A stretch of DNA of 64,000 nucleotides from an uncultured Lentisphaeraceae bacterium (GTDB taxonomy: Bacteria; Verrucomicrobiota; Kiritimatiellia; RFP12; UBA1067), in assembly GCA_964390795.1 (NCBI GenBank), contig CAYMLQ010000001.1:2365-66364 (forward strand), read 5' to 3'. How positions within the stretch are numbered: the first letter of the stretch is position 1; each line of letters opens with the position of its first letter. The notes beneath the pieces were generated by a model. The model was not told where the DNA came from and made no database searches. It worked only from the letters and a program-made list of their open reading frames with translations. The position numbers were made by a program, and so were the translations under genes. Below, one piece after another: positions 1-64,000 of the stretch.

Positions 1-325
1 TCTCGACCGCTTTTTCGCGCGGCGTTTTCGCCTCCGCCGCGGGAACCTCCGCCGCCGCACTCATTTCGGCAGGCGCAGCCTCTGGGCTATCCGGCTCGCT
101 AGACTCTGTTTCAGAGGCCTTCGCCTGGGCCGCTTTCGCGCGTCCCGCCTCTTTGATCCGCACGGCTGTTACGGACGTTTTCTTCGGCGCCGACGGACGC
201 TTGCCCTCTGTGGTGACCGACTGCTCCATCTCAGGAGCAGGCGGTGTCGAGGGCCGCAACGTCAAAAACACCATCACGCCGGCCAGAACCAGAAGGCCGG
301 CGATCATCGCGTTGTATCGATTCAT
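1..325 (-). CDS. Partial (3' end outside window) small membrane-anchored protein with Ala/Glu/Lys/Pro-rich tail; immediately downstream of giant paralog 1
   Basis: The reverse complement from the ATG at 323-325 reads MNRYNAMIAGLLVLAGVMVFLTLRPSTPPAPEMEQS... with no stop down to position 1. There is one N-terminal hydrophobic helix followed by a low-complexity A/E/K/P tail. It is not in the ORF track because no stop lies inside the window. It starts 10 bp after the stop of the giant gene at 335. Confidence 0.45.
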   Translation of the reverse strand, partial: MNRYNAMIAGLLVLAGVMVFLTLRPSTPPAPEMEQSVTTEGKRPSAPKKTSVTAVRIKEAGRAKAAQAKASETESSEPDSPEAAPAEMSAAAEVPAAEAKTPREKAVE

Positions 326-334
326 GGCAACAGT

Positions 335-3300
335 TTACTCCGCTGCAGGCGCGGTGAGAAGCAGGAAATCGTACGACATGTTGAAGGCGTACGACACCGG
401 CAGCCCCTGCGGTCCGGGGTAGGAGGCCTTGTCCGCCCACAGGAAGAAGCCGCGGCCGGCAACGCCGTCGGGCGCGTCGCTGCGCTCGGGCGTCAGCGCG
501 CCTTCGTATGCGATGGTCTTGGAGGTGTGTGTCGTGCCGTAATCGAACCACGCTTTGAACGAGCCCTTGAACACGCCGGTCGCCCGCGTCAGGGCGACGG
601 TCAGTCCCACCGTATTGGTCGAGCCGTAATCCCACACGCGATCCTTGTCGGGGTCAACCGGCACGCCCACCTTCGGAGCCGCGAGGCCGGTCATGACGCC
701 GAGCCTGTTGGTTGCAACCGTCAGACCGAGTCCGGCTGGATTCCAGCAGACCGACGTGTACCGGTTCGTTCCGACGAGAAGATCCGGATCCGGCGCGGCA
801 CCGTCCGTGCCGACCGACAGCGTGCCGCCCGTGTAGTACATGTACAGGTTGCCGACGGTGTCGTACCAGCCGCCGGTCAAATCCAGCTCCCTGAAGAACC
901 CGGAACCATAGCTCTGCGTCGCCTGCGGACTGCGGTTTTCCCAGACCGCCTTGGCGCTCCACCCATCGTCCATATACCGCACAGTGACGGGGCCGCTCAC
1001 CGGCTTCACAAACTCGGCAAGGCCGAAGAAGCTTCCGCCCTTATAAGCGGTCGGAGCGGCGTACAAAACCGTGTACACGTTTTCTTCTCCTGTGAGAATC
1101 AGCACGCCGCTCAGCGAGACGGCGGTCCCGTCCGCCAGTTTGCCGGCGGTCTTCACGTTTCCGGCCTTGTCCACCGTAAACGTGAGGTATCCGCTGCCGT
1201 AGCCCGAAGCGCCCGGCAGTACGGCCGTGTAGTAGCCGGTATAGTTCGTCGCCACGGTGGCCAGCCCCACGTCCTTCCACCCGTTGCGGTACATTTCCAA
1301 AACCCCGTCAACCATCCAGGACACTGCCACACCCAATGTCTGCGGAACGGTGTTGGGCTGCTCATACGATTCCGCCAGTTGCCAAACATCTATCGCAAGC
1401 GGTATCACGGCCTTGCCCGCCTGGGCGTGGGCTTCGAGAACACAAATCCCATTCTCAAGCCGTGTGTACGAAGCCGAAGTGAAAGCGTAGTTCGTCCCGC
1501 CGAAGGTGAGTTTGCCCGTGATCTGACCGAGTGCCGTCGCCGTCATCGTAGCCACACCGCAGGCTTCGCGGGAACCCTGGCTGTCGAGCTTGTAGTAAGT
1601 GCCGTTAAAGGCGCCCTGCGCCCAGGCGGGCAGCGCTCTGACCGTAACGGAGAACGTTTGCGGCACAGCCGTTCCCGCCGCGTTCGAGGCCGTAAAGCTC
1701 ACGCTGTACGTTCCCGCCTTCGTCGGCACGCCTACGATACGGCCCTTGTCCGCATCGAGCTTCAGCCCGGTCGGCACGCCCGTCACCGTAAACCGAGGCA
1801 GACACTCGGAAGCGACCGGCAGCGCCACGCTGAACGCCACGCCCACCGTTGCCTCCTGAGGGCCGGGGCTCCATGCCTGCGGGAGCTCAACTTCTGCCGT
1901 CCTCTTGAAGCTGGCCGTGCAGAGCATGACGCCGTTCTGTGCGCATTCCGCCGCCTCTTCGCCAGTCACCTTGCGCGCGGCCGCCTGACGGCCATCCTCC
2001 CAGTTGAGGAACGTCCACCCCGTGTTCGGAGCGGCGGTCAGGGAAATGGTCTTGCCGGGCAGGCAATACGCGCCGCCCGTAACACGACCGCCCTCTGGCG
2101 GCAGGGGTACGCCCGCGACAAACACGCCCCTATTCGGCACGGTGCCTGCGTCATCGTCACGAAGGGTGACCGCGCAGACACGCGGCTCCGCAACGAAGCC
2201 ACCCACAGGGCTCCCCAGCGTCAGATAAAACAGCTCGTCGCCCTCTGCCAGCTTGTCGCCCGTTATCGGAACCGTCACATACTTGACACCCGACTCCCCT
2301 GCACCCCAGGTCAGATTGGTGCCTGCGACGGGGAAGGAGTAGTCCGCTGATGTTGCGGAGGCTGGCTGCGCGGAGACTTTCACCGAGACCGGGCCGATGC
2401 CGGAAACCGGGATCACCGCGCGGACACCACCGACGCCTGAATTGCCCTCACCGGACGTCGTGTACGTCTCCTGCCCGAAGGACACCTCTCCCCACCCGAA
2501 CGTGAGTTGGTCGACCCAGCCGCAGTCGCTGCCAGATGAGACATTGCCATCCTTTTGATAAACCCATTTCAAGGTGTGCACGCCGACCGGAATTGTGAAT
2601 ACTTTCTGCTGCCAGGTGATGCTCCCCGAAATGGAACCGGGCTGCTCGGCACCGTCGATGTAAAACATCAGCTTATCCCACTTCGCCTCAGATGAAACGC
2701 TCCACCAGAACGTGAGCATACCGGGGCCCGTCACGACGGTCTGGAAGACACTTTGCTGTGAATGCGTGATGCTGCCGCTCTGTGCCGCGTCCACGCCGTC
2801 ATGTGAAGCGCCTGATTGACCGTACCAAGCTACATTTCCACTGGTCATCCACGTCAGCACCTCGCAATCCAGTGCCCCTCCAAGCTGATTGGCCGCTCCC
2901 ACTGTCACCGCGTATGTGGCGCCCCGCTGGTTGTTTGACTCATCGCTTTCGAGGATGGCGTCGGCACTGTCGACGAACGCACGGTAGGTCTTGTTCCCCA
3001 CGCTTGCCGGCGCGGTGAACGTGTGCGTGAACGTGCTGCTCGCGCCAGCAGCCAGCGTCCCGACACTCGCCCAACCATCGCCCGCGCTCCCAACCGGCGC
3101 GTCGGAGGAACGGTCGATCCAGACATTTAACGAGCCGCCGGAACCACTCGCCCCGCCCTGATTTTTTACACTGATCGTGGCGGTCATGCTGTCGCCTGGA
3201 ATAACGGATGTCGACGACAGAGTAATGGACTGGACAACGAAGTCGGGGCGTAATGCCACAGGTGTAAAATAGGCCGTGAGGCTTAGGGCACCCGTCACCG

Positions 3301-6300
3301 TGAAGGCATAGACTGGCTGGGTGGAAACCACCGTCGATCCCGCCTTCCAACTAGCGAAGGTATAGCCGCTGTTAGGCGTCGCCGTCAGCGTACAGGTCGA
3401 ACCGAGAGGTTTTACGCCGGCACCGGCCACCGTGCCGCCGGCAGAGGGGCTGGCAGACGCGGTGATGGTGTAGGATGGCGGTGTCCATACCACCTGATCC
3501 ACCCAGCCACAGTCCGAACCGCCATAATCACTTCCGTCTTTGGCGTACGTCCACCGCACCACGTGCGCGCCGGCCGCGATCGAGAACGTTTTCTGGGCCC
3601 ACTCCTGTTGTCCCGAAATAGCGGCTTGCTCCGCGCCATCGATGGAGCAGCTTAAGGTGTCGTACACTGCCTCGGAGGAGACTTTCCACCAGAAGCTCAG
3701 CGTACCTGGACCGGTCACGGTGGCGAGCAGGGAATTGGTCTGGCTGTTGGAGATGCCGCCGCTCTGCGCCGCGTCCACCCCGTCGTGGCTCGTCGAAGAC
3801 TGCCCGACCCAGTTGGCGTCGCCGCCGGTCAGAAAGGCCAAGTCCGAGTTGTCCAAGGCGATCCCCAGCTGGATCGGTGCCAGTACCGTATAGGTTGCCG
3901 TCCGCTGGTTATTGGCCTCGTTACTTTCAGGGGTTTGACCGGAACTGTCCACAAACACCCGATACGTCTTTGTCCCGGCACCCTGAGGCACCGTGAAGGC
4001 GTGATTGAGCGTGTAAATGGCGCCGGGGGCAAGTTCCCCGACCTGTGCCCAGGCGTCGCTGTCGCTTCCGTCGGGCGGCACACCGGCGCGGTCAAGCCAG
4101 ACATCGACGTATCCGACCGTGCCGGCCACCGAGCCTTGATTTTTTAGCGTGATCAAGGCGGTCATCGTGCCGCCGGCCGTTGCCGTTGTCGGCGAGAAGA
4201 CGACGGACTCAACGGTGAAGTCTGGCAATTGCGCGGACGCCGTGAAAGTCGCGGTCAGCGCCCGGTTCCCGGAGACTGTAAACGTGTAGTTCGGTGACGA
4301 GCTAACCACCGCCCCGCCCTCTGTCCAGTTCGAGAACATCCAGCCGCCGCTCGCCATCGCCGTCACCGTGCAGCTCGAACCGACGACTTTCGTTCCTCCG
4401 CCTGAAGTCGTGCCCCCCGCCGCCGGACTGGCAGCGGTGGTGATGGTGTAGGTGGCGGTATTCGGCGTCCAGCTCACCTGATCCACCCAACCGGCGTCCG
4501 ATCCCGAATTGACGCTGCCGTCTTTACTATAGGTCCACTTCAAAGTATGTGTTCCCGAACCGAGCGTCACGCTCTTCTGTTGCCAGACCACGGTTGTCCC
4601 CGAGAGCGCCTCCTGCGAGACATCGTCCACGTAGAAACTCAACAAGTCAAACCCCTGCTCCGAGGAGACTGCCCACCAGAATGTGAACGTACCGGGACCG
4701 GTCACTGTGATCTGCAGCGTGCTGGACTGCGTATTGGTCACCGCACCGCTTTGCGCCGCATCCACGCCATCATGCGTGGTGCCCGCCTGCCCGTACCAGA
4801 AACCGTTCCCTGACGTGTCCAAGGACAACGAGGCGCTGTCCAACGCGGTCGGCAGCGAGATGGCGGACGATATGAAGACTGCGGTCAGCGTCCGGGCGCC
4901 CGTCACCGTGAACGTGTAGCTCGCAGACGCGCTGACAACCGTGGCTCCCTCCTTCCAGTTCTGGAACGCATAGCCCGCGGCGGGTGTCGCCGTCAGCGTA
5001 CAGGACGCGCCGGAAACCAAGGCGCCCCCGCCCGAGACCGTGCCGCCGTAGGACGGGGTGGCTGTCGCCGTCACCGTGTAGACAGGCGCGAACTGAGCAG
5101 TCAGCGTCCGGTTGCCCACAACCGTAAACGTGTAGCTCGCGGACGCGCTGACGACCGTGGCGCCCTCCTTCCAGTTCTGGAACACATAGCCTGCGGCGGG
5201 TGTCGCCGTCAGCGTGCAGGACGCGCCGGAAGCCACCGTGCCGCCGCCCGAGACCGAGCCGCCCGCCGCCGGGCTGGCCGAACAGGAGACGGTGTAATAG
5301 GTCGGCGTGGGCACCCAGGTCACCTGATCCACCCAGCCACAGTCCGACCCTGATGCGCCACTGTCATCTTTTTGATAAGCCCACTGCACGGTGTGCGAGC
5401 CAGTGGAGATCGTGAATGCTTTCTGCTGCCAGGCGACGTTCCCCGAGAGGGAACCGGACTGCTCGGTGCCGTCGATGAAGAACTTCAGAAAGTCGTACGT
5501 CGCCTCCGAGGACACGCTCCACCAGAAACTGAGCGTGCCGGGGCCGGTCACTGTGGTCTGGAGAGTGCTAGCCTGGGAATTGCCGGCCGGCCCGCTCTGC
5601 GCCGCGTCCACCCCGTCATACTTCGTGGCCATCTGTCCGAACCAGCCCGCGTTTCCGCCGACGGTAAAGGCAAGCGACGTGTTGTCCAGCGCGGTCGCCA
5701 GCGAGACGGCGGTGGGGACAAAACTCGCCGTGAGCGTCCGGTCGCCCGTCACCGTGAACGTGTAGCTGGCTGATGTGCTAACCGATGCTCCGTTCTCTTT
5801 CCAGTTCACAAAGGTGTAGCCGCTGGCGGGCGAGGCCGTCACCGTGCAGGACGCGCCGGACGTTTTGGCCCCGCCTCCAGAGGTCGTGCCGCCCGCTGTC
5901 GGGCTGGAGTCCGTCCTGATGGTGTAGGTGGCTGTGCTCGGCGTCCAGACCACCTGATCCACCCAGCCGCAGTCCGAGCCAGATACGGCACTCCCATCCT
6001 TTTGATAAGCCCACTGCAGGGTGTGCGAGCCGGACGGGATCGTAAACGATTTCTGCTGCCAAGCGACACTCCCCGAGAGGGAGCCGGACTGCTCTGTTCC
6101 GTCGACGTAAAACTTCAGGAAATCGCACGCCGCCTCCGAAGACACGCTCCACCAGAAGCTGAGTGTGCCCGGGCCGGCCACCGTGGTCTGCAAGGCGCTC
6201 TGCTGTAAATGCGTGATGCTGCCGCTGCGCGCAGCATCCACGCCGTCATGCGTGGCTCCTACCTGCCCATACCAGTTCCCAGATGTGGTCCAGGACAGCG

Positions 6301-8176
6301 CGGTGTTGTCCAACGCGGTCGCCAGCGGTACGGAGGACGCCTCGAAGTTCGCGGTCAGCGTCCGGTTACCGGTTACCGTGAAGACGTAGCTGGGCGAGGT
6401 GCTCAGAACCGTGGCCCCCTCCGTCCAGCTCTGAAACGTATAACCGGTGTTGGGGGTGGCGGTAACTGTGCAGGTGGAGCCGGACGCCTTTGTCCCGCCG
6501 CCCGTCACCGTTCCGCCCGCCGTCGGGCTGGCGGTCACCGTGACCGTGAAGGAACCGGGGGCCGACTCCAGAATCAAGTCCTTCCCCCAGAGGTTTCCGA
6601 CCGTCGAAGACGTGCTGCGGTAGAGCGTGACCGTTTGCTCCGCGCTCTGCGCGCCGCCGCTGGAGGCGCGCAGCTTGAACGTTTCGGAGGATGCGGCACC
6701 GCTGCGGGCGAACGCGTACATGCCCTTGCTGTTGGACGTCAGCGTCTGGATCAGCGTCCCCGCCGAACTTCTCACTTCCACCGTCGCATTCGCGACGGGA
6801 ACCCCGCTCGTATTCAGCACCCGCCCGCTCAGCAGTTTCCTCTCGGAATCAGGGAAGACATTGAAGACTGCGCCCTTCAGATATGAAAATGTGAATTCGT
6901 TCTGCGGTGTGGTTCCAAGATCAGGAAGGGTATACCAAATATCGTCTGACCCCGCCCACCCCATATTCAGATGGGCATACCTTGTCCCGTTGTTATACCC
7001 GTAGCCGTCAGCGAGAATAGAATGCCCACCGCTTGACCCTCCAACGGAAAGTTGGACAGGGTATTGACAATCAAGACTGACCAAGACGGCTTTCTGAATT
7101 GCCTCTTCTGACAGGCCGGATGAATAGTTAAAATAGGAAACAGCGCTCGCGTAGCCGAAAACCGATTTCAACTGGTCTGAAACAAGGGCCGTGTCTGTAC
7201 TGCTCCCGCTGGACGAATAACTCATTTTCACCGACACGCCCGCGTCATAGCAGAGCTTCCCGATGGCCTGTCGCTGGGCGGTAGAAAGCGACACATTTGC
7301 AGGAACGTTCGGCATGCTGCTCCACGCGTACGCCCCGCCTTTCATGGTGAGAGATTGCGCGACATTGTTGACCTTACAGGGAAACGTCTGGGGCGTGACA
7401 GACGCGGTTGGATATCCGTGAAACTTCATCAGCTGCGCCATGGCCGTCGCGACGCATCCGCATACGTAATTGTTCGCGCTATCGTCCGGGCCGACCGGCG
7501 TGTAATAGTTATAAACGGCATTTCCGCCGACCGTGCTTTGGTTCCACTTGGTCTGTACGAGCGGCGCGACGCGTACGTCGCTGACGGAAGGCACAGAGCT
7601 GAACAACTGATAATCCCGATCCCCGGCCAGAAGAGCCGCCCATTGCGCTTCAGGCGACTGCTCCTCCGGTTGCGTAACTGCGGCCAGTGCGCCTTGCTGC
7701 GGCTGCGCCGCAGCGGCGGCCAACGCCTGCTTGCTGACCTTCATGTCTTGCATCAACATCGCGTACAACGGGTTCGCTGGATCAGGGTCGAGATCCTCCC
7801 CAGAAGAGAACGCGATGACCGGCTGGAGTCCCGTGTCTGCCGACATGACAACGAACCCGCCTTCCTCCAGATAGACCACGTGGAAAAGCGGGTCGTCCAC
7901 CTTATCCGTATAGGTGAGCGCGCCAAACACCGTCTGGCCGAGTGCGGCACCCAGCGGCGTGGCGTCGCGGGCGACCCAGTTCTGAACCGCCGTTGCGGCC
8001 TGTTCCGTTGAGACCGGCGCGGCCTGAGCGAGACCAGGTACAAACGCGGTTGCGAAGAACGCGATGACGGCCTTCACAACAAAGGGCCGGCTGGCGAAAT
8101 ATGCCAAGCGGCCCCGAGCCTTTTCGAAAAGAACTCGAATAGGATTAAACGACCAATACCGCTGTTTCATAGCCAT
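335..8176 (-). CDS. Giant secreted multidomain protein (paralog 1). It carries an N-terminal C10 streptopain-like cysteine peptidase with propeptide, a CarboxypepD_reg-like domain, 5 unnamed WW-VSSE modules alternating with Listeria-Bacteroides (Flg_new) repeats, 2 CARDB domains, Calx-beta, He_PIG Ig and the conserved C-terminal family domain.
   Basis: 2632-aa ORF in the track, whose M is a TTG at 8233. I prefer the ATG at 8174-8176 (MAMKQRYW...), which gives a long signal region ending ...FVPGLAQA. C10 motifs are NNYVCGCVATAMAQLMKFHGYP (catalytic Cys codon at ~7454-7456) and GGHSILADGYG (His codon ~7022-7024). CARDB-type E-NE-NN endings are ESNEANNQ and ESDESNNQ. The C-terminal ~430 aa (nt ~338-1633) are shared with the six other giants. 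Confidence 0.85.
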   Translation of the reverse strand: MAMKQRYWSFNPIRVLFEKARGRLAYFASRPFVVKAVIAFFATAFVPGLAQAAPVSTEQAATAVQNWVARDATPLGAALGQTVFGALTYTDKVDDPLFHVVYLEEGGFVVMSADTGLQPVIAFSSGEDLDPDPANPLYAMLMQDMKVSKQALAAAAAQPQQGALAAVTQPEEQSPEAQWAALLAGDRDYQLFSSVPSVSDVRVAPLVQTKWNQSTVGGNAVYNYYTPVGPDDSANNYVCGCVATAMAQLMKFHGYPTASVTPQTFPCKVNNVAQSLTMKGGAYAWSSMPNVPANVSLSTAQRQAIGKLCYDAGVSVKMSYSSSGSSTDTALVSDQLKSVFGYASAVSYFNYSSGLSEEAIQKAVLVSLDCQYPVQLSVGGSSGGHSILADGYGYNNGTRYAHLNMGWAGSDDIWYTLPDLGTTPQNEFTFSYLKGAVFNVFPDSERKLLSGRVLNTSGVPVANATVEVRSSAGTLIQTLTSNSKGMYAFARSGAASSETFKLRASSGGAQSAEQTVTLYRSTSSTVGNLWGKDLILESAPGSFTVTVTASPTAGGTVTGGGTKASGSTCTVTATPNTGYTFQSWTEGATVLSTSPSYVFTVTGNRTLTANFEASSVPLATALDNTALSWTTSGNWYGQVGATHDGVDAARSGSITHLQQSALQTTVAGPGTLSFWWSVSSEAACDFLKFYVDGTEQSGSLSGSVAWQQKSFTIPSGSHTLQWAYQKDGSAVSGSDCGWVDQVVWTPSTATYTIRTDSSPTAGGTTSGGGAKTSGASCTVTASPASGYTFVNWKENGASVSTSASYTFTVTGDRTLTASFVPTAVSLATALDNTSLAFTVGGNAGWFGQMATKYDGVDAAQSGPAGNSQASTLQTTVTGPGTLSFWWSVSSEATYDFLKFFIDGTEQSGSLSGNVAWQQKAFTISTGSHTVQWAYQKDDSGASGSDCGWVDQVTWVPTPTYYTVSCSASPAAGGSVSGGGTVASGASCTLTATPAAGYVFQNWKEGATVVSASASYTFTVVGNRTLTAQFAPVYTVTATATPSYGGTVSGGGALVSGASCTLTATPAAGYAFQNWKEGATVVSASASYTFTVTGARTLTAVFISSAISLPTALDSASLSLDTSGNGFWYGQAGTTHDGVDAAQSGAVTNTQSSTLQITVTGPGTFTFWWAVSSEQGFDLLSFYVDDVSQEALSGTTVVWQQKSVTLGSGTHTLKWTYSKDGSVNSGSDAGWVDQVSWTPNTATYTITTAASPAAGGTTSGGGTKVVGSSCTVTAMASGGWMFSNWTEGGAVVSSSPNYTFTVSGNRALTATFTASAQLPDFTVESVVFSPTTATAGGTMTALITLKNQGSVAGTVGYVDVWLDRAGVPPDGSDSDAWAQVGELAPGAIYTLNHAFTVPQGAGTKTYRVFVDSSGQTPESNEANNQRTATYTVLAPIQLGIALDNSDLAFLTGGDANWVGQSSTSHDGVDAAQSGGISNSQTNSLLATVTGPGTLSFWWKVSSEAVYDTLSCSIDGAEQAAISGQQEWAQKTFSIAAGAHVVRWTYAKDGSDYGGSDCGWVDQVVWTPPSYTITASASPSAGGTVAGAGVKPLGSTCTLTATPNSGYTFASWKAGSTVVSTQPVYAFTVTGALSLTAYFTPVALRPDFVVQSITLSSTSVIPGDSMTATISVKNQGGASGSGGSLNVWIDRSSDAPVGSAGDGWASVGTLAAGASSTFTHTFTAPASVGNKTYRAFVDSADAILESDESNNQRGATYAVTVGAANQLGGALDCEVLTWMTSGNVAWYGQSGASHDGVDAAQSGSITHSQQSVFQTVVTGPGMLTFWWSVSSEAKWDKLMFYIDGAEQPGSISGSITWQQKVFTIPVGVHTLKWVYQKDGNVSSGSDCGWVDQLTFGWGEVSFGQETYTTSGEGNSGVGGVRAVIPVSGIGPVSVKVSAQPASATSADYSFPVAGTNLTWGAGESGVKYVTVPITGDKLAEGDELFYLTLGSPVGGFVAEPRVCAVTLRDDDAGTVPNRGVFVAGVPLPPEGGRVTGGAYCLPGKTISLTAAPNTGWTFLNWEDGRQAAARKVTGEEAAECAQNGVMLCTASFKRTAEVELPQAWSPGPQEATVGVAFSVALPVASECLPRFTVTGVPTGLKLDADKGRIVGVPTKAGTYSVSFTASNAAGTAVPQTFSVTVRALPAWAQGAFNGTYYKLDSQGSREACGVATMTATALGQITGKLTFGGTNYAFTSASYTRLENGICVLEAHAQAGKAVIPLAIDVWQLAESYEQPNTVPQTLGVAVSWMVDGVLEMYRNGWKDVGLATVATNYTGYYTAVLPGASGYGSGYLTFTVDKAGNVKTAGKLADGTAVSLSGVLILTGEENVYTVLYAAPTAYKGGSFFGLAEFVKPVSGPVTVRYMDDGWSAKAVWENRSPQATQSYGSGFFRELDLTGGWYDTVGNLYMYYTGGTLSVGTDGAAPDPDLLVGTNRYTSVCWNPAGLGLTVATNRLGVMTGLAAPKVGVPVDPDKDRVWDYGSTNTVGLTVALTRATGVFKGSFKAWFDYGTTHTSKTIAYEGALTPERSDAPDGVAGRGFFLWADKASYPGPQGLPVSYAFNMSYDFLLLTAPAAE

Positions 8177-8337
8177 CGCCAGCACCTCTCTTAGTTTCGC
8201 TACTGAAAACACCGACGTCACTGGATGACACAAATGATTAATGTTTGTTTAAAGTAGCATGGCTCCCATATAGGCGCAAGCCAAAATGTTGGGAAAACCC
8301 ATCCCGGGCGAGCGGTGCTGGCCGCGCCTCTCATTTT

Positions 8338-11300
8338 TCAGATGAGGATAAAATCGTACGACAAGCTGAAGCCGTAGGTCACGGGCTTGCCCTGCGCGTT
8401 GAGGTACTGCGACTTGTCCGCCCACAGGAAGAAGCCGCGTCCCGCGACGCCGTTAGCGCCGTCCTCGCCTTCAGGCGTCAGCACGCCTTCGTATGCGATG
8501 CTCTTGGGCGTGTGCATCGAGCCATCGTCGAACCATGCCTTGAAGGCCCCTTTGAAAATGCCGGTCGCACGCGTCAGGGCCATCGTAAGCCCCACGGTGT
8601 TGATGGCGCCGTACTCCCATTTCCCATCTTTCTCGGGGTCAACAGGCACACCCGCCTTCGGGGCGGTGAGGCCCGTCATGACGCCCAGCTTGTTGGTCGC
8701 CACCGCCAGAGCGACGCCGTCCGGCCGCCACCAGGCCGACGCCGTGCGGTTCGTGCCGGCGGTCAACTCCGGCGCGGGCACCCCGTCGGCCGTACCGACC
8801 GAAAGCGCCCTGTCCGCATAGTAGCGGTACAGGTTGCCGACCGTGTCGTACCAGCCGCCGGCCAGCCCGAGGCTCCGGCTGAAGCCGCCCGCGGCGTAGT
8901 CGCCCGTCGCCAGCGGGTTGCGGCTCTCCCACAGGAAGGTCGTCCCTGTCAGCGCGCACACAAAGACAGGCGAGCTACTCGAAGCTTTGTGGAACTGGAG
9001 TGCGCCGAAGAGGCAGCCGCCCTTATACGCAGCGGGAGCGGTGTGGAGCACCGCAAACACGCGCCGATCCCCGTCGAGGAGCAGCGAACCGCTCTGCGAC
9101 ACCACCGTGCCGTCCGCCAGTTTGCCCGCCGCCTTCACGCCGCCAATCTTGTCCACCGTGAAAGCAAGATACCCGCTTCCATACTCCGCGCCGCCCGGCA
9201 GGGACGCCGTGTAGTAGCCCGCGTAGTTCGTCGCCGACGCGGCCATATCCGCATCCTTCCAGACGTTGCGATACAGCACGACAGGCGCCTGACCCTCCGC
9301 GGCCCCATCCAGCCATCCCTCCGCCAGACCGAGACCGGCGGGGGCCTCCGGCTCGTTTTCAGGATGCGTCACGAGCACCGTCAGCGGCACCTTCGCCTGG
9401 CCGCCCACCGCCACGGCGGTAAACCTCAACGGCAGTCCGTTGGTGTACGACGCGGCGCTGAACGTGTAGTTCGTGCCAGCCGCGCTGAGCCTGCCGGCGA
9501 CCCTGCCCTGCGCCGTCACCGTCATTTGTGCAGTCCCCGGCTCGGCACCGCCGCGCAGTGCGCAGGCGCCGGCGAAAGTCCCCTGCGCCCACAGGGGCAG
9601 AGGATCAACGGTGATGCGGATGGTCAGCACGCACGGCGTCTTGTTCACGTTTCGAGCGGTGACCAAAACCGCCCGATTGGTGACCGCCGCCGACGGCGCG
9701 CCCATAATCGCCCGTGCGGCCGCGTTGAAGGTCAGCCCTGCCGGAAGACCGGTCACCGTCACCACCGGCAGACTCTCGGACTGGATGTCCAGCGGCAGGC
9801 TGAAAAACACGCCGGCCATCGCCCGCTGCGCGCCCGGATCGGCGACCACCGGCTGCGAAACCTGGGCCGTCAGGCCGAACCAGGCCCGCACCGTCACGTT
9901 GGCGTCCGGCATCACGAGCGTGCGCACGGCCGCCTGCGTGCCATCCTCCCAGCGCAGGAAGGTGTTGTTCGCCGCGGGTTTCGCCGTCAGGGTGACTCTG
10001 GCGCCCGGCGCATAGAGCCCCGCGCCCGTCACCGTCCCGCCGCCCGCCGGCATCTCGGCCGTGAGGCGCGCCTTGACGGTGAGCGTCTGCCTCACCGGCA
10101 GAGCGGCCTTAAAGTCCGCAGTGCCCGGCTGGCTCCCCGTGATCACCGCCGCACCCGTCCCCACGACATGGACCAGCCCGTCTTCGATCTGCGCGACCTT
10201 CTCGTTGGAACTCACGTACACGACCTGCAAACCCGACGATGCGGTTGCCCCGGGATTGAAGTTCGTGGCCTCCAGCGCAAGAACAGGCAGGGCTTTGAAG
10301 GCGATGGTCTGGCTGGCGGCGACGTTGTTGACCCGCACCGTCCAGTTGGTTTCGGTTGTTCCCGCCCGCCGGTCCAGCGCTACGGCCTTGATCTGCACGT
10401 CCCGGAACACCACACCCTGCACGGTCGCCGCGTCCGTCTTCAACGTGAACGCGCTGGTGACCGCGTTCGGCGCGCCAGTCCGGGTCTCCCCCTTCAGAAC
10501 GCCGTCCACATACCAGGTGATGTTCGACATCCCGCGCTCCACGTCGGCATCGGCCGTGTCGTTCGCCGTCGCGCTGAAAGCGACCGATGCGCCTTCGCTG
10601 ACCGCCGCAGGGTTCATAACCGGCACGCGCTTGGTGATCACTGGAAGCACGTTCTGCGCCCTGTAGACGGCCGTCAGGGTCACCTTGAGCTTAGGCATGA
10701 TCAGCACCGTAACGGACTGCGTCGGAACAAAGTCGGGGCCCAGCTCCGCATCTTTCGGCGTCATCGTCCACCGGTCGAACAGATACCCGGCAGGCGGCGG
10801 ATCTGCGGACACCTCCACCGGGGTTTCAAACGTATACTCTCCACCGCCAGCGCCGTTGACGACCGTGAGCAGGTTCGTCCCGGATGGCGCATACGGCATG
10901 ATCCCGAAAACTGCCGCATGCTGGCTCCACGTGTAATTGTGAAAATAGACCGAATCCATGTTATACCAGGCGTCGCCATAGCCGGAGATCCCGAAATTGA
11001 GGTGGATCTCGTTACTGTTGCGATACCCGTCGCACACGAGAGCGTGCCCGCCCAGTGCCGACACCATGGTGTAGTAGACCGGATGCGACTCGTCCAGATC
11101 GTTCTGGATTTTCGCAAACCAGGCCGGCGTGGTTGAATCGGCTCTCATCTGGTACTCTTCGCAGATGTAACCGAACACCTCCCGAAACGCGCGGGCGGTC
11201 GCAAGCTGGCTACACACCGACGTTGAGGTTGCCTCGTAATTCGCCTCCATCGCCACGCCGCAATGGTACAGCAGCCGCCCGACAGCCTGTTTCTGGGCAG

Positions 11301-12213
11301 GCGTACACGCGGTCGTGAGGGTAGATGGCATATCGGCCCACTCATAGGCTTCGAGCCCGCCGACGTCGCTGATGCGATGCGTTCCGGTACAGCTCCCGTA
11401 GTCGTCCGTATAACTGAAGTCGAGGAGCGGCGCGGCCGGCTCCTCGAAATAGCGGACAATCTGCGCCATCGCGACGGGACCGCAGCCTGCGAGGGCATGG
11501 CCCTCCGAGCCGCCTGATGCCGCAGGCGCAGAAGAATTGTAGGGCGCCTTCTGATCCCATGCCGTCGTCAGCAACGGCACGCTCGCGCTCGCCATCTCCA
11601 CGGCCGGCGCCAGCGCGATTGCTTCCACGGCGACCGGAACTGCGGTCTGCGCCAACGCCTGCCAGGCCAGGCGGTAACGGGGTTCCGGCGCCCGCCGGGC
11701 ACTCCGCAGCCCAGCCAGCGCCGCCACCTCGCCTCCGAGTTCGGCCTCGATCACCGCCCGGAAGCCGGCCGGCAGAGCCCCATACGACCCGCTTGCCGAA
11801 TGCAGCTTAATCGGGGGCAGCTCGTCATCGGCGCGCACGACCACAAAGCCGGACGGCTTAAGCTCCACCACGAACCCCAGGGGGCCTTCCGCGCCGTTAA
11901 TCGGACGGCAGGCGCCTGCGGTGAACGCCGCCGGGGCGGCGAGCCGCCGCGCGGCCTTGGCGATGGAGGACGGCGCATAGTTCCGGTCGATGTAGGTCGA
12001 GGCCGTCAGGCGGGCGTGACCCTCCCCGACCGGGGCCGCGCTGAGCACGCCAATCTGAAGCAGGATACTCGCATAAATGAGAACCGCACGCGCGAAATGA
12101 GAACCGCCGAGGGAGACGCGGGCCTGCGCACCCTGCGTGCGCTCCTCCGTGTTGATTCGCGAAAAGCACACCTTGCTGACTGAACCTGTCCGTTCTATCG
12201 CGGTCTGCCTCAT
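8338..12213 (-). CDS. Giant secreted multidomain protein (paralog 2): N-terminal C10 cysteine peptidase, He_PIG Ig domains and the conserved C-terminal family domain
   Basis: 1291-aa ORF with ATG start at 12211-12213. C10 motifs are GCGPVAMAQIVRYFEEP and GGHALVCDGYR. The C-terminus (...GRGFFLWADKSQYLNAQGKPVTYGFSLSYDFILI) aligns along ~430 aa with the other giants. Confidence 0.85.
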   Translation of the reverse strand: MRQTAIERTGSVSKVCFSRINTEERTQGAQARVSLGGSHFARAVLIYASILLQIGVLSAAPVGEGHARLTASTYIDRNYAPSSIAKAARRLAAPAAFTAGACRPINGAEGPLGFVVELKPSGFVVVRADDELPPIKLHSASGSYGALPAGFRAVIEAELGGEVAALAGLRSARRAPEPRYRLAWQALAQTAVPVAVEAIALAPAVEMASASVPLLTTAWDQKAPYNSSAPAASGGSEGHALAGCGPVAMAQIVRYFEEPAAPLLDFSYTDDYGSCTGTHRISDVGGLEAYEWADMPSTLTTACTPAQKQAVGRLLYHCGVAMEANYEATSTSVCSQLATARAFREVFGYICEEYQMRADSTTPAWFAKIQNDLDESHPVYYTMVSALGGHALVCDGYRNSNEIHLNFGISGYGDAWYNMDSVYFHNYTWSQHAAVFGIMPYAPSGTNLLTVVNGAGGGEYTFETPVEVSADPPPAGYLFDRWTMTPKDAELGPDFVPTQSVTVLIMPKLKVTLTAVYRAQNVLPVITKRVPVMNPAAVSEGASVAFSATANDTADADVERGMSNITWYVDGVLKGETRTGAPNAVTSAFTLKTDAATVQGVVFRDVQIKAVALDRRAGTTETNWTVRVNNVAASQTIAFKALPVLALEATNFNPGATASSGLQVVYVSSNEKVAQIEDGLVHVVGTGAAVITGSQPGTADFKAALPVRQTLTVKARLTAEMPAGGGTVTGAGLYAPGARVTLTAKPAANNTFLRWEDGTQAAVRTLVMPDANVTVRAWFGLTAQVSQPVVADPGAQRAMAGVFFSLPLDIQSESLPVVTVTGLPAGLTFNAAARAIMGAPSAAVTNRAVLVTARNVNKTPCVLTIRITVDPLPLWAQGTFAGACALRGGAEPGTAQMTVTAQGRVAGRLSAAGTNYTFSAASYTNGLPLRFTAVAVGGQAKVPLTVLVTHPENEPEAPAGLGLAEGWLDGAAEGQAPVVLYRNVWKDADMAASATNYAGYYTASLPGGAEYGSGYLAFTVDKIGGVKAAGKLADGTVVSQSGSLLLDGDRRVFAVLHTAPAAYKGGCLFGALQFHKASSSSPVFVCALTGTTFLWESRNPLATGDYAAGGFSRSLGLAGGWYDTVGNLYRYYADRALSVGTADGVPAPELTAGTNRTASAWWRPDGVALAVATNKLGVMTGLTAPKAGVPVDPEKDGKWEYGAINTVGLTMALTRATGIFKGAFKAWFDDGSMHTPKSIAYEGVLTPEGEDGANGVAGRGFFLWADKSQYLNAQGKPVTYGFSLSYDFILI

Positions 12214-12333
12214 TGGGTCTCCTTAAAAGCCTCGCAGCGCTCACACAGACGCCTCGCACCGCCGCTCGCATCACCCGCCCCCTTATGGCTGGCATGTACG
12301 ACTATGGTCTTATGCACAACGCGTGCCAAAAGG

Positions 12334-12369
12334 CAAAAAGGGGCGGCTCCGCCACCGGAACCGCCCCCC
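12334..12369 (-). terminator. Putative intrinsic terminator after giant paralog 3
   Basis: GGGGCGG...CCGCCCC GC-rich stem which, read on the minus strand, is followed by CUUUUUGCC. This suggests paralog 2 has its own promoter. Coordinates are ±2. Confidence 0.5.
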
Positions 12370-12391
12370 GTTAGCTAAAACCCAATTTCCG

Positions 12392-15300
12392 TTATTGGAC
12401 AGGATCGGTCAACAGTAAGAAATCATAGGATCCATTGAATGAATAAGGCACCGGCTTGTTCTGCGGGTTCAGGTACGTGGCCGCATCCGCCCACAGGAAG
12501 AAGCCGCGGCCCGCAACGCCGTCGGACGCGTCCCCGCGCACGGGCGTCAGGATGCCCTCGTACGCGACGGACTTGGAGGTATGCGTCGAGCCATAATCGA
12601 ACCAAGCCTTGAACGCGCCTTTAAACACGCCCGTCGCGCGTGTCAGTGAGACCGTCAGACCCGCGGCGTTGGTCACGCTTTCGTAGTCGTACCCATCAGC
12701 CACCCGCACCGGCACGCCTGCCTTCGGGACGGTAAGGCCCGTCATGACGCCCAGCTTATTGGTCGCCACTGTCAGCGCGAGCCCGTCGGGGCGCCACCAG
12801 GCCGAGTCGTACCGGTTCGTGCCGACGGTCAGTTCCGGTACGGGCGCGCCGCTGTCCGTGCCTGCGGCAAGCTCCCGGCCCGCATAGTAGCGGTACAGGT
12901 TGCCGACAGTGTCGTACCAGCCGCCGGACAGCCCGAGGCTCCGGCTGAATCCGCCCGCGGCGTAGTTGCCCGTCGCCAGCGGACTGCGGCTCTCCCACTG
13001 TAGGGACGACCCGTACAGCGGGCGTAAGTACACGGGCGAACTGGCCGAAAACTTGTAGAACTGGACCACACCGAAGAGGCAGCCGCCCTTGTACGCCACA
13101 GGCGCCGTGTGGAGTACCGCATACACGCGGCGGCCCTCGTCTATAATCAGCGCTCCGCTCAGCGAGACGGCCGTGCCGTCCGCCAGCTTGCCCGCCGTCT
13201 TCACCCCACCTGCCTTGTCCACCGTCAAGGCCAGGTAGCCGCTGCCGTACTCCGCTCCGCCCGGCAGGGACGCCGTATAGTAGCCCGTGTAGGTCGTCGC
13301 CAACGCGGCCATGTCCGGATCCTTCCAGACGTTGCGGTACAGCACGGCCACCGGCGCGCCGCCGGGGTCGCCGGGCAGCCGTGCGGCCGCCATGCCCAAG
13401 CCCAAGGCGACCGAGCCCGCCGCCTGCGCCACGGTAAAGGACAGCGGCATGGCCGCCCTGCCAGCAGCCGCCTTCGCCGCGAAAGCGAACCCGGGCCCGT
13501 TGGTGTACGACGCCGCACTGAAGGCGTAGTTCGTGCCCGCCGCGCTCAGCTTCCCGCTGATCTTGCCTTGCGGCGTCACCGTCAACTCCGCCGTCCCGGG
13601 CGCGCCCAAGCCCGGCAGCGCACATGTGCCGCCGAACGTCCCCACCGCCCATGCGGGCAACGGGGAGACCGTCACGGCGAAGGTCAGAGAGGCCGGAGCG
13701 CTGTTCGCGTTCTTCGCCGTGACCGTCACCGCCTTGTTCGTCACCGCTGCCGACGGCACGCCCGTCACCGACCTCGACGCGGCGTCGTACCTGAGGCCGG
13801 CGGGCAGACCGGTCACCGTCACCGCAGGCAGGCTCGCGGACTGGATGCCGAGCGGCAGGCTGAACAGGACGCCCACCGTCGCCTGCTGCGCGCCGGGGTT
13901 GGCGATCACGGGCGGCTGGATGCCGGCTGTCAGTCCGAACCAGGCCTGCACGGTCACGTTGGCGTTGGGTATCACAAGGCTTCGGGAGGCCGTCTGCGAG
14001 CCGTCCTCCCAGCGCAGGAACGTGTTGCCCGCAGCGGGCTTCGCCGACAAAGCGACCTTCGCGCCCGGCGCGTAAAGCCCCGCGCCCGTCACCGTCCCGC
14101 CGCCGGAGACGACGGCAGAAAGGCGCGCCTTGACCGTCAGCGTCTGTCTCACCGGCACAGCCGCCTTGTAGTCCGTGTTGCCCGGCTGGCTCGCCGTAAT
14201 CACGGACGTGCCCGCGCCGACGATGCGGATCAGACCGTTCACGATCTGCGCCACGGACAGGTTCGAACTTTCGTAAGTCACCGGCAGCCCCGACGAGGCC
14301 GTCGCTCCCGGATTGTAATTCGTGCCGCCCAGCGTCGTAAGCGGCAGCGCCTTGAAGGCAATGGTCTGCGCGGCTATCAGGTTGTTCACCCGCAGCGTCC
14401 AGACCGCTTCAGTGGCCCCCCCCTGTTTGTCCAGCGCGACGGCCCTGACCGCCACATCGCGGGACGCCGCACCCTGCACCGTGTTCGCATCGGTCTTGTA
14501 GGCGAACGCGCTGGTGATGGCGTTGGGCGCGCCGGTCTTCGTCTCCTGCTTGAGCACGCCATCAACGAACCAGGTGATGTTGGACATCCCTCGATCAGCC
14601 ACTTTGGGATCGGCACGGTCGTCCGCCGTTATGCTGAAGGAGACCGTGGCGCCTTCGCTGACAGCCGCCGGCTCAGACGCCGGAGACCGCTTCGTCACGA
14701 CGGGAACCACATTTGATCCGTCGTACTGAATCGTCCAACTGACTGTTTGCGACAGCACATTCGTTCGCCAGTCCGCATTGCGCACCAGTGTCGAGTGATC
14801 CGTAACCACAGCCGAGACCGTATTTGCCCTTAATGACAGACTGAGCGAAGCGGTTTCAAGCGAGGACACATTTTGCGCGACTGTCTGACCATTGACAGTC
14901 CAGGTCACGGCGTACTTGGCCAAAGGCAGAACAAAAGAAAGCTCCAAGCGTTTGCCGCGGTCATACGTTCCGGGCGGCGTGCTGGAGTCCACGGGACGAC
15001 AGAAATCGTAAATACGCTTGATCAGAATTTCAGTATTGACCGAGTCCCAGGCGCCATCCAACGCCCGCATTTTTGAATTTTGGCTGGGGCGGTAGATCCC
15101 GTACTGGCAGTAATACGCACCCTCAAACGTGGAAATGCCATTGGACCCCAGCCAGTACCACCACTTGGCGTGATAGGACTGCATGGTGCCGGAAGAATAC
15201 ATGCTGACATTCGGCTCGCTGGGTTCGGATTCCGTATAGCGTTCACTGTCTGCGTAATCGTATTCGTCCGCCAACAGACCGAAAGAGTGGCCGAATTCAT

Positions 15301-15955
15301 GAAGCGCAAGATCGACGGCAGAAAAATTGTTTCCTGAGACGGTTGCAATCCCGAGGCCGGAATATCCGGCACCGCCGTACTTGGTGCTATTGGCACACGC
15401 AAGAATCATGTCGGCTTCGGGAGCGAGCGCCGCGGCAGCCTGCGCCAAGGCCACGTCAATGCCCAGCAAACGTTCGATTCCGCTACAGAAAAACTCCATA
15501 TTCAATGCGGTATTCCGGCTGATTCCCAGAGCAGGATCATTGTCGACCCCTGATTCGGGCGACACCACATTGACCAGGTGCACATTGAAATAGGACTTGT
15601 ATGTGCTGAGGGGCGGATCCTCAAAGAACTGATTGATCACATTCACTGCATGCTGGCGATACGTGCCGAGTTCACTTGCCGTATAGCCGTCACCCAACAC
15701 AACGAGATCAATCCGGTTGGACGGCGGCCCGTTGTTGACGAGCGTTTCGACCGTCCAACCGGCAGACGCGGACTTCCTTACGGGCTGACCAAAATGGACA
15801 CCCAAAATGTTCATCCGATTGGACGCGTTGATGGCAATCTTGCCACCGCCTAAGCGTCCATTCTCAACAGCGTCATAATAGACCACTGGGTCAGCGGCAG
15901 ACGCCTGTAGGCATCCCAAGAGGAGAACAACACATCCAAACGCCATCCGTTTCAT
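12392..15955 (-). CDS. Giant secreted multidomain protein (paralog 3): N-terminal M64 (IgA-peptidase-like) zinc metallopeptidase, Ig-like domains, He_PIG and the conserved C-terminal family domain
   Basis: 1187-aa ORF with signal peptide MKRMAFGCVVLLLGCLQASAA. M64 signatures are IDLVVLGDGYTASE and HEFGHSFGLLADEY (HEFGH codons ~15287-15301). The C-terminus reads ...GRGFFLWADAATYLNPQNKPVPYSFNGSYDFLLLTDPVQ. Confidence 0.85.
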   Translation of the reverse strand: MKRMAFGCVVLLLGCLQASAADPVVYYDAVENGRLGGGKIAINASNRMNILGVHFGQPVRKSASAGWTVETLVNNGPPSNRIDLVVLGDGYTASELGTYRQHAVNVINQFFEDPPLSTYKSYFNVHLVNVVSPESGVDNDPALGISRNTALNMEFFCSGIERLLGIDVALAQAAAALAPEADMILACANSTKYGGAGYSGLGIATVSGNNFSAVDLALHEFGHSFGLLADEYDYADSERYTESEPSEPNVSMYSSGTMQSYHAKWWYWLGSNGISTFEGAYYCQYGIYRPSQNSKMRALDGAWDSVNTEILIKRIYDFCRPVDSSTPPGTYDRGKRLELSFVLPLAKYAVTWTVNGQTVAQNVSSLETASLSLSLRANTVSAVVTDHSTLVRNADWRTNVLSQTVSWTIQYDGSNVVPVVTKRSPASEPAAVSEGATVSFSITADDRADPKVADRGMSNITWFVDGVLKQETKTGAPNAITSAFAYKTDANTVQGAASRDVAVRAVALDKQGGATEAVWTLRVNNLIAAQTIAFKALPLTTLGGTNYNPGATASSGLPVTYESSNLSVAQIVNGLIRIVGAGTSVITASQPGNTDYKAAVPVRQTLTVKARLSAVVSGGGTVTGAGLYAPGAKVALSAKPAAGNTFLRWEDGSQTASRSLVIPNANVTVQAWFGLTAGIQPPVIANPGAQQATVGVLFSLPLGIQSASLPAVTVTGLPAGLRYDAASRSVTGVPSAAVTNKAVTVTAKNANSAPASLTFAVTVSPLPAWAVGTFGGTCALPGLGAPGTAELTVTPQGKISGKLSAAGTNYAFSAASYTNGPGFAFAAKAAAGRAAMPLSFTVAQAAGSVALGLGMAAARLPGDPGGAPVAVLYRNVWKDPDMAALATTYTGYYTASLPGGAEYGSGYLALTVDKAGGVKTAGKLADGTAVSLSGALIIDEGRRVYAVLHTAPVAYKGGCLFGVVQFYKFSASSPVYLRPLYGSSLQWESRSPLATGNYAAGGFSRSLGLSGGWYDTVGNLYRYYAGRELAAGTDSGAPVPELTVGTNRYDSAWWRPDGLALTVATNKLGVMTGLTVPKAGVPVRVADGYDYESVTNAAGLTVSLTRATGVFKGAFKAWFDYGSTHTSKSVAYEGILTPVRGDASDGVAGRGFFLWADAATYLNPQNKPVPYSFNGSYDFLLLTDPVQ

Positions 15956-16055
15956 TGCAATCCCTCGCTCTTATCATTGCACAGGCAACGTGCTAAGGAA
16001 CACATCCTTTTGACCTGAGTCTGCGTTCCATCTGCTCGACGACATGTGATGACTC

Positions 16056-19000
16056 CTATAGCCCGAGAAGCAGGAAGTCGTACGACCAGTTGAAGGTGTA
16101 CGGGACGGGCTTGTTCTGGGCGTTGAGGTAGGATGCCTTATCCGCCCACAGGAAGAAGCCGCGGCCCGCGACGCCATCGAACGTGGCCCCTGTTTCGGGC
16201 GTCAGGACGCCCTCATACGCGACGCTCTTATACGTGTGGGTCGTGCCGTAGTCGAACCAGGCCTTAAACTGACCCTTGAAAATGCCGGTGTTGCGGGTCA
16301 GCGAGAGCGTCAGACCGACATCGTTCTCCGTTTCGCCGTAGTTGTATGCGCCCTCCACCTTCACGGGCGTCCCCGCTCGGGGTGCCGCAAGTCCAGTCAT
16401 CACGCCAAACCGGTCGGTGACGACGTGGGTCTCCACACCGGTTGGCTCCCAGTACACCGACTCATAGCGGTTCGTGCCCACGAACACCAGCGGTGCCGGA
16501 TCGGCAGCATCTTCGGAGATGCCGACCTGCAAGGTCATGCCGTCATAGTACCGGTAGAGGTTGCCGAGCAGGTCGTACCAGCCGCCGGTCAGATCGAGTT
16601 CACGGCTGAAGCCTTCGCCGTACCGTGCCGTGGCCAGCGGGTTAAAGCTCCCCCACTGCAGGACGCTTCTGCTCTCCAGCAACCGCAGAGTGGTGCAGGC
16701 GTCCGCTTGCTCCGGCTCCGGCAGACACCACTCCACGAAACCGAACAGGCTGCCTCCCTTGTACTCCGCAGGCACAACATTCACGACCATAAATACCGCG
16801 CCGTTTTCGTCGATGATCAGCGGCGCACTCGCGGAAACCGCCGTGCCGTCCGCCAGCTTGCCCGCCGTCTTGACGCCGCCGGCTTTGTCAACCGTGAACG
16901 TGAGATATCCGCTGCCCGCCACGTCGTCCGAGGCGTCTGCCGATGGCAGATTCGGCAACGCGGCCGTATAATAACCCGTGTAGTTGGTGGCGACGGCCCG
17001 CATGTCCGCATCCATCCAAACATTACGATACAGCACAACATTCTGGCACCCGGCCTCGCCGATCATGACGTCGCCCTCCGCAACGGACAGCACCTGCGGC
17101 GTGCCGGCAGCCAGGCGGCTGATTCGACAGTTCAGCACGAGCACGCTCTTGCCGGCCTTCACCTCGGCTCGGATGCAGAACGCCTCCGGATAGGTGTTCG
17201 TCCTGAAGTATGAGGCCGCGCCGAAGGTATGGTTCGTACCCCACACCATAATCTTGCCCGAAATCTTACCGAGCGCGGTGACACTTGCCGAGATCTGCCC
17301 GGCACCCAATATGCTGTCCATGTGCCAGCCGTTAAACGTGCCCTGCGCCCAAGCGGGGAGGCTATCGACGGACATCCCGAAGGTGATGACGCTCGTCTGC
17401 CCGCTCGCGTTCCGCACAGTGACCGTCACCGGTTTGGAGCCGTACGCCGTTGGGACACCCGTCAGCGACCGGGTTGCCGCATCGTACTTCAGGCCCAACG
17501 GCAAACCGCTGAACGTAACGGTCGGCAGCGTATCGGACTGAATATCGAAAGGCAGACTGTAGAACACGCCGACCGTGGCGCTTTGCTCGGACACCGTTCC
17601 AATAGTCGGACGCGAGACGTTCTGCGTCAGCATAAATTCCGCCGTCACAGCCATGTCCGCCGTCGGCATCACGAGCGCGCGCGTCGGGCTCTGAGAGCCA
17701 TCCTCCCAGCGGCGGAAGGTATATCCGCTCTGCGGCCGGGCCGTGAGCGTGACCCGCGTGCCCGGCACATACGCTCCAGCTCCGGACACGCTGCCGCCGC
17801 CGCCCTGAACGTTTGTCGTCAGCCTCGCCTTCACCGTCAGCGTCTGGGTCGCCGTCGCGGGCAGGAAATCCACGCTGCCCTGCTGCAGCGCCGTGATCAC
17901 CGCGCTGCCCGCCCCGACGATGCGCACGCGGTTGTTCGCGATCTCCGCCACCGCGCCGTTGCCGCTGGAGTAGACAACGGGCAGGAGCGAAGATGCGGTC
18001 ACTCCGGGATCGAAATCGGCCTCCCCCGTCACCTTGACAGGCAACGTCTTGAACGTCAATTTCTGCGCCACCGGCGCATTCGTGACACAGACGCTCCAGG
18101 CGCGCTCAGACGAAGCGCCCTGGCGGTCTTGCGCGATCGCTTTGACCGTCACCACGCGCGACACCGTTCCGCTCACCGTTTCGGCTCCCGGCTTATAGGC
18201 GAAGACACTGGCGATCGCAGCTGGTGCGCCGCTCTTCGTGACCTGTTTCAGCGTCCCGTCCACAAACCAACTGACGGCCAGCATGCCGCGAGCCGCATCT
18301 GAGTCCGCCGCATCGCTCGCGGTCAAACTCAACGCCAAGGTTCCGCCTTCGACCGCCCCGACCGCTTCGACCGCTGGCGCGCTCGAACTGATGACCGGCG
18401 CTTGCGCACTGAGCGGCGCGAAAAGGCGCAGCCCGGTGACAGCCATCCCTTTGAAGTTAACACTGCCCCCCCCCCGATTTGCAGACCGGCAGACCCAAGC
18501 CACATCAAAGCAACCGCCCCCCCTGCGGATGCGCAAATCCCCAGTTGCCGCCCCCGCTGGATCGCTCACCGTACTTTCATACGTCCCTTGCCAATCCAAG
18601 CACCACTCCCAAACATTGCCGTGCAGATCGTAGAGCCCCCATGCGTTGGGCAGGTGGGAGCCAACCTTGGCCGTTCCCGCATTGGTGCTGACCGTCCGAG
18701 CGGTCGAGGCAAAAACCGTTGAGTTGGTATAACGCCCCACCGCAGCCATATTCGGGCACGTGTCGGCACCGGTCAGCGACGTCCCGCTGTTCAGCGCGAG
18801 CGTCGTACCCGCACGGCAGGTATACTCCCACTGCGCTTCCGTCGGCAGATCCAAGGACAAGAGTCCGGTTTTCGTTCTCAGCTTGCCGATGAAGGACGCG
18901 GTGTCCACCGTGCTGCTGACCGGCCATCTGGCACCGGCGGTCGCGCCGCGGATATCCACGTAACTGACGCTCTCCACCGGCCGTGTCGCGTAAACCGTAG

Positions 19001-22000
19001 CGTTATTGAAGTAGCTGGGTTTATTTCCCATCACCAGTTCCCACTGGCGCTGGGTCACCTCAAACACGCCGGCATAGCACGCCTTGGTGAGCGTTACGCC
19101 GTGCTGCGTCTCATCGTCTTTCGGGTCGCGCCCCAGCTCGGTCGCCGGACTGCCCATCGTAAAACTGCCGGCGGGGATGCGCCGCAAAACCAGTTTGGTC
19201 GTCTTGTAAGCATCGGCCCAACCACCGGCGGGCACCTCGCTCAAATAGGAAATCGGATAGCTGGAAGCACCTGAACCGCCCGACAGGTCGATCACCAGAA
19301 ACCGCTGGCCAGCCGAGCCGTAAACGGCCAAGGTGAAGGCCCGCGTCGCCGACCGCGCGTTGCGGTCCGTCACGCCCACGGTGAACGAACTCGAACCGAC
19401 GGCGGTCGGCGCCCCCCGAAGCTCGCCGGACGTCGTCAGCGTCAGTCCCGCAGGCAGGCTGCCGGAAACGAGCGACCAGGTGTACGGAGCCATGCCTCCG
19501 GCAACCTCGAACGAGACGCTGTATGCAGACTCCACCACCCCTTCAGGCAACGCGTTTACCGTGACGATCACCGGATCCAGCGCACTGCTTGTCAGCGTTT
19601 GGAAAACCCGGAATCCGATGCCGTAGTCTTGCATGCCAGAGCCATTAAAATTACGATTGGCCGAACGGCACCACGTGGCGTCAAACCACCAGAAGCCTCC
19701 TCGAAAGATACGAACCGGGTTAACACCTGCCCCGACCGGATCGGACACCGACCCCGCAAAGGGACCATAGCCGTCCAGAGACCACTCGGCCACGTTTCCA
19801 TGCACATCATACAACCCCCACGCATTAGACAGGTAACTGCCGACCTTTGCCGTCCCTTGGTTCGTATCGGCATCCGGGGGGATCCCATCTACACTGCCAT
19901 CCGGCAGGATCGCGCCGCTGTTATATCCGTACCGGGCCACCACGTCCAAGTTGTCACACCTGTCCGCCGCCGTCAGATTCTTGCCGCTGTTGAGTGCCGT
20001 CGCCGTCCCCGCCCGGCAGGCGTATTCCCATTGAGCCTCGGTTGGCAGGTCGAACGACGACAGCCCCGTCTTGGCGCGCAGTCGCCCCATGAAGGAGGCC
20101 ACGTCTACGGCACTGCTCCCGGGCCAGCCCGCGCCCGCAACACTCCCCCGCACATCGTCGTAACTGACGCTCTCCACCGGCCGCGTAGCATACCAGGATG
20201 AATTGTCAAAAAAGCTCGGTCGGGTTCCCATCACCAGTTCCCACTGCCGCTGGGTGACCTCGAACACGCCCGCGTAGAAATCCTTCGTGATCGTCACTTC
20301 ATGCTGGACCTCATCGTCGAAACGTCCTACCTCATCGTCGGGGCTGCCCATGGTGAACACTCCGGCAGGTATCTTGCGCAGAACCAGCCTAGTCGTCTTG
20401 TATTCGTCGCTCCAGCCGCCTGCAGGTATCGCGCTCAAATAGGAGAACGGATAACTCGCGGACCCCGGACCGCCGGACAGGTCTACGACCAGATAGAGCG
20501 CCGCCTCGTTGCGCTCCCACTTCGCCACCAGGGTATGATTCGTCGCCACCGGCACCCGCGTGTTCGCCGCTTCAAGACCCGCCACGCCGTTCAGCGTGAG
20601 CCACCACCCCATGAACGAGTAGCCCGCCCGCGAGGGCACGGGCAGCGACCCATAGGCCTGGCCGTACGCCGCAGATTTCAACTCCCGTGTCACCGTGCCC
20701 CCCGCCGGATCGAAAAGGACGTTGCAGGTCAATGGCGTCCAAGCCGCGTAGAGCGTATCGGCCGAGCCCACGACCGTCGTCTCCGTCACCCGCGTCCCGG
20801 TCGCGTCAGGGCCTCCGGTCCACCAGCCTTCAAACGTATACCCGGCCCGGACAGGTACCGGCAGCGCTCCGTAGGCTGCGCCGGGCGTGACCGGCTTGAC
20901 GGACGGCGAAACCGTGCCGCCACAGGCGTCGAACATGACTGCGAATCCTGTCGGCGTCCAGGAAACCTGATCCAGCCAACCGCAGTCTTCCCCATCGGCC
21001 TGACGGCCATTCTTCGAGTAGACCCACCTCAGAGTATGCCGTCCGGCAGTCAATACAACGCTCTGCTGCACCCACCCGTCCTCTGTGCCGGAAGAAAAAG
21101 ACTGCTCAACCCCATCGGCCGAGAAGCTCAGCTTATCAAAATCATACTCCGAGGAAACTCGCCACCAGAAGCTGATTGTGCCAGAACCGGTCACGGTCGT
21201 CTCCAGCCAGCTTGACTGCCCATTTTGGAGCGGCCCGCTGCACGCGGCGTCGTTCCCATCATACGACTCTCGCCACTGGCCATACCACGCGGCGTCGCCG
21301 CCCGTCGTCCAAACGAGGTCACCCGCGTCCAGTTCCGGCCCAGGGACGCCGCAGACTCGGTGCCGCAGCGCATACATGCTGCGCGAGTTCTCGGCCTCGA
21401 TAACCCGATTGGTGACGGGATCGGCGATTGTCGCGCACACATAGAGGGTTCCGGAAACCGGCGAAACGAAGGTATCGGACGCCTCCTCCGCCGAGAATGA
21501 AAGCGCTTTCCACGCCTGCTTCGCCATGGCCGTCGCCTGATTGGTGTAGAGCAGATACGTAGGCAAGACCACGTCCTCATCGAATTCGTTGCCGAAGCTG
21601 AACCGGCCCAGTTCATACCGTTGGCCTGCGACGAAATTCGTAAAAGCGAACCAGTCGTGCAGATCGGTCCGGGTCAACGTGCGACCGCCTTCCGGAATCA
21701 TCGACCCGTCTTGGGCGAAACTGACGGTCCACGCATTCGTGGTTACGTTGTCATACGGATCATTCCAGTCATCGCTGCAGGACATGACCATCGACGCGAA
21801 ACTTGCTGGATTCAACGGTGTGAGTTTTTGGCCGTTATAGCTCCGATTCCGAACGGCGTGAAACTGTCCTATCGCCGTCACGCCATCACTCGGTGAAACG
21901 ACGATGATCGTCGGAAAATTAATGGCGGTCGGATAGCGCCGATGGACCTCTTGCACCAGCGGATCGTTTGAGCCGGCATCGTAGTCGGCATACACTAACG

Positions 22001-22265
22001 CAACCCGGTTGGACGTCGCCCACGCTGTAAACCCCGGCTTGTCGTAAACCGAAGCCTGAAGTTCAAAACAGTAACTGCATCCCAGCGTACGCCCGAAGTT
22101 AATCAGGAAAATCTGGCTCTCGCTCCGGGCATACCCCCGGGCACCCTCAATGTCTGAAGTCCACACGCCGGGCTCGGAGAACACGGGTGAAATCGTGGCC
22201 ACGGCCTCCGCCTGGCCGGCCCACAACAATCCTGCCAAGAACAAAATGGATCCAAACCTTTTCAT
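16056..22265 (-). CDS. Giant secreted multidomain protein (paralog 4): N-terminal thioredoxin-like CxxC module, a WW-VSSE module, Flg_new repeats, two tandem FGE-sulfatase (SUMF1-like) domains, He_PIG and the conserved C-terminal family domain
   Basis: The track ORF 16056..22280 begins at a GTG; I prefer the ATG at 22263-22265 (MKRFGSILFLAGLLWAGQAEA). The thioredoxin-like motif is FLINFGRTLGCSYC. Two FGE-like domains lie at aa ~625-900 and ~1005-1290 (nt ~19580-20408 and ~18410-19268) and share identical stretches (GVFEVTQRQWELVMG, LPTEAQWEY). The C-terminus reads ...GRGFFLWADKASYLNAQNKPVPYTFNWSYDFLLLGL. Confidence 0.85.
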   Translation of the reverse strand: MKRFGSILFLAGLLWAGQAEAVATISPVFSEPGVWTSDIEGARGYARSESQIFLINFGRTLGCSYCFELQASVYDKPGFTAWATSNRVALVYADYDAGSNDPLVQEVHRRYPTAINFPTIIVVSPSDGVTAIGQFHAVRNRSYNGQKLTPLNPASFASMVMSCSDDWNDPYDNVTTNAWTVSFAQDGSMIPEGGRTLTRTDLHDWFAFTNFVAGQRYELGRFSFGNEFDEDVVLPTYLLYTNQATAMAKQAWKALSFSAEEASDTFVSPVSGTLYVCATIADPVTNRVIEAENSRSMYALRHRVCGVPGPELDAGDLVWTTGGDAAWYGQWRESYDGNDAACSGPLQNGQSSWLETTVTGSGTISFWWRVSSEYDFDKLSFSADGVEQSFSSGTEDGWVQQSVVLTAGRHTLRWVYSKNGRQADGEDCGWLDQVSWTPTGFAVMFDACGGTVSPSVKPVTPGAAYGALPVPVRAGYTFEGWWTGGPDATGTRVTETTVVGSADTLYAAWTPLTCNVLFDPAGGTVTRELKSAAYGQAYGSLPVPSRAGYSFMGWWLTLNGVAGLEAANTRVPVATNHTLVAKWERNEAALYLVVDLSGGPGSASYPFSYLSAIPAGGWSDEYKTTRLVLRKIPAGVFTMGSPDDEVGRFDDEVQHEVTITKDFYAGVFEVTQRQWELVMGTRPSFFDNSSWYATRPVESVSYDDVRGSVAGAGWPGSSAVDVASFMGRLRAKTGLSSFDLPTEAQWEYACRAGTATALNSGKNLTAADRCDNLDVVARYGYNSGAILPDGSVDGIPPDADTNQGTAKVGSYLSNAWGLYDVHGNVAEWSLDGYGPFAGSVSDPVGAGVNPVRIFRGGFWWFDATWCRSANRNFNGSGMQDYGIGFRVFQTLTSSALDPVIVTVNALPEGVVESAYSVSFEVAGGMAPYTWSLVSGSLPAGLTLTTSGELRGAPTAVGSSSFTVGVTDRNARSATRAFTLAVYGSAGQRFLVIDLSGGSGASSYPISYLSEVPAGGWADAYKTTKLVLRRIPAGSFTMGSPATELGRDPKDDETQHGVTLTKACYAGVFEVTQRQWELVMGNKPSYFNNATVYATRPVESVSYVDIRGATAGARWPVSSTVDTASFIGKLRTKTGLLSLDLPTEAQWEYTCRAGTTLALNSGTSLTGADTCPNMAAVGRYTNSTVFASTARTVSTNAGTAKVGSHLPNAWGLYDLHGNVWEWCLDWQGTYESTVSDPAGAATGDLRIRRGGGCFDVAWVCRSANRGGGSVNFKGMAVTGLRLFAPLSAQAPVISSSAPAVEAVGAVEGGTLALSLTASDAADSDAARGMLAVSWFVDGTLKQVTKSGAPAAIASVFAYKPGAETVSGTVSRVVTVKAIAQDRQGASSERAWSVCVTNAPVAQKLTFKTLPVKVTGEADFDPGVTASSLLPVVYSSGNGAVAEIANNRVRIVGAGSAVITALQQGSVDFLPATATQTLTVKARLTTNVQGGGGSVSGAGAYVPGTRVTLTARPQSGYTFRRWEDGSQSPTRALVMPTADMAVTAEFMLTQNVSRPTIGTVSEQSATVGVFYSLPFDIQSDTLPTVTFSGLPLGLKYDAATRSLTGVPTAYGSKPVTVTVRNASGQTSVITFGMSVDSLPAWAQGTFNGWHMDSILGAGQISASVTALGKISGKIMVWGTNHTFGAASYFRTNTYPEAFCIRAEVKAGKSVLVLNCRISRLAAGTPQVLSVAEGDVMIGEAGCQNVVLYRNVWMDADMRAVATNYTGYYTAALPNLPSADASDDVAGSGYLTFTVDKAGGVKTAGKLADGTAVSASAPLIIDENGAVFMVVNVVPAEYKGGSLFGFVEWCLPEPEQADACTTLRLLESRSVLQWGSFNPLATARYGEGFSRELDLTGGWYDLLGNLYRYYDGMTLQVGISEDAADPAPLVFVGTNRYESVYWEPTGVETHVVTDRFGVMTGLAAPRAGTPVKVEGAYNYGETENDVGLTLSLTRNTGIFKGQFKAWFDYGTTHTYKSVAYEGVLTPETGATFDGVAGRGFFLWADKASYLNAQNKPVPYTFNWSYDFLLLGL

Positions 22266-22426
22266 ACTACACCCTTTCACTATGCTTACAGCACAATCTT
22301 CGCCGAAACATAAATGTTATTAAACAACGATTACATTGCTGAGTCAAGCACGAAAATGCACAAAAATGCTAATCGGTTCTGACAGGGGGGACGCGATTGA
22401 AGTGCGTATCGTGTGCGAAGCGACTT

Positions 22427-22552
22427 GGAGAACGGGCGTCCCCGCCCGTTGCGCGAAAGTCTCTGCAAGGCAGACACGCAGCCAAACGTGGAACGACAGG
22501 CTGCGGACCGATAGGCTACCGCCGTTCCAACGGGCGGGGACGCCCGTTCTCC
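22427..22552. promoter_or_regulatory. Pair of identical 24-bp palindromic elements (22427-22450 and 22529-22552) in the 310-bp region upstream of giant paralog 4; candidate operator pair
   Basis: GGAGAACGGGCGTCCCCGCCCGTT and its exact reverse complement AACGGGCGGGGACGCCCGTTCTCC, ~102 bp apart centre to centre. Each has an internal 8-bp stem AACGGGCG/CGCCCGTT. Neither is followed by a U-tract on either strand, so they are not terminators. A TTGACT...TAATAA promoter-like sequence for the minus strand lies nearby (~22300-22340). Confidence 0.5.
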
Positions 22553-22590
22553 ATAGCGTGCGACATTATTTCATCAGAAACGCACGAGCC

Positions 22591-25500
22591 TCAGTCGGCA
22601 CCCAAGAAGGGGCCGAACAGGAATTCGTAAGACCAGTTGAAGGCATAGCTCGTCGTTTGGCCGGCCGCGTTCCGGTACCAAGTCTTATCCGGGACGAGAT
22701 AAAAACCCATCCACTCGGGATAGCCCTGACTCGCATCGCGCACCGGCAGGAAGACGCCTCTGATCCCCACCGTAATGGTCTTCTGCTTATCGCCGCCTGC
22801 CGTTTCATAGTAGAAGAGGCAAGACCCCGTGAAGATGCCCGTCGCCTTGTTGGGCTTGACGGACATCGACCACGGATTTACGGACGCCGCAACATCGACT
22901 CGCGTGCCGGCCTTGACGAGCGTGACGGCCGGAAAAGCGACCGCTGCGATCCCCGATGCGAAGGCGGGCAGGCGTCCAGGTTCTGGCGCCGACGCCAGCG
23001 CGTAGCCGGACGTCCCTTGCTTGCCGTCGAAATCGGCAGGCGCGGTGAAGACAGACGCGATCCCCAGTTCGCTCGCGCCGTAGCGGTCCGTCAGGCTCAC
23101 CCTGCTGCTGTCGTAGTAACCGCCGGTCACCTCCACTCGGGTCGTGAAGCCGGCGATTCCGTCCGGCAGCCACCCGGTCGTCGGATCGTACCCAAACACG
23201 GCCTTCGGATCTGGATTGATCCAGCGTAGCCCGTTGAGATCGCCGCAAAGCCCGCTGGTCCCGCTGGCGGCCCCGTCTTCCGCCGGCTTCAGGTAGACAA
23301 GTCCGTACAGCCCTCCGCCCGCGCCATAACCTGAAGGCTTGCCGCACAGATAGAACGTCGCCCGATCATCCATACTGCAACAATCAGGCCCGTATAGCAG
23401 CACCGTCGAACCGCTCACCGCCTTGCCGTCCGCCACAACACCCGCGTAGGTGACCGTGCCGTTCGCCTTGACGGTGAAGGACAAATAGCCCGATCCGCCG
23501 GGGGCGTTCGCCGAACTCGCCTCGATAACGGGCAGCGCGACCGCATAGGTGCCAGCGTACGTCCGCATCCGGGCGATACCGGCAGGCTCGCTCCACACGT
23601 TGCGCCACAGATCATAAACACCGTCCGGCCGCCCTTCCAGCCTCAATTCCACACCTGTCCCGCTCTCTTGGATCGCCAGTGCGAGCGCCAGCACGTTTGT
23701 CCCCGCCCGCGCAAACAACTGGGCACGGAGAATACCCTCGGCCCGGCTATTGAATGCCCCGGCCGAGAACGAGTAAGTGATGCCGCGATAGGCGAGACGT
23801 CCTGAGAAGGCGCCATCCGCCGCCACCGCCAGCGCGCAGTTCCCGCTTCCGGAGCCCTCCGCCGACAGCACATAGCCGTCGTAATGACCTGTGACGGCCC
23901 CCAACGGAAGCACACGCCACGTAACGGTCACCGCCGTCCCCGCCACCGTCTCCGTACGCGAACCGCTCTTTCGCGAGACCACCGTATGCAGGTCAGCCCG
24001 ACCCTGCCCCACGCGTTTCGGCACGCCCGTCAGCCAGACGGCGCCGTCTCGTACGACCGCCGAGACACCGGCGGGCAACGCCCCGTTCTTGACTGTCACG
24101 CGCAGCGTGCCCTCGCCCGCGTTCGCGACGGCGAACGGCCCTGCCTCCCCATACACGCCGACCATCTGCTCCGGGATGACGACGCCTCCGGCTACCGCAG
24201 GATCATATCCGCCTTCGGTCGCGACGAACTCCGGCGAACCCTCGGGCAGGCACGTCACGGCCCAACGCGGACCGGCAGCGACCGCCCGGCGTCCGAGGCC
24301 ATCCGTGGCGACGGTGTCGACGCGCCAGTACAAAGGCTTCGCTCCTGCCTGAGCCAGCACGGCGTCCAGTCGCGCGCGCTCAGCGTCGTCGCCGGGATGG
24401 GGATAGACCGACTCGGGCTGCTCCGACATTTTTGCGAGTCTGCCGCTGGACACCCCCGCATACACCTCATAGCGGACCGTCACGCCCGCTGGGAATACAG
24501 CCTCCGCTACGACGTCCCGCCAAGACAGCGACAGCCCCCTGTTGATCACGGCGGCCTGGTCCGCCGGCTGCGGCTCCGCCGGCTGCGGCAGAGGATACCA
24601 CGCCACATTTCGGACGCCGCCCCAAACATGGGTCAACCCGCTCCCGCGACGCACCGTCCAGGCGGCGGACTGTTTGCCTGCCGGCACGCTGAATACCGCT
24701 CCCACCCGTAAACCCGCATTCGTGCCAGCGTCAACGACCGTCCCGCCCAGCACGAACTGCATCAGCGAATCATCACCCTCCGATCGCCGGTCGAACCCGA
24801 GAACACCCGGCCCGGTCAGAGTCGCGGACACCGTTGTCGTTGCCCTCGCCGCGACTGAGCCGCTCCGCAGCCAAGCCCCAGCGCGGTCATCATCAGAAAA
24901 ATACCCGTAGAACCAGACGCCGCCAACCGCCCGCAGGCCCGGCAGAAGGTTCGCGGCCTCCGCCGCATACTCGGCCAACGGTTGCACGACGAGGTCATCA
25001 CGGCGAGTCAGGGCAACCGTACCGACCGTTGCTGACAAAAGCGAGGCACCGCCCAAGGGAGTCAGTTTCAACGAGCACGCCCGGTCGGCTTGCCAGCCGG
25101 GCTCGTTGGTAAACGCAAAGGCGAAGGCCTTTGCGTCACTCTCGCCGTTCGCCCAAACCAGGGTCGCCACAGGCTTACGCGTGTTTCCAGAAACCTGCTC
25201 GACACGGCCGCTCACCGCACCGTTCGAACCCGCCAACCGCTGGACGCTGAACAGCGCGTTCGAGCCCTCCGGCAGCGTGACGGCCGCAGCAGGCTCAAAA
25301 CCCAGCCGGCCGGGCACGCGCATCGTCTGTTCCTGTAAAACCACGTCACAGACCGCCAGTTGCTCTCCGACAAAGCAGTTCTTGACCGCGTAGAGCGCCA
25401 CGCGGAACGTCTCGTCACCCTCCCAGACCCCATCCGGCAGCAACGGCACCGTGATCATTTTGGCGCGCTTCGGCCCGACGGACCACACAAGTTCGCCTTG

Positions 25501-26646
25501 CGCGTCAACGTAATCTAACCCCGGCAGGGCCGTACCGGGATCAGTCTCATAGCTCACGCGGACTTCGGCATCGTTCGAGGCCCCGCTAATGTTCACCGTT
25601 AACGTGACGGTGGGCACACGCTCGGACACCATCAGCCGATCAACGGCAAAGCGAACCGTGGCGGGCGGCGTCCCGTACCAATAGGCCAGATCGTACGCTT
25701 GCAACTGCTTGAGCCCGGTGAAACGGGAGACCTTCAGCCAATACCGCCCGGTCTGCGGGATCGTATAGGACAGAACGGCGATCGCCGACGGCGCCATCTG
25801 TCGCTCGGCCACACTCGCGCCCGACGCCGGATCGGCGAAAAGTTGCGCCCGCAACTCGTTGGTCACGCTCGTAGCGGTCGCCGCAAGTCTGAACGACCAC
25901 TGCGCGCCGGCGACGGCGTCGAACGCGTACCAGTCCGCCCCATCGGGCTCGCTCAGCGTGTGCGTTCCGCTGTACGCCTCCTCATCCTCGCAAACGGGTG
26001 CGACGAGACCGGTCGCCCCCTGGTAATAGTCGTCCGCCTCGTCCCAGTCGTCGCCCGAAAGAATCTGGCTCACATTGCGGAGCACCATGTCCAACGATAC
26101 CGTCGTGTTCAGCGGTGTGAACCGGCCCAGCCGGGTGCCGTCCGGACGGACACCGATCAAGGTCGGATATCCGACTTTCAGGTAGGAAACGCCTTTTACC
26201 GTCTGTGTCGGAGCACTGGGCACGGCATAGGAGGTCTGAATCGCATACCGGTTCGTGATCGCAGACTCCCCCTCTTCCAAGGTGATACCGGCGACCGCCT
26301 CAACATAGTTGGTCTCGCGCAGCCAGCACCAGTACTGATCGGCCCGGCCGGGGTTGTCGAACATCACAAGATAGAGCCCGTTGGTCTCCACATACGACTG
26401 CCATACAGAATGGGTCAGCACCATGCGTTCCAAAGGCTGACAGTGCGGACACCACCATGCGCCCGTAAACATCACGATGACGTTGCGCCCCTCATCCCTA
26501 GCTCGCCGCAGGGCGGCATCGTGATCCATCGTCCACTCCCCGACCTCCGCGCCGGTGTAACGCGGGACAATCGCGGGACGCTCAACGACGGCCCGTGCCT
26601 CTACGGCAAACAAAGCAAGCGCCGCAAGCACAACAAGGATCTTCAT
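22591..26646 (-). CDS. Giant secreted multidomain protein (paralog 5, divergent): N-terminal DsbA/thioredoxin-like module with WCPHC active site, Calx-beta domain and a divergent copy of the conserved C-terminal family domain
   Basis: The track ORF 22591..26691 starts at a TTG; I prefer the ATG at 26644-26646 (MKILVVLAALALFAVEARA). The CPHC codons are ~26440-26451. The Calx-beta-like segment reads LDYVDAQGELVWSVGPKRAKMITVPLLPDGVWEGDETFRVAL. The C-terminus (...GFYLVPDKTWYRNAAGQTTSYAFNWSYEFLFGPFLGAD) matches the family motif. Confidence 0.8.
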   Translation of the reverse strand: MKILVVLAALALFAVEARAVVERPAIVPRYTGAEVGEWTMDHDAALRRARDEGRNVIVMFTGAWWCPHCQPLERMVLTHSVWQSYVETNGLYLVMFDNPGRADQYWCWLRETNYVEAVAGITLEEGESAITNRYAIQTSYAVPSAPTQTVKGVSYLKVGYPTLIGVRPDGTRLGRFTPLNTTVSLDMVLRNVSQILSGDDWDEADDYYQGATGLVAPVCEDEEAYSGTHTLSEPDGADWYAFDAVAGAQWSFRLAATATSVTNELRAQLFADPASGASVAERQMAPSAIAVLSYTIPQTGRYWLKVSRFTGLKQLQAYDLAYWYGTPPATVRFAVDRLMVSERVPTVTLTVNISGASNDAEVRVSYETDPGTALPGLDYVDAQGELVWSVGPKRAKMITVPLLPDGVWEGDETFRVALYAVKNCFVGEQLAVCDVVLQEQTMRVPGRLGFEPAAAVTLPEGSNALFSVQRLAGSNGAVSGRVEQVSGNTRKPVATLVWANGESDAKAFAFAFTNEPGWQADRACSLKLTPLGGASLLSATVGTVALTRRDDLVVQPLAEYAAEAANLLPGLRAVGGVWFYGYFSDDDRAGAWLRSGSVAARATTTVSATLTGPGVLGFDRRSEGDDSLMQFVLGGTVVDAGTNAGLRVGAVFSVPAGKQSAAWTVRRGSGLTHVWGGVRNVAWYPLPQPAEPQPADQAAVINRGLSLSWRDVVAEAVFPAGVTVRYEVYAGVSSGRLAKMSEQPESVYPHPGDDAERARLDAVLAQAGAKPLYWRVDTVATDGLGRRAVAAGPRWAVTCLPEGSPEFVATEGGYDPAVAGGVVIPEQMVGVYGEAGPFAVANAGEGTLRVTVKNGALPAGVSAVVRDGAVWLTGVPKRVGQGRADLHTVVSRKSGSRTETVAGTAVTVTWRVLPLGAVTGHYDGYVLSAEGSGSGNCALAVAADGAFSGRLAYRGITYSFSAGAFNSRAEGILRAQLFARAGTNVLALALAIQESGTGVELRLEGRPDGVYDLWRNVWSEPAGIARMRTYAGTYAVALPVIEASSANAPGGSGYLSFTVKANGTVTYAGVVADGKAVSGSTVLLYGPDCCSMDDRATFYLCGKPSGYGAGGGLYGLVYLKPAEDGAASGTSGLCGDLNGLRWINPDPKAVFGYDPTTGWLPDGIAGFTTRVEVTGGYYDSSRVSLTDRYGASELGIASVFTAPADFDGKQGTSGYALASAPEPGRLPAFASGIAAVAFPAVTLVKAGTRVDVAASVNPWSMSVKPNKATGIFTGSCLFYYETAGGDKQKTITVGIRGVFLPVRDASQGYPEWMGFYLVPDKTWYRNAAGQTTSYAFNWSYEFLFGPFLGAD

Positions 26647-26687
26647 AGTGTTTACTTCTTTCCGAATAACTTGGCTGACTGATGGCT

Positions 26688-27521
26688 TCAAGGCGTAGCC
26701 TGCGGCTCGGCCGCTTCAGGCTCCTCCGGCTCGACATTTTCCTGTATCCATTGGGCCGCCGCCTCGGGCGTCGTGTATTCAGTCTGCGTCACGAATACGT
26801 AATGCTCACGGGCCACCTCTCCCGCGACTTTATTTTCGCCTTGGATGATGCCCACGAGCGCAGCAACCGCCAGGTCCTCTTTCAGCTGATCAACCGACAT
26901 CACGAGCGACTCCATGTCCTCCTGTTGACGCATCGAGCCCATGGCTGCAACCAGCAATTCAGCCTTCGCGTCATCCTCCTGGATCTCCTCGAAAGCCATT
27001 TTCCATTGGGTAAACGCATCCGACGCCACACTGTCGTCTTTATCGGCCAACATCTGCGTGAGTTCAGGCAGAGCCTTTAACCCAATCCATCCGAGAACGA
27101 TGAGCACGCGCGAACGGACGTCCGCGTCTTCCGAATCGAGCAACCTGCGGGCGATCTTCAGTGCGCCTTTTTCGTCGCCTGAATCCAGCAGGGCGCGCAT
27201 GGTGTCTGCATCGCGTTCATCTGGCGTACGCGCACGTGCAGGCGCGGCATTGGTCGCCGCACCGGTGGCCCGCCCGACTCCCCCTGTGGCCGTCCGGCTG
27301 GCGGGGCGCTCCAAACGCGCCCCGCTCTTTTCCGCGGCGATGCGGGCAACCGCCTGCGTTGACCCGAGAGCCGGCTCCCGAAGACCCGTCGTCCCGGCTA
27401 CCGGACCACGCCGTTGAAAGAACGCAAAACAGAGCACCCCCGCGCACACCGCAACAACGCTCAGCACTATCCAGACCGGCTTCACCAACCTAGTTGCCCC
27501 GCGTGCGCTCACTCGCCCCAA
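26688..27521 (-). CDS. Membrane-anchored HEAT/PBS-lyase-like repeat protein embedded between giant paralogs 6 and 5
   Basis: 277-aa ORF with a TTG start at 27519-27521, which overlaps the stop of paralog 6 (27509) by 13 bp. It has a single N-terminal TM helix (VWIVLSVVAVCAGVLCFAFF) followed by HEAT-like repeats (DADVRSRVLIVLGWIGLKALPELTQMLADKDDSVASDAF). Its stop at 26688 lies 41 bp before the paralog 5 ATG. The start codon is uncertain. Confidence 0.45.
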   Translation of the reverse strand: MGRVSARGATRLVKPVWIVLSVVAVCAGVLCFAFFQRRGPVAGTTGLREPALGSTQAVARIAAEKSGARLERPASRTATGGVGRATGAATNAAPARARTPDERDADTMRALLDSGDEKGALKIARRLLDSEDADVRSRVLIVLGWIGLKALPELTQMLADKDDSVASDAFTQWKMAFEEIQEDDAKAELLVAAMGSMRQQEDMESLVMSVDQLKEDLAVAALVGIIQGENKVAGEVAREHYVFVTQTEYTTPEAAAQWIQENVEPEEPEAAEPQATP

Positions 27522-30500
27522 CCCTCGCTCCAGTCGGGCAAGAAACGCTCGGCATCAATCGTGAACAGGGCGGAACCCAACCACGTCCGCGTGCCGACTT
27601 TCTCCGGAATCTGATAGAACCCGAGACCGGGCGTCTCCTCATATCCACTGCCGCTCGCTTTGCAGGGCGTCAGCACACCTTGGAATTTCAGCCCGACCTG
27701 TTCCTTCTGAAGCGTACCGAGCGCATTCCCGTACCACAAGCCGAACGTGCCGCTGAACAGACCTGTCGCACGCGTAAACTTCAGCGCCAAATTCCCCGGA
27801 TTCGTGGAATTCTCGAAGTCATACAATTTCGTGTTCGTAGCGTCTTTCGCCAGTGCGCGCGCGTCCGTCGACAGGGTATCGCCCACGACGTTCACCGCCA
27901 CGTTCCCATAGGTGTCGGGCGTACACAGCAGCACCGTGTAGGTGGTCGCGTCGAACGCGGCGGGCGCCTGCATCGCACCCACCGTCAGCACGGCGTCCAG
28001 ATAGTAGGTCTGCAGGCTGAAGATCGTGTCGTAATAGCCGCCAACCGGCACCAGCGCCAGCCCGAACCCGTCGGTTCCGCCCCGCGTCGCGTTGGCGTCG
28101 GCGTTGTACCAGTCAAGCTGGCCGGTGGCGACCGGCAGCCCGCTTTGCGGATCGCTCGCGATCACGAGCCAGCCTCCCGCCGCCATCTTGGCCTTCGCCG
28201 TGTACACGGGAATGAGCAACGCCGGAGCGCCGCTATCCTCATAATCGGACACGTAACCCGGCACAGCCGAAGCCGTCCAAGCCGTTCCGTCGGCCAAGAC
28301 GCCCGAGAGCTTCGCGCTGCCCGTCGCGGCCAGCGTGAGCGTCACATAGCCCGCCCCGGCCGGAGCGCCGTCAACCGGCTCCGCCACCGGCAGCGACGCC
28401 GCGTAATAGCCGGCCGCGGACTTGAACGCGGCGAGCGCCAGTGCGACCTTGCTGTTGTCCCTGACCAGCTTGCCGCTGTACGTCACCTCGCGGGCACTCT
28501 TGTTGTCAGCCGCAGGAATCCACAGCACGAGTTCGGCTGTGGCCAGCGCGTCCACCGCGCCCGGGTCCGTCGCGGCGCCGCGACAGGCCGCCACCGTCAG
28601 CGTGTTCGTGTAGGCTTTGCCCGCGACCGTACTTTTCAACGTCAGCAGCGCGAGCAGACCCGGCTGGCCACCCGCAACTTCGGGGATGCTCTCACTGAAC
28701 CCGCTTCCCGTGAACGCGTAGGTCTTGCCCGCGATCATCACTTTGGCGCTGAGCCCGCCCGCTTCGGCCGCCGTGTAGGAGGACACCGAGGCCAACGCCT
28801 CGTGCGCGTTCATTGCATCCGCCGTCAGCAGTCCGTTGAACGTGCCTGCGGCCAGGCCGGCCGGCGCAACACTGAATGGCGCGGCAAAGGTCGTGCCGGC
28901 CACCGTCGCGGTTCCGACCTTGACCGAGGCCTGAAAGATTGCAGTCACCGTGTTCGTCTTGGCAGGAATACCGGCGAGGTAGGTCTCTGCGCCGACCGTC
29001 TTCAGCACAAGTCCCTGCGGAAGTCCGGTGGCTTTGAACGTCTCGCCGTTCGGCGCGTCGAGCGGCCCGATCAGGTAGGAGAGCCCTTGGATCAGCTGAT
29101 ACCCCGCGCCGTCAGGATGGGCGAATGCAGACAGCGCGCCAACCACAAGATCCTCCGTCAGGGGTGCGCCCTGCGCCTCATTCCAGATGGTGAACGACCA
29201 GGCCGCTCCCGGGTTCGTCAGCTTGTCCTGCGCAGGATCGGAGGGGTCGTCGCCCGGAACCACCGAGTCCACCCGCCAGTAGTACGCCTTGCCTGCGGCA
29301 AACCCGTCGTATATGGAACAACTAGTGCAATACTCACCTTCGGTGGCGTAGTCGGAAATCAGCGCGCCGGTCCGGTTCAGCTTGGCAGCCGTGTCCGCGA
29401 TGTAGATGCGGAACAGGCCCACGCCCTCGGCCTTCCACCGGAACGTGCCTGAGTTCCCCAGCGACAGCACCGCCTTGTCCAGCGGCTCGACCAGCGTCGG
29501 CGCCCGCAGCGGCGTCCACTCGAACGGCTGGCCGCTCCAGTCGGCGAACCGACCGAAGACCTGGGCGTCCGCCTCCGAACCCGCCCCGCGCGTCACCGTG
29601 AACTTCACCGTCTGCGCCCCCTTGGCCACATAACGGACCACTTCCGCGCCGTCACCGCAGGCGATCGACTGGGAGCCGATCATACAGGTGAGGGCGCTGC
29701 CGTCACCCTCTGCGCCTCCGGAGAGCTCGCCCGCGAACCGCAACGTGCCCGGCCCGGTGAGCGTCACCGTCACTTCGGACTTGCCCTTTGCGGCCAGCGG
29801 GGCACACCGCAGGAGACCCTGCTCGTCGAAGAACCACGCGCCAGCCACGGAGGGCTTCAACGCGCTGCCGGTCATATTGCCGCCCGCAGCCACCCACTCC
29901 TCGAGCGTACGCGCGACGGACGGGTCGCGGATCTGGAACGCCACCGAGGCGGCCCCGAGCGTCGCTCCGCCGGACGCGGCCGTCAGCTTGACCGTGAACG
30001 CCTTGGCCGCCAGGAACGGGTCCTCGGTGGTCAGCGTGGCTACCGTAAACGGTTTGGGCGAGAGGTCGCCCGCCTCCCACTCCAAGGTCTCGGATGCAGC
30101 CTCAAAATGCGTGCCCGCCAAAGCCGTGCCAGCGACCGTTCCCGCCGTGACCGAAACGGCGCCGTCCGCGCCGTCCGCGCGGGCGATCCACAGGGTCACC
30201 GCGCCGCCTGCGCCAACCGTAACGGCCGGGGCTTTGGCGTTCGCAAAGGCGTTGATCTGCTCCGCGTCAGACCCGAAACCGCTGAATCCCAGTTTGCCCG
30301 GTGCCTTCTTCGTGATCTCCGTCAGGGTGACGACTGCGGTCGTCGGTGCCGCGAACGGCGGCACCAGCTCGTCCGCCTCCACTTCGCCCTCCGGCACCGT
30401 CTCGAGCAGGACCGAGAAGGTCCGGTCACTGTCCCAGCCCGGACGGAGATCCGGGATCAGGGGCACCGAGATCGTCTTAGCCAGGGAATCCCCGTTCGCC

Positions 30501-32929
30501 CACTCCAGATACCCCTTCACCGGTTTGTAGTCGGTTCCGGGCACCGCCGTGATCTGCTGGGTCTGGTAACGCACACGAATCCGCCCGTCCTTGGCGCTCC
30601 GGAGCACCTTGAGGAGCGCGGTCGGCGTCCCCTCCTTGTACGTATACGCGGCCTTCTCAAACTTCACGGTGCCGACCGTCTGCGCCAGGTAGTTCAGCGT
30701 GTAGGCGCTGTCCGTAGAATTTTCCGAGTCTTCGTGCCCGACCTTCACATAATAGGTACCCGCGACCTCCGGCAGGAGCCGAATGCTCGTCCCCTCTCCC
30801 ACCACGGTGGTCAGATCCGCCCGATAGAGGGTGATCCACGGTGCGCCCGTGTACGGCGACAACGTGAACGTGTAATAGGAATCGGTCTTGAAGGTGACCT
30901 TGAACCAGTCCGCAGCGTCATCCTCCCACAGGCTGTGGGAGCGCTTCTGGCTCTTGTTCGTCGGCGTCAGCGCCGTCGCCGTGGCGGGAAGGTCGTCCTT
31001 CGGGTCGGACGTATCGTTGTAGTTGACCGATACGACGGTCGGCGTCGCACCGGCGTTCACGGTCACGGCCTGATTCGCGGGCGTGGCCCAGTCGGTCACT
31101 GGGGTGAACTTCACCGTCTGCGCACCGGCCACCAGAATCGTGGCTCCCGGCGGGTACTTCGGCGCGGAGGCGCCGTCTAAGACCAGCGACCAAGAGGCTC
31201 CATCGGCCGCCGTCGGCCCGCCGATATTCACCTGAAGCATCCCAAGCGACGCGCCCGCCTTATAGGCCAGCGCGTACAGCGTATAGGGCCCATAGTCGAC
31301 ACCCTGCCCGTCCTGAACGAACACCTGGATATAGAAGGACCCATTCGCCGTCGCAGTAAACGTGCCTCCAGTCGCGAGATCGCCAAGTGTCGCAAACGGC
31401 TTGAGGGTCGTGCCGCTCAGCGTGTAGATGTGCGCTGCGAGCGTGAAATCGTCAAATCCCTCGGCCACAGCCTGGAGTTTGTACGAGACGTCCTTGCGAG
31501 CGTCGATCCTGAACCAGTCGGCCCAGTCCGTGAGCCCAAAGGTGTGCGGCCCGTGTGCGGCGCCCGCAGCCACGGCCGAGTCCCCGGCCGCACCGGGAAG
31601 CGGAGCGAGACCCGCCGCACCCGCGTACGCATCATCGCCGGCATCCCAGTCGTCCGCTTGCCCAGCCGCGCCAGCCGCCAGCTTGCGCGCGGAGAAGACG
31701 CAGTCGACCTCCCCGGTGGGCTCCTCCAGATCCTGACACACTCCCACCCAATAGTCGCCGGTCGCTGGCGCCTTGAACGCGATGCCGGTCTGTGAGTCAC
31801 CCTGAGCCTTGTGGCGGTTCACCAGCAACACCGTCCCCTTGGCATCGTAGAGTTCCATCACCAGTCCGTCCGGCACCTCGTCGCCGGACGTCTCGAACAC
31901 ATAGATCGAGTCCTTGGTGAGCGTGACCTTGAAAAGCTGCTCGTCGATGATCGGGTCAAAGAAGCCGCTGGTAGGATTGTTGCGCGCGAACGGAATGAAG
32001 TTCGTCTCCACGCCAACCACGGTCGGTGCCCCGAGGATGATCGCGCTCGCGTGGGCGACTGGCAGCCGCGCCGGAATCACCTGGTATTTGAAGGTGAACT
32101 GTGCGCTGTCGACGCCCGCCACGATCGCCTGATGACGTCCGGTCTGCGCAGGCACAACGATTTTGCTGTTATTATATTCGTCCGTCCAATCGCCCTCGAT
32201 CACGACGGGTTCGGTGACCCCTTCCCCCTCCAGAATCGTGATATCGAAGCCCAGATTGTCCTGCGTTCCTTTTTCAGTCCAGAATTTGTACTTGTTGCCC
32301 AACGTCAGCGTCATGTTGAAATAGTAGAACCCGTCATGCAGGTTGGCCGTCGTTGCGCCGAGATTGGTTCCGACAGAAATCGTCGCCGGGTTCTCATCCG
32401 TACCCACGGGGATCGGCTCGGTCACGGCCGCCGCCACATAGTTCAGCGTCACACTCTGATCGACCTCGCCCGAAAGCACCAGATAGTAGGTGCCGGATGT
32501 CAATTCCTCGTCGTATTCCCAATCAGCAGCGGTGATCGGCAGCCAAACGTTCTTCGCGTCGCGGGCGGGCCAGCCGGAAAAAGCCGTCCAAAGCTCACCA
32601 GCCACAACATGGCCGACAGACGCGTCGACGCTGTCCCCACTGGTCGCGGAAGTCCAGAACGTATATTCTGTTCCCCGTTTCAGAGAGACCTTAAAATAAT
32701 AGACACCCCAGCCGGAAAGCTCGCCTTCCACCTTCTCGTCGGCCAGATTCACGGTCTTGCTGCTTTCAGAGCTACCCACAGTCAGCAGGGCTGCTGTGGT
32801 CCGGCTGTCGCCCGTCGCGGCCAGCACCACTGTCGGCCACGCCAGGCAAACACCCGCAACCGCGCACAGTAGAAACCGGACAACCCCATTCTTGACAATA
32901 ACGACACTCTGATTGACTGACTGTTTCAT
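27509..32929 (-). CDS. Giant secreted multidomain protein (paralog 6, divergent): PPC (pre-peptidase C-terminal)-like repeats, Calx-beta, Ig-like domains and a divergent copy of the conserved C-terminal family domain
   Basis: The track ORF 27509..32962 starts at a TTG; I prefer the ATG at 32927-32929 (MKQSVNQ...), which has a GGAGGG Shine-Dalgarno ~6 bp upstream. PPC-like motifs are GVYYFKVSLKRGTEYTFW and GFYYFNMTLTLGNKYKFW. The Calx-beta segment reads PGTDYKPVKGYLEWANGDSLAKTISVPLIPD. The C-terminal segment (...FTRATGLFSGTF...FQGVLTP...GLGFYQIPEK) matches the family. Confidence 0.8.
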   Translation of the reverse strand: MKQSVNQSVVIVKNGVVRFLLCAVAGVCLAWPTVVLAATGDSRTTAALLTVGSSESSKTVNLADEKVEGELSGWGVYYFKVSLKRGTEYTFWTSATSGDSVDASVGHVVAGELWTAFSGWPARDAKNVWLPITAADWEYDEELTSGTYYLVLSGEVDQSVTLNYVAAAVTEPIPVGTDENPATISVGTNLGATTANLHDGFYYFNMTLTLGNKYKFWTEKGTQDNLGFDITILEGEGVTEPVVIEGDWTDEYNNSKIVVPAQTGRHQAIVAGVDSAQFTFKYQVIPARLPVAHASAIILGAPTVVGVETNFIPFARNNPTSGFFDPIIDEQLFKVTLTKDSIYVFETSGDEVPDGLVMELYDAKGTVLLVNRHKAQGDSQTGIAFKAPATGDYWVGVCQDLEEPTGEVDCVFSARKLAAGAAGQADDWDAGDDAYAGAAGLAPLPGAAGDSAVAAGAAHGPHTFGLTDWADWFRIDARKDVSYKLQAVAEGFDDFTLAAHIYTLSGTTLKPFATLGDLATGGTFTATANGSFYIQVFVQDGQGVDYGPYTLYALAYKAGASLGMLQVNIGGPTAADGASWSLVLDGASAPKYPPGATILVAGAQTVKFTPVTDWATPANQAVTVNAGATPTVVSVNYNDTSDPKDDLPATATALTPTNKSQKRSHSLWEDDAADWFKVTFKTDSYYTFTLSPYTGAPWITLYRADLTTVVGEGTSIRLLPEVAGTYYVKVGHEDSENSTDSAYTLNYLAQTVGTVKFEKAAYTYKEGTPTALLKVLRSAKDGRIRVRYQTQQITAVPGTDYKPVKGYLEWANGDSLAKTISVPLIPDLRPGWDSDRTFSVLLETVPEGEVEADELVPPFAAPTTAVVTLTEITKKAPGKLGFSGFGSDAEQINAFANAKAPAVTVGAGGAVTLWIARADGADGAVSVTAGTVAGTALAGTHFEAASETLEWEAGDLSPKPFTVATLTTEDPFLAAKAFTVKLTAASGGATLGAASVAFQIRDPSVARTLEEWVAAGGNMTGSALKPSVAGAWFFDEQGLLRCAPLAAKGKSEVTVTLTGPGTLRFAGELSGGAEGDGSALTCMIGSQSIACGDGAEVVRYVAKGAQTVKFTVTRGAGSEADAQVFGRFADWSGQPFEWTPLRAPTLVEPLDKAVLSLGNSGTFRWKAEGVGLFRIYIADTAAKLNRTGALISDYATEGEYCTSCSIYDGFAAGKAYYWRVDSVVPGDDPSDPAQDKLTNPGAAWSFTIWNEAQGAPLTEDLVVGALSAFAHPDGAGYQLIQGLSYLIGPLDAPNGETFKATGLPQGLVLKTVGAETYLAGIPAKTNTVTAIFQASVKVGTATVAGTTFAAPFSVAPAGLAAGTFNGLLTADAMNAHEALASVSSYTAAEAGGLSAKVMIAGKTYAFTGSGFSESIPEVAGGQPGLLALLTLKSTVAGKAYTNTLTVAACRGAATDPGAVDALATAELVLWIPAADNKSAREVTYSGKLVRDNSKVALALAAFKSAAGYYAASLPVAEPVDGAPAGAGYVTLTLAATGSAKLSGVLADGTAWTASAVPGYVSDYEDSGAPALLIPVYTAKAKMAAGGWLVIASDPQSGLPVATGQLDWYNADANATRGGTDGFGLALVPVGGYYDTIFSLQTYYLDAVLTVGAMQAPAAFDATTYTVLLCTPDTYGNVAVNVVGDTLSTDARALAKDATNTKLYDFENSTNPGNLALKFTRATGLFSGTFGLWYGNALGTLQKEQVGLKFQGVLTPCKASGSGYEETPGLGFYQIPEKVGTRTWLGSALFTIDAERFLPDWSEGWGE

Positions 32930-32965
32930 CTCGCCCTCCAACGTTTCACCTTTTCGAACCAAACA

Positions 32966-34159
32966 CTATTTCTGCGGCGGCTGGACCTGCGGCGGCTTGG
33001 GCTGCGGCTTCGCCGCCCGTGTCCACAGATTCGTCCCGTTCGGATAAACGATCGCGGCCTGCGCCTTCAAATTCTCCACATAGGCGTCGATTGCCTGCTG
33101 CTGCATCTGCTGGGTCAGATCCGCCTTAAGACTTGCCGGTGCGGCCAGTTCCGGCGCTGGCTCGCGACACAGGAGAATATGCGCCAACTTAAGGGATTCC
33201 GGCTCGATCACACGGCCCTTATCGTTCTTCTTGGCCGGAATATGTTCCAGCATTTTGACCAAATGAAACCCTTCGTCGTCTTCGAGGACGTCGCTGACCT
33301 CGCCCGGTTTGAGCGCGAAGACCGCCGCCCGCATCTTCAGATTCTGAAACTCGGTACGCTCAAACTCGCCCCAGTAACCGCTGTTGCCTGGCGCGGAGCG
33401 CTGACATTCGGAGTGCTGATCGGCAAGCGTGCCGAACTCGGTTCCTTTGATAATCTCTTCGCGCCACCCTTTAAGCCGGGCGATCTTCAGCGCATTGGTC
33501 GCGTCGATAGCCGCCTGTTCCCCACGAATCGCAGCGTAGGTGGCCTCCATAAACGCATCGTCCACCTTGATTTTTGGGGGGATGTTGGTCGCGATCAGCG
33601 TACTGACCCACACTGTCTGCTCGGCCTCCTTCAACAAAGCCTCTTCTCCGCCGAAAAACGCCTTTTTGAACACGTCCAGTTCCTGGCGCTCCCGTTTCGC
33701 CGCTGCCGCGATCAACTCCTCGGCACGCTTCCGCACCTCCTCCTCGCCCAGCACCTTCCGCTGCTTGGCATCCTGGATCAGAAGCTGCGTGCTGATAAAG
33801 CGGGGAATAAAGGTCTGAACCGCCATGCGCAGCATCGCATGTTTCTGAGCGTTCTGCGCATTCGGTGTCTCAGAGATCTGCTTGACGATCCGCTTCATCG
33901 CAAGGTCGTAGTCCTTACGCCTCAGCGGCGTACCGTTGACGGAAATGATCACGTCTTCCGGAGCCATCTGCTCGATCGTCTTGGAGACGCCGTTCGATCC
34001 GGCGCCCAGCAGCGCAGCGTCGACACGGTTGCTCGCGGAATGTGCCGGCTGTACCGCGACCTGTTCTCCGGACTTGCTTTTACCACAGCCGACAAGCGCC
34101 AAAAGGGCGAACGACAGTAAAGCTGGAAAAAAGATGATCATACTTCTGCACACAGACAT
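32966..34159 (-). CDS. Parvulin-type peptidyl-prolyl cis-trans isomerase lipoprotein (SurA/PrsA/PpiD-like chaperone); likely co-transcribed with the giant-protein array
   Basis: 397 aa with a lipoprotein signal (MIIFFPALLSFALLALVGCGKS). The rotamase domain reads LADQHSECQRSAPGNSGYWGEFERTEFQNLKMRAAVFALKPGEVSDVLEDDEGFHLVKM, preceded by SurA-like chaperone helices. Its stop at 32966 is 36 bp before the paralog 6 ATG at 32929. Confidence 0.8.
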   Translation of the reverse strand: MSVCRSMIIFFPALLSFALLALVGCGKSKSGEQVAVQPAHSASNRVDAALLGAGSNGVSKTIEQMAPEDVIISVNGTPLRRKDYDLAMKRIVKQISETPNAQNAQKHAMLRMAVQTFIPRFISTQLLIQDAKQRKVLGEEEVRKRAEELIAAAAKRERQELDVFKKAFFGGEEALLKEAEQTVWVSTLIATNIPPKIKVDDAFMEATYAAIRGEQAAIDATNALKIARLKGWREEIIKGTEFGTLADQHSECQRSAPGNSGYWGEFERTEFQNLKMRAAVFALKPGEVSDVLEDDEGFHLVKMLEHIPAKKNDKGRVIEPESLKLAHILLCREPAPELAAPASLKADLTQQMQQQAIDAYVENLKAQAAIVYPNGTNLWTRAAKPQPKPPQVQPPQK

Positions 34160-34296
34160 TTCGCGATTCTTCCTCGGTTGCTAGGTCACGTTCAATAAAG
34201 AGGTTTAATTTAACCACGTGAGTTCCCTGTTGTCAACGGGTCATTTGGACAGCAACAGGGCAAACAGGTGGGCGCCGTTAGGGCCGGAGGAACTTC

Positions 34297-34500
34297 GCGT
34301 GTCGTGTCGCACCGGGCGTGTTCCCCGCAAACCCGTCGCCGGCCCCTTGCCCTGCGGACGCCTGCGGGGAGGCGTCCCTACCAGGCTTCGCTAGCCCGTT
34401 GTGCGTGCGTGTCGTGTCGCGCCGGGTAGGGCGGGTTCCCCGCAACCCGCCGCCGGCCCCCGCCGTGCCCTGCGGACGGCTGCGGGGAGGCGTCCCTACC
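34297..34500. repeat. Two tandem copies (~34297-34382 and ~34402-34500) of a GC-rich REP-like palindromic element family
   Basis: Unit: CGYGTGTCGTGTCGCRCCGGG...GTTCCCCGCAAMCCGYCGCCGGCCCC...GCCCTGCGGACGSCTGCGGGGAGGCGTCCCTACC, with internal hairpin GGACGCC-TGCGGGG-AGGCGTCC. It lies between the paralog 7 stop and the PPIase gene. Related copies lie at 41633-41731, 58748-58793 (inverted) and a fragment at ~61023-61060. Confidence 0.75.
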
Positions 34501-34570
34501 TTCGCGCGTCCTGTCCATACACTCGTCGGTTGGTACCAGAAGAATACGAAAAGGGTGCGACCATGTGCCG

Positions 34571-37500
34571 TTACTGATCGACCGGTTCCACCGGTGTCGA
34601 CAGCAACAGGAAATCGTACGACCAATTGAACGGGTACGCGACATCCCGGTTCGATGCATTCTTGTACGAACTCTTGTCCGCCCACAAGAAGAAACCGCAT
34701 CCCTCCTTGCCATCCTCGGCATCCTCGCGCACGGGAGTCAGCAAACCCTCGAACGCGATCGCTTTTGAAGTGTGCGTTGTGACATAGTCAAACCATGCCT
34801 TATATGACCCCTTGAACAGACCCGTCGACCGCGTCAGGTTGATCGTCAACCCGATCGTGTTGTTTGTAACCGCCTTGTAGTCGTAAGCCGCACCAGCTTT
34901 CACAGGCGTCCCGACCTTCGGTGCCGCGAGACCGGTCATCACACCGTAACGGTTGGTGACGGGTGTCAGCGACAGGCCATCCGGATCCCACCAGACCGAC
35001 TCATACCGGTTTGTTCCGGAGATCAACACAGGCGTCGGCTCGTTCGCCGTGCCGACAGCCAACGTCATGCCAGCATAATACCGGTACAGGTTGCCCACCG
35101 TGTCATACCAGCCGCCGTACAAGCCTGTCTCCCGCTTAAAGCCCACGCCGTATTCGCGCGTGGCCTGCGCGTTGTGGCTCTCCCAGAGGAGCGCCTCGCG
35201 GTTCAGCGGGCGCACGACAGTCGGCCCTTCAGCGTCGGGCCGCACGAACTCGGCCAAACCGAAGAATGAGCCGCCCATGTAGGAAGAGGGCGCGGTGAAC
35301 AGCGCGACGAACACCACGCCGTCCGCGTCAAGCAGCAGCGTCGCGCTTGAGGAGACGGTCACGCCGTCCGCCAGCTTGCCCGCCACTTTGACCGCTCCGT
35401 TGCTGGTGGCCGTGAGGGCCAGATAACCGCTTCCGAAGTCGTCGTCGCCGGCGCCGTTCGCCTGAGGCAGCACCGTCGTATAGTAGCCGGCGGCAATCCC
35501 GGCCGCCCCAGCCCGCGCCGCGCTCAGCGGCCTGTCGCCCCAGCCGTTCCGGTAGAGCCTGGCCCCAAACGCCCCCTCGCCGTCCGCGAGTTCCGCGCAG
35601 CCGTTGGTAGGATTCACCAGCAGGGTCAAGACCACCCGGTTGGTTCCCTTAGAGGCTTTCGCGATCAGGTTGGTTGCGGCATACCAGCCATCTTGCGTTG
35701 GCTCACTGTAGCGGCGAGTCACTTCGAAAGCGTAATTCGTGACCGCAAAAACAAGCTTGCCCGTGATTTTTCCCGCCGCGTCGACCGTCAGCGTGGCCAC
35801 TCCGTACTCTTCCGGTACGGTCGCCTCGGCTTCACCCCGCCACGCGTAACCGTTGAACGCTCCGGTCGTCTCGCGGGCGTCGTCCGAGACCCACTCGATG
35901 TCAGAGACCCAGCCGTAGGCGCCCGCGCTGGCGTCGGTCGCCCCGCGCTTGAAAGTCCACGTCACGGTCTGCAAGCCAGCAGGCACCCAGACACGGTTCG
36001 CCCCGTTCGTCACGGTCTGCGCGACTCGCGTGCCGGCCTTCACGATGAAGGTGCAGCCGTTGCCGGTGGCATTGGTGGTGTCCGCATTGAACAGGATCGT
36101 TCCCGGCCCCGTCACTTTGGCCGTCATCACCGAAGAGCCGCTTCTTGAGGCAGGCGGCGCGCACCGAAGGACAGTCCCGTCTTCACCCGTGCCAAACCAG
36201 GCGCCGGCTGCGGCGCTGAACGGCACGCGCGTCACATCGCCGGCGTAAGCGGCGAGGGTCTGCGTGAACACGTCGTCGGTCACGTTCAGCATGGCCAGGT
36301 TTGCGCCTCCCGCCACGCTGGCGTTCGGCGAGGTGAGCGTCAGGGTGACCTTGCGCGCCTGCTGATAGCCTGCCTTGGTCGGCACCTGAACCTCCACCCG
36401 CTTGAGCCCGTCCTCCATGCTGGCCCACAGCGCATTGGTCTGGCCCAGTTTCAGCGTGCCATCCACCCAGGACAGGACGGAGGTCACTGCGCCCGAGTTC
36501 TTGCCGGTCCGCTTGAGCCAGAAGATCAGCTGATCGCCCTCCTTGGCCTCAATAGGGACTCTCGGCGAGAAGGCGTTGTTTCCCTCGCCGATACCGGCGA
36601 ACGCAAGCAGAGGCGCGGTCGGCCTGTCCTTTTCCGTCAGCGTCACCGTCATGAGAGCAAGCCCGTCCAGCTCCTGCGCCGTGTCGGGATCAACCGCAAG
36701 ATCCGCAAAAAAGGTCTCGGCGTCCTCCCACAGCGTGTCCTTCTTCAGCAGGGTCAGGGTCACGCTCTTGTCCGACAGATCCGCCGGCCCCCAGGTAACG
36801 GTCACATTCGTTGCGGCATAATCGCTGCCTGCGGTGGCTGTGCCGTTGCGGGTCGAGACCCGTGCGGTCACCAGCCCTTCCAGAACATCCTCGGCCTCGC
36901 ACCGGACTCGCAGCACGACGGTGCGATCCGACTCGCTCACGGTCACGGCGTTGGAGGTGAAGCCGAGGGCGCACCGCGGCACCTCGCGGTAAAGCAGCCC
37001 GTACTGGACGCAGGACGCCTCATCCGTCTCTCTCACGAGCGCCACAGTCAGCCACCCGCTGGCCGACGCTTGGAAGTCAATGCGGTTCGTCAGCAGGGTG
37101 GACAGCGGAACCTCAAGCCACGCGTTCGCGTTGGTGTAGAAGACGGCCTTGGCGGTCGACGCGGCGACACCCTCCTGAACCAGGTTCGTCAGGCTGACGC
37201 GGTAACGCAAGCCGGCCTGTAGGTTGGTGAAGACCAGCCAATCGGCCGTATCGGCGCCGTTCAGCGTGCCGGCCACCGACTGATTCAAACGGGCCATCGC
37301 GAGATGCAGCTCGGTGTTCTCCGCCCCAGCGTCGCGTGTGCCGTCGCGCGAACCGTCTGCGCCATCGCGCCCATCGAACTGCGCGTCCGTCTCTTGAATG
37401 GTAACCGTCGCGTTTGTGACACCCATCTCCACGGCACCGTCGGCGGACAGCCGCACGCCGAACGACCGGTCCCCCGTCCACAGGTTGCGGGTGTCGGGCG

Positions 37501-40096
37501 CGAGGTTAATCGTGAACATCCGGTTGGTCGCCTCGGGCTGGGCCTCGAAGGTGTAGTCGGCCGAGGCCTCGCCTCCAGCAAGTCCCTCCGTCAGGATATG
37601 GACCGTGGTGGTCTCTTCCGTGTTGCCTGTGCGCAGAACCGTCACCGCTGTGGCGCTGTCGGTGTCCTGTGCGGTCACCGCGGCCGCTTGGAAGCTGACG
37701 GCCGGCCTGATCCACACGCGGTAATTGAGCGTGTAACGGACATACGCGGTCTCTTCAGCCGCACGCGAAATGCGCAGCCAGACCCCGTTGGTGGCGGCAT
37801 CGCCGAACTGCACCAGCCGATTGGTGGTCAGCGTGGCCAGCGGAAGCCCCGAGGCGGCGGGAACCGGCACCAGATTCTGATAGAAGAAGTCCGCGACAGG
37901 TGCCGCGTTGCCCTTGACCTGATAGTCGCTGACGAGGAAGCGGTAATACGTGCCCGGCGTGACCGGCGAGAAGTAGAACCAGTCGTTGGTGTCAGACTTG
38001 CTCAGATACCGCTCGCCCGAGGGCGTGTTTTGATCCGCAAACGCGAGCGGGTGGGTCGTCCCCTGCACACCGTCATACGAATCGGCGACGTCCACCTCCG
38101 GGTCGGACGCGAGAACGACCGTGACGCTGTTCGTGCCGTTAGAAATGAAGTCCGGAGTTGGCACCAGTTCGACGGTGAAGTCACGCTGGCCGACCCAGCT
38201 CGCATTTTTGTCAAGCAGGTCGAGCGTGAGCGGCCGGGTCAGATCATTCGCAGCGAATGCGACCGTGCTGGTTTTCGCGGTGTAGTCGACGCTCCCCTTG
38301 GCCGTTCCGGGAAGCGTGCGGTAGGTGACCTGCGTAACCTCGCCGGTCTGGACGGTGCGCACAAGCTCCAGCGAGAGGGTGCCCGGAACGCTCAGCGGGC
38401 CGACCTGCCTGGAGCGGAACCCGACCACCGGCAGCGGCCATTCGGCAACGGTCAGCGCGTACCGGACGCCGACGGGCACACCAGGCTGGGACGCCGCACG
38501 CGTCAACGCCAGGTAAACACGATTTGTACTGGCAGCAGTAAACAGGAAGTTGGTCGTGTCCGAGGCATTCAAGGCGACCTGCCGCCAGAGCTGAACCACG
38601 GTTTCGGCGCCGGCGACCGCGTTCGTATAGAGACTGGCGGTCAGATCCTGCACGTTGGCCGCCTGATTCGCAACCGACACGCGGTAGCGCATGCCGGGAA
38701 TCAGGTTGGTGAGGGCGACCCAGTCCTGCGCATCCCCTGCGTTCAGCGAGCCCACGAGCGGCCACACACCGCTGGTGACCGCAAGACGGGTGGCTGTCTC
38801 GGACACGTCGTCGCTCGAGCCTGCGTCTCGCGCGTCGAGTGCGGGCTCGACCTCGGTGACGATCACGGCTAGGTTTGTCCAACCCGCTGCAGGCAACCCG
38901 TCCGACTTCAACGAAATGGAGAACGCGCGGTCACCCCGCCAAAGCCCGTTGATGATCGCAACGCTCAGGTGCTGCGTCACGTCTCCGGCCGCAAAACGTA
39001 CAAAGCCGTCGCCTTGCTGCAGATAGTCTGTGCCCGCTTTCGCTGTGCCGTCCTCGAGCGTGTAGGCCACCTGCGCGGCCTCGTCGAACTGATTGGTTCG
39101 GAAGACAGCAACCGTGACAACCGAATTCGTATCCTCTATCGAGACCGTTGGCGCTGTGAACCCGTAAGCATCCTCTTTTTTCGCGACGACCTGGTAGTTC
39201 AACGTATACGCCACCGCCGCAGTGACAACATTTGCCACACGGGTAAATTGAAGGTAGAGGATGCCTGAATTGGTGGCCTGATAGAGATATCCGTCTTGCG
39301 CAAACTGATTCAAGGCAACGGTATGCACTATGTTTGTGCTAGTCTTGCCAGAGTAGAAGACCACGCTTCCGATGTTCGCCGGGTCGCGTACCTCTGTCGC
39401 CTTAAACTGATACCATTTATCTTTCACCACATTCGTAACGCAGAACCAGTCGTTGGTGTCGGAAAACAAATGTGAGCGCTTCGAGGCTGCATAGTATTTC
39501 GCATCCAGCGAATTTTCGCCGTACTGGTTGCATAGCCGTTCGCTCTGGCTTGTTGCGGTGGCGAAAAGCGGCGTCGCCTTCGACCTAATGTCGTCGCGGT
39601 GATTGAGAAAACCATCCACCATGGACACAAACGTCTGTTCATTAAACGGCGTCAGCGTCACGCCGTTATAACGTCCACCCGTAATGTTCAAGAAAAACCC
39701 ATGCTTGGTCACGCTGTCACGCCCGTCGACAATGATGACAGACGGAAAGTTCACGACTTCCGGGTACCGCCTGCGCACCTCGCCCACGAGCGGATCGCCT
39801 TCGCCTTTGTTGTAGTCCGCGTAGACAAGCGGTATGCCTTTGGTACGGGACCACTCGTAGAAACTTGGGTTGCTATAGAGCGAGATGGCTGTCCCGTCAC
39901 AATACGCGCATCCACTCGTACGCCCTAAATTGATTAAATAGAACGTACCTTGACTCTTGGCGAATTCACGCGCCTCCAAGAAATCCGACGTCCACTCACC
40001 CACCCCGGGGCCATCCGGATTAATGGTGGTCGCAACGCTCGTCAGGGTAAAACCGAGAAGGCAAGAAACCAAAGCAACTTTCGTCAGTAGTCTCAT
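34571..40096 (-). CDS. Giant secreted multidomain protein (paralog 7): N-terminal thioredoxin-like CxxC module, several Calx-beta domains, Ig-like domains and the conserved C-terminal family domain
   Basis: 1841-aa ORF with ATG at 40094-40096 and signal MRLLTKVALVSCLLGFTLTSVA. The thioredoxin-like motif is FYLINLGRTSGCAYC, homologous to the paralog 4 N-terminus. Calx-beta motifs include GTDYLQQGDGFVRFAAGDVTQHLSVAI. The C-terminus reads ...GCGFFLWADKSSYKNASNRDVAYPFNWSYDFLLLSTPVEPVDQ. Confidence 0.85.
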   Translation of the reverse strand: MRLLTKVALVSCLLGFTLTSVATTINPDGPGVGEWTSDFLEAREFAKSQGTFYLINLGRTSGCAYCDGTAISLYSNPSFYEWSRTKGIPLVYADYNKGEGDPLVGEVRRRYPEVVNFPSVIIVDGRDSVTKHGFFLNITGGRYNGVTLTPFNEQTFVSMVDGFLNHRDDIRSKATPLFATATSQSERLCNQYGENSLDAKYYAASKRSHLFSDTNDWFCVTNVVKDKWYQFKATEVRDPANIGSVVFYSGKTSTNIVHTVALNQFAQDGYLYQATNSGILYLQFTRVANVVTAAVAYTLNYQVVAKKEDAYGFTAPTVSIEDTNSVVTVAVFRTNQFDEAAQVAYTLEDGTAKAGTDYLQQGDGFVRFAAGDVTQHLSVAIINGLWRGDRAFSISLKSDGLPAAGWTNLAVIVTEVEPALDARDAGSSDDVSETATRLAVTSGVWPLVGSLNAGDAQDWVALTNLIPGMRYRVSVANQAANVQDLTASLYTNAVAGAETVVQLWRQVALNASDTTNFLFTAASTNRVYLALTRAASQPGVPVGVRYALTVAEWPLPVVGFRSRQVGPLSVPGTLSLELVRTVQTGEVTQVTYRTLPGTAKGSVDYTAKTSTVAFAANDLTRPLTLDLLDKNASWVGQRDFTVELVPTPDFISNGTNSVTVVLASDPEVDVADSYDGVQGTTHPLAFADQNTPSGERYLSKSDTNDWFYFSPVTPGTYYRFLVSDYQVKGNAAPVADFFYQNLVPVPAASGLPLATLTTNRLVQFGDAATNGVWLRISRAAEETAYVRYTLNYRVWIRPAVSFQAAAVTAQDTDSATAVTVLRTGNTEETTTVHILTEGLAGGEASADYTFEAQPEATNRMFTINLAPDTRNLWTGDRSFGVRLSADGAVEMGVTNATVTIQETDAQFDGRDGADGSRDGTRDAGAENTELHLAMARLNQSVAGTLNGADTADWLVFTNLQAGLRYRVSLTNLVQEGVAASTAKAVFYTNANAWLEVPLSTLLTNRIDFQASASGWLTVALVRETDEASCVQYGLLYREVPRCALGFTSNAVTVSESDRTVVLRVRCEAEDVLEGLVTARVSTRNGTATAGSDYAATNVTVTWGPADLSDKSVTLTLLKKDTLWEDAETFFADLAVDPDTAQELDGLALMTVTLTEKDRPTAPLLAFAGIGEGNNAFSPRVPIEAKEGDQLIFWLKRTGKNSGAVTSVLSWVDGTLKLGQTNALWASMEDGLKRVEVQVPTKAGYQQARKVTLTLTSPNASVAGGANLAMLNVTDDVFTQTLAAYAGDVTRVPFSAAAGAWFGTGEDGTVLRCAPPASRSGSSVMTAKVTGPGTILFNADTTNATGNGCTFIVKAGTRVAQTVTNGANRVWVPAGLQTVTWTFKRGATDASAGAYGWVSDIEWVSDDARETTGAFNGYAWRGEAEATVPEEYGVATLTVDAAGKITGKLVFAVTNYAFEVTRRYSEPTQDGWYAATNLIAKASKGTNRVVLTLLVNPTNGCAELADGEGAFGARLYRNGWGDRPLSAARAGAAGIAAGYYTTVLPQANGAGDDDFGSGYLALTATSNGAVKVAGKLADGVTVSSSATLLLDADGVVFVALFTAPSSYMGGSFFGLAEFVRPDAEGPTVVRPLNREALLWESHNAQATREYGVGFKRETGLYGGWYDTVGNLYRYYAGMTLAVGTANEPTPVLISGTNRYESVWWDPDGLSLTPVTNRYGVMTGLAAPKVGTPVKAGAAYDYKAVTNNTIGLTINLTRSTGLFKGSYKAWFDYVTTHTSKAIAFEGLLTPVREDAEDGKEGCGFFLWADKSSYKNASNRDVAYPFNWSYDFLLLSTPVEPVDQ

Positions 40097-40172
40097 TTTT
40101 TACCAATCCTTATAATACAGGTCGAATTAATTGATACCAAACCGCTTTTGTTTCGTCAACCCTCAAAAACGT

Positions 40173-40207
40173 AAAAAACGGGGAGGCGGTTGACCGCCTC
40201 CCCGTTT
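40173..40207 (-). terminator. Intrinsic terminator of the 40234..41205 gene (bidirectional-looking)
   Basis: CGGGGAGGCGG ttga CCGCCTCCCCG perfect 11-bp stem. On the minus-strand transcript it is followed by UUUUUU (plus strand has AAAAAA upstream and TTT downstream). Confidence 0.7.
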
Positions 40208-40233
40208 AAACTCTGATACGAGCATCCAGACAC

Positions 40234-41205
40234 TTAAGGGAGCACATATTCAGCAGCGAACGCGGCGTTGACCAGTCCGTTCTGTCTTGCCGCACCCGTT
40301 GCGGTATCGATGAACGAGAAACCAGCCCTGATCGCCTTGGCCGCGCCGTTCACATAGGCGTCAGTTTCCGTGTCACCCAATGTGATGGCCGCTTCAGCCG
40401 TTGTCAACGCCACGGGGGCGAGCTTGGTGTTGCGCTTGATCGACCAAGTTCCGGAGATGACGTCCGTCGTCCCGATCCATGCCAAGCAGAGGAAACCCTC
40501 ATAAGGCTGTATGACACTGAGCGGGTAGCCATTCGGATGACAGATGAACAGCCCGCCGATGACACTGCCGCTCAGCGACGAGAGGGCCGTGCAGCTCGAT
40601 CCGACGCCGCAACCGCCATCCGTGGAATCGGTCAACGCTTTACCGAAACCAGCCGCATCCAACCACGTGTCGAAAAACGCAACCGGCGTACCGGTTGAAT
40701 CGAACTCATAGTCGTTATACGTGCCGAACAGGAACCGCGTTGAACCGCCGCCCTCAGCAATAGGCGCTCCGAACTCATACACACCTGCTGCCGCAACTGA
40801 CGCAAACGGATAATCCGCCTTGCCCTTACCCGCGAACAAATAGCCTTCGGCCTCGTAGGTCTTGGTTGCGTTGATCTTGGGATTCCACCACTTGACCGTC
40901 AAGTCGGCCGGCAGAATCTTCGGCTGCTTGGCGGTGTCGGCCTTGTTCGCGACAACGAGGAAACCCTCGCCGTCATCCGCCACGGTGCCGCAGTTGTCAC
41001 AGCTGTTGATCAAGTAACCGTAAAGGCTGCTCGACTGAATGAACTTGATATAGACCGTTGTGCTCGTGCTGTTGCCCGTGAGCCGCACGGTTGTCTTCTT
41101 CATGTTCACGTTCTTGACCGTCGCTTTGTAGTCGTAAGCGGCGACTTCGGCGAATGCGCTACCCACGATCGTCATCGCGGCAGCAAACATCATCAACTTC
41201 TTCAT
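40234..41205 (-). CDS. Secreted hypothetical protein with signal peptide; noticeably lower GC than its neighbours
   Basis: 323-aa ORF with signal MKKLMMFAAAMTIVGSAFA. It has its own intrinsic terminator just downstream and a ~400-bp AT-richer non-coding region upstream. No recognisable domain. Confidence 0.6.
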   Translation of the reverse strand: MKKLMMFAAAMTIVGSAFAEVAAYDYKATVKNVNMKKTTVRLTGNSTSTTVYIKFIQSSSLYGYLINSCDNCGTVADDGEGFLVVANKADTAKQPKILPADLTVKWWNPKINATKTYEAEGYLFAGKGKADYPFASVAAAGVYEFGAPIAEGGGSTRFLFGTYNDYEFDSTGTPVAFFDTWLDAAGFGKALTDSTDGGCGVGSSCTALSSLSGSVIGGLFICHPNGYPLSVIQPYEGFLCLAWIGTTDVISGTWSIKRNTKLAPVALTTAEAAITLGDTETDAYVNGAAKAIRAGFSFIDTATGAARQNGLVNAAFAAEYVLP

Positions 41206-41632
41206 GGAGTACTCCTTTGTTGTTTCCCATTTGAAACCCCATGGCGACTACAAAACATCGCTGGTGATTTCAAAATCGATAAAACTCTAACACATGCGTA
41301 AGATACTGTCAACCCCTAGGGTGATGAAAAAATCATACCCCCACCGGACACCCGTCCGGAACCTGGTTGGTGCTTCAAGACACAGTTAGGTTAGCAGATG
41401 GCGTGTCCTGTTGCAAGCGGGTTTTGGTGCTTTCGCGATTTTTTTTGAGACCGTGGCAAGTGCGCCGCCTGCGGGGGCGGGAACAAACAAGGGGTAACTT
41501 TTTTCCGTGAATTACGAATGACGCGAATGGGACGGCTTGATTCAATTCGTGTGCTTCGCGTGATTCGTGGGCAAATAACCTGAAGTTACAGGGTAAGTTA
41601 GGACGTGTCTCTAATGCGTGCCGTGCGATCTC

Positions 41633-41731
41633 GGGGTAGGGCGGGGTCCCCGAACCCGCCGCCGGTCCACGCGTGTCCCCCGTGTCGCGGCGCAGCCCTG
41701 CGGAGGGCTCGGGGAACCGTCCCTGCCGGCG
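41633..41731. repeat. Third copy of the REP-like element (GGGGTAGGGCGGGGTCCCCGAACCCGCCGCCGGTCC...GCCCTGCGGAGGGCTCGGGGAACCGTCCCTGCC)
   Basis: Shares both halves with the 34.3-kb tandem copies. Located 3' of the DUF1573 gene. Confidence 0.7.
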
Positions 41732-41744
41732 GTGGATCGCAGCC

Positions 41745-42746
41745 TCAGTTGCCGGACTGGATCGGCACGTCGATCGGCCAATCTCCATACAGGAAGGTCA
41801 TCTTCTCACCGCCCGCATTGCAGATCGTTGAAACGCTGGCGGCGGGGAACGTGAGCGTCACCATAAAGCCCTTGCCGCTTTTTGACAGTTGCGGCTGCAC
41901 CTCAAGGCCTTCCACGTTTGTCTTCCAACTGAGTTTGCCAAGCTCCAGCGGCGTTGCGGAATCGATGGTCAACAGCAGCCGGCGCTTCAGCGGCACGGCG
42001 GTCAGGGACACCTGGATCCGGTCCGGCACCGCCTTGATCGGCCGCTTGCGCACGGCCTCGACCATCAGGCGGACCGGCAGGGACGTTCCCCCGTCCACAC
42101 GCAGGATGGGAAAGACCAGCGCGCTTTCAAGGATGCCCTCGCCGTGAAAGGTCACCGTGCGCGCCACCTCGTACACAAGCCCGTCCTGCCGGTTCGTGCG
42201 GGTGGTGTAGTCGCTTTGCGCCCCCCGGTCCTGGATTGCCGGCGAACCCAGGGAGATCCCCGCTTCGGTCGCGGCCACCGTGAATTTCCCCGTCCACACG
42301 GTTCCGGGGTCAACCGGCCCCAGCGCCGTCTTCGCGTCGCAGGTGACCAGAAAGAGCGGTTTGGCGTAGCCCGCGATCTTGACTTTGATGCTGCGCGTGA
42401 CCGAATCATCGGACTCGATGATGAAAATCTTTTCGAACGCCCCGGCCAGCTCATTCTTGGCGATCGTCACGTACACGTCGCCGGTCTCGCCCGCAGCGAG
42501 CACCTCCGGAAAAGCGCCCAGCTTCATGCACTTGCAGGTCATGACCACGCGCACGATGCGAAGGGGTGACGCGCCGATGTTCTTAAGCTGGACGCGGACC
42601 ACACGATCCTCTGTGTTGGGATAGGTGCCCAGCGACACCACATTCGTTCCCAGCAGTTCCATCTGGCCGCGCTGCTCTTCCGCACAGAGCCCGGTCAACA
42701 CACAGCCGACGGCAACCCAAAACGCCACTCCTCTGAATAGTCGCAT
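41745..42746 (-). CDS. DUF1573 domain-containing secreted protein
   Basis: The track ORF runs to 42935 and overlaps the upstream gene. I prefer the ATG at 42744-42746 (MRLFRGVAFWVAVGCVLTGLCAEE). The DUF1573-like core is VRVQLKNIGASPLRIVRVVMTCKCM. Confidence 0.55.
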   Translation of the reverse strand: MRLFRGVAFWVAVGCVLTGLCAEEQRGQMELLGTNVVSLGTYPNTEDRVVRVQLKNIGASPLRIVRVVMTCKCMKLGAFPEVLAAGETGDVYVTIAKNELAGAFEKIFIIESDDSVTRSIKVKIAGYAKPLFLVTCDAKTALGPVDPGTVWTGKFTVAATEAGISLGSPAIQDRGAQSDYTTRTNRQDGLVYEVARTVTFHGEGILESALVFPILRVDGGTSLPVRLMVEAVRKRPIKAVPDRIQVSLTAVPLKRRLLLTIDSATPLELGKLSWKTNVEGLEVQPQLSKSGKGFMVTLTFPAASVSTICNAGGEKMTFLYGDWPIDVPIQSGN

Positions 42747-42766
42747 CCCCAATCTCTCCTTCACCT

Positions 42767-43825
42767 TCACTCTATAGCAGTTCCGGCGATCCGCGCAAGC
42801 GCTTTCAGTTTGGCCGGCGGCGCCGGCGGCGCCACGCAAAGCTGCACGATCGCCTCGCGCACGCGGGTGGCCTGCTCGGGCCGCATCACCAGATAGCGGT
42901 GACGTCCTTTGCCGTCTTTGGACGGGCGATACCATGTCGCACCGTTGTCTTCCACCGTGACGTTACCGGCCGGGGAGAGGTCGAAATAGCCGCGGTCGGG
43001 ATAGACCGCATACAGCAGCGCGGTGGGATCCCACGTCGGGCGGTCGTGGTCGGGCGCGCTGTAAAGATAGTAGGCCTCCTTCAGCGGATGGTGCTGCACA
43101 TAGCCGAAGTCCCGCGCCACTGCTTCGTGCGGAAACGCGGCCGCCACGCCGATCTCGAAACCGCTCCACACCACCGGCGAGGGCCACTCCTTGGCCAACT
43201 TCTGCGCCGCAGGGACGTCCTTGACCACGTTGTATTCGAGGTGCCGCGTATCCCAGTTCACGGTCTGGAACGCGCCCGCCATGACCGAGAACACCTTGAC
43301 CTTCTTCGCGATCAAGTCTCTTCCATTGAGCGGCGAGGCCGCGTCGGGCTGGGACTCGAGCAGGCGCTGGAAGTTCGTGAAGAACCCCACCTGCACGAGC
43401 GCCACGCTGCTGTCCGGCTGCGCCGCGAGCAGCTTGCGGATCAGCCCGGTCGCCTCCGGCGCGTCGCTGCTGCTCATCAGGTCGTGCGGGTAGCGCAGGT
43501 TGCCGTCCTCGTTCTTGACGTCGGCCAGCAGGTTGAACTTTCCCGGCTCCGGCGTGGCGCCGCCCTTGACCACGCCGATCGGCGTGTCGGGCCGGCCATA
43601 GAAGGTGTTGACCGCATCCACGAAAGCCGCCGCCTGCGGATGATCCTTGGTAATCGTCACGGCGAGCAGTTCCACCGCCCCGCGCGACTGCAGGTTGTGG
43701 ATCATGCACAACGCCATCACGTCGTCCGTGTCGTTGCCCATGTCCGTGTCGAAAATCAGCTTGAGCGGCTCGGCCTGAGCCATCGCAACCGCCAACACCC
43801 CCGCCAGCCAACACCTGCGTTTCAT
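42767..43825 (-). CDS. Inosine-uridine-preferring nucleoside hydrolase family protein, secreted
   Basis: Start at the ATG at 43823-43825 (MKRRCWLAGVLAVAMAQA signal). The DTDMGNDTDDVMAL motif is the IU-nucleoside hydrolase DxDxxxDD aspartate cluster. 352 aa from this start. Confidence 0.8.
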   Translation of the reverse strand: MKRRCWLAGVLAVAMAQAEPLKLIFDTDMGNDTDDVMALCMIHNLQSRGAVELLAVTITKDHPQAAAFVDAVNTFYGRPDTPIGVVKGGATPEPGKFNLLADVKNEDGNLRYPHDLMSSSDAPEATGLIRKLLAAQPDSSVALVQVGFFTNFQRLLESQPDAASPLNGRDLIAKKVKVFSVMAGAFQTVNWDTRHLEYNVVKDVPAAQKLAKEWPSPVVWSGFEIGVAAAFPHEAVARDFGYVQHHPLKEAYYLYSAPDHDRPTWDPTALLYAVYPDRGYFDLSPAGNVTVEDNGATWYRPSKDGKGRHRYLVMRPEQATRVREAIVQLCVAPPAPPAKLKALARIAGTAIE

Positions 43826-43885
43826 CCTGCCTCCCTTTTCTCGCCGCGATATCCGTATCGCACCGTATGGTTGTAGAACATAACG
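43794..43885. repeat. Copy A of a ~90-bp imperfect direct repeat (copy B at ~45669-45757) flanking the AlbA_2 gene
   Basis: Both copies contain the nucleoside-hydrolase promoter-proximal sequence and the first ~11 codons (MK(R/S)RCWLAGVL). Copy B yields the relic ORF 45542..45724 (MMKSRCWLAGVL...). By-eye identity is roughly 85%. Confidence 0.65.
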
Positions 43886-43975
43886 CCGTGTTTCATCAAG
43901 GCAGAAACACGCGGTTATGAAGAAACCTGCATACTCTGTGCTGAGCCGAGCGCCCGTCGCGCACCACCTCAAGAC

Positions 43976-45484
43976 CTACGGGTGTACCTCCCAGTAACCG
44001 AATTTCCGACCACCAACACGGCGGAGGCGCCCTTGGTTCTGCAAGGCGGAAAGAACCCGTTTGACCGTGCGGACGGAAACCCCCAGCCGAACCGTCAGCT
44101 CGTCAACGGTCACCGAGCGCTTCTCGCGGCACGCCGAAAGAACGCGTTGCTCATTCTTGGTGCCACTCACGCCATCTATAGTGCCATTTCGCCTGTTACT
44201 GACACCATAAGAGCCCGCTTTGGCCCCGCCCTCGCTCACTTCCCCGGATACGTCGCGCAACTGTGCTGACAACGGGTCCCTCTCAATCGCTCCCTTGGCG
44301 CCTCTGCGCCAGACGGTGGCGACGAAGAGGCAACCGTCGCGGTCGTCGCGAAAGTCGATATCCGGCCACTTCTCCAGCGCGCGCTTGATGCCGGAGCCGA
44401 GACCGTGGTAGGGAAGAATTTTCTTGGCGGCGAAGGACATCAGGATCGGGTTGCGGATGTTGGAGTTGCCGGCCTGGATCTTCTCCACGGTGAGATTGTT
44501 CGGCAGGTGACCGGGACTAATGATCTCGATGCGGTTATCGTATATCAGCAGCCGGATGGCGGCGCTGACCATATAATCGCGGTGGACTAGGGCGTTGACC
44601 AGCAGCTCCTCGAAGACCTCTTTGGGCACCTCGGAAACACCGGGGGAGTTCACGCTCGCGCCCCCCTCCTGGACTTTGTGCAGATTGCGCATGATGAAAG
44701 CCAGCGCATCGGCAAACACTTTATCAAGAGGGCCTGCAAAATCCTCGCTGTCGGCGTACTCCACCGCGGTGATTGCGTTGCCCGGGAAGCGGACCGCCTT
44801 GACGATAAACTGCGGCACGATCCAATCCGGATGCTCGGCGAACAGCAGCACGCCAGCCAGATTCAGGCGGCCTTCATCGTCGGCAAGGTTGAGATTCTTG
44901 AGCAGGCCCGCGAGTTCGCCGGGCGAATCCGGATAGTCGCGACCGTATTCTCTTTTGAGAAAATCGCGGAACCTCAGCTTGTCCAGGGCGTCGGCACCCG
45001 CACGGGTGGGCATTTCGTCGGCATGGAACTGCGGGGAGAATTGAAAGAAGCGCCGAAGCTCTTCCCTGGAGTTGATGCGACGCTTATCCGCGCCGTTCTT
45101 GAGCCAGATAACGCCATTCTTATCGAAATAGGGTTTGTCGATGCCTTTGGGGACGTCGAGGACGATGATGACACGGCCGTTGTCGAGCGCGACGTTTTCG
45201 GTGCGCACCTCAATGGGGCTGCGCACAAGCTGGCTGGCGACGTTGCCGATGAGCTGGTTGATGCGCCTCACCTCCGGCGCGGCAAGGCCGTTCGCAGAAC
45301 CGTCGTCGGCCACGCCGATGAGGATGCGGCCGCCATCCGCGTTGGCGAACGCGACCATTTCCGCCGCGAGCGACTCGGGGTTCTTGACATCCACCTTGAA
45401 CTGGCGGGTGGAGTCCTCTCCAAGAGCGATCTGCACGAGAAGATCCCGCATGTCTCCGGACACAGGTCTGTGGGTGGCTTTCAT
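43976..45484 (-). CDS. AlbA_2 (Schlafen-like/divergent AAA) + HATPase_c_4 + C-terminal wHTH protein (RecG-related putative transcriptional regulator family)
   Basis: The sequence from MKATHRPVSGDMRDLLVQIALGEDSTRQFKVD... (AlbA_2 N-terminal signature) through ...LLVNALVHRDY (HATPase_c_4) to C-terminal winged-HTH-like residues. An alternative upstream ATG at 45530-45532 would add 16 aa. Confidence 0.75.
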   Translation of the reverse strand: MKATHRPVSGDMRDLLVQIALGEDSTRQFKVDVKNPESLAAEMVAFANADGGRILIGVADDGSANGLAAPEVRRINQLIGNVASQLVRSPIEVRTENVALDNGRVIIVLDVPKGIDKPYFDKNGVIWLKNGADKRRINSREELRRFFQFSPQFHADEMPTRAGADALDKLRFRDFLKREYGRDYPDSPGELAGLLKNLNLADDEGRLNLAGVLLFAEHPDWIVPQFIVKAVRFPGNAITAVEYADSEDFAGPLDKVFADALAFIMRNLHKVQEGGASVNSPGVSEVPKEVFEELLVNALVHRDYMVSAAIRLLIYDNRIEIISPGHLPNNLTVEKIQAGNSNIRNPILMSFAAKKILPYHGLGSGIKRALEKWPDIDFRDDRDGCLFVATVWRRGAKGAIERDPLSAQLRDVSGEVSEGGAKAGSYGVSNRRNGTIDGVSGTKNEQRVLSACREKRSVTVDELTVRLGVSVRTVKRVLSALQNQGRLRRVGGRKFGYWEVHP

Positions 45485-45763
45485 GCCATCTATCGTGCCA
45501 CTTTTGGTGCCACATGTCAAGCATGGCACCATAAAATATTTTTACCGCAACGACGGATAGGACGTATAAGCTGCATTTTCCGGCGGGCGCGGGATACGGT
45601 AAGGGCGGATAACGGCGCTTATGTCAAGTCGCCGGGCGGTGCGGGAGTGCCCGGGCCGGCCAGGCCCTAACACCCCCGCCAGCCAACACCTGCTTTTCAT
45701 CATGCCTCCCTTTTCTCTCTGCAATATCAGTATCGCACCGTGTGTTTGTAGAACATATCCCCG

Positions 45764-46993
45764 TTACGCCAACTCCCAGCCCTTGCGGCAACTCTCTTTG
45801 ATGAATTCATCCGCCTCCGGCGCATTCGAGGCCTTCATGTTGGCGGCGTCCCACTTGATTTTCTTGCCGACGCGCAACGCGATGTTCCCCAGCAGCGCCA
45901 GTTCCGTCAGGCGCGCGCCGTAGTCGAAAGCTGTATCCAGATTGTGGACGGCCAGATTCCCGAGAGAGCCGGTTCCGAACGCCCACCAGTCACACCAGAT
46001 GTACGGCGCGTAGGCCGGGTGATAGGGGCGGGACTCGCGCGGCCCGAGCCACAGGTCCCAATTGAAGCCCGCGGGCACGGGCGGCGTTTCCGGCGGCCTT
46101 ACCGGCTCTTACCGCCAATGACGCGACGGGCTCCACGCGTGTATTCCGCACACCTGTAGCCGGCCACGGTTTCCGAATAGTGCTTTTCGATCGCCAGCGA
46201 CCACCGAACCCGTGAGCCGCATGTGAACGTGGGTTTGGTGTCGCCTTGTTGGGAATAGTCTCTCTCTTTTCTTCCGTGTTGTCGAGGGGTTTGGGTCAAC
46301 CCCAGCGGTCGCTCTGGAGTTGCTCTCTTCTGTCCGGCATAGTCACACCTCGCGAAGTGTGGGTGAATCTGAAATCAGGAAATCAGGAAGGGATTCCCAA
46401 GGTTCCGGTTTTGAAAAACTCCTCGTGACTGCCGAATCCTCCGGTTTCCTGTTTGCCTGTTTGCCAGAGTTCACCTAACAGCCATTTTTGCACGCCAAGA
46501 CCCGAAGACCCAAAGGTAAGAAGAGAACCTCTTTCTCATCTTGGGGTCTTCGGGTCTTGGCGTGCGCCAATCCACACTGTGTGTCTCTGTCCGTCGCTCG
46601 GTTTGACAGATTCACTTCTCCTGAGATGTGAATCTGCATTCGCATGACCCTCCTGATCTAGAAACCCTGAACCGTCCGTGATTCTTCTCTCTCTCCCAAC
46701 AGCGCCTTTGTCGGCTTGCGTCCGGTATGACATTTATACCAGTAGGCCGTCAGGTCGGTCTGCTCGGCCACGTCGCAGACGGCGACGACCTGAGCCTCGG
46801 GCTCATTCAGGAGGCTTTGGGTATTCCGCATGCCCATCCCGCCCGCGCCGATGATCGCGACGTTGACCTTCTCGCTGGGCGCGACAAACCCCGGCCCACC
46901 CAGCACATACCGCGGAACAATCGAAAAGACGGCAGCCGACGCCGCTGTCTTCTTAAGAAACGCTCGCCTTGTAACCGCCACATGCGTTGTCAT
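45764..46993 (-). pseudogene. Decayed Tat-exported Gfo/Idh/MocA family oxidoreductase gene. Only an N-terminal fragment, a frameshifted middle fragment and a C-terminal fragment survive, separated by a ~350-bp low-GC structured insert.
   Basis: The N-terminal fragment (46658..46993) has a Tat motif TRRAFLKK and a Rossmann stretch VNVAIIGAGGMGMRNTQSLLNEPEAQVVAVCDV, then hits a stop. ORF 46099..46299 carries an EK(P)-like stretch (AIEKHYSETVAGY) in another frame. The C-terminal fragment (45764..46078) reads FNWDLWLGPRESRPYHPAYAPYIWCDWWAFGTGSLGNLAVHNLD, typical of GH109-like Gfo/Idh/MocA proteins. Region ~46300-46657 has no homologous coding and contains perfect hairpins. Confidence 0.55.
46490..46565. 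other. Perfect 22-bp-stem hairpin (GCACGCCAAGACCCGAAGACCC ... GGGTCTTCGGGTCTTGGCGTGC) inside the low-GC insert of the Gfo/Idh/MocA pseudogene
   Basis: 32-nt loop and no U-tract on either strand, so it is not a terminator. A second short hairpin CAGATTCAC...GTGAATCTG lies at ~46609-46638. Direct AAATCAGGA repeats lie at ~46375-46395. Confidence 0.6.
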
Positions 46994-47006
46994 CGTGTCC
47001 CCCGTT

Positions 47007-48332
47007 TTATTGCGCCTGCTCAAGTTCTAGCGTAAGCGACATGGGGGCCCTGCCGGTTACATTCTCCTTGGCGTAAAACTTAAAGTCGCACTCCATCCCC
47101 GATACGGCCTGAGTGCGCCCTGGGCCAATGGCGAGTGTAACAACCCTCATCTCAGATGGACTGATCTTCTTTTTCACGAATGCGCACAACTCGCCTTGCG
47201 TGTCCGGGAACTGCAAGACACTGCCAACTGGCGTCGTGGACGTGCAGAAGCGCAGAACTTCAAGCGACTGAGCCTGCCTGCCGAAAGTGAAATTGACACT
47301 GCCTGAAGCCGTATAATCAGTAATCACGCCAAGGCCCGTGGCATCCCGCAGGGCAGTGTAAGTAACCGTTTTCAAATCAGGATTAGCGCTGAGGCCCAGT
47401 ACTTCCAACTCAATCGGCCTAGCTGGAGCCCATCCAGGCATGCCGTATAAATTGTGTTTCTGGGCAACGACGCCCGCAAACCTCGCGCGGGTCACTTTCC
47501 ATCCGGCAGGCAGTTGTGGCAGGGCAAACTGAACCAACCCCATCTGACCGACGTCCACTATTCCACCCGCACCGGTGAGGTCAGGGTGATATCGGCAGTT
47601 TCGGACATTGATCTGATGCGCACTTCCGGCGAAATTTGTGCGTGGGTTCGAGCAGTCCACGAACGCATCCTCCACCAGTCTGGCGGATAACACCGTCGTG
47701 CGGTCTGATCCGCCAAGCGTCGTCAACGAAAGCCTCGTGTCCGAAACGGCGGAAGCCGAATAACTGACGGAGTCCGAGATTATTTGGCCGTTCGTGCTGG
47801 CATTGTTCCACTCCAACAGGGTAAGCGGCATCCGGGGCGGATGCACGGCGGTCTGCGAGTCCTTCACCTCCCCGTTTATCGAAACGCGGGAACCCGTCGA
47901 GTCCCAATGGAACACAACCACATCCCCCTTGGCCAGCGAGGACGAGATGACCGGGCCTGTGTGAATCTTGGAGCCGTTCCGAACGTGAAAGCGCCAACCG
48001 GCCCCGTTGTCGGAAAGAACGAGGAACGGGTCACCGTCATCAATGTCACCCAGGCCAAAGAGCCCCTGGGAACTGGAGGAGAGGCCGCCAATCACAAACT
48101 TGAAGTCACCTTGCGAGAACATCATTGAAGACGTCAGGTCCGACTCGTTCAGTATGGCGTGGCCGCCGTCCACGCCAGCCAAACCACCCCGCCACCATTT
48201 CGTCCTGTCGAGCGTGGTGTTGGGCCACGTGAAATCATCGTAGAGGGCATACTCGCCCAGAGCGGGGCTACTTGCCAGGAACGCCACCGCCCCCGCCACC
48301 ACATGAAAGATCCGCTTCCCCATAATACGCAT
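47007..48332 (-). CDS. Secreted hypothetical protein, possible LamG/concanavalin-like jellyroll domain
   Basis: The track ORF extends to 48671 and overlaps the upstream gene. I prefer the ATG at 48330-48332 (MRIMGKRIFHVVAGAVAFLASSPALG signal), 9 bp after the upstream stop. The domain assignment is weak and pattern-based only. Confidence 0.45.
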   Translation of the reverse strand: MRIMGKRIFHVVAGAVAFLASSPALGEYALYDDFTWPNTTLDRTKWWRGGLAGVDGGHAILNESDLTSSMMFSQGDFKFVIGGLSSSSQGLFGLGDIDDGDPFLVLSDNGAGWRFHVRNGSKIHTGPVISSSLAKGDVVVFHWDSTGSRVSINGEVKDSQTAVHPPRMPLTLLEWNNASTNGQIISDSVSYSASAVSDTRLSLTTLGGSDRTTVLSARLVEDAFVDCSNPRTNFAGSAHQINVRNCRYHPDLTGAGGIVDVGQMGLVQFALPQLPAGWKVTRARFAGVVAQKHNLYGMPGWAPARPIELEVLGLSANPDLKTVTYTALRDATGLGVITDYTASGSVNFTFGRQAQSLEVLRFCTSTTPVGSVLQFPDTQGELCAFVKKKISPSEMRVVTLAIGPGRTQAVSGMECDFKFYAKENVTGRAPMSLTLELEQAQ

Positions 48333-48340
48333 AGAAAGGC

Positions 48341-49465
48341 CTATCCGAACGTTTTGAAGAGCGTCGCCACCGCGCGCGTCATGGCGGCCGGATAGCGGGC
48401 CACGTCCGTGACCGACAGCATCCATCTGCCGGTCGGCACCTCGGTGACCTTCCACGTCGTGCGCCCGTCGTCCGCGCAGGTCGCCTCGACCGGCAGCAGC
48501 CTGAACACCGCCGCGTCGCCCGCGTCCTTGGCCGGCACGATCTCGCCGTCTTTCGTCACCGTCAGCCCCGCCGCCGCGAACTGGCTGGCCGTGGACCACA
48601 TGCCGCGCCGGTCGCCCAGGATCTTTTCCCAAGACGCCACGGGCGGCTGGCTCTTCATCGCGCGCAACCACTTCGGGTTCGCGGACTTCTCGAACAGATA
48701 GTCGAAAAAGTTCGCCAGTCCCGCCGACACACCCGCGAGCGCATCACGGTGCGGCAGCCAGTAGAAGCTCCCCTCCGCACCGCTCTGGCGCTGCTCGGTC
48801 GTGTGCCAGCACGGGAACCAGAAGAGCGGGCAGGGCAGGTCGAACATCGCCGCGTAGGCCGCCGGGTCAAGCTTGACGTTGAACTCAAGCTGCTCGGGCT
48901 TGGCCGGGTTGTCGTGCGCCGAGCCGCTGTTGAGCGACACGCCCGCGCACGTTGCCCTGAACAGGGCGGGCTCGCGCAACGCCGCCACGATGATGTCGGC
49001 CGCGTTCCCCACGCACACCAGGCTGACCGGGCGCTCCGCCGCTCTCAACTGCGCAAGGATAAAGCGCACGGCGGCCGTCTCCTGAGGCGGCGCTTCGGGG
49101 AGCGCGTCCCGGCGGCTCTTCAGCCGCAGCGAGGTGCCGATCGAAGCCGGCACGGACAGCCCCGTCAGCCGGTTCATCTGCGCCACCGCCACGACCGCCG
49201 GGTCGCCGGCGCGGAAGTCGGGCGGATAGTCGATCACCACGCCGCGCAGGTCGAACGCGCCCCGCTGCGCCAGCGCGTACGCGACCGCCAGGTCGAAGTG
49301 GTCGTCCGGGTCGCCGTGCGGGTGAAAGAGATCGGTCACATGAATGAGCGGCGTCGCCGTCGGGCCTCCCTGCGCCGGCGCGGCAGATGCCGGAAGCCTC
49401 ACGACGGTCGCGCCTGCGGCGACCGCACCCGTTGTCAAGAATCCTCGTCGAGATGTTGGCCTCAT
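48341..49465 (-). CDS. Tat-exported DUF1593-like (nucleoside-hydrolase-like fold) protein
   Basis: Preferred ATG at 49463-49465 (MRPTSRRGFLTTGAVAAGATVV, twin-arginine motif), with GGGGAG upstream. HVTDLFHPHGDPDDHFDLAVAYAL resembles the DUF1593 N-terminal TD..DPDD motif. Confidence 0.5.
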   Translation of the reverse strand: MRPTSRRGFLTTGAVAAGATVVRLPASAAPAQGGPTATPLIHVTDLFHPHGDPDDHFDLAVAYALAQRGAFDLRGVVIDYPPDFRAGDPAVVAVAQMNRLTGLSVPASIGTSLRLKSRRDALPEAPPQETAAVRFILAQLRAAERPVSLVCVGNAADIIVAALREPALFRATCAGVSLNSGSAHDNPAKPEQLEFNVKLDPAAYAAMFDLPCPLFWFPCWHTTEQRQSGAEGSFYWLPHRDALAGVSAGLANFFDYLFEKSANPKWLRAMKSQPPVASWEKILGDRRGMWSTASQFAAAGLTVTKDGEIVPAKDAGDAAVFRLLPVEATCADDGRTTWKVTEVPTGRWMLSVTDVARYPAAMTRAVATLFKTFG

Positions 49466-49585
49466 GTCTCCCCCGCTATCGGTTCCCATTATTTCTGACC
49501 ATTGAGTGTGGCAGAACAAGAAACGACAAACGGCTCCGGGCAATCGCCCAGAACCGTTATTGTCGACACATACGCTAGAAGCTTC

Positions 49586-49888
49586 TTACTTAGCGTCTTT
49601 TTCCTTCTTAGGCCCCTTGCCCTTGCCGTGCTGTTTGCCCAGTTCCTTCATCTTGGCCTTGAAAGCCACCGGATCCTTCTCCTTCAGCGCGATCAGCTCT
49701 TTGTACTGAGCCTCGTCCTTGGCCTTGATCTGCTCCAGACGCTTGGTCATCATCTCTTCGCGCTTCTCAGGGGTCATTTCCGCATGCTTAGCCTTGCCCT
49801 TTTCGGCACCTGCGGCAGCCTCATCAGCCGCCATCACGCCCATCGTCAGAGCCGACATCATCGCGAACGCCATCATGATCTGCTTCAT
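49586..49888 (-). CDS. Small Lys-rich periplasmic protein, possibly Spy/CpxP/ZraP-like
   Basis: 100 aa with signal MKQIMMAFAMMSALTMGVMAA. Helical K/E-rich body with a MTPEKREEMM segment reminiscent of the LTPEQ motifs of Spy/CpxP proteins. Confidence 0.4.
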   Translation of the reverse strand: MKQIMMAFAMMSALTMGVMAADEAAAGAEKGKAKHAEMTPEKREEMMTKRLEQIKAKDEAQYKELIALKEKDPVAFKAKMKELGKQHGKGKGPKKEKDAK

Positions 49889-49975
49889 AAGTAATCTCCC
49901 TTTTTCGTTTCTGACCTGTTAGGTCTTTGTAAGCATGATAAACGCATGTGCCAAAGCTTTATTGCCAAGAAAAAA

Positions 49976-50230
49976 TCAGCATCGCTCTTCCTTGTAGTTG
50001 AACAAGTCCGCCAGCCTGTACGTCTTGCCCGTAACCTTCTGCAGCGCATTCTGCACGATCGTCTGCGTGTTCGTGGTCAACCGCCGCCCCTTGCACGCGC
50101 GCGACACCATCTTGTGCGTCATCTGCACCTTTGACGCCGTCACCAGGTCATGCGGCTTGATACCCGCCCCGGCCATAATCCGCGCAATGGGCTGCTCGCC
50201 CAAATTCCGTTCGATACCGTCATCCGACAT
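49976..50230 (-). CDS. Small hypothetical protein; its start overlaps the stop of the upstream cyclase-like gene by 11 bp
   Basis: 84-aa ORF on the same strand as its neighbours. No recognisable motif. Coding status uncertain. Confidence 0.3.
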   Translation of the reverse strand: MSDDGIERNLGEQPIARIMAGAGIKPHDLVTASKVQMTHKMVSRACKGRRLTTNTQTIVQNALQKVTGKTYRLADLFNYKEERC

Positions 50231-52103
50231 GTGTACTCTCTTTCTGTTTAAAATTTTCGCCCAGCGCCTCCAGCGACCACACCAGAGGATACAGGTGTTC
50301 GTGGTACCAGAGCAACGCGAAATACAGCCCGATCGGCGCGGCCTGCCCTAAACCGCCGGATCCTTGTTCCGCCAGCCAGTCGCACCCGCTCCGCGCCGCC
50401 TCGGCGCACGCCGTACCTCCGCCCGTGAGCGCGATCACCGCCAGCGCCGTCTCCTCCACCGTCGCCTCACGCCCCACTCCCCAGCCACCATCCTCGTGCT
50501 GCGCATCCAACAGCCACTTCTCTCCTCGCGCCAGCATCCCCCCAACTCCTAACTCCTCACTCCTCACTCCTAACTCGCGCTGCGCGCCGCGCACGGCGCG
50601 CAGCGCGTCCACGACGCGCGCCGTCCCCACCACCGGGTTCCTGCCGTCCGCAGCCTCCTGATGTCCGAACCAGAGCGGCGCCCAGCTCCCGTCCGCCTCC
50701 TGCGCCCGCTCCAGGTAGCGGGCCAACCGCTCCATAGCTTTTCCCGCCAGCGGCGACACGTCGCGCCAGGCCGCCAGAGCCGCCAGCGCGTGAGCGGAAA
50801 GATCCGGGCAGCTCCGGTCGAACGGCAGCCGACCCCAGCCCCGGCAGAAGGTCGGCATGCCGCCGTCCGCATTCTGCAAGCCCAGCAGCCACCGCACGCC
50901 GCCGCGCACGGTCCCCGACACGTCCGTCCTGCACCCGACGTCTTTGAGCCGCCTCAGCGCGAGCAGCGCCCCGCTCGTGTCGTCCGCGTCAGGCACGCCG
51001 CCGGGCAGGTCGGTCCACGCCCACCCGCCCGGCGCCGCACCCGTGAACAGATGCCTCGTCTTCAACTGGGTCTTCACCAGCCACTTCGCGACCCGCTCCG
51101 CATCATCGATCCCCCCGGCGTCCAGCTTCCATTTCCCCGTTTCCCTTTGCGCCGGCCCGCCGCCGCGCCACACCGCCCGCACCGCGAGGCTCGTCACCCA
51201 GGTCCGCAGGTTCGAATCGATGGCCCAGCTCCCGTCGCCCCGCGCCGCCTGACGCAGGAACGCCAGCCCTTTCTGCGCCACCGGATGCTCGCCGTAGCCC
51301 GAGTGCCGCAGCGACAGGCACACGAAGGCGGTCAGCGGGATCGCATCCAGATAGCCGCCGTGCGAGGGCTGCAGCGCCGCGAGCTTTCGCAGCAGCGGCC
51401 CCGCGAGCCAGCGTCCCCATGCGAGCCCGCCGCGCGCCCGCGCCGCACAGATGTGGCGGCACAGCCCCACCGCGATCAAAGCGGGCAGGGCGTAGCTCAC
51501 GACCTGCAGGCGGAGAAACCGGTACAGCCCTTGCGGCAACAGCGCCAGCAGGAACGGCAGCGGCGGCACGCTTTTCCACGCCCCCGCGTCCGCCCCGCTC
51601 ATGGCCAGAAATGCCAGAATCGGCACCGCGAAGGTGCGGTCCTTCCCGTAAGCCCTCGCCAGGGCCGACGCGACCGCCTCCGGCTCCAGGCCGCCCACCC
51701 GCCCCGCAACCCACGCCTCCGCCCGTGACAGGACGCTGTAGTACGCGTCGCGGCACTCCTCCCGCCCGCTGACCTCTGACCTCTGACCTCTGACCTCTGA
51801 CTCCTCACGCCTCACTCGCGGCCGCCGCAGCGCGGCGGCTGCGATCAGCGTGGCGCTGAGATTCGAGACGCTCTCGGGCGTGTCCCCCCATCCGCCGTCG
51901 GAGTTGGCGTGCGCGATCAGCCAATCCGCGCCCGCCTCGGCCAGCCTCCGGTCTGCCTCGCCGCCGCCCCCGAGCGCGCTGACGGCCAGCGCAGTGCCTA
52001 ACGCGCTGGACGAAAGCTCGCCCGTCCAGACACCGGTTGCCTGATCCCGCTCCCGCAGAACCCGTTCCCGCAACGCCTCGTACGCCTTCTGTATCCTGTG
52101 CAT
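50220..52103 (-). CDS. Class II terpene cyclase-like protein (squalene-hopene cyclase / prenyltransferase-squalene oxidase repeat family)
   Basis: 627 aa. It has a DxDDT-type motif (VPDADDTSGALLALRRL) and repeated QW-like segments (QEADGSWAPLWFGH, QNADGGMPTFCRGWG, QHEDGGWGVGREA). It contains two in-frame heptanucleotide repeat tracts. Confidence 0.55.
   Translation of the reverse strand: MHRIQKAYEALRERVLRERDQATGVWTGELSSSALGTALAVSALGGGGEADRRLAEAGADWLIAHANSDGGWGDTPESVSNLSATLIAAAALRRPRVRREESEVRGQRSEVSGREECRDAYYSVLSRAEAWVAGRVGGLEPEAVASALARAYGKDRTFAVPILAFLAMSGADAGAWKSVPPLPFLLALLPQGLYRFLRLQVVSYALPALIAVGLCRHICAARARGGLAWGRWLAGPLLRKLAALQPSHGGYLDAIPLTAFVCLSLRHSGYGEHPVAQKGLAFLRQAARGDGSWAIDSNLRTWVTSLAVRAVWRGGGPAQRETGKWKLDAGGIDDAERVAKWLVKTQLKTRHLFTGAAPGGWAWTDLPGGVPDADDTSGALLALRRLKDVGCRTDVSGTVRGGVRWLLGLQNADGGMPTFCRGWGRLPFDRSCPDLSAHALAALAAWRDVSPLAGKAMERLARYLERAQEADGSWAPLWFGHQEAADGRNPVVGTARVVDALRAVRGAQRELGVRSEELGVGGMLARGEKWLLDAQHEDGGWGVGREATVEETALAVIALTGGGTACAEAARSGCDWLAEQGSGGLGQAAPIGLYFALLWYHEHLYPLVWSLEALGENFKQKESTHVG
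51771..51798. repeat. Heptanucleotide tandem repeat (GACCTCT)x4 within the cyclase-like gene
   Basis: Four perfect units plus one imperfect unit. It encodes SEVRGQRSEV on the minus strand. A second (A/C)ACTCCT x4 tract lies at ~50545-50572 in the same gene. Confidence 0.7.
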
Positions 52104-52275
52104 GCCGGCTAGCTTACCGGATTGCAGGCCTCTTCAGAAAGCGCAATCTTCGGCGCATGATTCGGCTTTCCAATTCAGCGGTAAAACACTAAACTACATC
52201 TGCATTCGTTGCACCCAGTGTCTATAAAAGGCCACGCGCGAACCCGTCCACATCCGGCAAAAGGAAACCCGCCTC

Positions 52276-53817
<1,542 letters not shown>

Positions 53818-53868
53818 GCCTTTTCTTCCGAACTTTGTGCTTGAACCTGCCGGGAGGGAAAAGAGACA

Positions 53869-54897
53869 ATGAGCGGCACTATGAAAAACTCTTCTTTCGC
53901 TTTCGTGTGCGGTCTCGCGACCGCAGGGCTCCTGTGCGGAGCGTCCTCCCTGTTCGCCGCAGATGTCTGTGACGCGGCCAAGCCTTTTGTCGGTCGCTGG
54001 GCGCTGACCCTCCCTGGCGGCGGCGCGGGCTGGCTGGGCGTCGAGGCCCAGGCCGACGGCACGCTCAAAGGCGCGATCCTCTGGGGCGGCGGCAGCGTCG
54101 TGCCGGTGAGCGAAACCAAGGTTGAAAATGGCGCGCTGGTCGTTATCCGTAAGAGCACAGAAAAAAAGGATGGCAAGGACCGTCCGAAAATCGAAACGAT
54201 CACCGCCAAGCTCGCTGGCGACACGTTGGCTCTTGCAACCCGCACGGTCAATTTTGAGGGCAAAGAGGTCGGCAAAGCCGATTTTGTAGGCAAAAAGATC
54301 CCCGATCTTCCTCAGAAACCCGACCTGTCAAAAATCAAGTTCGGCACCCCGGTCTCTCTGCTCAACGGCAAAGACTTGGCCGGCTGGAAGGTCATGAACG
54401 AGAAGGCGCCCAACTGCTGGAGCGTCGCCGACGGCATGCTCAGCAACCGCGTCAAGGGCCCGGACGGCAAGAACCAGCACGGCACCAACATCCGCACCGA
54501 GGCGGAATTCGAGGACTTCAACCTCAAGACCGAGGTGCGCGTCCCCAAAGGCGGCAACAGCGGCATGTATCTGCGCGGCATCTACGAGGTCCAGGTCGCC
54601 GAAAGCTTTGGCAAGCCCGTTGACTCGCATAACATGGGCGCCCTCTACAGCCGCATCACGCCCTCCGTGGCCGCCGAGAAACCGGCCGGCGAATGGCAGA
54701 CCGTCGACATCACGCTGGTCGACCGCCACCTGACCGTGATCCTTAACGGCAAGACGATCATCGACAACCAGCCCGTGCTCGGCTGCACCGGCGGAGCATT
54801 AACCTCCGACGAGTTCAAGCCCGGCCCGATTTATCTGCAAGGGGATCACACGGACGTCGACTACCGCAACATGGTGCTGACGCCGGTCTTGAAGTAA
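53869..54897 (+). CDS. DUF1080 (3-keto-disaccharide hydrolase) family secreted protein
   Basis: Signal peptide. The LLNGKDLAGWKVM...NCWSVADGML...GNSGMYLRG...IYLQGDH pattern is typical of DUF1080. A strong intrinsic terminator follows. Confidence 0.8.
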   Translation: MSGTMKNSSFAFVCGLATAGLLCGASSLFAADVCDAAKPFVGRWALTLPGGGAGWLGVEAQADGTLKGAILWGGGSVVPVSETKVENGALVVIRKSTEKKDGKDRPKIETITAKLAGDTLALATRTVNFEGKEVGKADFVGKKIPDLPQKPDLSKIKFGTPVSLLNGKDLAGWKVMNEKAPNCWSVADGMLSNRVKGPDGKNQHGTNIRTEAEFEDFNLKTEVRVPKGGNSGMYLRGIYEVQVAESFGKPVDSHNMGALYSRITPSVAAEKPAGEWQTVDITLVDRHLTVILNGKTIIDNQPVLGCTGGALTSDEFKPGPIYLQGDHTDVDYRNMVLTPVLK

Positions 54898-55010
54898 CGT
54901 TCAACTCTCGACGCTCAACTCTCAACGCTCAGCGTACAATGAACGCCTCGGCCTTTCACTTGAGCGTTGAACGTTGCGCGTTGAACGTTCTCAGCTCTAA
55001 CAAAAGAAAA

Positions 55011-55036
55011 CGCTCCCCCCCGGGGGGGCGTTTTTG
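55011..55036 (+). terminator. Rho-independent terminator of the DUF1080 gene
   Basis: CGCTCCCCCCC/GGGGGGGCG GC hairpin followed by TTTTT, ~115 bp after the stop at 54897. It is preceded by a long imperfect inverted repeat at 54899-54996. Confidence 0.8.
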
Positions 55037-55081
55037 GTATTCTTGAACCACTTTATTAACGCATAGCTTCAGGAGATTTCT

Positions 55082-56125
55082 ATGGCCGAGAAGAAAACGA
55101 GCAATACACAGTTGGAGGCGGTTCTAAGTCAGATTCGCAAAGAGTTCGGCGAATCGGCCATCATGCGCATGGGCGACGCGGAAGCATCGAAGAACATCGC
55201 CATCATCCCGACCGGCGCCCTTTCGCTGGATCTCGCACTCGGCGTGGGCGGCCTGCCGCGCGGGCGGGTGGTCGAAGTTTACGGTCAGGAGTCCTCCGGT
55301 AAAACCACGCTGGCGCTGCACATCATCGCCAACGCCCAGAAGAGCGGCGGCCTCGCCGCGTTCGTCGATGCTGAGCATGCCATGGATCCCAACTACGCCC
55401 GCCGCATCGGCGTGAACCTCGACGACCTGCTGGTCTCCCAGCCCGGCTCCGGCGAGGAGGCGCTCACCATCACCGAACAGCTCGTCAAGAGCGGCGCGCT
55501 GGACGTGGTGGTCGTGGATTCCGTTGCCGCGCTCACGCCCCAGGCCGAGCTGGACGGCAGCATGGGCGACTCGCACATGGGCCTCCAAGCGCGTCTCATG
55601 TCACAGGCCATGCGCAAGCTCACCAGCGCCATCTCCCAGACCAAGACGCTCTGCCTCTTCACCAACCAGGTGCGCGAAAAGATCGGCGTGATGTTCGGCA
55701 ACCCGGAGACCACGCCCGGCGGCAAGGCGCTCAAGTTCTACGCCTCGGTGCGCCTGCAAGTCCAGCGCATCGGCGCGATCAAGGATCCCGCCGGCACGGT
55801 GATCGGCAACCGCACGCGCGTCAAGGTCGTCAAGAACAAGGTCGCGCCGCCCTTCACGGAAGCCGAGTTCGACATCCTCTACGCCCGCGGCATCTCATGG
55901 GAGGGCTCGGTGCTCGACGCCGCCCTCGCCCGCAACGTGGTCACCAAGCGCGGCTCGTGGCTGAGTTTCGGCACCGAGCAGATCGGCCAAGGGTCGGTCG
56001 CCTCCACCGAGTTCCTGCGCTCGCACCCCGAACTCGTCGCCCAGATCATCGAGCGGATCAAGGCCGAGCCCATTCTCACGATCGGCAAAGCCAAGCCGCC
56101 CGCCGCCGACGACGCCGCGGAATAA
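55082..56125 (+). CDS. recA: Recombinase RecA
   Basis: Walker [13 protein letters not shown], plus the canonical RecA motifs [43 protein letters not shown] and KNKVAPPF. Confidence 0.97.
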
Positions 56126-56133
56126 GCGCTCTA

Positions 56134-56194
56134 GAGGTGGTCACAATTTGCGGCCACCTTCTCCAAACTTGAGATCACAAATTGTGACCTCAAG
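56134..56194. promoter_or_regulatory. Two adjacent imperfect palindromes between recA and the ORF6N gene (GAGGTGGTCACAATTTGCGGCCACC and CTTGAGATCACAAATTGTGACCTCAAG)
   Basis: Both share the TCACAAWTTGTGA core. They could act as the recA terminator and/or an operator for the ORF6N gene. A perfect copy of the same arm lies inside that gene exactly 300 bp downstream. Confidence 0.5.
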
Positions 56195-56223
56195 TTGAAC
56201 AGTTAATACGCGCAATTATAACA

Positions 56224-64000: not shown

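Follow-up and report, generated by a model that had tools for sequence, protein, structure and literature searches.

In the Bacteroidota, the C-terminal domain of T9SS cargo is an Ig-like beta-sandwich of about 70-100 aa, which is described by models of the TIGR04183/PF18962 type. Translocators of the type V autotransporter or Omp85 type are membrane barrels of 12-16 strands, with strands of at least 9-10 residues and a terminal aromatic beta-signal. Lipocalin-, avidin- and YceI-type barrels (calycin-like) are single-domain ligand binders of about 110-180 aa. Lentisphaerota, Kiritimatiellia and Verrucomicrobiota, which abound in gut, sediment and ocean habitats, encode many giant exoproteins, and to our knowledge it is essentially unknown how these PVC proteins reach the cell surface and stay on it. 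For cargo of the type 11 secretion system (T11SS), it was described that variable effectors are directed to export by an 8-stranded barrel at their C-terminus, and this system has been reported from Proteobacteria only (PMC12282271).

In the 64-kb window, i.e. the whole stretch of DNA that was analysed, seven genes (G1 to G7) share a C-terminal domain, referred to as CTD in the following. All of them lie on the minus strand at the positions assigned by the initial annotation. G1 (335..8176, 2613 aa) comprises a signal peptide, an I69 inhibitor, a C10 peptidase, seven Flg_new_2 repeats, CARDB, Calx-beta and He_PIG domains and the CTD (nt 335-~1654), and G2 (8338..12213, 1291 aa) an I69 inhibitor, a C10 peptidase, Flg_new_2, He_PIG and the CTD (nt 8338-~9657). 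In G3 (12392..15955, 1187 aa), an M64 peptidase is followed by Flg_new_2, He_PIG and the CTD (nt 12392-13711). G4 (16056..22265, 2069 aa) combines an N-terminal CxxC thioredoxin-like region with Flg_new, FGE-sulfatase, He_PIG, Flg_new_2 and the CTD (nt 16056-~17375). Thioredoxin_7, a weak PPC match and Calx-beta precede a divergent CTD (nt 22591-~23910) in G5 (22591..26646, 1351 aa), and Calx-beta repeats precede a second divergent copy (nt 27509-~28828) in G6 (27509..32929, 1806 aa). G7 (34571..40096, 1841 aa) carries an N-terminal CxxC thioredoxin-like region, four Calx-beta domains and the CTD (nt 34571-~35890).

The signal peptides that had been noted are borne out by Sec-type hydrophobic N-termini in all seven proteins, none of which shows a convincing lipobox. 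Likewise, Pfam confirmed the N-terminal modules that had been named, i.e. C10 (G1, G2), M64 (G3), FGE-sulfatase (G4), Thioredoxin_7 (G5), Calx-beta (G1, G5-G7), CARDB (G1) and, weakly, PPC (G5). The claim that the upstream modules differ completely does not hold, as the I69 inhibitor accompanies the C10 peptidase in both G1 and G2 (Pfam), and the CxxC-containing N-termini of G4 and G7, read from sequence, resemble that of G5, which was matched by Thioredoxin_7. Flg_new_2/He_PIG linkers are located directly N-terminal of the CTD in most of the seven paralogs.

While the seven genes had been described as consecutive and on the same strand, only the latter is correct, since two further minus-strand genes are interspersed. 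A gene for HEAT repeats with an N-terminal membrane anchor (HEAT-TM, 26688..27521) has a 13-nt overlap with the stop of G6, and a gene for a SurA-like parvulin PPIase, whose N-terminus is a signal peptide or lipobox-like, is found at 32966..34159. Beyond G7, the minus strand encodes a protein of 323 aa (40234..41205), which bears a signal peptide, matches no family and keeps its synteny only in L018, the closest relative, and a DUF1573/HYDIN-VesB Ig-like protein (41745..42935), which forms the upstream border of the cluster and recurs at the CTD clusters L018, L003, L077, L079 and L085. In L002/L018 and L074, the HEAT-TM gene again stands between a G6-like and a G5-like CTD gene, and in L003 and L085 it is part of the CTD cluster; the SurA-like PPIase recurs inside the clusters L018, L013, L085, L003 and L091. 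G5 orthologs occupy the same cluster position in other genomes, and the gene order is conserved including the PPIase, HEAT-TM and DUF1573 genes. A large part of the conservation of neighbouring genes could simply reflect synteny between related Lentisphaerota. The initial annotation had pointed to the PPIase and HEAT-TM genes as a neighbourhood to be compared between genomes; they are conserved only within Lentisphaerota clusters and not at most CTD loci, and they were rejected, together with the 323-aa gene, as family-wide partners.

The last 430-440 aa (approximately) of G1 to G7 can be aligned end to end. The CTDs of G1-G4 and G7 are 46-68% identical, compared to 26-31% for G5 and G6 against the rest, in agreement with their earlier description as homologous but divergent. 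With a profile HMM of the family, every copy in the window scores 329-602 bits. Since the alignment covers the full length and the profile scores are in this range, the similarity represents homology, and an origin from compositional bias or low complexity is ruled out. The conserved motifs quoted before (LPxWAQGTF, LYRNVWKD, GSGYLxFTVDKxGxVKTAGKLADGT, GGWYD, TRATGxFKGxFKAWFDY and SYDFLLL) are all present. The shared domain is confirmed for all seven paralogs. Weak similarity between segments 1-125 and 126-260 (E 0.003, 42 columns), the only signal when four segments of the CTD were compared by hhalign, is not significant as an internal repeat and, at the sequence level, is at most suggestive of a duplication.

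No match to the CTD was obtained in Pfam at E<=10 or among PDB sequences, either with a single sequence or with a 21-sequence profile. In NCBIfam (five paralogs, E<=0.1), nothing appeared apart from weak SVAGG matches in the Calx-beta region (0.002-0.07), which fell far short of the cut-off. The CTD region likewise carries no annotation in distant members from Verrucomicrobiota and Kiritimatiellia, and literature searches revealed no earlier description of the domain. The assertion that it matches no nameable family thus stands for these databases and, as described below, for whole-domain structural matches; type V beta-domains, S-layer anchors and choice-of-anchor domains all gave no confident match. 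The family comprises 5,215 representative clusters at E<=1e-3, of which 678 still match at E<=1e-30. Matches originate from Lentisphaerota and from Kiritimatiellia, while the relatives in Verrucomicrobiota are shorter. Copy numbers per genome are high, with seven in the array of the window and no fewer than 8-10 loci in single MAGs. The CTD defines a large, formerly unannotated domain family that is confined to the PVC superphylum. Short matches that resembled standalone proteins of signal peptide and CTD proved to be contig-truncated fragments.

The CTD ends the protein (tail of 10 aa or less) in 109 of 126 representatives (~87%) and is also terminal in nearly all full-length matches of 65 genome loci. 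The upstream cargo is highly diverse and includes C10, M64, M10, FGE, BspA-LRR, CotH, CHAP, glycoamylase, chagasin, ice-binding-like and NHL domains, usually with adhesin-type Ig/Flg_new repeats ahead of the CTD. The initial view of a domain placed C-terminal to variable cargo is thus confirmed. About 10% of the members carry real domains after the CTD (FGE-sulfatase-like, chagasin-like), and therefore a free C-terminus is not required; the term C-terminally targeted applies to the CTD with regard to its mostly terminal position, but not in the sense of such a requirement. The proteins possess SPI-type signal peptides, and a lipobox was present in only five of 82 complete members. Their C-terminal tails vary and contain neither a hydrophobic helix nor a terminal aromatic beta-signal.

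For the G3 copy, a structure was predicted by AF2 from a 75-sequence alignment (pLDDT 94, pTM 0.90), after an earlier run with seven sequences had been discarded (pLDDT 54). The model contains 30 strands, with strand lengths grouped 8 + 8 + 14. Strands of 3-11 residues account for 26 of the 30, the last four are long (12-16 residues), and conserved K/R/D/E residues are located mid-strand. Structural searches with the model gave no significant whole-domain match, and none was obtained in BFVD for a phage receptor-binding fold. The best whole-chain match in Foldseek was TbpB (E 4e-3), and the closest folds are small 8-stranded barrels, namely lipocalins, avidins, YceI, hemophilin, TbpB and fHbp. 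The model shows the CTD as a compact, soluble all-beta module of about 430 aa, made up of small up-and-down beta-barrels as known from TbpB, fHbp and lipocalins; judging from strand counts and local matches, the predicted number of barrels is probably three.

A partner gene is located at the other end of the array. The 5' part of this gene, referred to as fam0, occupies positions 1..325 of the minus strand, where its translation is matched by the fam0 HMM (E 1.3e-14), and it starts 9 nt past the stop of G1 in the same frame. The gene exits the window at its left edge and was beyond the view of the initial annotation. Its product is an uncharacterised protein of about 230 aa, in which an N-terminal membrane anchor (MNRYNAMIAGLLVLAGVMVFLTLRP) is joined by an A/P/E/K-rich linker to a conserved helical domain of about 130 aa, and it showed no match in Pfam or the PDB. 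As in the window, a CTD gene is directly followed by fam0 in eight other species genomes. NCBI locus tags of the two genes are adjacent. With fam0 alone as query, 16 independent metagenome loci were retrieved, and in 14 of them fam0 directly follows a CTD gene. The upstream cargo varies between the fam0-linked loci. The linkage is absent in two divergent gut lineages (L092-L095), and beside Kiritimatiellia CTD copies fam0 was not found. A common family of HEAT-TM and fam0 was considered and rejected; because their hhalign match is confined to the TM segment, they are distinct.

Compared to the T9SS CTD, the PVC domain shows the same arrangement, in which each genome encodes many secreted paralogs that combine a conserved, mostly terminal domain with unrelated enzymatic and adhesive cargo, including C10 and M64-type proteases. 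However, with about 430 aa and 30 strands it is about five times larger, it occurs in a different phylum, it gives no T9SS-CTD match in NCBIfam/Pfam and it is followed by further domains in 10% of its members. From lipocalin-, avidin- and YceI-type barrels it differs by lacking sequence similarity and by joining several barrels in a single rigid unit of 430 aa (pTM 0.90) that terminates giant exoproteins. The presence of one C-terminal module on many enzymes also recalls the dockerins of the cellulosome and would be compatible with a common cell-surface docking partner, but Ca-binding dockerin repeats are missing, no cohesin-like partner was identified, and fold and size differ. In contrast to sorting signals and choice-of-anchor domains of NCBIfam (PEP-CTERM, GlyGly-CTERM), the CTD has neither a curated-HMM match nor a TM-plus-basic tail.

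The suggestion of the initial annotation that the CTD forms a large beta-rich translocator, i.e. an outer-membrane-embedded beta-barrel of the autotransporter or two-partner kind, is not supported by the confident model. The beta-rich, G/Y/W-rich composition and the length of the last four strands would fit such a barrel, but because of the shortness of the other 26 strands no set of at least eight membrane-spanning strands exists, and the charged mid-strand residues point in the same direction. Barrels of 12 or more strands were not matched, the aligned length reaching about 140 residues at most, and Foldseek gave probabilities of 0.04 or below for FadL, usher and TonB-dependent receptors. 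Neither an autotransporter nor Omp85 was matched in Pfam, and, contrary to type V/Omp85-type translocators, the CTD lacks the terminal beta-signal as well as the required strand length and barrel, and continues with soluble domains in 10% of the members. Based on strand lengths and the absent large-barrel match this candidate was rejected, and we regard it as extremely improbable. Similar in architecture are the Slam/T11SS cargo proteins (TbpB, LbpB, fHbp, NHBA, HpuA, hemophilin), which join a variable N-terminal effector to a conserved C-terminal barrel as their targeting element (PMC12282271). Together with TbpB as best Foldseek match, this raises the question whether the CTD proteins are true type 11 cargo with divergent TbpBBD or lipoprotein-C barrels, recognised by a DUF560 protein encoded elsewhere. 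We consider this very unlikely. A sequence relationship to these proteins is missing, as neither TbpBBD nor a related barrel was matched in Pfam at E<=10, nor any PDB entry by the family profile. The CTD has several barrels and about four times the size of the single cargo barrel, its proteins use Sec (SPI) while T11SS cargo are mostly lipoproteins, and its hosts are PVC bacteria (Lentisphaerota, Kiritimatiellia, Verrucomicrobiota) instead of Proteobacteria. Its linked gene is the membrane-anchored helical fam0; DUF560 was not seen among the Pfam-scanned ORFs of the window or the called genes of L091-L095, the other loci being compared with each other and with in-house profiles only. All-against-all clustering of 1,255 non-CTD ORFs from 65 loci and the window revealed no recurrent outer-membrane-like neighbour family.

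From architecture and gene linkage we infer a putative function of the CTD in envelope targeting or anchoring, and the reading as a soluble multi-barrel module for targeting to or retention in the cell envelope has, in our estimation, about an even chance of being correct. Accompanying features are those by which a C-terminal sorting/anchoring domain is operationally recognised, i.e. a conserved terminal domain, many paralogs, unrelated cargo and a signal peptide; a dedicated co-encoded factor would be provided by fam0, in its putative role and through a linkage that is not universal. This conserved membrane-anchored partner strengthens the case for a putative secretion or anchoring role. The proteins would cross the inner membrane via N-terminal signal peptide and Sec and would then be recognised by the cell by their CTD, through which diverse cargo (proteases, protease inhibitors, FGE-type enzymes, thioredoxin-like domains, LRR/Ig adhesins) could be transferred over the outer surface or retained there, by a logic like that of T9SS CTDs and of the C-terminal 8-stranded barrels in Slam/type 11 cargo. 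The product of fam0, which usually closes the array, is a candidate periplasmic handling factor, as may be the SurA-like PPIase, HEAT-TM and DUF1573 proteins in this lineage. Possible, although in our view doubtful, is a shared ligand- or substrate-binding module (lectin-, lipocalin- or adhesin-like) that brings enzymes and adhesins to one external target, such as a polysaccharide, a lipid or a host or prey surface, with no part in export or self-anchoring. The closest folds are classic ligand binders, adhesin-type repeats usually stand just before the CTD, and no translocon gene is nearby in the 65 clustered loci and the window. Furthermore, the ~10% of members that continue past the CTD would not normally be expected of a strict C-terminal export signal and are equally consistent with a modular binding domain, which needs no free C-terminus. 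However, the tight linkage of the membrane-anchored, cell-internal fam0 to CTD genes with any cargo, and periplasmic-type factors inside the cluster (SurA-like PPIase, HEAT-TM), point to envelope handling rather than to an external target. The terminal position in 87% also argues against a mere binding module, and an identity of 46-68% between paralogous CTDs despite unrelated cargo is typical of sorting domains.

Extending the envelope-targeting reading, we tentatively propose that CTD and fam0 might belong to an unrecognised PVC-specific export or surface-display pathway for large proteins, joined in Lentisphaerota by the SurA-like PPIase, HEAT-TM and DUF1573 proteins. The multi-barrel tag of about 430 aa would then direct many unrelated enzymes and adhesins per genome to the cell surface by means of a putative outer-membrane component, and would have evolved independently of its counterparts, the T9SS CTD and the barrel signals of the T11SS. 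If the tag function is true, T9SS and T11SS would be joined by a third independent example of a folded C-terminal beta-domain that targets proteins to the outer membrane; even a mere binding module would account for unrelated proteases, inhibitors and redox domains converging on one place. With more than 5,000 clusters, a candidate partner gene and a fold model of high confidence, the family provides a starting point from which the PVC secretome could be found by sequence, the outer-membrane component sought and fusion reporters designed. Even as a binding module, the domain would deserve a Pfam/NCBIfam entry, so that these proteins are no longer named by their linker repeats.

Regulatory RNAs were not found in the window by Rfam. 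In consensus scans, strong terminator-like hairpins with 14-bp stems were located on the minus strand after G3 (12338..12369, with a T-run) and after the 323-aa gene (40176..40207); in the scan with the G3 hairpin, total site counts were not above the shuffled expectation. The scans also placed promoter-like sites on this strand behind the G3 hairpin (12329-12301) and upstream of G7 (40140-40112).

An ORF listing confirmed the seven long minus-strand ORFs of the initial annotation (G1 to G7, numbered by rising window coordinate), which encode proteins of 2613, 1291, 1187, 2069, 1351, 1806 and 1841 aa. All seven carry Sec-type N-terminal signal peptides, as had been claimed. The array is not consecutive as described, since the genes of a membrane-anchored HEAT-repeat protein (HEAT-TM, 26688-27521) and of a SurA-like parvulin PPIase (32966-34159), both on the minus strand, are interspersed. 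The last ~430-440 residues could be aligned over their full length in all seven proteins. This C-terminal domain (CTD) showed identities of 46-68% among G1-G4 and G7, and of 26-31% for the divergent copies of G5 (Trx7-PPC-Calx-beta-CTD, 22591-26646, minus strand) and G6 (Calx-beta-CTD, 27509-32929, minus strand), both towards the other copies and towards one another. Against the family profile the seven copies score 329-602 bits, which indicates homology rather than composition and rules out compositional bias as the source of the similarity; the proposed shared domain is thus real. The cargo modules named before were also found by Pfam, while the statement that the N-termini differ completely holds only in part, since some modules are common to several paralogs (I69+C10 in G1 and G2, CxxC thioredoxin-like N-terminal starts in G4, G5 and G7).

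The CTD defines a large, unannotated PVC family. No match to it was obtained with isolated CTDs against Pfam at E<=10, with whole proteins against NCBIfam, or with a single CTD and a 21-sequence profile against PDB sequences, in agreement with the earlier statement that it matches no family; literature searches did not find a description either. The source annotations of homologs refer to other domains only ('InlB B-repeat-containing', 'YD repeat-containing', 'hypothetical'). A word-indexed search gave 95 close homologs, of which those with names belong to Lentisphaerae/Victivallales, and HMMER, run exhaustively over 1.84 billion cluster representatives, gave 5,215 matches at E<=1e-3, with 1,806 of them reaching E<=1e-10 and 678 reaching E<=1e-30. 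Scanning one genome per GTDB species resulted in 65 loci, all MAG-derived, with at least 8-10 loci within single MAGs. CTD identity amounted to 42-68% in Lentisphaeraceae, Victivallales and Victivallis loci and to 25-33% in Kiritimatiellia loci. In Chthoniobacteraceae and Verrucomicrobiae the matches were partial only, retaining the central sub-domain and a shortened terminal 'TG.F.G.F ... GVL ... G.G.FL' element. None of these species representatives is the source of the window; the closest is a Lentisphaeraceae MAG with 71-75% nucleotide identity and partial synteny. The Kiritimatiellia MAG EPI_MAG_00040 (L042, L044, L047, L048, L049, L052) contains a shortened variant, in which the HMM match stops near position 397 and is followed by a conserved tail of ~20-30 aa ('...PKTQRSELFRL...').

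The placement of the CTD behind variable cargo, noted for the window, recurs across the family. CTD-terminated proteins span 650-3,775 aa, and 37 different Pfam families occur upstream of the CTD among 41 complete members. These comprise peptidases (C10, M64, M10) and inhibitors (I69, I42) as well as FGE-sulfatase, BspA-type LRR, CotH, CHAP, glycoamylase, ice-binding-like, NHL, Calx-beta and other modules, with Flg_new, Flg_new_2 or He_PIG usually immediately N-terminal to the CTD. A lipobox is rare (5/82). Short 'CTD-only' proteins were rejected, as the hits were truncated fragments. Among the 126 top representatives, the CTD is followed by at most 10 residues in 109 and by real extra domains in 13, so a free C-terminus is usual, not obligatory. 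Such internal CTDs (~10% of family members) precede an FGE-sulfatase-like or chagasin-like (I42) inhibitor domain, for example in P0110, P0114, P0120, P0122, P0135, P0148, P0168, P0219 and the L011 ORF 3211-9598.

While AlphaFold2 gave a poor CTD model with seven sequences (pLDDT 54), an alignment of 75 sequences raised the pLDDT to 94 with a pTM of 0.90. The predicted fold is confidently all-beta and composed of multiple small barrels, with 30 strands and a few short helices; strands 1-8 comprise 7, 7, 7, 7, 9, 11, 6 and 5 residues, strands 9-16 7, 7, 7, 7, 7, 8, 4 and 5, and strands 17-30 5, 5, 5, 4, 4, 6, 5, 3, 3, 5, 12, 13, 16 and 16. According to the model, the CTD is probably a rigid unit of three small up-and-down barrels, or of two plus a handle-and-barrel. 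Residues 1-125 and 126-260 resemble one another weakly at the profile level (E 0.003), a hint of internal duplication. Foldseek returned nothing significant (top whole-chain match TbpB, E 4e-3, TM ~0.2), and BFVD gave only a lipocalin-like protein (E 2e-3). The initial annotation had considered a large beta-rich translocator. A membrane barrel requires at least 8 strands, each of at least 9-10 residues, and the CTD has only four strands longer than 11. Furthermore, K/R/D/E are conserved mid-strand, none of the autotransporter, Omp85, porin, usher and FadL barrels matches the model with any confidence, and the C-terminal tails are variable and non-aromatic, in line with the reported lack of an aromatic OMP beta-signal. 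Altogether, the translocator reading is therefore unsupported.

Clustering of all 1,255 non-CTD ORFs of the 65 loci and the window yielded a family of ~230-aa proteins (fam0) comprising an N-terminal membrane anchor, an A/P/E/K-rich linker and a conserved helical domain of ~130 aa. The window copy (1-325, minus strand, opening MNRYNAMIAGLLVLAGVMVFLTLRP...KTPREKAVE) runs off the left edge; its ATG at nt 325 lies 9 nt past the G1 stop in the same frame. The coordinates of the initial annotation do not include fam0; in other genomes, no neighbour of CTD genes is linked to them more consistently. An HMM placed it immediately after a CTD gene in the window and at 8 loci in 8 other species genomes, one each; adjacent locus tags at NCBI are NT118_15775 (fam0) and NT118_15780 (CTD). 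For a reverse test that avoids CTD bias, metagenome contigs were scanned with the fam0 domain alone. Sixteen loci had 1 kb or more of sequence upstream; in 14 of them a CTD ORF ended immediately before fam0, and the remaining two showed a CTD gene just downstream and 4 kb upstream, respectively. Since the cargo of the preceding gene varies by locus (C10, RHS, FGE-sulfatase, Trx7+Calx-beta, none recognised), the link of fam0 is to the CTD. The linkage is tight, yet not universal: the HMM found no adjacent fam0 at Kiritimatiellia CTD loci, including the at least 10 loci of EPI_MAG_00040, and in two divergent gut lineages fam0 lies amid housekeeping genes. Searches against Pfam and PDB gave no match for fam0; its 78 clusters are all 'hypothetical', the few organism-named ones being Lentisphaerae/Victivallaceae.

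Gene-order maps revealed a recurring order, DUF1573 - (323-aa gene) - CTD - SurA-like PPIase - G6-like CTD - HEAT-TM - G5-like CTD - 1-4 further CTD - fam0. The same order was observed on one Lentisphaeraceae contig, which has five CTD genes rather than seven, while a divergent locus retains the PPIase and fam0 together with a Trx7 protein that matches the CTD weakly. Positional orthologs of G5 and G6 occupy the same place in L002, L003, L018, L074 and L091, whereas neither number nor cargo is constant for the remaining CTD genes. Both G5 and G6 thus look like conserved cluster members and may form part of a core instead of being cargo. The 323-aa signal-peptide protein between DUF1573 and G7 (40234-41205, minus strand) has no family match, and its synteny extends to the closest relative only; its gene lies between a promoter-like site (41312-41284, TTGACA-17-TAGAGT with TG) and a strong terminator (40207-40176). 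Two hairpins resembling strong terminators, one past G3 and the other past the 323-aa gene, each precede a promoter-like site; as pattern matches only, they suggest several transcription units, the last being G2-G1-fam0.

The CTD is mostly terminal on diverse Sec-exported cargo, with many paralogs per genome and tight linkage to fam0, from which we infer a common envelope-targeting or retention module. The putative sorting or anchoring role is plausible and is strengthened by the linked membrane-anchored gene. Handling of the CTD would be assisted by fam0 and, in this lineage, also by the PPIase, HEAT-TM and DUF1573 proteins. The main rival explanation is a shared ligand-binding module, as small barrels like those of the CTD habitually bind ligands and 10% of members continue beyond it; however, a conserved cell-internal partner (fam0) weighs against this.

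The closest mechanistic precedent for a sorting or anchoring role comes from T11SS/Slam cargo, where variable effectors are fused to a C-terminal 8-stranded barrel that directs outer-membrane transport (PMC12282271). In contrast to that cargo, CTD proteins show no sequence match to it, belong to another phylum and are not lipoproteins. In those window ORFs that the Pfam scans covered, neither an outer-membrane protein nor a DUF560 gene was detected, and an assignment as T11SS cargo is unsupported. The CTD can plausibly be placed, as a new variant, among the C-terminal sorting and anchoring domains. That it marks a novel route of export or surface display in PVC bacteria is less likely than not.

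Next to the cluster border, a protein combining Schlafen AlbA_2, HATPase_c_4 and a DeoR-type HTH is encoded at 43976-45532 (minus strand), an architecture frequently associated with defence or regulation. Two inosine-uridine nucleoside hydrolase-like proteins are located at 42767-43972 and 48341-49543 (minus strand); at least the first shows an apparent internal signal-peptide-like hydrophobic stretch, and since its stop-to-stop ORF starts far upstream of that stretch, the start is uncertain. Sequence inspection suggested two fragments of one disrupted gene at 45764-46078 and 46658-47023 (minus strand), one resembling the N-terminal part of a Gfo/Idh/MocA-type oxidoreductase with a twin-arginine-like signal and an apparent NAD-binding start, the second a C-terminal piece. 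Because ~580 nt without a long ORF separate them, they may represent a pseudogene. The alanyl-tRNA synthetase ORF (56853-58649, plus strand) comprises only 598 aa and stops just past the tRNA_SAD domain without the usual C-terminal part, which may reflect a short form or a frameshift. A squalene-hopene-cyclase-like gene (50220-52103, minus strand) falls within the part of the window that has the highest GC content (70%) and the strongest GC skew.

Follow-up and report, generated by a model that had tools for sequence, protein, structure and literature searches.

Three adjacent genes, here called p1, p2 and p3, encode long proteins with a protease domain towards the N-terminus and a common C-terminal part. 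What would such proteases act on, and what is the common part for? The window, which is the whole stretch of DNA analysed, comprises 64,000 nucleotides of contig CAYMLQ010000001.1 from an uncultured bacterium, and its numbering is used throughout. The original prediction recognized two C10 (streptopain-type) heads and one M64 head, and interpreted them as recently diversified, immunoglobulin-protease-like enzymes that face a host, perhaps at the gut mucosa. Our analysis shows that the heads are ordinary, amounting to two further C10 enzymes and one further M64 enzyme whose active sites are intact, and that they add little; the interest lies in the scaffold.

The two C10 protease heads

Pfam profiles matched the three heads with 141.4 (p1), 153.2 (p2; both to PF01640, MEROPS family C10) and 151.1 (p3) bits, each against a gathering score of 26, which confirmed the predicted families. 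The open reading frames, motifs and codons that had been quoted for them lie exactly where they had been placed. The features of p1 and p2 are as follows.

335-8233, minus strand: p1 open reading frame, 2632 codons (ORF list and translation)
7742-8023, minus strand: p1 I69 (Spi / streptopain-propeptide-like) prodomain, residues 71-164 (PF13734, E 8.7e-10)
6932-7522, minus strand: p1 Peptidase_C10 catalytic domain, residues 238-434 (Pfam E 5.5e-41)
1619-6598, minus strand: p1 stalk, with seven Flg_new_2, two CARDB, a Calx-beta and a He_PIG (Pfam)
338-1618, minus strand: p1 shared C-terminal domain, residues 2206-2632 (paralog blastp; domain HMM positions 1-412)
8338-12213, minus strand: p2, 1291 residues
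10963-11559, minus strand: p2 Peptidase_C10 catalytic domain, residues 219-417 (Pfam E 1.3e-44)
8341-9591, minus strand: p2 shared C-terminal domain (blastp and domain HMM)

The likely start of p1 is the ATG at 8176 (MAMKQRYW), and a signal-like hydrophobic segment, FVVKAVIAFFATAFV, is followed by AQA/A. The domain order in p1 (Pfam) is signal peptide, I69-like prodomain, C10 protease, CarboxypepD_reg, long repeat stalk and shared C-terminal domain; motif positions in the stalk also reveal five copies of an unannotated module of ~135 residues ('WWxVSSE...GWVDQV'). In p2, a signal-like N-terminus, a weak I69-like prodomain and the C10 protease are followed by an Ig-like stalk (Flg_new_2, He_PIG) and the shared C-terminal domain. 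The prodomain match of p1 (39.4 bits) lies above the PF13734 cut-off of 25, and that of p2 (18.9 bits) under it. An N-terminal prodomain of this I69/propeptide type points to zymogen activation. Both heads are predicted to be papain-like C10 cysteine proteases, made as zymogens with an I69/streptopain-type prodomain and active after its removal.

Pairwise alignments to solved structures placed the Cys and His of both proteins on the catalytic residues of streptopain and interpain; in streptopain we take these to be Cys192 and His340 (zymogen numbering). The residues are Cys260 (codon 7454-7456, within GCVATAMAQ) and His404 (codon 7022-7024, within GGHSILADGY) in p1, and Cys244 (codon 11482-11484, within GCGPVAMAQ) and His390 (codon 11044-11046, within GGHALVCDGY) in p2. 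The p1 head matched streptopain (6ukd/1pvj) at E 1.5e-21 with GCVATA and GGH aligned, and the p2 head matched interpain A (3bba) at E 3e-28 and streptopain at E 2e-26 with the catalytic residues aligned in both. GC(V/G) and GGH of the two heads fall residue by residue on GCVATA and GGHAF of streptopain and interpain. Cys and His were kept in 13 of 13 scaffold-borne C10 homologues. Adjoining the catalytic His, p2 has NFGIS at the place of the NWGW of streptopain and interpain and lacks both tryptophans; the second Trp is missing from p2 and part of its clade, the position varying among I, F, Y, L and W. Since the p1 motif reads NMGW where streptopain has NWGW, this Trp is kept in p1.

The two C10 heads align over residues 54-461 of p1 and 42-440 of p2 with 26% identity. 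For each head, other MAGs contain relatives of the same type, at 52-63% for p2 and at only 39-41% for p1, and full-length counterparts of p2 (58-61% identity) are present in loci L003 and L002. With streptopain (SpeB) and interpain A, p1 and p2 share the fold family, the aligned Cys and His and, by prediction, secretion; the identity is only ~26-30%, however, so that specificity is not transferable. Whereas SpeB is a free zymogen of ~40 kDa, p1 and p2 are proteins of 1291-2632 residues with long Ig-like stalks and a 420-residue C-terminal domain, and their source is environmental, unlike that of streptopain and interpain. Interpain and other C10 proteases of Bacteroidota use the C-terminal domain of the type IX secretion system (T9SS).

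The M64 head and the IgA proteases

The third protease gene has a different catalytic head on the same kind of scaffold.

12392-15955, minus strand: p3, 1187 residues
15896-15955, minus strand: p3 signal peptide, ASA/AD, with LLGC as a possible lipobox
14966-15742, minus strand: p3 Peptidase_M64 catalytic domain, residues ~72-330 (Pfam E 4.9e-44)
14726-15955, minus strand: p3 compositionally distinct head, codons 1-~410, third-position GC content (GC3) 0.63
13646-14725, minus strand: p3 Ig-like stalk
12395-13645, minus strand: p3 shared C-terminal domain (blastp and domain HMM)

From the N-terminus, p3 consists of a signal peptide, the M64 metallopeptidase (PF09471), a small beta domain, the Ig-like stalk and the shared C-terminal domain, and Pfam detected no domain in it beyond M64, Flg_new_2 and He_PIG. 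To our knowledge, ThomasA of Thomasclavelia ramosa is the only M64 enzyme known to cleave IgA. The catalytic motif of the family is HEXXHXXXGXXD, in which the two His and the Asp are zinc ligands and the Glu is the general base (PMC12402451). In p3 the motif HEFGHSFGLLAD occupies 15266-15301 and contains His219, Glu220 and His223, with HEFGH at 15287-15301 and the third zinc ligand, Asp230, at 15266-15268; the ligands were assigned by homology to H311/E312/H315/D322 of BF3526 from B. fragilis. This motif of p3 aligns on HEFGHSFGGLADEY of BF3526. A further one, IDLVVLGDGYTASE, lies at 15671-15712. At the Gly of the family motif p3 has Leu, a position held by D, N, S, R, K, G, E or L among ~120 M64 relatives, in which HExxH...D is kept. 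Closer alignment to streptopain, interpain and BF3526 thus bears out that the catalytic Cys, His and zinc site of the three heads are intact.

BF3526 (4DF9/9QDI) and BACOVA_00663 (3P1V), both of M64 cluster CL-I, are the closest solved relatives of the p3 head, with E 8e-21 to 4df9/9qdi and E 5e-19 to 3p1v. BF3526 and p3 have a near-identical zinc motif, HEFGHSFG(G/L)LADEY, and both are exported proteins, export of p3 being predicted. In BF3526 a 125-residue N-terminal beta-sandwich caps the cleft and restricts the enzyme to N-terminal trimming of pre-digested proteins (PMC12402451). In p3, by contrast, only ~50 residues separate the signal peptide from the catalytic domain, and the N-terminal domains of BF3526 and ThomasA are both absent. 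Since this capping domain is lacking, the cleft of p3, a predicted zinc metallopeptidase of the M64 type (His-Glu-x-x-His plus Asp), probably admits polypeptides. A second, Cys-rich zinc site as in BF3526 is probably absent from p3, in whose C-terminal part only two Cys were noticed by eye, and p3, unlike BF3526, is borne on a stalk and scaffold.

ThomasA (9QDH, 9EKK; cluster CL-V) belongs to the same peptidase family and has the same general design as p3, a protease head followed by beta-domain spacers and a C-terminal module; in ThomasA these are a beta-domain 'periscope' and a C-terminal anchor (PMC12415215, PMC12402451). The parts are different, however. ThomasA combines a DUF6273 domain at the N-terminus with beta1 and beta2 domains of its own and a sortase (SPXTG) anchor in the Gram-positive wall, none of which p3 has; no sortase motif was found in p3. 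Residues 323-878 of ThomasA, which include its own beta domains, are required. Assignment of p3 to CL-V, the IgA-cleaving subgroup, was rejected: the match to ThomasA had E 0.08-0.5 over 60 residues only, and just those ~50 residues precede the catalytic domain. ThomasA clusters with gut Bacillota, and the M64 proteins of Planctomycetota fall in separate clusters; the nearest relatives of the p3 head are enzymes of 420-700 residues from Planctomycetota and Phycisphaerae MAGs. BF3526 does not cleave intact IgA1, IgA2 or IgG1 (PMC12402451), and with p3 far closer to BF3526 than to ThomasA the proposal that the heads are immunoglobulin-protease-like finds no support. Because the solved enzyme closest to p3 spares intact IgA, the labels 'IgA peptidase M64' and 'streptopain family' are not to be read as predicting function.

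The seven-gene array and the chimeric p3

The three protease genes are adjacent, as predicted, but the family to which they belong has seven adjacent members within the window rather than three, and four of them carry no protease (paralog blastp and domain HMM). The C-terminal domain is common to the protease and the non-protease heads.

16056-40096, minus strand: p4-p7 block, four further members (domain hits, blastp, domain HMM)
16056-22280, minus strand: p4, non-protease head, FGE-sulfatase-like
22591-26691, minus strand: p5, non-protease head, thioredoxin-like plus Calx-beta
26688-27521: HEAT-repeat gene between p5 and p6
27509-32962, minus strand: p6, Calx-beta, non-protease head
32966-34159: SurA-like PPIase gene between p6 and p7
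34571-40096, minus strand: p7, Calx-beta, non-protease head

In all seven proteins (7/7) the N-terminus shows a hydrophobic segment and, after it, an AxA-type site. The common plan runs from a predicted Sec-type signal through a variable head and an Ig-like repeat stalk (Flg_new_2, He_PIG, CARDB, Calx-beta) to a conserved C-terminal domain of ~420 residues. The gene for a SurA-like periplasmic chaperone is located within the array, and this synteny is kept in relatives. We take the bacterium to be diderm, as is general for the PVC group.

RecA and AlaS are 93% identical to those of an aquifer MAG, the closest genome found. For the scaffold, the nearest homologues belong to MAGs from lakes and groundwater, and distant ones (26-35% identity) to rumen (RUG) and termite-gut MAGs. 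The source is a PVC-group bacterium of the class Kiritimatiellia or Lentisphaeria, between which the MAG labels conflict, with a groundwater-type, environmental affinity. The proposed gut-mucosal, host-facing role is not supported by these origins or by the passengers of the scaffold, which are mostly not proteases.

Homology to p2 begins at residue 405 of p3, and at codon ~405 the GC3 of p3 rises from 0.63 to 0.85. The difference between head and rest of the gene is significant (Fisher p 9e-18); recA, guaA and alaS have 0.88-0.96. A protein in locus L001 with a p1-type C10 head has a scaffold that shares 70% identity with that of p3, and the syntenic contig CAYLUN010000063.1 has no M64 gene. 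p3 is a chimera, in which the GC3 step coincides with the homology breakpoint. A milder drop of head GC3 is also present in P0143, so that lower GC3 alone is not proof of recent transfer. New heads may arise by recombination at the junction of head and stalk, and p3 is a clear natural case of heads being swapped on a scaffold of this kind.

The paralogs themselves are old, not recent. The dS value was 0.68 for p2/p3 and 0.9-1.2 for the other pairs, and no gene-conversion tracts were found among the paralogs. Together with the low identity of the C10 heads and their own-type relatives elsewhere, this speaks against the recent diversification that had been suggested. On the shared part dN/dS was ~0.34, which indicates purifying selection there. 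Between p3 and p2, pattern searches picked up two putative signals.

12338-12369, minus strand: terminator-like hairpin just after the p3 stop, 14 pairs (10 G-C) and a T-rich tail (pattern match)
12301-12329, minus strand: promoter-like site after the hairpin, ahead of p2 (consensus scan, pattern match)

The common C-terminal domain and the role of the heads

As had been proposed, the heads sit at the N-termini of a common C-terminal scaffold, with 48-67% identity over ~420-780 residues (paralog blastp). The ~420-residue domain occurs seven times in the window and in several copies per MAG. Its cluster representatives number at least 578 (E<=1e-30), and almost all of them have it at the very end of a long protein. 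Its model is all-beta with three lobes (pLDDT 93.7). The domain had no sequence match in Pfam, NCBIfam or PDB, and Foldseek found no PDB match at E<=1e-3 for the whole domain or module 3; a weak resemblance to TbpB was seen (E 2.9e-3, TM 0.21). No Pfam or NCBIfam profile of a T9SS C-terminal domain, autotransporter beta-domain, LPXTG or PEP-CTERM signal matched, the array proteins lack LPXTG and PEP motifs and contain no hydrophobic stretch of 19 residues within their last 60, and in general no conserved partner gene that could serve as a dedicated exporter turned up next to family members. Passengers elsewhere are mostly adhesin-like repeats (LRR_5, Flg_new, He_PIG, Calx-beta), and enzymes (C10, FGE-sulfatase, thioredoxin, RHS, M12, C39-like, alpha/beta-hydrolases) make up the smaller share. 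A C10 head is fused to the scaffold in 8 of the 150 top representatives, and an M64 head also in P0143.

Position and sharing suggest that the domain serves as a common attachment or export module. In the T9SS C-terminal domain, the autotransporter beta-domain and the Slam-dependent C-terminal barrel of TbpB, one module likewise carries many unrelated passengers, proteases included, and several copies per genome are common to such sorting modules and to the array's domain. The latter, however, with its ~420 residues, three lobes and short beta strands, is neither an 80-residue T9SS domain nor a 12-16-stranded membrane barrel. A bolder reading, which we consider somewhat less likely than not, is that PVC bacteria of the Kiritimatiellia/Lentisphaeria type use it as a hitherto undescribed module for sorting or anchoring, comparable in function to the T9SS C-terminal domain or autotransporter beta-domain. 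It would then export or display diverse passengers, C10 and M64 enzymes included, and receive new ones by recombination at the head/stalk junction, as in the chimeric p3. Should the domain prove to be a tag for secretion or anchoring, it would establish how the cell surface of these organisms is put together and would offer a handle for display. An uncharacterised, confidently folded all-beta domain with hundreds of cluster representatives in poorly studied PVC bacteria makes the design worth following.

For p1-p3 we favor, with some reserve, the reading that they are Sec-exported, stalk-mounted extracellular proteases of general proteolysis, held or exported through the common C-terminal module. 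After export the array proteins would be displayed on the cell surface or released, the stalk keeping the head at a distance from the cell. The protease heads, which would not be immunoglobulin-specific, may feed the cell by breaking down proteins, glycoproteins or peptides outside it, or may trim surface proteins. That the three heads instead form a host-directed arsenal cleaving immunoglobulins, mucins or matrix proteins at the gut mucosa is very unlikely. The host-directed enzymes among the characterised C10 and M64 members, including streptopain, interpain A and the T. ramosa IgA protease, and the PDB matches to these families speak for it, as do the distant scaffold homologues from rumen and termite gut. 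However, p3 sides with BF3526, which leaves intact IgA1, IgA2 and IgG1 uncut, and with MAG proteins of Planctomycetota and Phycisphaerae rather than with ThomasA; the closest genome and scaffolds come from aquifer, lake and groundwater; at so low an identity, the specificity of streptopain and interpain is not transferable to the C10 heads; and 4 of 7 array members are not proteases.

The protease heads could also be 'sheddases' or maturases of the cell's own surface proteins, releasing or activating passengers of the same scaffold family, as the Neisseria autotransporter protease NalP and streptopain process surface proteins of their own cells. One array does hold proteases and four non-protease proteins with the same stalk and C-terminal module, and P0150 and P0127 combine C10 and FGE-sulfatase-like heads on single scaffold proteins. 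We still consider this improbable, since co-location is the sole evidence, no other family member lies near P0143 (an M64 head on the scaffold) or P0134 (a C10 head on the scaffold) in their contigs, and no cleavage motif is known. Still less probable is that the proteins act as effectors against bacteria or eukaryotes in a contact-dependent or polymorphic-toxin-like system, with the C-terminal domain as the delivery or receptor-binding part: RHS/YD repeats (PF05593) in some members and the variable, recombination-exchanged heads would fit, but known polymorphic toxins have the reverse arrangement, since here the N-terminus varies and the C-terminus is constant, the intergenic gaps of 100-180 nt are too small for immunity-like small ORFs, and the passengers are mostly repeats, not toxins. 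Least credible is that the heads have no catalytic activity and serve giant adhesins as binding modules (pseudo-proteases), the proteins acting in adhesion only. The adhesin-like repeats that are all most family members carry, and the NWGW Trp lost in the p2 clade, would agree with it; against it, every catalytic residue is present and kept in all homologues examined, the zymogen-type prodomain is retained, and the shared part is under purifying selection.

Peptidase families and active sites of the heads

Three neighbouring genes, p1, p2 and p3, are consecutive open reading frames on the minus strand, and each encodes a variable N-terminal head joined through an Ig-like stalk to a C-terminal domain of about 420 residues (the scaffold). 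The heads are new members of the known peptidase families C10 and M64.

335-8233, minus: p1, 2632 codons, likely start ATG at 8176
8338-12213, minus: p2, 1291 residues
12392-15955, minus: p3, 1187 residues
7454-7456 and 7022-7024, minus: p1 catalytic Cys260 and His404
11482-11484 and 11044-11046, minus: p2 catalytic Cys244 and His390
15287-15301 and 15266-15268, minus: p3 zinc site, HEFGH and Asp230

Pfam placed Peptidase_C10 near the N-termini of p1 (residues 238-434, E 5.5e-41) and p2 (residues 219-417, E 1.3e-44), and Peptidase_M64 in p3 from residue 72 onward (E 4.9e-44), all with scores far beyond the curated cut-offs. The original prediction had named the same families, and its codon coordinates proved exact. 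Its claim of intact catalytic residues also held in alignments with characterised enzymes. The p1 and p2 heads aligned with streptopain and interpain A (phmmer against PDB sequences, E 1.5e-21 to 3e-28), their GC(V/G)..AMAQ matching GCVATATAQ of streptopain and their GGH matching GGHAF, the segments of the catalytic Cys and His. The p3 head aligned with the Bacteroides M64 structures 3P1V and 4DF9/9QDI, the latter being BF3526 of Bacteroides fragilis (E about 1e-20), and its HEFGHSFGLLADEY fell on HEFGHSFGGLADEY there. BF3526 uses H311, H315 and D322 as zinc ligands and E312 as general base (PMC12402451), and p3 has equivalents of all four. Neither the catalytic Cys nor the His is substituted in 13 other scaffold-borne C10 heads from other genomes, and HExxH...D is likewise unchanged in about 120 M64 relatives, among which the G of HEXXHXXXGXXD varies. 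We hold the family and active-site assignments of p1-p3 with very high confidence.

All three N-termini have a hydrophobic signal-peptide-like segment with an AxA-type site, and LLGC in p3 is a possible lipobox as well. A significant I69 (streptopain-propeptide-like) prodomain was found in p1, and an I69-type match in p2 fell under the Pfam cut-off. Adjoining the catalytic His, p2 residues 406-411 (10981-10998) read NFGISG against NWGWGG/NWGWNG of streptopain and interpain. The second Trp position of NWGW varies in the p2 clade (I/F/Y/L/W), part of which has NFG(I/F/Y/L), and the p1 clade retains NMGW there.

The shared C-terminal domain and its cargo

By blastp and a domain HMM, the window contains the C-terminal domain exactly seven times, in adjacent genes that are all on the minus strand. 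The proposal that the protease heads sit on a common C-terminal scaffold was thus borne out, but the array has seven members, four of which (p4-p7) carry non-protease heads.

16056-40096, minus: p4-p7, four array genes with the C-terminal domain and non-protease heads
26688-27521, minus: HEAT-repeat gene embedded in the array
32966-34159, minus: SurA-like PPIase gene embedded in the array

The p4 head is FGE-sulfatase-like, that of p5 thioredoxin-like with Calx-beta, and p6 and p7 have Calx-beta alone. Within the array, p5 and p6 stand apart as a divergent subgroup with about 28% identity to the other members. The two embedded genes are syntenic in related MAGs (L022 9452-10645; L018 3160-4425). 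We considered the SurA-like, HEAT-repeat and p9 genes as general partners of the scaffold and rejected them, as they turn up again in a syntenic copy of the array locus alone and do not stand beside scaffold-family members in general. The whole array is syntenic with contig CAYLUN010000063.1 (protein identity 44-62%), the common order being p9-like gene, scaffold-family protein at the p7 position, SurA-like, p6, HEAT, p5, FGE-head protein at the p4 position and p2-like gene. Its FGE-head protein resembles p4 over the stalk and C-terminus only, and the contig has neither an M64 gene nor a p1-like gene beyond the p2-like one.

Within the p1 stalk (1619-6598, residues ~637-1915), five copies of a module of ~135 residues with the motifs WWxVSSE and GWVDQV, which has no Pfam match, are interleaved with Flg_new_2 and CARDB domains; a single copy lies in p4 around residue 372. 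Directly past the p3 stop codon lies a strong terminator-like hairpin (12338-12369, minus; 14 pairs, G+C-rich, T-rich tail), and a promoter-like site was noted between it and p2 (region 12301-12369). Because of these two sites, both of them pattern matches, p3 and p2 may be transcribed separately; nothing comparable occurs in the p4/p3 or p2/p1 gap.

Neither Pfam nor NCBIfam has a model for the C-terminal domain, its profile met nothing meaningful among PDB sequences (CopC, E 0.17), and a literature search turned up no relevant surface-protein domain described from Lentisphaerae or Victivallis. From an alignment of 58 sequences, AlphaFold2 built a confident all-beta model (pLDDT 93.7, pTM 0.90) whose strand pattern reads as three lobes. 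An autotransporter-like membrane beta-barrel appears unlikely from this model, in which the strands are mostly 5-8 residues long and the three lobes compact, and from the lack of a profile match. Among 1.84 billion cluster representatives, the domain profile matched 578 at E<=1e-30 and 1123 at E<=1e-10, and nearly all of these proteins, 500-3600 residues long, carry the domain at their extreme C-terminus. No scaffold-family member checked had an LPXTG motif, a PEP-CTERM motif or a C-terminal transmembrane helix.

Across 185,579 species-representative genomes, 78 scaffold loci were found, with several copies per MAG. When the regions upstream of the C-terminal domain were scanned against Pfam in 85 proteins, most had adhesin-like repeats (Flg_new_2, Flg_new, He_PIG, BspA-type LRR_5, LRR_8, Calx-beta). 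A minority had C10 (5), FGE-sulfatase (6), thioredoxin-like (5), RHS-repeat (3), C39-like peptidase (1), M12 metallopeptidase (1) or alpha/beta-hydrolase (2) domains, and none had an M64 head. Among the best 150 cluster representatives, C10 occurred in 8 and M64 in 1 (P0143). From these counts, protease heads are a minority cargo that recurs on a general-purpose module. The scaffold is of more interest than the heads, whose own interest is moderate to low. Two representatives, P0150 (1692 aa) and P0127 (1360 aa), each combine a C10 protease with an FGE-sulfatase-like domain. P0143, the sole other M64-plus-scaffold protein found (L079, GCA_016278185.1, JADHEF010000420.1, 180-15882), stands alone, outside any array, and its neighbours are a phage-type integrase and several genes resembling those of mobile elements (RadC, DUF2997, DUF1257, N6 methyltransferase).

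Proposed function and the immunoglobulin question

We consider it reasonably probable that p1-p3 are Sec-exported, stalk-mounted proteases for general proteolysis on a common C-terminal module. The heads would be displayed on or released from the outer surface, with the Ig-like repeats as a spacer, comparable to the 'periscope' domains of the Thomasclavelia ramosa enzyme (PMC12415215), and the C10 heads would become active when the prodomain is removed. Their extracellular proteolysis would serve nutrition or the processing of surface proteins, not attack on antibodies. For the C-terminal domain, a role as the shared module for attachment or export is a tentative assignment, with chances approaching even. 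The design of protease head, stalk and C-terminal anchor is known; the array differs in its widespread, uncharacterised C-terminal module and in the evidence of head exchange.

The heads had originally been read as immunoglobulin-protease-like and perhaps gut-mucosal; this part of the interpretation, unlike the families, active sites and shared scaffold, found no support. The only M64 member shown to cleave IgA is ThomasA, the T. ramosa protease, which recognises Fab through domains of its own and has residues 323-878 as its minimal active fragment (PMC12402451; PMC12415215). BF3526 leaves intact IgA1, IgA2 and IgG1 uncut and trims only the N-termini of pre-digested proteins, a restriction attributed to a capping N-terminal beta-sandwich (residues 21-145) (PMC12402451). 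The p3 head is closer to BF3526 (E 8e-21) than to the IgA protease chains 9EKK, 9QDH and 9I4Z (E only 0.08-0.5, over 60 residues), and it differs from both enzymes in having neither N-terminal domain, with about 50 residues between signal peptide and catalytic domain. Its nearest M64 relatives (44-53% identity) are proteins of 420-700 residues labelled Planctomycetota, Phycisphaerae or Sedimentisphaerales, and in the published M64 network Planctomycetota clusters are separate from the gut-Bacillota cluster of the T. ramosa enzyme (PMC12402451). Since the C10 heads have about 26-30% identity to characterised enzymes, their specificity cannot be transferred.

The affinity of the genome and of the scaffold homologues is likewise environmental. 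Look-ups of the exact p3 and RecA sequences gave no match, so the habitat is judged from relatives. The remainder of the window is chromosomal (recA, guaA, alaS and a gene for squalene-hopene cyclase). Among named RecA relatives, those from Kiritimatiellia MAGs rank best (92-93%), then Verrucomicrobiota (88%) and Lentisphaerae (82%), and scaffold homologues are labelled Lentisphaeraceae, Victivallales or 'Verrucomicrobia', with conflicting MAG labels in the clade (also Kiritimatiellia). Because these differ, we limit the assignment to class level, a PVC-group bacterium of Kiritimatiellia/Lentisphaeria type. In MAG nzgw607 (JAHFSX010000036.1, L036 13786-16732), recA and alaS are adjacent and each 93% identical in protein to window 55082-58649; the prefix 'nzgw' is in use for aquifer groundwater MAGs (PMC8862662, PMC9562985). 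For the scaffold, the closest homologues (45-68% identity) are those of nzgw607, Lake Loclat, other 'GW' (groundwater) MAGs and co-assembly MAGs without a stated source, and rumen and termite-gut MAGs have only distant ones (26-35%). With the p3 and C10 comparisons and this environmental affinity, the immunoglobulin reading is left without positive support, and we regard it as very improbable. Further rivals to general proteolysis are that the proteins are sheddases, pseudo-enzymes or antagonistic effectors.

Mosaic structure of p3 and age of the paralogs

From residue 405 to its end, p3 is homologous to p2 (67-68% identity), and over this part it shares 70% identity with an L001 protein that has a p1-type C10 head. 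GC3 is 0.63 in p3 codons 1-404 versus 0.85 in codons 405-1187 (Fisher p 9e-18), with housekeeping genes at 0.88-0.96. Since this sharp step (~14726-14760, codon ~405) coincides with the start of p2 homology, a recombinant head/stalk junction is suggested. The p3 head groups with P0143: the two are 58% identical over p3 residues 6-525, a span extending beyond the breakpoint as far as the first stalk domain, and the C-terminal part of p3 is only 47% identical to P0143. The simplest reading of these sequences is that an M64 head of lower-GC origin recombined onto a resident stalk and scaffold at the head/stalk junction. Composition alone is no proof of recent transfer, because GC3 also changes, more mildly, from head to tail in P0143 (genome 56% GC) and is low in the p1 C10 domain as well (6854-7633; 0.50-0.77).

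The recent paralog diversification proposed earlier was contradicted. On the common part, dS is 0.68 for p2/p3 (dN/dS about 0.34) and 0.9-1.2 for other pairs, and the longest identical run is 29 nt; recent duplication or gene conversion of p2/p3 was rejected on this dS and run length. The C10 heads of p1 and p2 are 26% identical, and each head type has its own relatives in other MAGs: L003, L002 and L032 for p2 (52-63% identity), L017 and L001 for p1 (only 39-41%). The p2 counterpart in nzgw607 (L003) is only 61% identical, against 93% for recA and alaS; between these two genomes, either divergence is much faster in surface proteins than in core genes or the surface proteins were replaced.

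Follow-up and report, generated by a model that had tools for sequence, protein, structure and literature searches.

What chemistry, if any, is performed by the CxxC motifs that stand near the N-termini of three very large exported proteins of an uncultured Lentisphaeraceae bacterium? Bacterial extracytoplasmic disulfide chemistry is known almost wholly from small Dsb proteins, and the window (the whole 64-kb stretch of DNA analysed here) encodes seven giant proteins (P1–P7), three of which, the minus-strand giants P4, P5 and P7, carry a CxxC motif shortly past the signal peptide, at a distance of 40–65 residues (signal peptides predicted by eye). We asked whether these motifs belong to genuine thioredoxin (Trx) domains, to which family these would be assigned, in what genomic company they occur, and what they are likely to do.

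Thioredoxin-fold modules at the heads of giant proteins

The three motifs named in the original prediction, WCPHC in P5, CSYC in P4 (within FLINFGRTLGCSYC) and CAYC in P7 (within FYLINLGRTSGCAYC), are all present where it had placed them (Table 1). They are not chance occurrences, since the 112 Cys among the 12,208 aa of the seven giants would be expected to yield about one C-x-x-C, four are observed, and three of these four fall in one column of homologous modules. The homology of the modules, also predicted, was borne out: P4 and P7 share 37% identity over 212 aa (E 4e-44), P5 and P7 share 27% over 73 aa (E 2e-5), and a profile-profile comparison (hhalign) of the two subtypes described below, in which the CxxC columns align, gave a probability of 99.5%. 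The exact P7 protein is also encoded on a Logan contig from SRR12261223.

Table 1. Coordinates of the features discussed, as positions in the window.
Feature	Position	Strand	Basis or remark
P4, ~2069-aa giant from ATG at 22265	16056–22265	−	ORF extends to 22280
P4 type-A Trx module, aa 27–175	21756–22202	−	AF2 model
P4 CSYC, aa 68–71	22068–22079	−	
P4 conserved F-P-T	21909–21917	−	
P5, ~1351-aa giant from ATG at 26646	22591–26646	−	ORF extends to 26691
P5 type-B Trx module, aa 44–216	26044–26562	−	Pfam Thioredoxin_7
P5 WCPHC, ORF aa 80–84	26440–26454	−	
P5 59-aa insert	26176–26352	−	
P5 conserved Y-P-T (cis-Pro position)	26161–26169	−	
Single-pass membrane protein, HEAT repeats	26691–27521	−	Pfam HEAT_2, 30 bits (cutoff 27.7)
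P6, 1817-aa giant without Trx head	27509–32962	−	between PPIase and HEAT genes
Parvulin-type PPIase, SurA-N-like region	32966–34159	−	Pfam Rotamase, Rotamase_3, weak SurA_N
P7, 1841-aa giant	34571–40096	−	ORF; Pfam Calx-beta x4
P7 type-A Trx module, aa 23–170	39587–40030	−	151.6 bits to type-A profile
P7 CAYC, aa 63–66	39899–39910	−	
P7 conserved F-P-S (cis-Pro position)	39740–39748	−	
Shared C-terminal domain (~450 aa) in P5	22594–23973	−	alignments of giants
Shared C-terminal domain in P4	16059–17438		
Shared C-terminal domain in P7	34574–35953		
Shared C-terminal domain in P6	27512–28891		
Shared C-terminal domain in P3	12395–13774		
Shared C-terminal domain in P2	8341–9720		
Shared C-terminal domain in P1	338–1717		

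Structurally, the AF2 model of the P4 module (pLDDT 95.7, pTM 0.90) has the topology β-α-β-α-β-α-β-β-α of a classical thioredoxin fold, in which Cys42 immediately precedes helix 43–53, Cys45 lies in the first turn of that helix, and Pro97 stands directly before strand 98–102 (strand 4), so that both the fold and the helix N-terminal placement of the CxxC pair, as originally predicted, held up to modelling. The Pro at this cis-Pro position occurs in at least 90% of the type-A alignment (P97) and is invariant in type B (P133). A Foldseek search of the PDB with the model returned 37 matches at E ≤ 1e-3, essentially all of them thioredoxin-fold proteins, headed by DsbH (2ju5) and followed by a Thermus thioredoxin, 3f9u, DsbD-gamma, ERp18 and AGR2/3. 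The fold is assigned to P7 because its module is 45% identical to the modelled one, and to P5 on the strength of the hhalign match.

The modules fall into two subtypes. Type A (P4 and P7) has the signature G-C-x-aromatic-C, here G-C-[S/A]-Y-C, and type B (P5) has W-C-P-x-C, here W-C-P-H-C, together with an insert of ~59 aa that separates strand 3 from the cis-Pro strand. No column except those of the two Cys is invariant in an alignment of 35 type-A modules, and W-C-P-x-C and Pro133 are invariant among 17 type-B modules; overall, 251 of 273 homologous modules keep the CxxC and 22 (8%) have lost it. CPHC itself is retained by both full-length orthologs of P5 (in locus L002, 59% identity over 1357 aa, and in L009, 54% over 1387 aa), and the dipeptide is free to change among type-B relatives (CPYC, CPWC, CPDC, CPNC).

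In an exhaustive search of cluster representatives, 61 of 150 were at least 900 aa long, and the module lay within the first 60 aa in 58 of these giants. Tandem arrangements, with A followed by B and non-catalytic domains between them, were found in 42 giants of this census, whereas in the window A and B reside on separate proteins. Besides the window, other Lentisphaerota MAGs and many metagenomic lineages contain such Trx heads; the type-A head is not fixed among orthologs, as the P4-like FGE giant of L002 is without it. The fusion had been called unusual, which holds for the literature searched, where no description of this architecture was found, and does not hold for sequence space, given the share of giants among the representatives. 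The suggestion that the CxxC variation reflects differing roles fits these data, since the variants define separate subtypes that are found together as tandem heads elsewhere. All homologs for which a source name was looked up were "hypothetical protein" or nameless, and in a word-indexed protein search the type-A profile found only five proteins and the P7 module nothing. Two nameless thioredoxin-fold subfamilies are added to extracytoplasmic disulfide chemistry, as heads of very large exported proteins.

Family placement and the DsbA question

The modules are genuine thioredoxin-fold domains of the Thioredoxin_7/DsbH/DsbD-gamma clade, and not of DsbA. P5 matches Pfam Thioredoxin_7 (PF13899) with 37.0 bits as a whole protein and 41.2 bits as the module alone (cutoff 27), the P4 module matches over the full model length just below that cutoff (25.5 bits, E 1.5e-5), and P7 had no Thioredoxin_7 match in the whole-protein Pfam scan. 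At E ≤ 0.01, the family is matched by 16 of 17 type-B and 20 of 35 type-A modules; the type-A modules would best be viewed as a divergent sister group. DsbH was the best match of both subtypes in profile searches of the PDB (2.5e-11 for type A, 1.9e-8 for type B). A phmmer search of the PDB with P5 placed designed "Cake" beta-propellers on top, a summed repeat artefact in which no single stretch passes and which we rejected; the first real match after them is again DsbH.

DsbH of Chlamydia pneumoniae, the best structural and profile match to both subtypes, resembles the modules in being an exported thioredoxin fold with a CxxC and an aromatic-Pro-Thr cis-Pro loop, and Chlamydia belongs to the same PVC superphylum as Lentisphaerota. 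However, DsbH is a free periplasmic protein of ~150–170 aa with a CMWC motif, whereas here the module is the head of proteins of 1,350–2,070 aa, the sequence identity of DsbH to the P4 module is ~14%, and type B has the additional 59-aa insert. Against the NCBIfam equivalog model for DsbH (NF043050, cutoff 190), P5 reaches 27.6 bits, and on such sequence criteria the modules are classed as DsbH-like in fold and clade, not as DsbH orthologs. DsbD-gamma and the exported Trx domains of the Bacteroides 3f9u type belong to the same fold clade, and DsbD likewise tethers a Trx domain to a larger envelope protein, as part of a reductant relay. The gamma domain of DsbD and ScsB is, however, C-terminal to a transmembrane domain, whereas the module of the giants is N-terminal; neither a DsbD membrane (beta)/CcdA domain nor an Ig-like alpha partner was found in P4, P5 or P7, and no electron source for the heads was identified within the window.

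Two further systems invite comparison. Protein disulfide isomerase carries two different catalytic Trx domains on one chain, much as the A+B giants carry two different CxxC Trx domains, and AGR2, AGR3 and ERp18 are among the fold matches of P4, but the b/b' substrate-binding Trx domain of the isomerase is missing here and the setting is a bacterial envelope. Gram-positive bacteria have small, surface-exposed lipoproteins of the Trx family, such as the pneumococcal Etrx1 and Etrx2, that are coupled to CcdA and MsrAB; they share with the giants the concept of presenting a reductase with a Trx fold on the outer side of the cytoplasmic membrane, but they differ entirely in architecture and gene cassette, and no partner of the CcdA or MsrAB kind was seen here.

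The original prediction had labelled the P5 active site as DsbA-type, which would make the modules periplasmic oxidases that add disulfides and are reoxidised by DsbB. CPHC is the tetrapeptide of Escherichia coli DsbA, it is kept in P5 and its two orthologs, and the insert of P5 lies where, in the topology of the fold, DsbA has its helical domain; the insert, though, has no sequence similarity to DsbA, in which that domain measures ~65–80 aa, and in P4, and by homology in P7, the site holds a single short helix (81–89). Pfam gave no match of P5 to DSBA (PF01323) or Thioredoxin_4 at E up to 0.1, and none for the 17 type-B modules at E up to 0.01; despite the many DsbA structures deposited, neither the profile searches of the PDB (E ≤ 0.01) nor the Foldseek matches listed contained a DsbA chain. 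The dipeptide, moreover, is unconserved among type-B relatives, and no DsbB or VKOR gene was found within the window. Besides the site of the insert, only the tetrapeptide resembles DsbA, P5 being a Thioredoxin_7 protein whose nearest solved relative is the reductase DsbH, and we consider a DsbA-type oxidase highly improbable.

Architecture of the giants and their gene neighbourhood

The Trx heads top long PPC/Calx-beta stalks that end in a shared C-terminal domain. From the N-terminus, P7 consists of a signal peptide, the type-A head, a PPC-like domain, four Calx-beta domains and the shared domain; P5 has a signal peptide, the type-B head, a PPC-like domain, Calx-beta and the shared domain; and in P4 the signal peptide, type-A head and PPC-like domain are followed by a lectin-like module, two Flg_new domains, two FGE-sulfatase-like domains, He_PIG and the shared domain. 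P6, which begins without a Trx head, is built of PPC-like repeats, Calx-beta and the same C-terminal domain. A genome scan with a query built from five of the seven C-terminal domains located this domain in 29 MAG loci, mostly titled Lentisphaeraceae/Lentisphaerales, Victivallales or Victivallis. Among paralogs, the heads are swapped at the same N-terminal position, the alternatives being Trx A, Trx B, C10 (borne by P1 and P2 in the window), M64, FGE-like, CHAP, ice-binding-like and Laminin_G. A variable enzymatic head at the N-terminus, a constant C-terminal domain and a SurA-like peptidyl-prolyl isomerase (PPIase) encoded alongside recall the logic of autotransporters, but the C-terminal domain of the giants matches no autotransporter family, and it had no match in Pfam, NCBIfam or PDB sequences.

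The PPIase, which carries an L-V-G-C lipobox (identified by eye), is encoded directly upstream of P6, and it has an ortholog in locus L005 (E 1.7e-91) that is directly followed by an ortholog of the N-terminal part of P6. The HEAT-repeat gene lies directly upstream of P5; its product is 32% identical over 257 aa (E 5e-38) to that of the gene that follows the A+B giant of L032, and its homologs adjoin the P5 orthologs in L002 and L009. PPIase homologs are direct neighbours of Trx giants in L031-34 and likewise in 25 of 54 type-B metagenome loci; in 19 of these 25 the PPIase ORF overlaps the next Trx ORF or lies within ~105 bp of it, and HEAT homologs are present in 21 of the 54. Taken together, 36 of these 54 loci have a PPIase gene, a HEAT gene or both, versus 0 of 26 control loci. 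Of the type-B loci, 10 contain C10 heads and 13 contain Wzy_C-like proteins, as exemplified by an operon in L048 with the order PPIase – Wzy_C – TrxA – C10 – TrxB+CT – HEAT – HEAT. The conserved neighbourhood is one of a parvulin PPIase, A- and/or B-headed proteins and a single-pass HEAT-repeat membrane protein, often joined by C10 cysteine-peptidase-headed paralogs, a Wzy_C-like membrane protein and glycosyltransferases. This cassette, with its own prolyl isomerase and membrane HEAT protein, is undescribed in the literature searched. Upstream of P7, a small gene (40234–41205) is unrelated to the 260-aa gene upstream of the L032 PPIase. Scans for promoters and terminators yielded little besides a strong terminator-like hairpin upstream of P7 (40207–40176).

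Possible functions of the heads

Functionally, we posit with moderate confidence that these cassette-linked heads of the DsbH clade take part in extracytoplasmic thiol:disulfide exchange, as reductases or isomerases with targets in trans. Exchange outside the cytoplasm would be their most likely activity, as suggested by the CxxC pair and the cis-Pro position, which hundreds of homologs conserve more strongly than any other feature. By analogy, a reductase or isomerase would be favoured over a DsbA-like oxidase, since the closest characterised relatives, DsbH and DsbD-gamma, are reductases, DsbH having been described as a reducing oxidoreductase (PMC5193440). On the assumption that the giants are exported beyond the periplasm, the likely targets would be disulfide-bonded substrates or the cysteine-dependent sibling heads (C10, and CHAP in relatives). 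Counting against the proposal are the 22 modules that have lost CxxC, the variable presence of the type-A head among orthologs, and the fact that no DsbD/CcdA, DsbB or VKOR gene for recycling the CxxC was found within the 64 kb of the window.

A wider version of this proposal, which we put forward only tentatively, is a surface machine that couples redox chemistry to proteolysis, in which the A and B heads would act outside the cell, either to open disulfide-bonded targets or to hold the cysteine-peptidase heads in the reduced state; it would form part of a widespread envelope system made up of the PPIase, A/B-headed proteins with a common C-terminal domain and the HEAT protein, and often of C10, Wzy_C (O-antigen-ligase-like) and glycosyltransferases. 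Should the heads prove to be active as reductases or isomerases beside C10 and M64 peptidase heads, anaerobic glycoprotein degraders could use them to open disulfide-stabilised substrates, or, alternatively, secreted cysteine peptidases could thereby stay active; the genes for P4, P5, P7, the PPIase and the HEAT protein would in that case form a defined set open to testing. That the heads reduce Ig-hinge or mucin disulfides, as was first proposed, is speculation.

Two other readings have to be weighed against exchange with targets in trans. The modules might be redox-inactive Trx folds used for binding or scaffolding, as in UAS or ERp29-type domains, with the CxxC serving as a structural disulfide or metal site; the Foldseek matches include Trx-like domains without catalytic function, the UAS domain of UBXD7 being one, the CxxC is absent from 8% of modules, and the P5 motif contains a His. 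We nevertheless think this decidedly unlikely, given that the two Cys are the most conserved residues in both subtypes, accompanied by the cis-Pro position that characterises catalytic Trx folds, and that the first Cys of the P4 model occupies the N-terminus of a helix, the place it has in active enzymes. A less improbable reading, although still an unlikely one, is a folding catalyst in cis: the head and the PPIase would form, reshuffle or prevent disulfides in their own or sibling giants during periplasmic transit, with no external substrate. The head, immediately behind the signal peptide, is the first protein segment out of the Sec channel, and the tight linkage is to a dedicated parvulin PPIase, itself a folding catalyst. 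Cysteine content outside the module, at a median of 1.11% in Trx-headed versus 0.75% in Trx-less giants (p 7e-4), also favours the in-cis role, but this comparison is confounded by taxon, the two sets coming from different taxa. Minimal proteins of ~600 aa that consist of TrxB and the C-terminal domain, moreover, offer little polypeptide to fold. Within the window, Cys density does not set the two groups apart, with 1.06, 1.01, 0.67 and 0.66% in the Trx-less paralogs, which have the same domain types, and 1.21, 1.02 and 0.65% in the Trx-headed ones; with 0.65–1.2% Cys, and 25 Cys in P4, the earlier description of the giants as cysteine-poor was overstated.

The CxxC heads and their family

Three of the seven giant exported proteins of the array (P1–P7), namely P4, P5 and P7, begin with a CxxC-bearing module. 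Their motifs were recovered exactly as originally claimed, WCPHC in P5 (26440-26454), CSYC in P4 (22068-22079) and CAYC in P7 (39899-39910), each 40–65 residues past a plausible signal peptide (judged by eye), so that the head sits at the N-terminus after the signal peptide. Since P1–P7 together contain 112 cysteines in 12,208 residues, simple arithmetic predicts about one C-x-x-C by chance; there are four, three of which share one column of homologous modules. The fourth, CTSC (P6 residues 1212-1215; 29318-29329, minus strand), lies outside any thioredoxin module and is matched by CIGC at the equivalent site in the cluster representative P0010, which is apparently P6-like (flanking and C-terminal sequence, by eye) yet has a head like those of P4 and P7.

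The P4 and P7 modules (type A) share 37% identity over 212 aa (E 4e-44), and P5 (type B) shares 27% with P7 over 73 aa (E 2e-5). The sole module modelled, P4 residues 27-175 (AlphaFold2, 35-sequence alignment; pLDDT 95.7, pTM 0.90), has the thioredoxin order b-a-b-a-b-a-b-b-a, with Cys42 (module numbering) directly N-terminal to helix 43-53. The predicted fold and helix-capping CxxC thus hold in the P4 model, and of the anticipated cis-proline the model shows a proline, Pro97, directly N-terminal to strand 98-102. The Foldseek matches of this model in the PDB are essentially all thioredoxin-fold proteins. DsbH (2ju5) ranks first; behind it come Thermus thioredoxin, 3f9u of Bacteroides, DsbD-gamma, ERp18 and AGR2/3. 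DsbH was also the best solved relative of both type A (2.5e-11) and type B (1.9e-8) in PDB profile searches. By its Pfam scores, P5 is a formal member of Thioredoxin_7 (37 bits for the whole protein and 41 for the module alone; cutoff 27), and P4, whose module spans the whole model at 25.5 bits (E 1.5e-5), is best treated, together with P7, as a divergent sister group just under that cutoff. It is nearly certain that all three heads are thioredoxin folds of the Thioredoxin_7/DsbH clade; they belong to none of the DsbA, DsbH (equivalog) and DsbD families.

When 1.84 billion cluster representatives were searched exhaustively with a profile of the P4 and P7 alignment, 461 proteins matched at E <= 1e-3. 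The heads fall into two subtypes with strongly conserved CxxC and proline. Type A carries the signature G-C-x-aromatic-C; in 35 aligned modules (8 of the 43 qualifying ones were excluded, including both that lack CxxC) the two cysteines are the sole invariant columns, with G12, W14, A25, W61 and P97 at least 90% conserved. In type B, W-C-P-x-C and the proline before strand 4 are invariant, and 60-70 residues are inserted between strand 3 and that proline. The two are homologous (hhalign 99.5%, E 2.7e-23), aligning CxxC on CxxC and proline on proline. CxxC is retained in 251 of 273 modules across the 150 representatives listed, and the CPHC of P5 in full-length orthologs from two MAGs, L002 (59% over 1357 aa) and L009 (54% over 1387 aa).

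Variable heads on a shared C-terminal domain

A C-terminal domain of ~450 aa, with no sequence match in Pfam, NCBIfam or the PDB, is common to P1–P7, and the family pattern is one of variable head and constant tail. The domain was found in 29 MAG loci, most of them titled Lentisphaeraceae/Lentisphaerales, Victivallales or Victivallis and some just 'Verrucomicrobia bacterium' or 'bacterium'. There (L001-L029) it is joined to CHAP, ice-binding-like, Laminin_G_3, DUF2271 and FGE-like heads. In P5 and P6 the domain is divergent.

Features of the giant-protein array and example loci of relatives
Feature	Position	Strand	Head or description	C-terminal domain
P1	335-8233	minus	very large ORF; C10 with I69 prodomain	338-1717
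P2	8338-12213	minus	very large ORF; C10 with I69 prodomain	8341-9720
P3	12392-15955	minus	very large ORF; M64	12395-13774
P4	16056-22280	minus	very large ORF; type A + FGE-sulfatase-like domains	16059-17438
P5	22591-26691	minus	very large ORF; type B	22594-23973
HEAT gene	26691-27521	minus	single-pass HEAT-repeat membrane protein; between P6 and P5, directly upstream of P5
P6	27509-32962	minus	very large ORF	27512-28891
PPIase gene	32966-34159	minus	parvulin PPIase, lipobox L-V-G-C, SurA-N-like region; directly upstream of P6
P7	34571-40096	minus	very large ORF; type A	34574-35953
L008	8528-10387		Lentisphaerota-type MAG giant
L022	8201-10060		Lentisphaerota-type MAG giant
L026	2397-4256		Lentisphaerota-type MAG giant
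L012	5708-7567		Lentisphaerota-type MAG giant

The fusion of such a head to a giant protein, originally thought unusual, proved common in sequence space. Of the 150 listed representatives, 61 have at least 900 aa, and in 58 of these the module lies inside the first 60 residues. Our architecture census (these 150 plus the three window proteins) counted, among proteins of at least 900 aa, 42 with A then B in tandem, 16 with A alone, one ABAB and one with B alone; with a type-A query, B-only proteins are under-represented in this count. In the window the types occupy separate proteins. Among the short proteins of the set, canonical Thioredoxin_7 proteins with tandem CGWC predominate. The ten representative clusters checked for names bear at most 'hypothetical protein', and the literature searched for this architecture yielded no description. 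Type A is not limited to Lentisphaerota-type giants, since six representatives from metagenomic contigs (P0001-P0004, P0008, P0014) are low-complexity Asn/Ser-rich proteins that have a membrane anchor at the N-terminus and, at the C-terminal end, two to four type-A modules in tandem, some of which have lost CxxC.

Other domains of the giants were also apparent. A ~130-aa module, which may be lectin-like, occurs five times in P1 (residues ~640-1910) and once in P4 (residues ~320-440; window ~20960-21320, minus strand); it ends in G-W-[VL]-D-Q-[VL]-x-W, has a conserved 'HDG.DAA.SG' stretch and matches no Pfam family. For both FGE-sulfatase-like domains of P4 (residues 637-895 and ~960-1240) the highest-scoring models are of the PvdO and GldK type, and the first domain has, by eye, a single cysteine (WCRSANR) where true formylglycine-generating enzymes have a catalytic pair; they are probably not FGEs.

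A conserved PPIase/HEAT cassette

The PPIase and HEAT genes, two small genes within the array, are conserved neighbors of these proteins, and this cassette is the part that could prove a new system. The PPIase stop codon lies 4 nt ahead of the P6 start codon. GCA_002405095.1 encodes an A+B giant with an overlapping PPIase gene on its upstream side and a HEAT gene (32% identity to that of the window, E 5e-38) on its downstream side. HEAT homologs also adjoin the orthologs of P5 in L002 and L009 and type-B proteins in L031-34. Scanning metagenomes with the type-B alignment gave 80 loci, 54 with a type-B ORF and 26 without; counted on stop-to-stop ORFs with our own HMMs from three or four sequences each, the 54 contained a PPIase in 25, a HEAT gene in 21, at least one in 36 and both in 10, and the 26 contained neither. 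The PPIase ORF overlaps, or lies within ~105 bp of, the next same-strand thioredoxin ORF in 19 of the 25 PPIase loci. From the positive-inside rule, we would guess that the HEAT domain is periplasmic.

Of the 54 type-B loci, 10 contain C10-headed paralogs and 13 contain a Wzy_C (O-antigen-ligase-like) membrane protein. The trio of type A, type B and C10 seen in the window is found again in distant genomes. The compact operon of L048 reads PPIase, Wzy_C, type-A protein (587 aa), C10 protein (654 aa), type B plus C-terminal domain (599 aa), 282-aa protein, HEAT, HEAT and sugar transferase; giant size is thus not essential, and the minimal unit, as read from such ~600-aa proteins, is a type-B head plus the C-terminal domain. 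In cassettes of distant relatives the Wzy_C protein was seen in L048 (cassette at 1127-13659), L046, L051, L111, L091 and L097, and glycosyl or sugar transferases in L048 and L031/L032, a hint that cassette proteins may be glycosylated or attached to surface glycan. The window has no Wzy_C homolog.

Proposed role and alternatives

Functionally, we slightly favor the view that the heads would carry out thiol:disulfide exchange outside the cytoplasm, acting like the exported reductase domains DsbH and DsbD-gamma, on external disulfide-bonded substrates or on those heads of sibling proteins that depend on cysteine. PMC5193440 (citing Mac et al. 2008) describes DsbH as a reducing oxidoreductase resembling thioredoxin and DsbD-gamma, and because of these nearest characterized relatives a reductase or isomerase would be likelier than an oxidase; both direction and targets are uncertain. 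In A+B proteins the arrangement of the heads somewhat recalls the pair of catalytic domains in PDI. The original DsbA-type label for P5 did not survive, and a DsbA-type oxidase seems highly improbable: the likeness of P5 to DsbA is limited to the tetrapeptide and the site of the insert, and CPHC alone is no DsbA marker, as the dipeptide varies among type-B relatives (CPYC, CPWC, CPDC, CPNC). Neither DSBA nor Thioredoxin_4 matched in Pfam, no DsbA chain appeared in PDB profile searches or among the Foldseek matches listed, the P4 model (and P7, by homology to it) has no helical insertion, and the 64-kb window contains no DsbB or VKOR gene.

That the heads instead catalyze folding of their own giant chains is a lesser possibility, to which the PPIase linkage and a (confounded) difference in cysteine density lend some weight; however, paralogs in the window without a thioredoxin head have equal cysteine content, and minimal proteins of ~600 aa exist. 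Redox-inactive or metal-binding thioredoxin folds, given a CxxC retained so widely, strike us as unlikelier still.

Long plus-strand ORFs antisense to the giants (for example 527-2350, 8245-11136, 13109-14716, 27494-29452 and 37304-38872), with Arg/Gly-rich translations, appear to result from the 62-68% GC and not to be genes. Amid housekeeping genes (guaA, recA, alaS) lie a Schlafen AlbA_2/HATPase_c_4/HTH protein (43976-45532, minus strand) and an ORF6N-domain protein (56224-56805, plus strand), which may be defense- or phage-related singletons unrelated to the thioredoxin heads.

Follow-up and report, generated by a model that had tools for sequence, protein, structure and literature searches.

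A SurA-family parvulin lipoprotein and a HEAT-repeat membrane protein conserved together beside giant proteins of Kiritimatiellia

Introduction

Why should genes for a parvulin lipoprotein and for a small membrane protein with HEAT-like repeats lie within an array of giant genes? The question is raised by a 64,000-nucleotide stretch of DNA from an uncultured Lentisphaeraceae bacterium (the window), in which both small genes share the minus strand with all seven giants, as an initial annotation had observed. That annotation argued from SurA, which escorts β-barrel proteins, that the C-terminal domain (CTD) common to the giants needs a dedicated helper. Our analysis points to a pair of genes that has been passed on as a unit throughout Kiritimatiellia, a PVC lineage represented here by a gut or rumen type, and whose products probably help the neighbouring giants to mature, with the giants as presumed clients and the two proteins as presumed physical partners.

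Results

Comparisons of sequence and modelled structure confirm that the first of the two genes encodes a SurA-family parvulin lipoprotein (Table 1). From its N to its C terminus the protein comprises a chaperone module, a single parvulin domain, and a closing helix and strand. Pfam Rotamase matches residues 223–303 (43.5 bits, cut-off 21.7), SurA_N_3 and SurA_N_2 match below threshold, and a family profile searched against the PDB finds its best sequence relative in E. coli SurA (E = 5.7e-16), the match spanning the N-domain and P1. With the AF2 model (pLDDT 78.7), Foldseek retrieves SurA, PrsA, LIC12922 and a B. fragilis PPIase, all at probability 1.0. Scores against the equivalog models are 13.9 bits for SurA (cut-off 394) and 20.3 bits for PrsA (cut-off 361). 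Only ten clusters in a search of 5.8 billion proteins are full-length relatives (81–98% coverage), the other matches being far weaker (E of at least 6e-11) and mostly restricted to the parvulin domain. A cysteine stands directly behind a hydrophobic stretch in the window protein and in 14 of the 17 locus homologues whose N termini were inspected, and Cys25 is near-invariant in alignment A1. Asp was seen at the +2 position in none of these lipoproteins, so by E. coli rules the parvulin would be placed in the outer membrane, away from an inner-membrane HEAT partner.

Table 1. Features of the locus, with positions in the window
Feature	Position	Strand	Evidence
Giant G5, thioredoxin-like CxxC domain + Calx-beta + CTD, directly downstream of HEAT gene	22591..26646	-	Thioredoxin_7 3.9e-9; Calx-beta
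Single-pass membrane protein with HEAT-like repeats	26688..27521	-	HEAT_2, alphaRep, homologues
Conserved helical-repeat (HEAT-like) domain, residues ~113–230	26832..27185	-	Alignments A2, A3
Transmembrane/signal-anchor helix of HEAT protein, residues 16–34	27420..27476	-	Hydropathy
Giant G6, Calx-beta + CTD, between parvulin and HEAT genes	27509..32929	-	Pfam Calx-beta; CTD HMM 1.3e-135
SurA-family parvulin lipoprotein, 397 aa	32966..34159	-	Pfam, PDB profile, AF2, Foldseek
Parvulin domain, residues ~201–331	33167..33559	-	DSSP of model, HMM alignment, re-permuted profile match
Lipoprotein signal peptide of parvulin, lipobox LVG-C25	34085..34159	-	Read from sequence
Sigma70-like promoter candidate TTGACA-18-TAAATT	34207..34236	-	Consensus match 10/12; function inferred
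Giant G7, four Calx-beta domains + CTD, upstream of parvulin gene	34571..40096	-	
Secreted Cys-rich protein X323, 323 aa	40234..41205	-	Family upstream of parvulin in related loci

The parvulin domain looks circularly permuted. A β1-like strand (LKLAHILLCR, residues 322–331) comes after the GFHLVK strand, and DSSP of the AF2 model places strands at 297–307 and 322–331 and none between residues 192 and 262. The HMM alignment sets 'LAHILL' on β1 of SurA P2, directly after P1, and re-permuting the sequence extends coverage of the Rotamase_3 profile from 45–114 to 13–114. The putative catalytic residues Cys252, His299 and His327 belong to a His/His/Cys set kept only in the window's clade and gone from most family members; the motifs of the N/C chaperone module, VIVSVNG and IEYPNG, are conserved family-wide. 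Loss of the catalytic set in most of the family suggests that the conserved function is chaperoning and not prolyl isomerisation. As to the identity of the protein, the initial annotation was right.

The second gene is likewise confirmed, by profile matches and hydropathy, to encode a HEAT-like repeat protein with a single membrane helix, in line with the initial annotation. Its product has 277 residues if translation starts at the TTG at 27521, or 274 from the GTG at 27512. Pfam HEAT_2 exceeds its cut-off by just 2.3 bits (30.0 against 27.7); PF13646 is present in all 15 of 15 homologues, and a search with the family profile picks up alphaRep proteins, which are designed and HEAT-like (1.4e-7). 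Four residues of the protein, R136, W145, L154 and D160, are invariant in the broad alignment A3, and alignment A2 yields the core motif LGWIGxxALPELT. The membrane helix is the sole strongly hydrophobic segment (mean Kyte-Doolittle hydropathy 2.69 over 19 residues). Flanking charge is higher on its N side in 10 of the 14 homologues with the helix and equal in one, which weakly favours an N-in/C-out topology; the HEAT-like α-solenoid would then most likely face the periplasm.

The giants differ in their passenger regions. Besides those in Table 1, G1 and G2 carry Peptidase_C10 with an Inhibitor_I69 prodomain; SpeB (streptopain) belongs to the same MEROPS family, C10. The CTD invariably forms the very C terminus, behind highly diverse passengers, and defines a very large, uncharacterised family with thousands of members and no sequence match in Pfam, NCBIfam or the PDB. 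A low-confidence all-β model of it shows weak resemblance, limited to small soluble lipocalin/TbpB-like barrels. An autotransporter or outer-membrane protein (OMP) barrel finds no support as the identity of the CTD, since the model resembles neither, and the argument from SurA and β-barrels to a helper needed by the CTD is likewise unsupported. A search for export-machinery genes within the window found none.

The genes are tightly packed, with the spacings that had been reported for them. The parvulin stop (32966) lies 36 nt before the G6 ATG (32929), which has a strong Shine-Dalgarno, GGAGG, 7 nt upstream, and the same 36-nt gap separates parvulin and giant in independent gene calls (L035/L036). 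HEAT begins before G6 has ended, with an overlap of 13 nt from the TTG or a GTGA overlap from the GTG, and the HEAT stop (26688) is followed after 41 nt by the G5 ATG (26646). Equivalent junctions in L007 and L008 are 4-nt overlaps. No terminator-like signal above background was found between 34159 and 22591. The 410-bp gap ahead of the parvulin gene holds a sigma70-like site ending 48 nt upstream of its ATG. Gap and site together suggest that parvulin–G6–HEAT–G5 is probably its own transcription unit headed by parvulin and not co-transcribed with G7. The operonic or coupled expression proposed for the array fits the packing, the overlap and the Shine-Dalgarno, but probably does not join parvulin to G7. 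Further upstream, a strong terminator-like hairpin (40176–40207) follows the gene for X323. In related loci, members of the X323 family are found upstream of parvulin or, where a giant precedes parvulin, upstream of that giant.

Close relatives show the gene order giant, parvulin, ~1800-aa Calx giant, HEAT, thioredoxin/Calx giant. A Calx/CTD giant of ~1770–1830 aa stands between parvulin and HEAT, in the position of G6, in L008, L009, L011, L026 and ERZ1426829, and the gene after HEAT in L007 and ERZ1426829 is, like G5 here, a thioredoxin/Calx giant. Thioredoxin giants adjoin the pair in L014, L019 and L020. CTD giants adjoin it in L001, L004, L013, L014 (a divergent CTD, 23 bits), L019, L020, L021 and L022, and are found beside it in most loci with enough flank; an exception is L016, where RNase R follows the pair and no giant occurs in ~9 kb downstream, so the linkage is not universal. 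In L004 and L020, a HEAT gene was looked for close to parvulin and not found. In control loci with generic parvulins (L023, L024), no HEAT or CTD gene adjoins the parvulin. The genes recur in unchanged order in more than 15 loci from various samples and lineages (metagenomic and MAG), with one parvulin–HEAT copy per locus or window. Part of the conserved synteny across related lineages reflects common descent.

In seven more distant loci (L014, L015, L016, L017, L018, L021 and L028), six of them from Kiritimatiellia-type MAGs, parvulin and HEAT are directly adjacent (0–10 nt apart or overlapping); in the first six named the parvulin has 22–30% identity to that of the window. This adjacency indicates that the two genes are an ancestral adjacent pair, later split by a giant gene in the window's lineage. 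The two genes described as embedded in the array are thus both real, but they are not independent insertions. Absence of both from homologous arrays elsewhere, named beforehand as evidence against the proposal, was not what we found: both recur.

Discussion

The two genes are an old pair found in the company of giant secreted proteins throughout Kiritimatiellia, and their products probably aid the maturation of those giants. From identity, linkage and packing, and by analogy with known systems, we hold with modest confidence that parvulin and HEAT form a membrane-tethered, post-translocation chaperone pair for such giants, akin to PrsA/PrtM or PpiD–YfgM. The giants, multi-domain and β-rich, have signal peptides that suggest export by Sec, and would surface slowly and unfolded on the periplasmic face of the membrane. 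There the tethered parvulin chaperone, scaffolded by its helical-repeat HEAT partner, would capture them, block aggregation and aid folding, in the window clade possibly also catalysing prolyl isomerisation, and the giants would afterwards proceed to their final location. The unit would be transcribed from a candidate promoter upstream of parvulin through G6 and HEAT to G5, with translation of HEAT coupled to that of G6.

The pair could also be the lineage's ordinary equivalent of SurA or PpiD–YfgM, serving all exported proteins and dedicated neither to the giants nor to the CTD, in which case the giants would adjoin it for historical reasons or as its heaviest clients. We regard this as the less likely of the two readings. 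It accords with the compact two-gene unit of the distant loci L014–L018 and L021, with the RNase R neighbour in place of a giant in L016, with the envelope/LPS-type genes upstream of the pair in L014 (GT4 glycosyltransferase, Kdo/WaaP-like kinase, pyruvyl transferase), with SurA as the closest sequence relative and with the single copy per locus. Yet a CTD or thioredoxin giant immediately adjoins the pair in most well-flanked loci, even at 22–30% parvulin identity, and the scores far under both equivalog cut-offs and the small number of full-length relatives also speak against it.

A role in anchoring or assembly, in which HEAT with or without the lipoprotein is a membrane receptor or scaffold that fixes the CTD at the envelope or passes it to an export or sorting machine, seems improbable. 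HEAT-like solenoids are protein-binding scaffolds, the extreme C-terminal position of the CTD on diverse passengers recalls sorting or anchor domains, HEAT appears translationally coupled to a giant, and most of the family does without the parvulin catalytic residues. Set against this, there is apparently one HEAT gene for seven CTD giants in the window and thousands in the CTD family, which makes stoichiometric anchoring unlikely; the window lacks export-machinery genes, and the low-confidence CTD model does not settle the fold. That two unrelated small genes were caught by chance inside a growing array is very improbable: arrays of paralogues do expand through duplication, unrelated genes may end up inside them, and the parvulin gene is preceded by a separate promoter-like site, but the order recurs too widely, and parvulin and HEAT adjoin each other where no giant lies between them. 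Chance adjacency of the two is contradicted by conserved synteny.

The chaperone pair that we favour has several known counterparts. Among the top structural matches of the parvulin are 8hm3 (E = 9.6e-8) and 3nrk (E = 9.7e-6); 8hm3 and 8hm4 are the Bacteroides fragilis periplasmic PPIase targeted by BfUbb, and 3nrk is Leptospira LIC12922. These too are SurA-like chaperones of non-proteobacterial diderms, but sequence identity is low (12–16%), and they are not known to have a conserved HEAT partner or to be encoded among giant genes. E. coli SurA shares the N-terminal chaperone domain and the parvulin domain, and in both proteins the N-domain is completed by a helix and a strand from the C terminus. 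Whereas SurA has two parvulin domains and a cleaved soluble signal, the protein here has one and a lipobox, and its β1 follows β4, aligned with β1 of SurA P2, as though the original β1 were gone from P1 and P2 had been reduced to that strand. Moreover, SurA serves OMP barrels, and the parvulin here is a putative chaperone of giants whose CTD does not appear barrel-like in this sense.

PrsA and PrtM are lipoproteins too, their one parvulin domain likewise set within an N/C chaperone module, and Foldseek matches the parvulin to PrsA structures 4wo7 and 6vj6. PrtM is specific for PrtP, a giant envelope proteinase encoded alongside it (PMC3307742), much as the parvulin here adjoins giants, and maturation of SpeB requires PrsA2 (PMC8489961), which may be set beside the C10 peptidase giants of this array. 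PrsA and PrtM are Gram-positive proteins, however, with an unpermuted parvulin domain and without a conserved HEAT-repeat membrane partner; the genes described here come from a diderm of the PVC superphylum.

PpiD differs from the parvulin in its tether, an N-terminal membrane helix where a lipid anchor is found here, and the structural match to PpiD in 8zht is weak (E = 0.028). YfgM is TPR-like, with no similarity in sequence to the HEAT-like partner, and the PpiD and YfgM genes are unlinked in E. coli, unlike the adjacent pair described here. PpiD and YfgM, two single-anchor periplasmic proteins, form one unit at SecYEG and act on translocating proteins (PMC9643414), as the present pair may do. 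What the two systems have in common is a tethered SurA-like parvulin, often catalytically dead, together with a single-pass protein whose helical repeats are periplasmic in YfgM and probably so in HEAT.

Arrangement of the parvulin and HEAT genes among the giants

The parvulin and HEAT genes (the pair) lie on the minus strand, as do all seven giant genes of the window, G1–G7 (see table). Their positions are as the initial annotation had described them: the parvulin stop (32966) precedes the G6 ATG by 36 nt, the HEAT gene overlaps the G6 stop, and 41 nt separate the HEAT stop from the G5 ATG. The G6 ATG has a GGAGG 7 nt upstream, and the 36-nt gap is also present in independent gene calls on two homologous loci, L035 and L036. 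There are two candidate starts for the HEAT gene, TTG at 27521 and GTG at 27512, of which the GTG, sharing a GTGA overlap with the G6 stop TGA, is the more plausible.

G7 and the parvulin gene are 410 bp apart. Scanning with consensus sequences, we found in this gap a sigma70-like site (TTGACA-18-TAAATT) that ends 48 nt before the parvulin ATG, and terminator-like sites at background rate from 34159 to 22591 (17 found versus 17.3 expected). Together these scans predict a transcription unit of parvulin, G6, HEAT and G5, possibly extending further. A separate promoter is not a general feature, since in loci L004 and L013 the upstream giant ends directly at the parvulin gene or overlaps it. A strong hairpin with a 14-bp stem and a T-run lies between G7 and the gene for X323, a secreted protein.

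The 410-bp gap also contains two tandem ~118-bp GC-rich direct repeats at 34320-34500 (-), each beginning GGTAGGGACGCCTCCCCGCAG. A structured RNA or riboswitch in the gap was ruled out, the region having no Rfam match at the gathering threshold or at E <= 1 and a folding z-score of -0.42. The intergenic region as a whole (~430 bp) is 100% identical in L037 (3860-4288), where the adjoining parvulin protein is only 95% identical, and the L035 and L036 contigs terminate within the ~118-bp repeat.

Features of the giant-gene array and the embedded pair
Feature	Position	Strand	Description
G1	335-8233	-	large ORF
G2	8338-12213	-	large ORF
G3	12392-15955	-	large ORF
G4	16056-22280	-	large ORF
G5	22591-26691	-	large ORF; ATG at 26646
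HEAT gene	26688-27521	-	ORF
G6	27509-32962	-	large ORF; ATG at 32929
CTD example	27512-28861		G6 C-terminus, ~440 aa
Parvulin gene	32966-34159	-	ORF
Parvulin domain	33167-33559	-	apparently circularly permuted, LAHILL strand after beta4
G7	34571-40096	-	large ORF
X323	40234-41205	-	secreted Cys-rich protein

A SurA-family parvulin lipoprotein

The 397-aa product of the parvulin gene matches Pfam PF00639 (Rotamase) at 43.5 bits against a curated cut-off of 21.7 and Rotamase_3 at 33.7 bits against a threshold of 22.5; the SurA N-terminal Pfam families match as well, but below threshold. In a PDB search with a profile built from the protein plus ten relatives, the best solved relative is E. coli SurA (E 5.7e-16), and the HMM alignment pairs query positions 98-332 with SurA 34-277, that is, its N-domain and P1. 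The AF2 model (mean pLDDT 78.7; disorder only in residues 1-56 and the tail) consists of a helical N-module that includes a short beta hairpin, then the parvulin domain, and lastly a helix and a strand at the C terminus. With Foldseek this model matches a B. fragilis PPIase (8hm3), SurA, LIC12922 and PrsA, each at probability 1.0. The N terminus carries a lipobox, LVG-C25. C25 is near-invariant in the alignment of the parvulin family (A1), and a Cys right after a hydrophobic stretch is seen in the printed N terminus of the window protein and in those of 14 of the 17 locus homologues. These results bear out the initial annotation of a SurA/PrsA-like parvulin PPIase lipoprotein; by sequence and predicted structure, the protein is a SurA-family parvulin lipoprotein.

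As in SurA, the parvulin domain is preceded by an N-terminal chaperone domain and followed by a C-terminal segment. SurA, however, is a soluble periplasmic protein with two tandem parvulin domains, whereas the window protein has one such domain and a lipobox. As in PrsA, a single parvulin domain is set in an N/C module of a lipoprotein (lipobox LVGC and model). NCBIfam equivalog scores nevertheless indicate an orthologue of neither, the protein scoring 13.9 bits against a cut-off of 394 for SurA, and 20.3 against 361 and 18.6 against 343 for PrsA. Three features set this SurA/PrsA-like chaperone apart: its lipid anchor in a diderm host, a parvulin domain that appears permuted and is often inactivated, and a HEAT-repeat membrane partner that is conserved and genetically linked to giant secreted proteins.

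Strand order and catalytic residues of the parvulin domain

In canonical parvulins the first catalytic His is on the xHILv strand (beta1), ahead of helix 1. This order of beta1 before alpha1 is not that of the window protein, which runs GFH299LVK ... LKLAH327ILL and has its xHILv-type strand after the last strand (beta4) rather than before helix 1. In the AF2 model there is no strand within 192-262, nor before the helix at 201-237, and strands are found at 297-307 and 322-331. In the HMM alignment, 'LAHILL' coincides exactly with beta1 in the second parvulin domain of SurA, directly past P1. Moving the strand to the front in silico extends coverage of the Rotamase_3 profile from 45-114 to 13-114 and raises the score from 34.8 to 37.1 bits. 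The simplest reading, in which we place modest confidence, is that the domain arose as a circular permutant from a tandem P1-P2 ancestor and would consist of the P1 core plus the first P2 strand. It is thus a possible natural case of circular permutation from a tandem-domain ancestor.

The parvulin active-site set of two His and a Cys or Asp is present in the window protein as H299, H327 and C252. All three residues are kept only in a close clade (the window protein, L009, L011, L012, L026 and proteins P0001-P0007); in L004, L013-L022, L028 and L033 both His are substituted and the Cys is missing. The motifs of the N/C chaperone module, V(I/V)VSVNG and IEYPNG, are conserved family-wide. Retention of the chaperone motifs throughout, with loss of the catalytic residues outside the clade, argues that chaperoning is the family-wide function. 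Prolyl isomerase activity is conceivable, and in the window's close clade only.

The HEAT-repeat membrane protein

The 277-aa HEAT protein has one strongly hydrophobic segment (residues 16-34), followed by a low-complexity linker and a conserved helical domain of ~170 residues. Its match to Pfam PF13646 (HEAT_2) is marginal, at 30.0 bits versus a cut-off of 27.7, and PF13646 is carried by all 15 homologues. Searching PDB sequences with the family profile retrieves designed HEAT-like alphaRep proteins (1.4e-7) and also armadillo proteins. The earlier description of a small TM-anchored HEAT-repeat protein therefore stands, and on sequence criteria we assign it as a single-pass membrane protein with HEAT-like repeats.

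In some homologues positive charges follow the membrane helix, which prompted an N-out reading with a cytoplasmic HEAT domain. This was dropped because the N side is the more positive in 10 of 14 homologues and equal in one. An N-in, C-out topology that would place the helical domain in the periplasm is weakly favoured.

Conservation of the pair across related loci

Full-length relatives of the parvulin protein (81-98% coverage) form ten 90%-identity clusters, all metagenomic. There are 15 HEAT relatives, and a metagenome scan with the narrower HEAT alignment (A2) gave 10 loci. Among GTDB species representatives, the MAGs in which the family occurs carry the labels Kiritimatiellia, Kiritimatiellaeota or 'Lentisphaeraceae' and come from the rumen, termite gut and elsewhere.

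The initial annotation had raised the retention of both genes in homologous arrays as a check, and they are indeed kept. As in the window, the order giant, parvulin, a giant of ~1770-1830 aa with the common C-terminal domain (CTD), HEAT is found in L008, L009, L011, L026 and an ENA contig of ERZ1426829; wherever Pfam data are available, the CTD giant in mid-position carries Calx-beta. In L007 and ERZ1426829 HEAT is followed by a thioredoxin_7/Calx giant, with further C10 or FGE-sulfatase giants next in both. In L001, L003 and L004 the parvulin gene lies between same-strand giants, and the upstream DUF1573 and X323 genes are retained in L003 and L011. A HEAT gene was looked for near the parvulin gene in L004 and L020 and not found.

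The parvulin gene is directly before HEAT in L014, L015, L016, L017, L018 and L021, where its product is 22-30% identical to that of the window, and in metagenome locus L028; the two genes are 0-10 nt apart or overlap. Direct adjacency in these distant members argues for an ancestral adjacent parvulin-HEAT pair. In the lineage of the window the two are now separated by a paralogue of G5 (G6, aligning with G5 over ~1250 residues). Large secreted proteins with thioredoxin_7, CTD or both come next in most of the adjacent-pair and distant loci, the flanks of L015 and L017 being too short to judge. L014, from the Kiritimatiellia genome OW818680.1, has a thioredoxin giant of 1840 aa whose CTD is divergent (23 bits), and L019, L020, L021 and L022 also have large secreted thioredoxin_7 and/or CTD proteins. 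In L013 two giants separate the parvulin and HEAT genes. In L030 (510-9983) a parvulin fragment and the HEAT gene are separated by six overlapping same-strand ORFs of 350-1020 aa, a run that looks like one giant gene split by frameshifts or assembly errors.

Two tandem HEAT-family paralogues take the place of a single gene in L031 (8850-10525), L032 (4194-5869), L033 (9728-11310) and L034 (4585-6167). Directly past the HEAT gene in L028 (3096-4280, -) and L029 (523-1707, -) is a 395-aa opposite-strand ORF that may be an inserted mobile element; next beyond it are a 632-aa ORF in L028 and a CTD giant in L029.

The family of X323 (~250-340 aa) is found in L003, L011, L013, L014 and L017-L021, upstream of the parvulin gene or of its preceding giant. 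Its signal peptide is unusually conserved (MKKLMMFAAAMTIVGSAFA), three Cys are invariant, and the family has no Pfam or NCBIfam match. A common 'YDYKA' motif prompted a comparison of X323 with the CTD, and homology was rejected (hmmsearch 0-3 bits, hhalign probability 0.4%).

Just past the array, a gene at 43976-45532 (-) encodes Schlafen AlbA_2, HATPase_c_4 and HTH domains, and an ORF6N-domain gene at 56224-56805 (+) lies between recA and alaS. The remainder of the window is housekeeping: recA, alaS, polyprenyl synthase, an RmlD-like gene and a squalene-hopene cyclase-like gene.

The giants and their C-terminal domain

The CTD is common to all seven giants, spans ~420-450 residues and has pairwise identities of 27-67%. 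A word-indexed protein search with the CTD alignment gave one match. Running HMMER in full over 1.84 billion representatives instead returned 4333 proteins at E <= 1e-3, of which 606 reach E <= 1e-30, counted as representatives at 50% identity. The match is nearly always at the extreme C terminus, in host proteins of up to ~3600 aa. Profile and sequence searches gave no Pfam, NCBIfam or PDB sequence match for the CTD, which these searches indicate to be a very large uncharacterised family. Modelling the CTD with AF2 from the seven paralogues gives an all-beta but poor model (pLDDT 49.5). The best Foldseek matches of this model (DUF3598, lipocalins and TbpB, all E > 1e-3) are only a hint of a likeness in fold. 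With no autotransporter or outer-membrane protein profile and no significant fold match for the CTD, the argument of the initial annotation that a SurA-type chaperone implies a barrel-like client is so far unsupported, though such a client may exist.

The giants have Sec-type signal peptides, beta-rich modules (Calx-beta, PPC, Flg_new_2, He_PIG and CARDB) and peptidase domains. G1 and G2 carry Peptidase_C10 (streptopain-type) with an Inhibitor_I69 prodomain, C10 being the MEROPS family to which SpeB (streptopain) of the PrsA2-SpeB system likewise belongs. G3 has an M64 IgA-type peptidase and G4 an FGE-sulfatase domain. The passenger regions of G1-G3 (335-15955), and also of G4, are enzymes typical of host-associated bacteria.

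The N terminus of G5 (26400-26646) has a thioredoxin-like domain with the CxxC motif WWCPHC, and a further CxxC, SGCAYC, lies near the N terminus of G7 in a region common to G7 and G4; the Pfam thioredoxin match is in G5 only, as against G7 and G4. Thioredoxin_7 is also present in giants adjoining the pair in L014 (12103-17625), L019 (15243-19724) and L020 (10961-14959), which suggests a conserved redox component.

Discussion

The observation of two small genes embedded in the array is confirmed, and its interpretation as a dedicated envelope folding helper is supported in part. Of the models considered, a membrane-tethered chaperone pair that acts on proteins after their translocation has the best support. 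The giants, with Sec-type signal peptides and many beta-rich modules, would emerge slowly and be prone to aggregation, and the HEAT protein could scaffold or position the lipoprotein chaperone, by analogy with PpiD-YfgM. More speculatively, disulfide chemistry may belong to the same envelope folding task, given the CxxC of G5, the thioredoxin_7 of the L014, L019 and L020 giants, and the Cys-rich X323.

How far such a pair is dedicated to the giants is where the explanations differ. The main rival holds that it is the lineage's general SurA/PpiD-type chaperone, which we regard as possible though somewhat doubtful. L016, the exception among the adjacent-pair loci in that RNase R follows the pair, speaks for this rival, and the giants beside the pair in most loci with enough flank speak against it. 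Two generic parvulins recovered by the scan (L023 and L024) have neither a HEAT nor a CTD neighbour. That the HEAT protein acts instead as a receptor or anchor towards the CTD is improbable. Chance adjacency is contradicted by the conserved synteny and is very unlikely indeed.

Extending the chaperone-pair model, we tentatively propose a two-component Kiritimatiellia holdase, parallel to PpiD-YfgM, for giants with the CTD (~440 residues, >4000 clusters), which with a thioredoxin giant and a small Cys-rich protein would form a lineage-specific pathway for folding and display of giant surface enzymes; in this full form the proposal is rather unlikely. If true, the holdase would be previously undescribed, and C10 and M64 peptidases and FGE-type proteins would be among the surface giants that the pathway serves. 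Abundant in guts and sediments, Kiritimatiellia degrade complex glycans and are for the most part uncultured, and a conserved chaperone pair would be a concrete genetic handle on the export and display of their very large enzymes.

Three known systems offer precedents for the model. At SecYEG, PpiD is a tethered, enzymatically dispensable SurA-like chaperone that forms a unit with a single-pass helical-repeat partner, YfgM (PMC9643414). YfgM is TPR-like, whereas the HEAT protein has no detected homology to it: the HEAT profile did not find YfgM in the PDB sequence search, although the PDB copy that was searched for folds includes the PpiD-YfgM structure 8zht. The PpiD-YfgM complex is located at the Sec translocon, whereas for the parvulin-HEAT pair it is gene adjacency that is seen. 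As for a link to particular clients, PrtM, a lipoprotein of the parvulin type, is specific for the giant proteinase PrtP, alongside which it is encoded (PMC3307742), and maturation of SpeB needs PrsA2 (PMC8489961). The parvulin-HEAT pair would be a diderm counterpart of these client-linked foldases, PrtM-PrtP and PrsA-SpeB.
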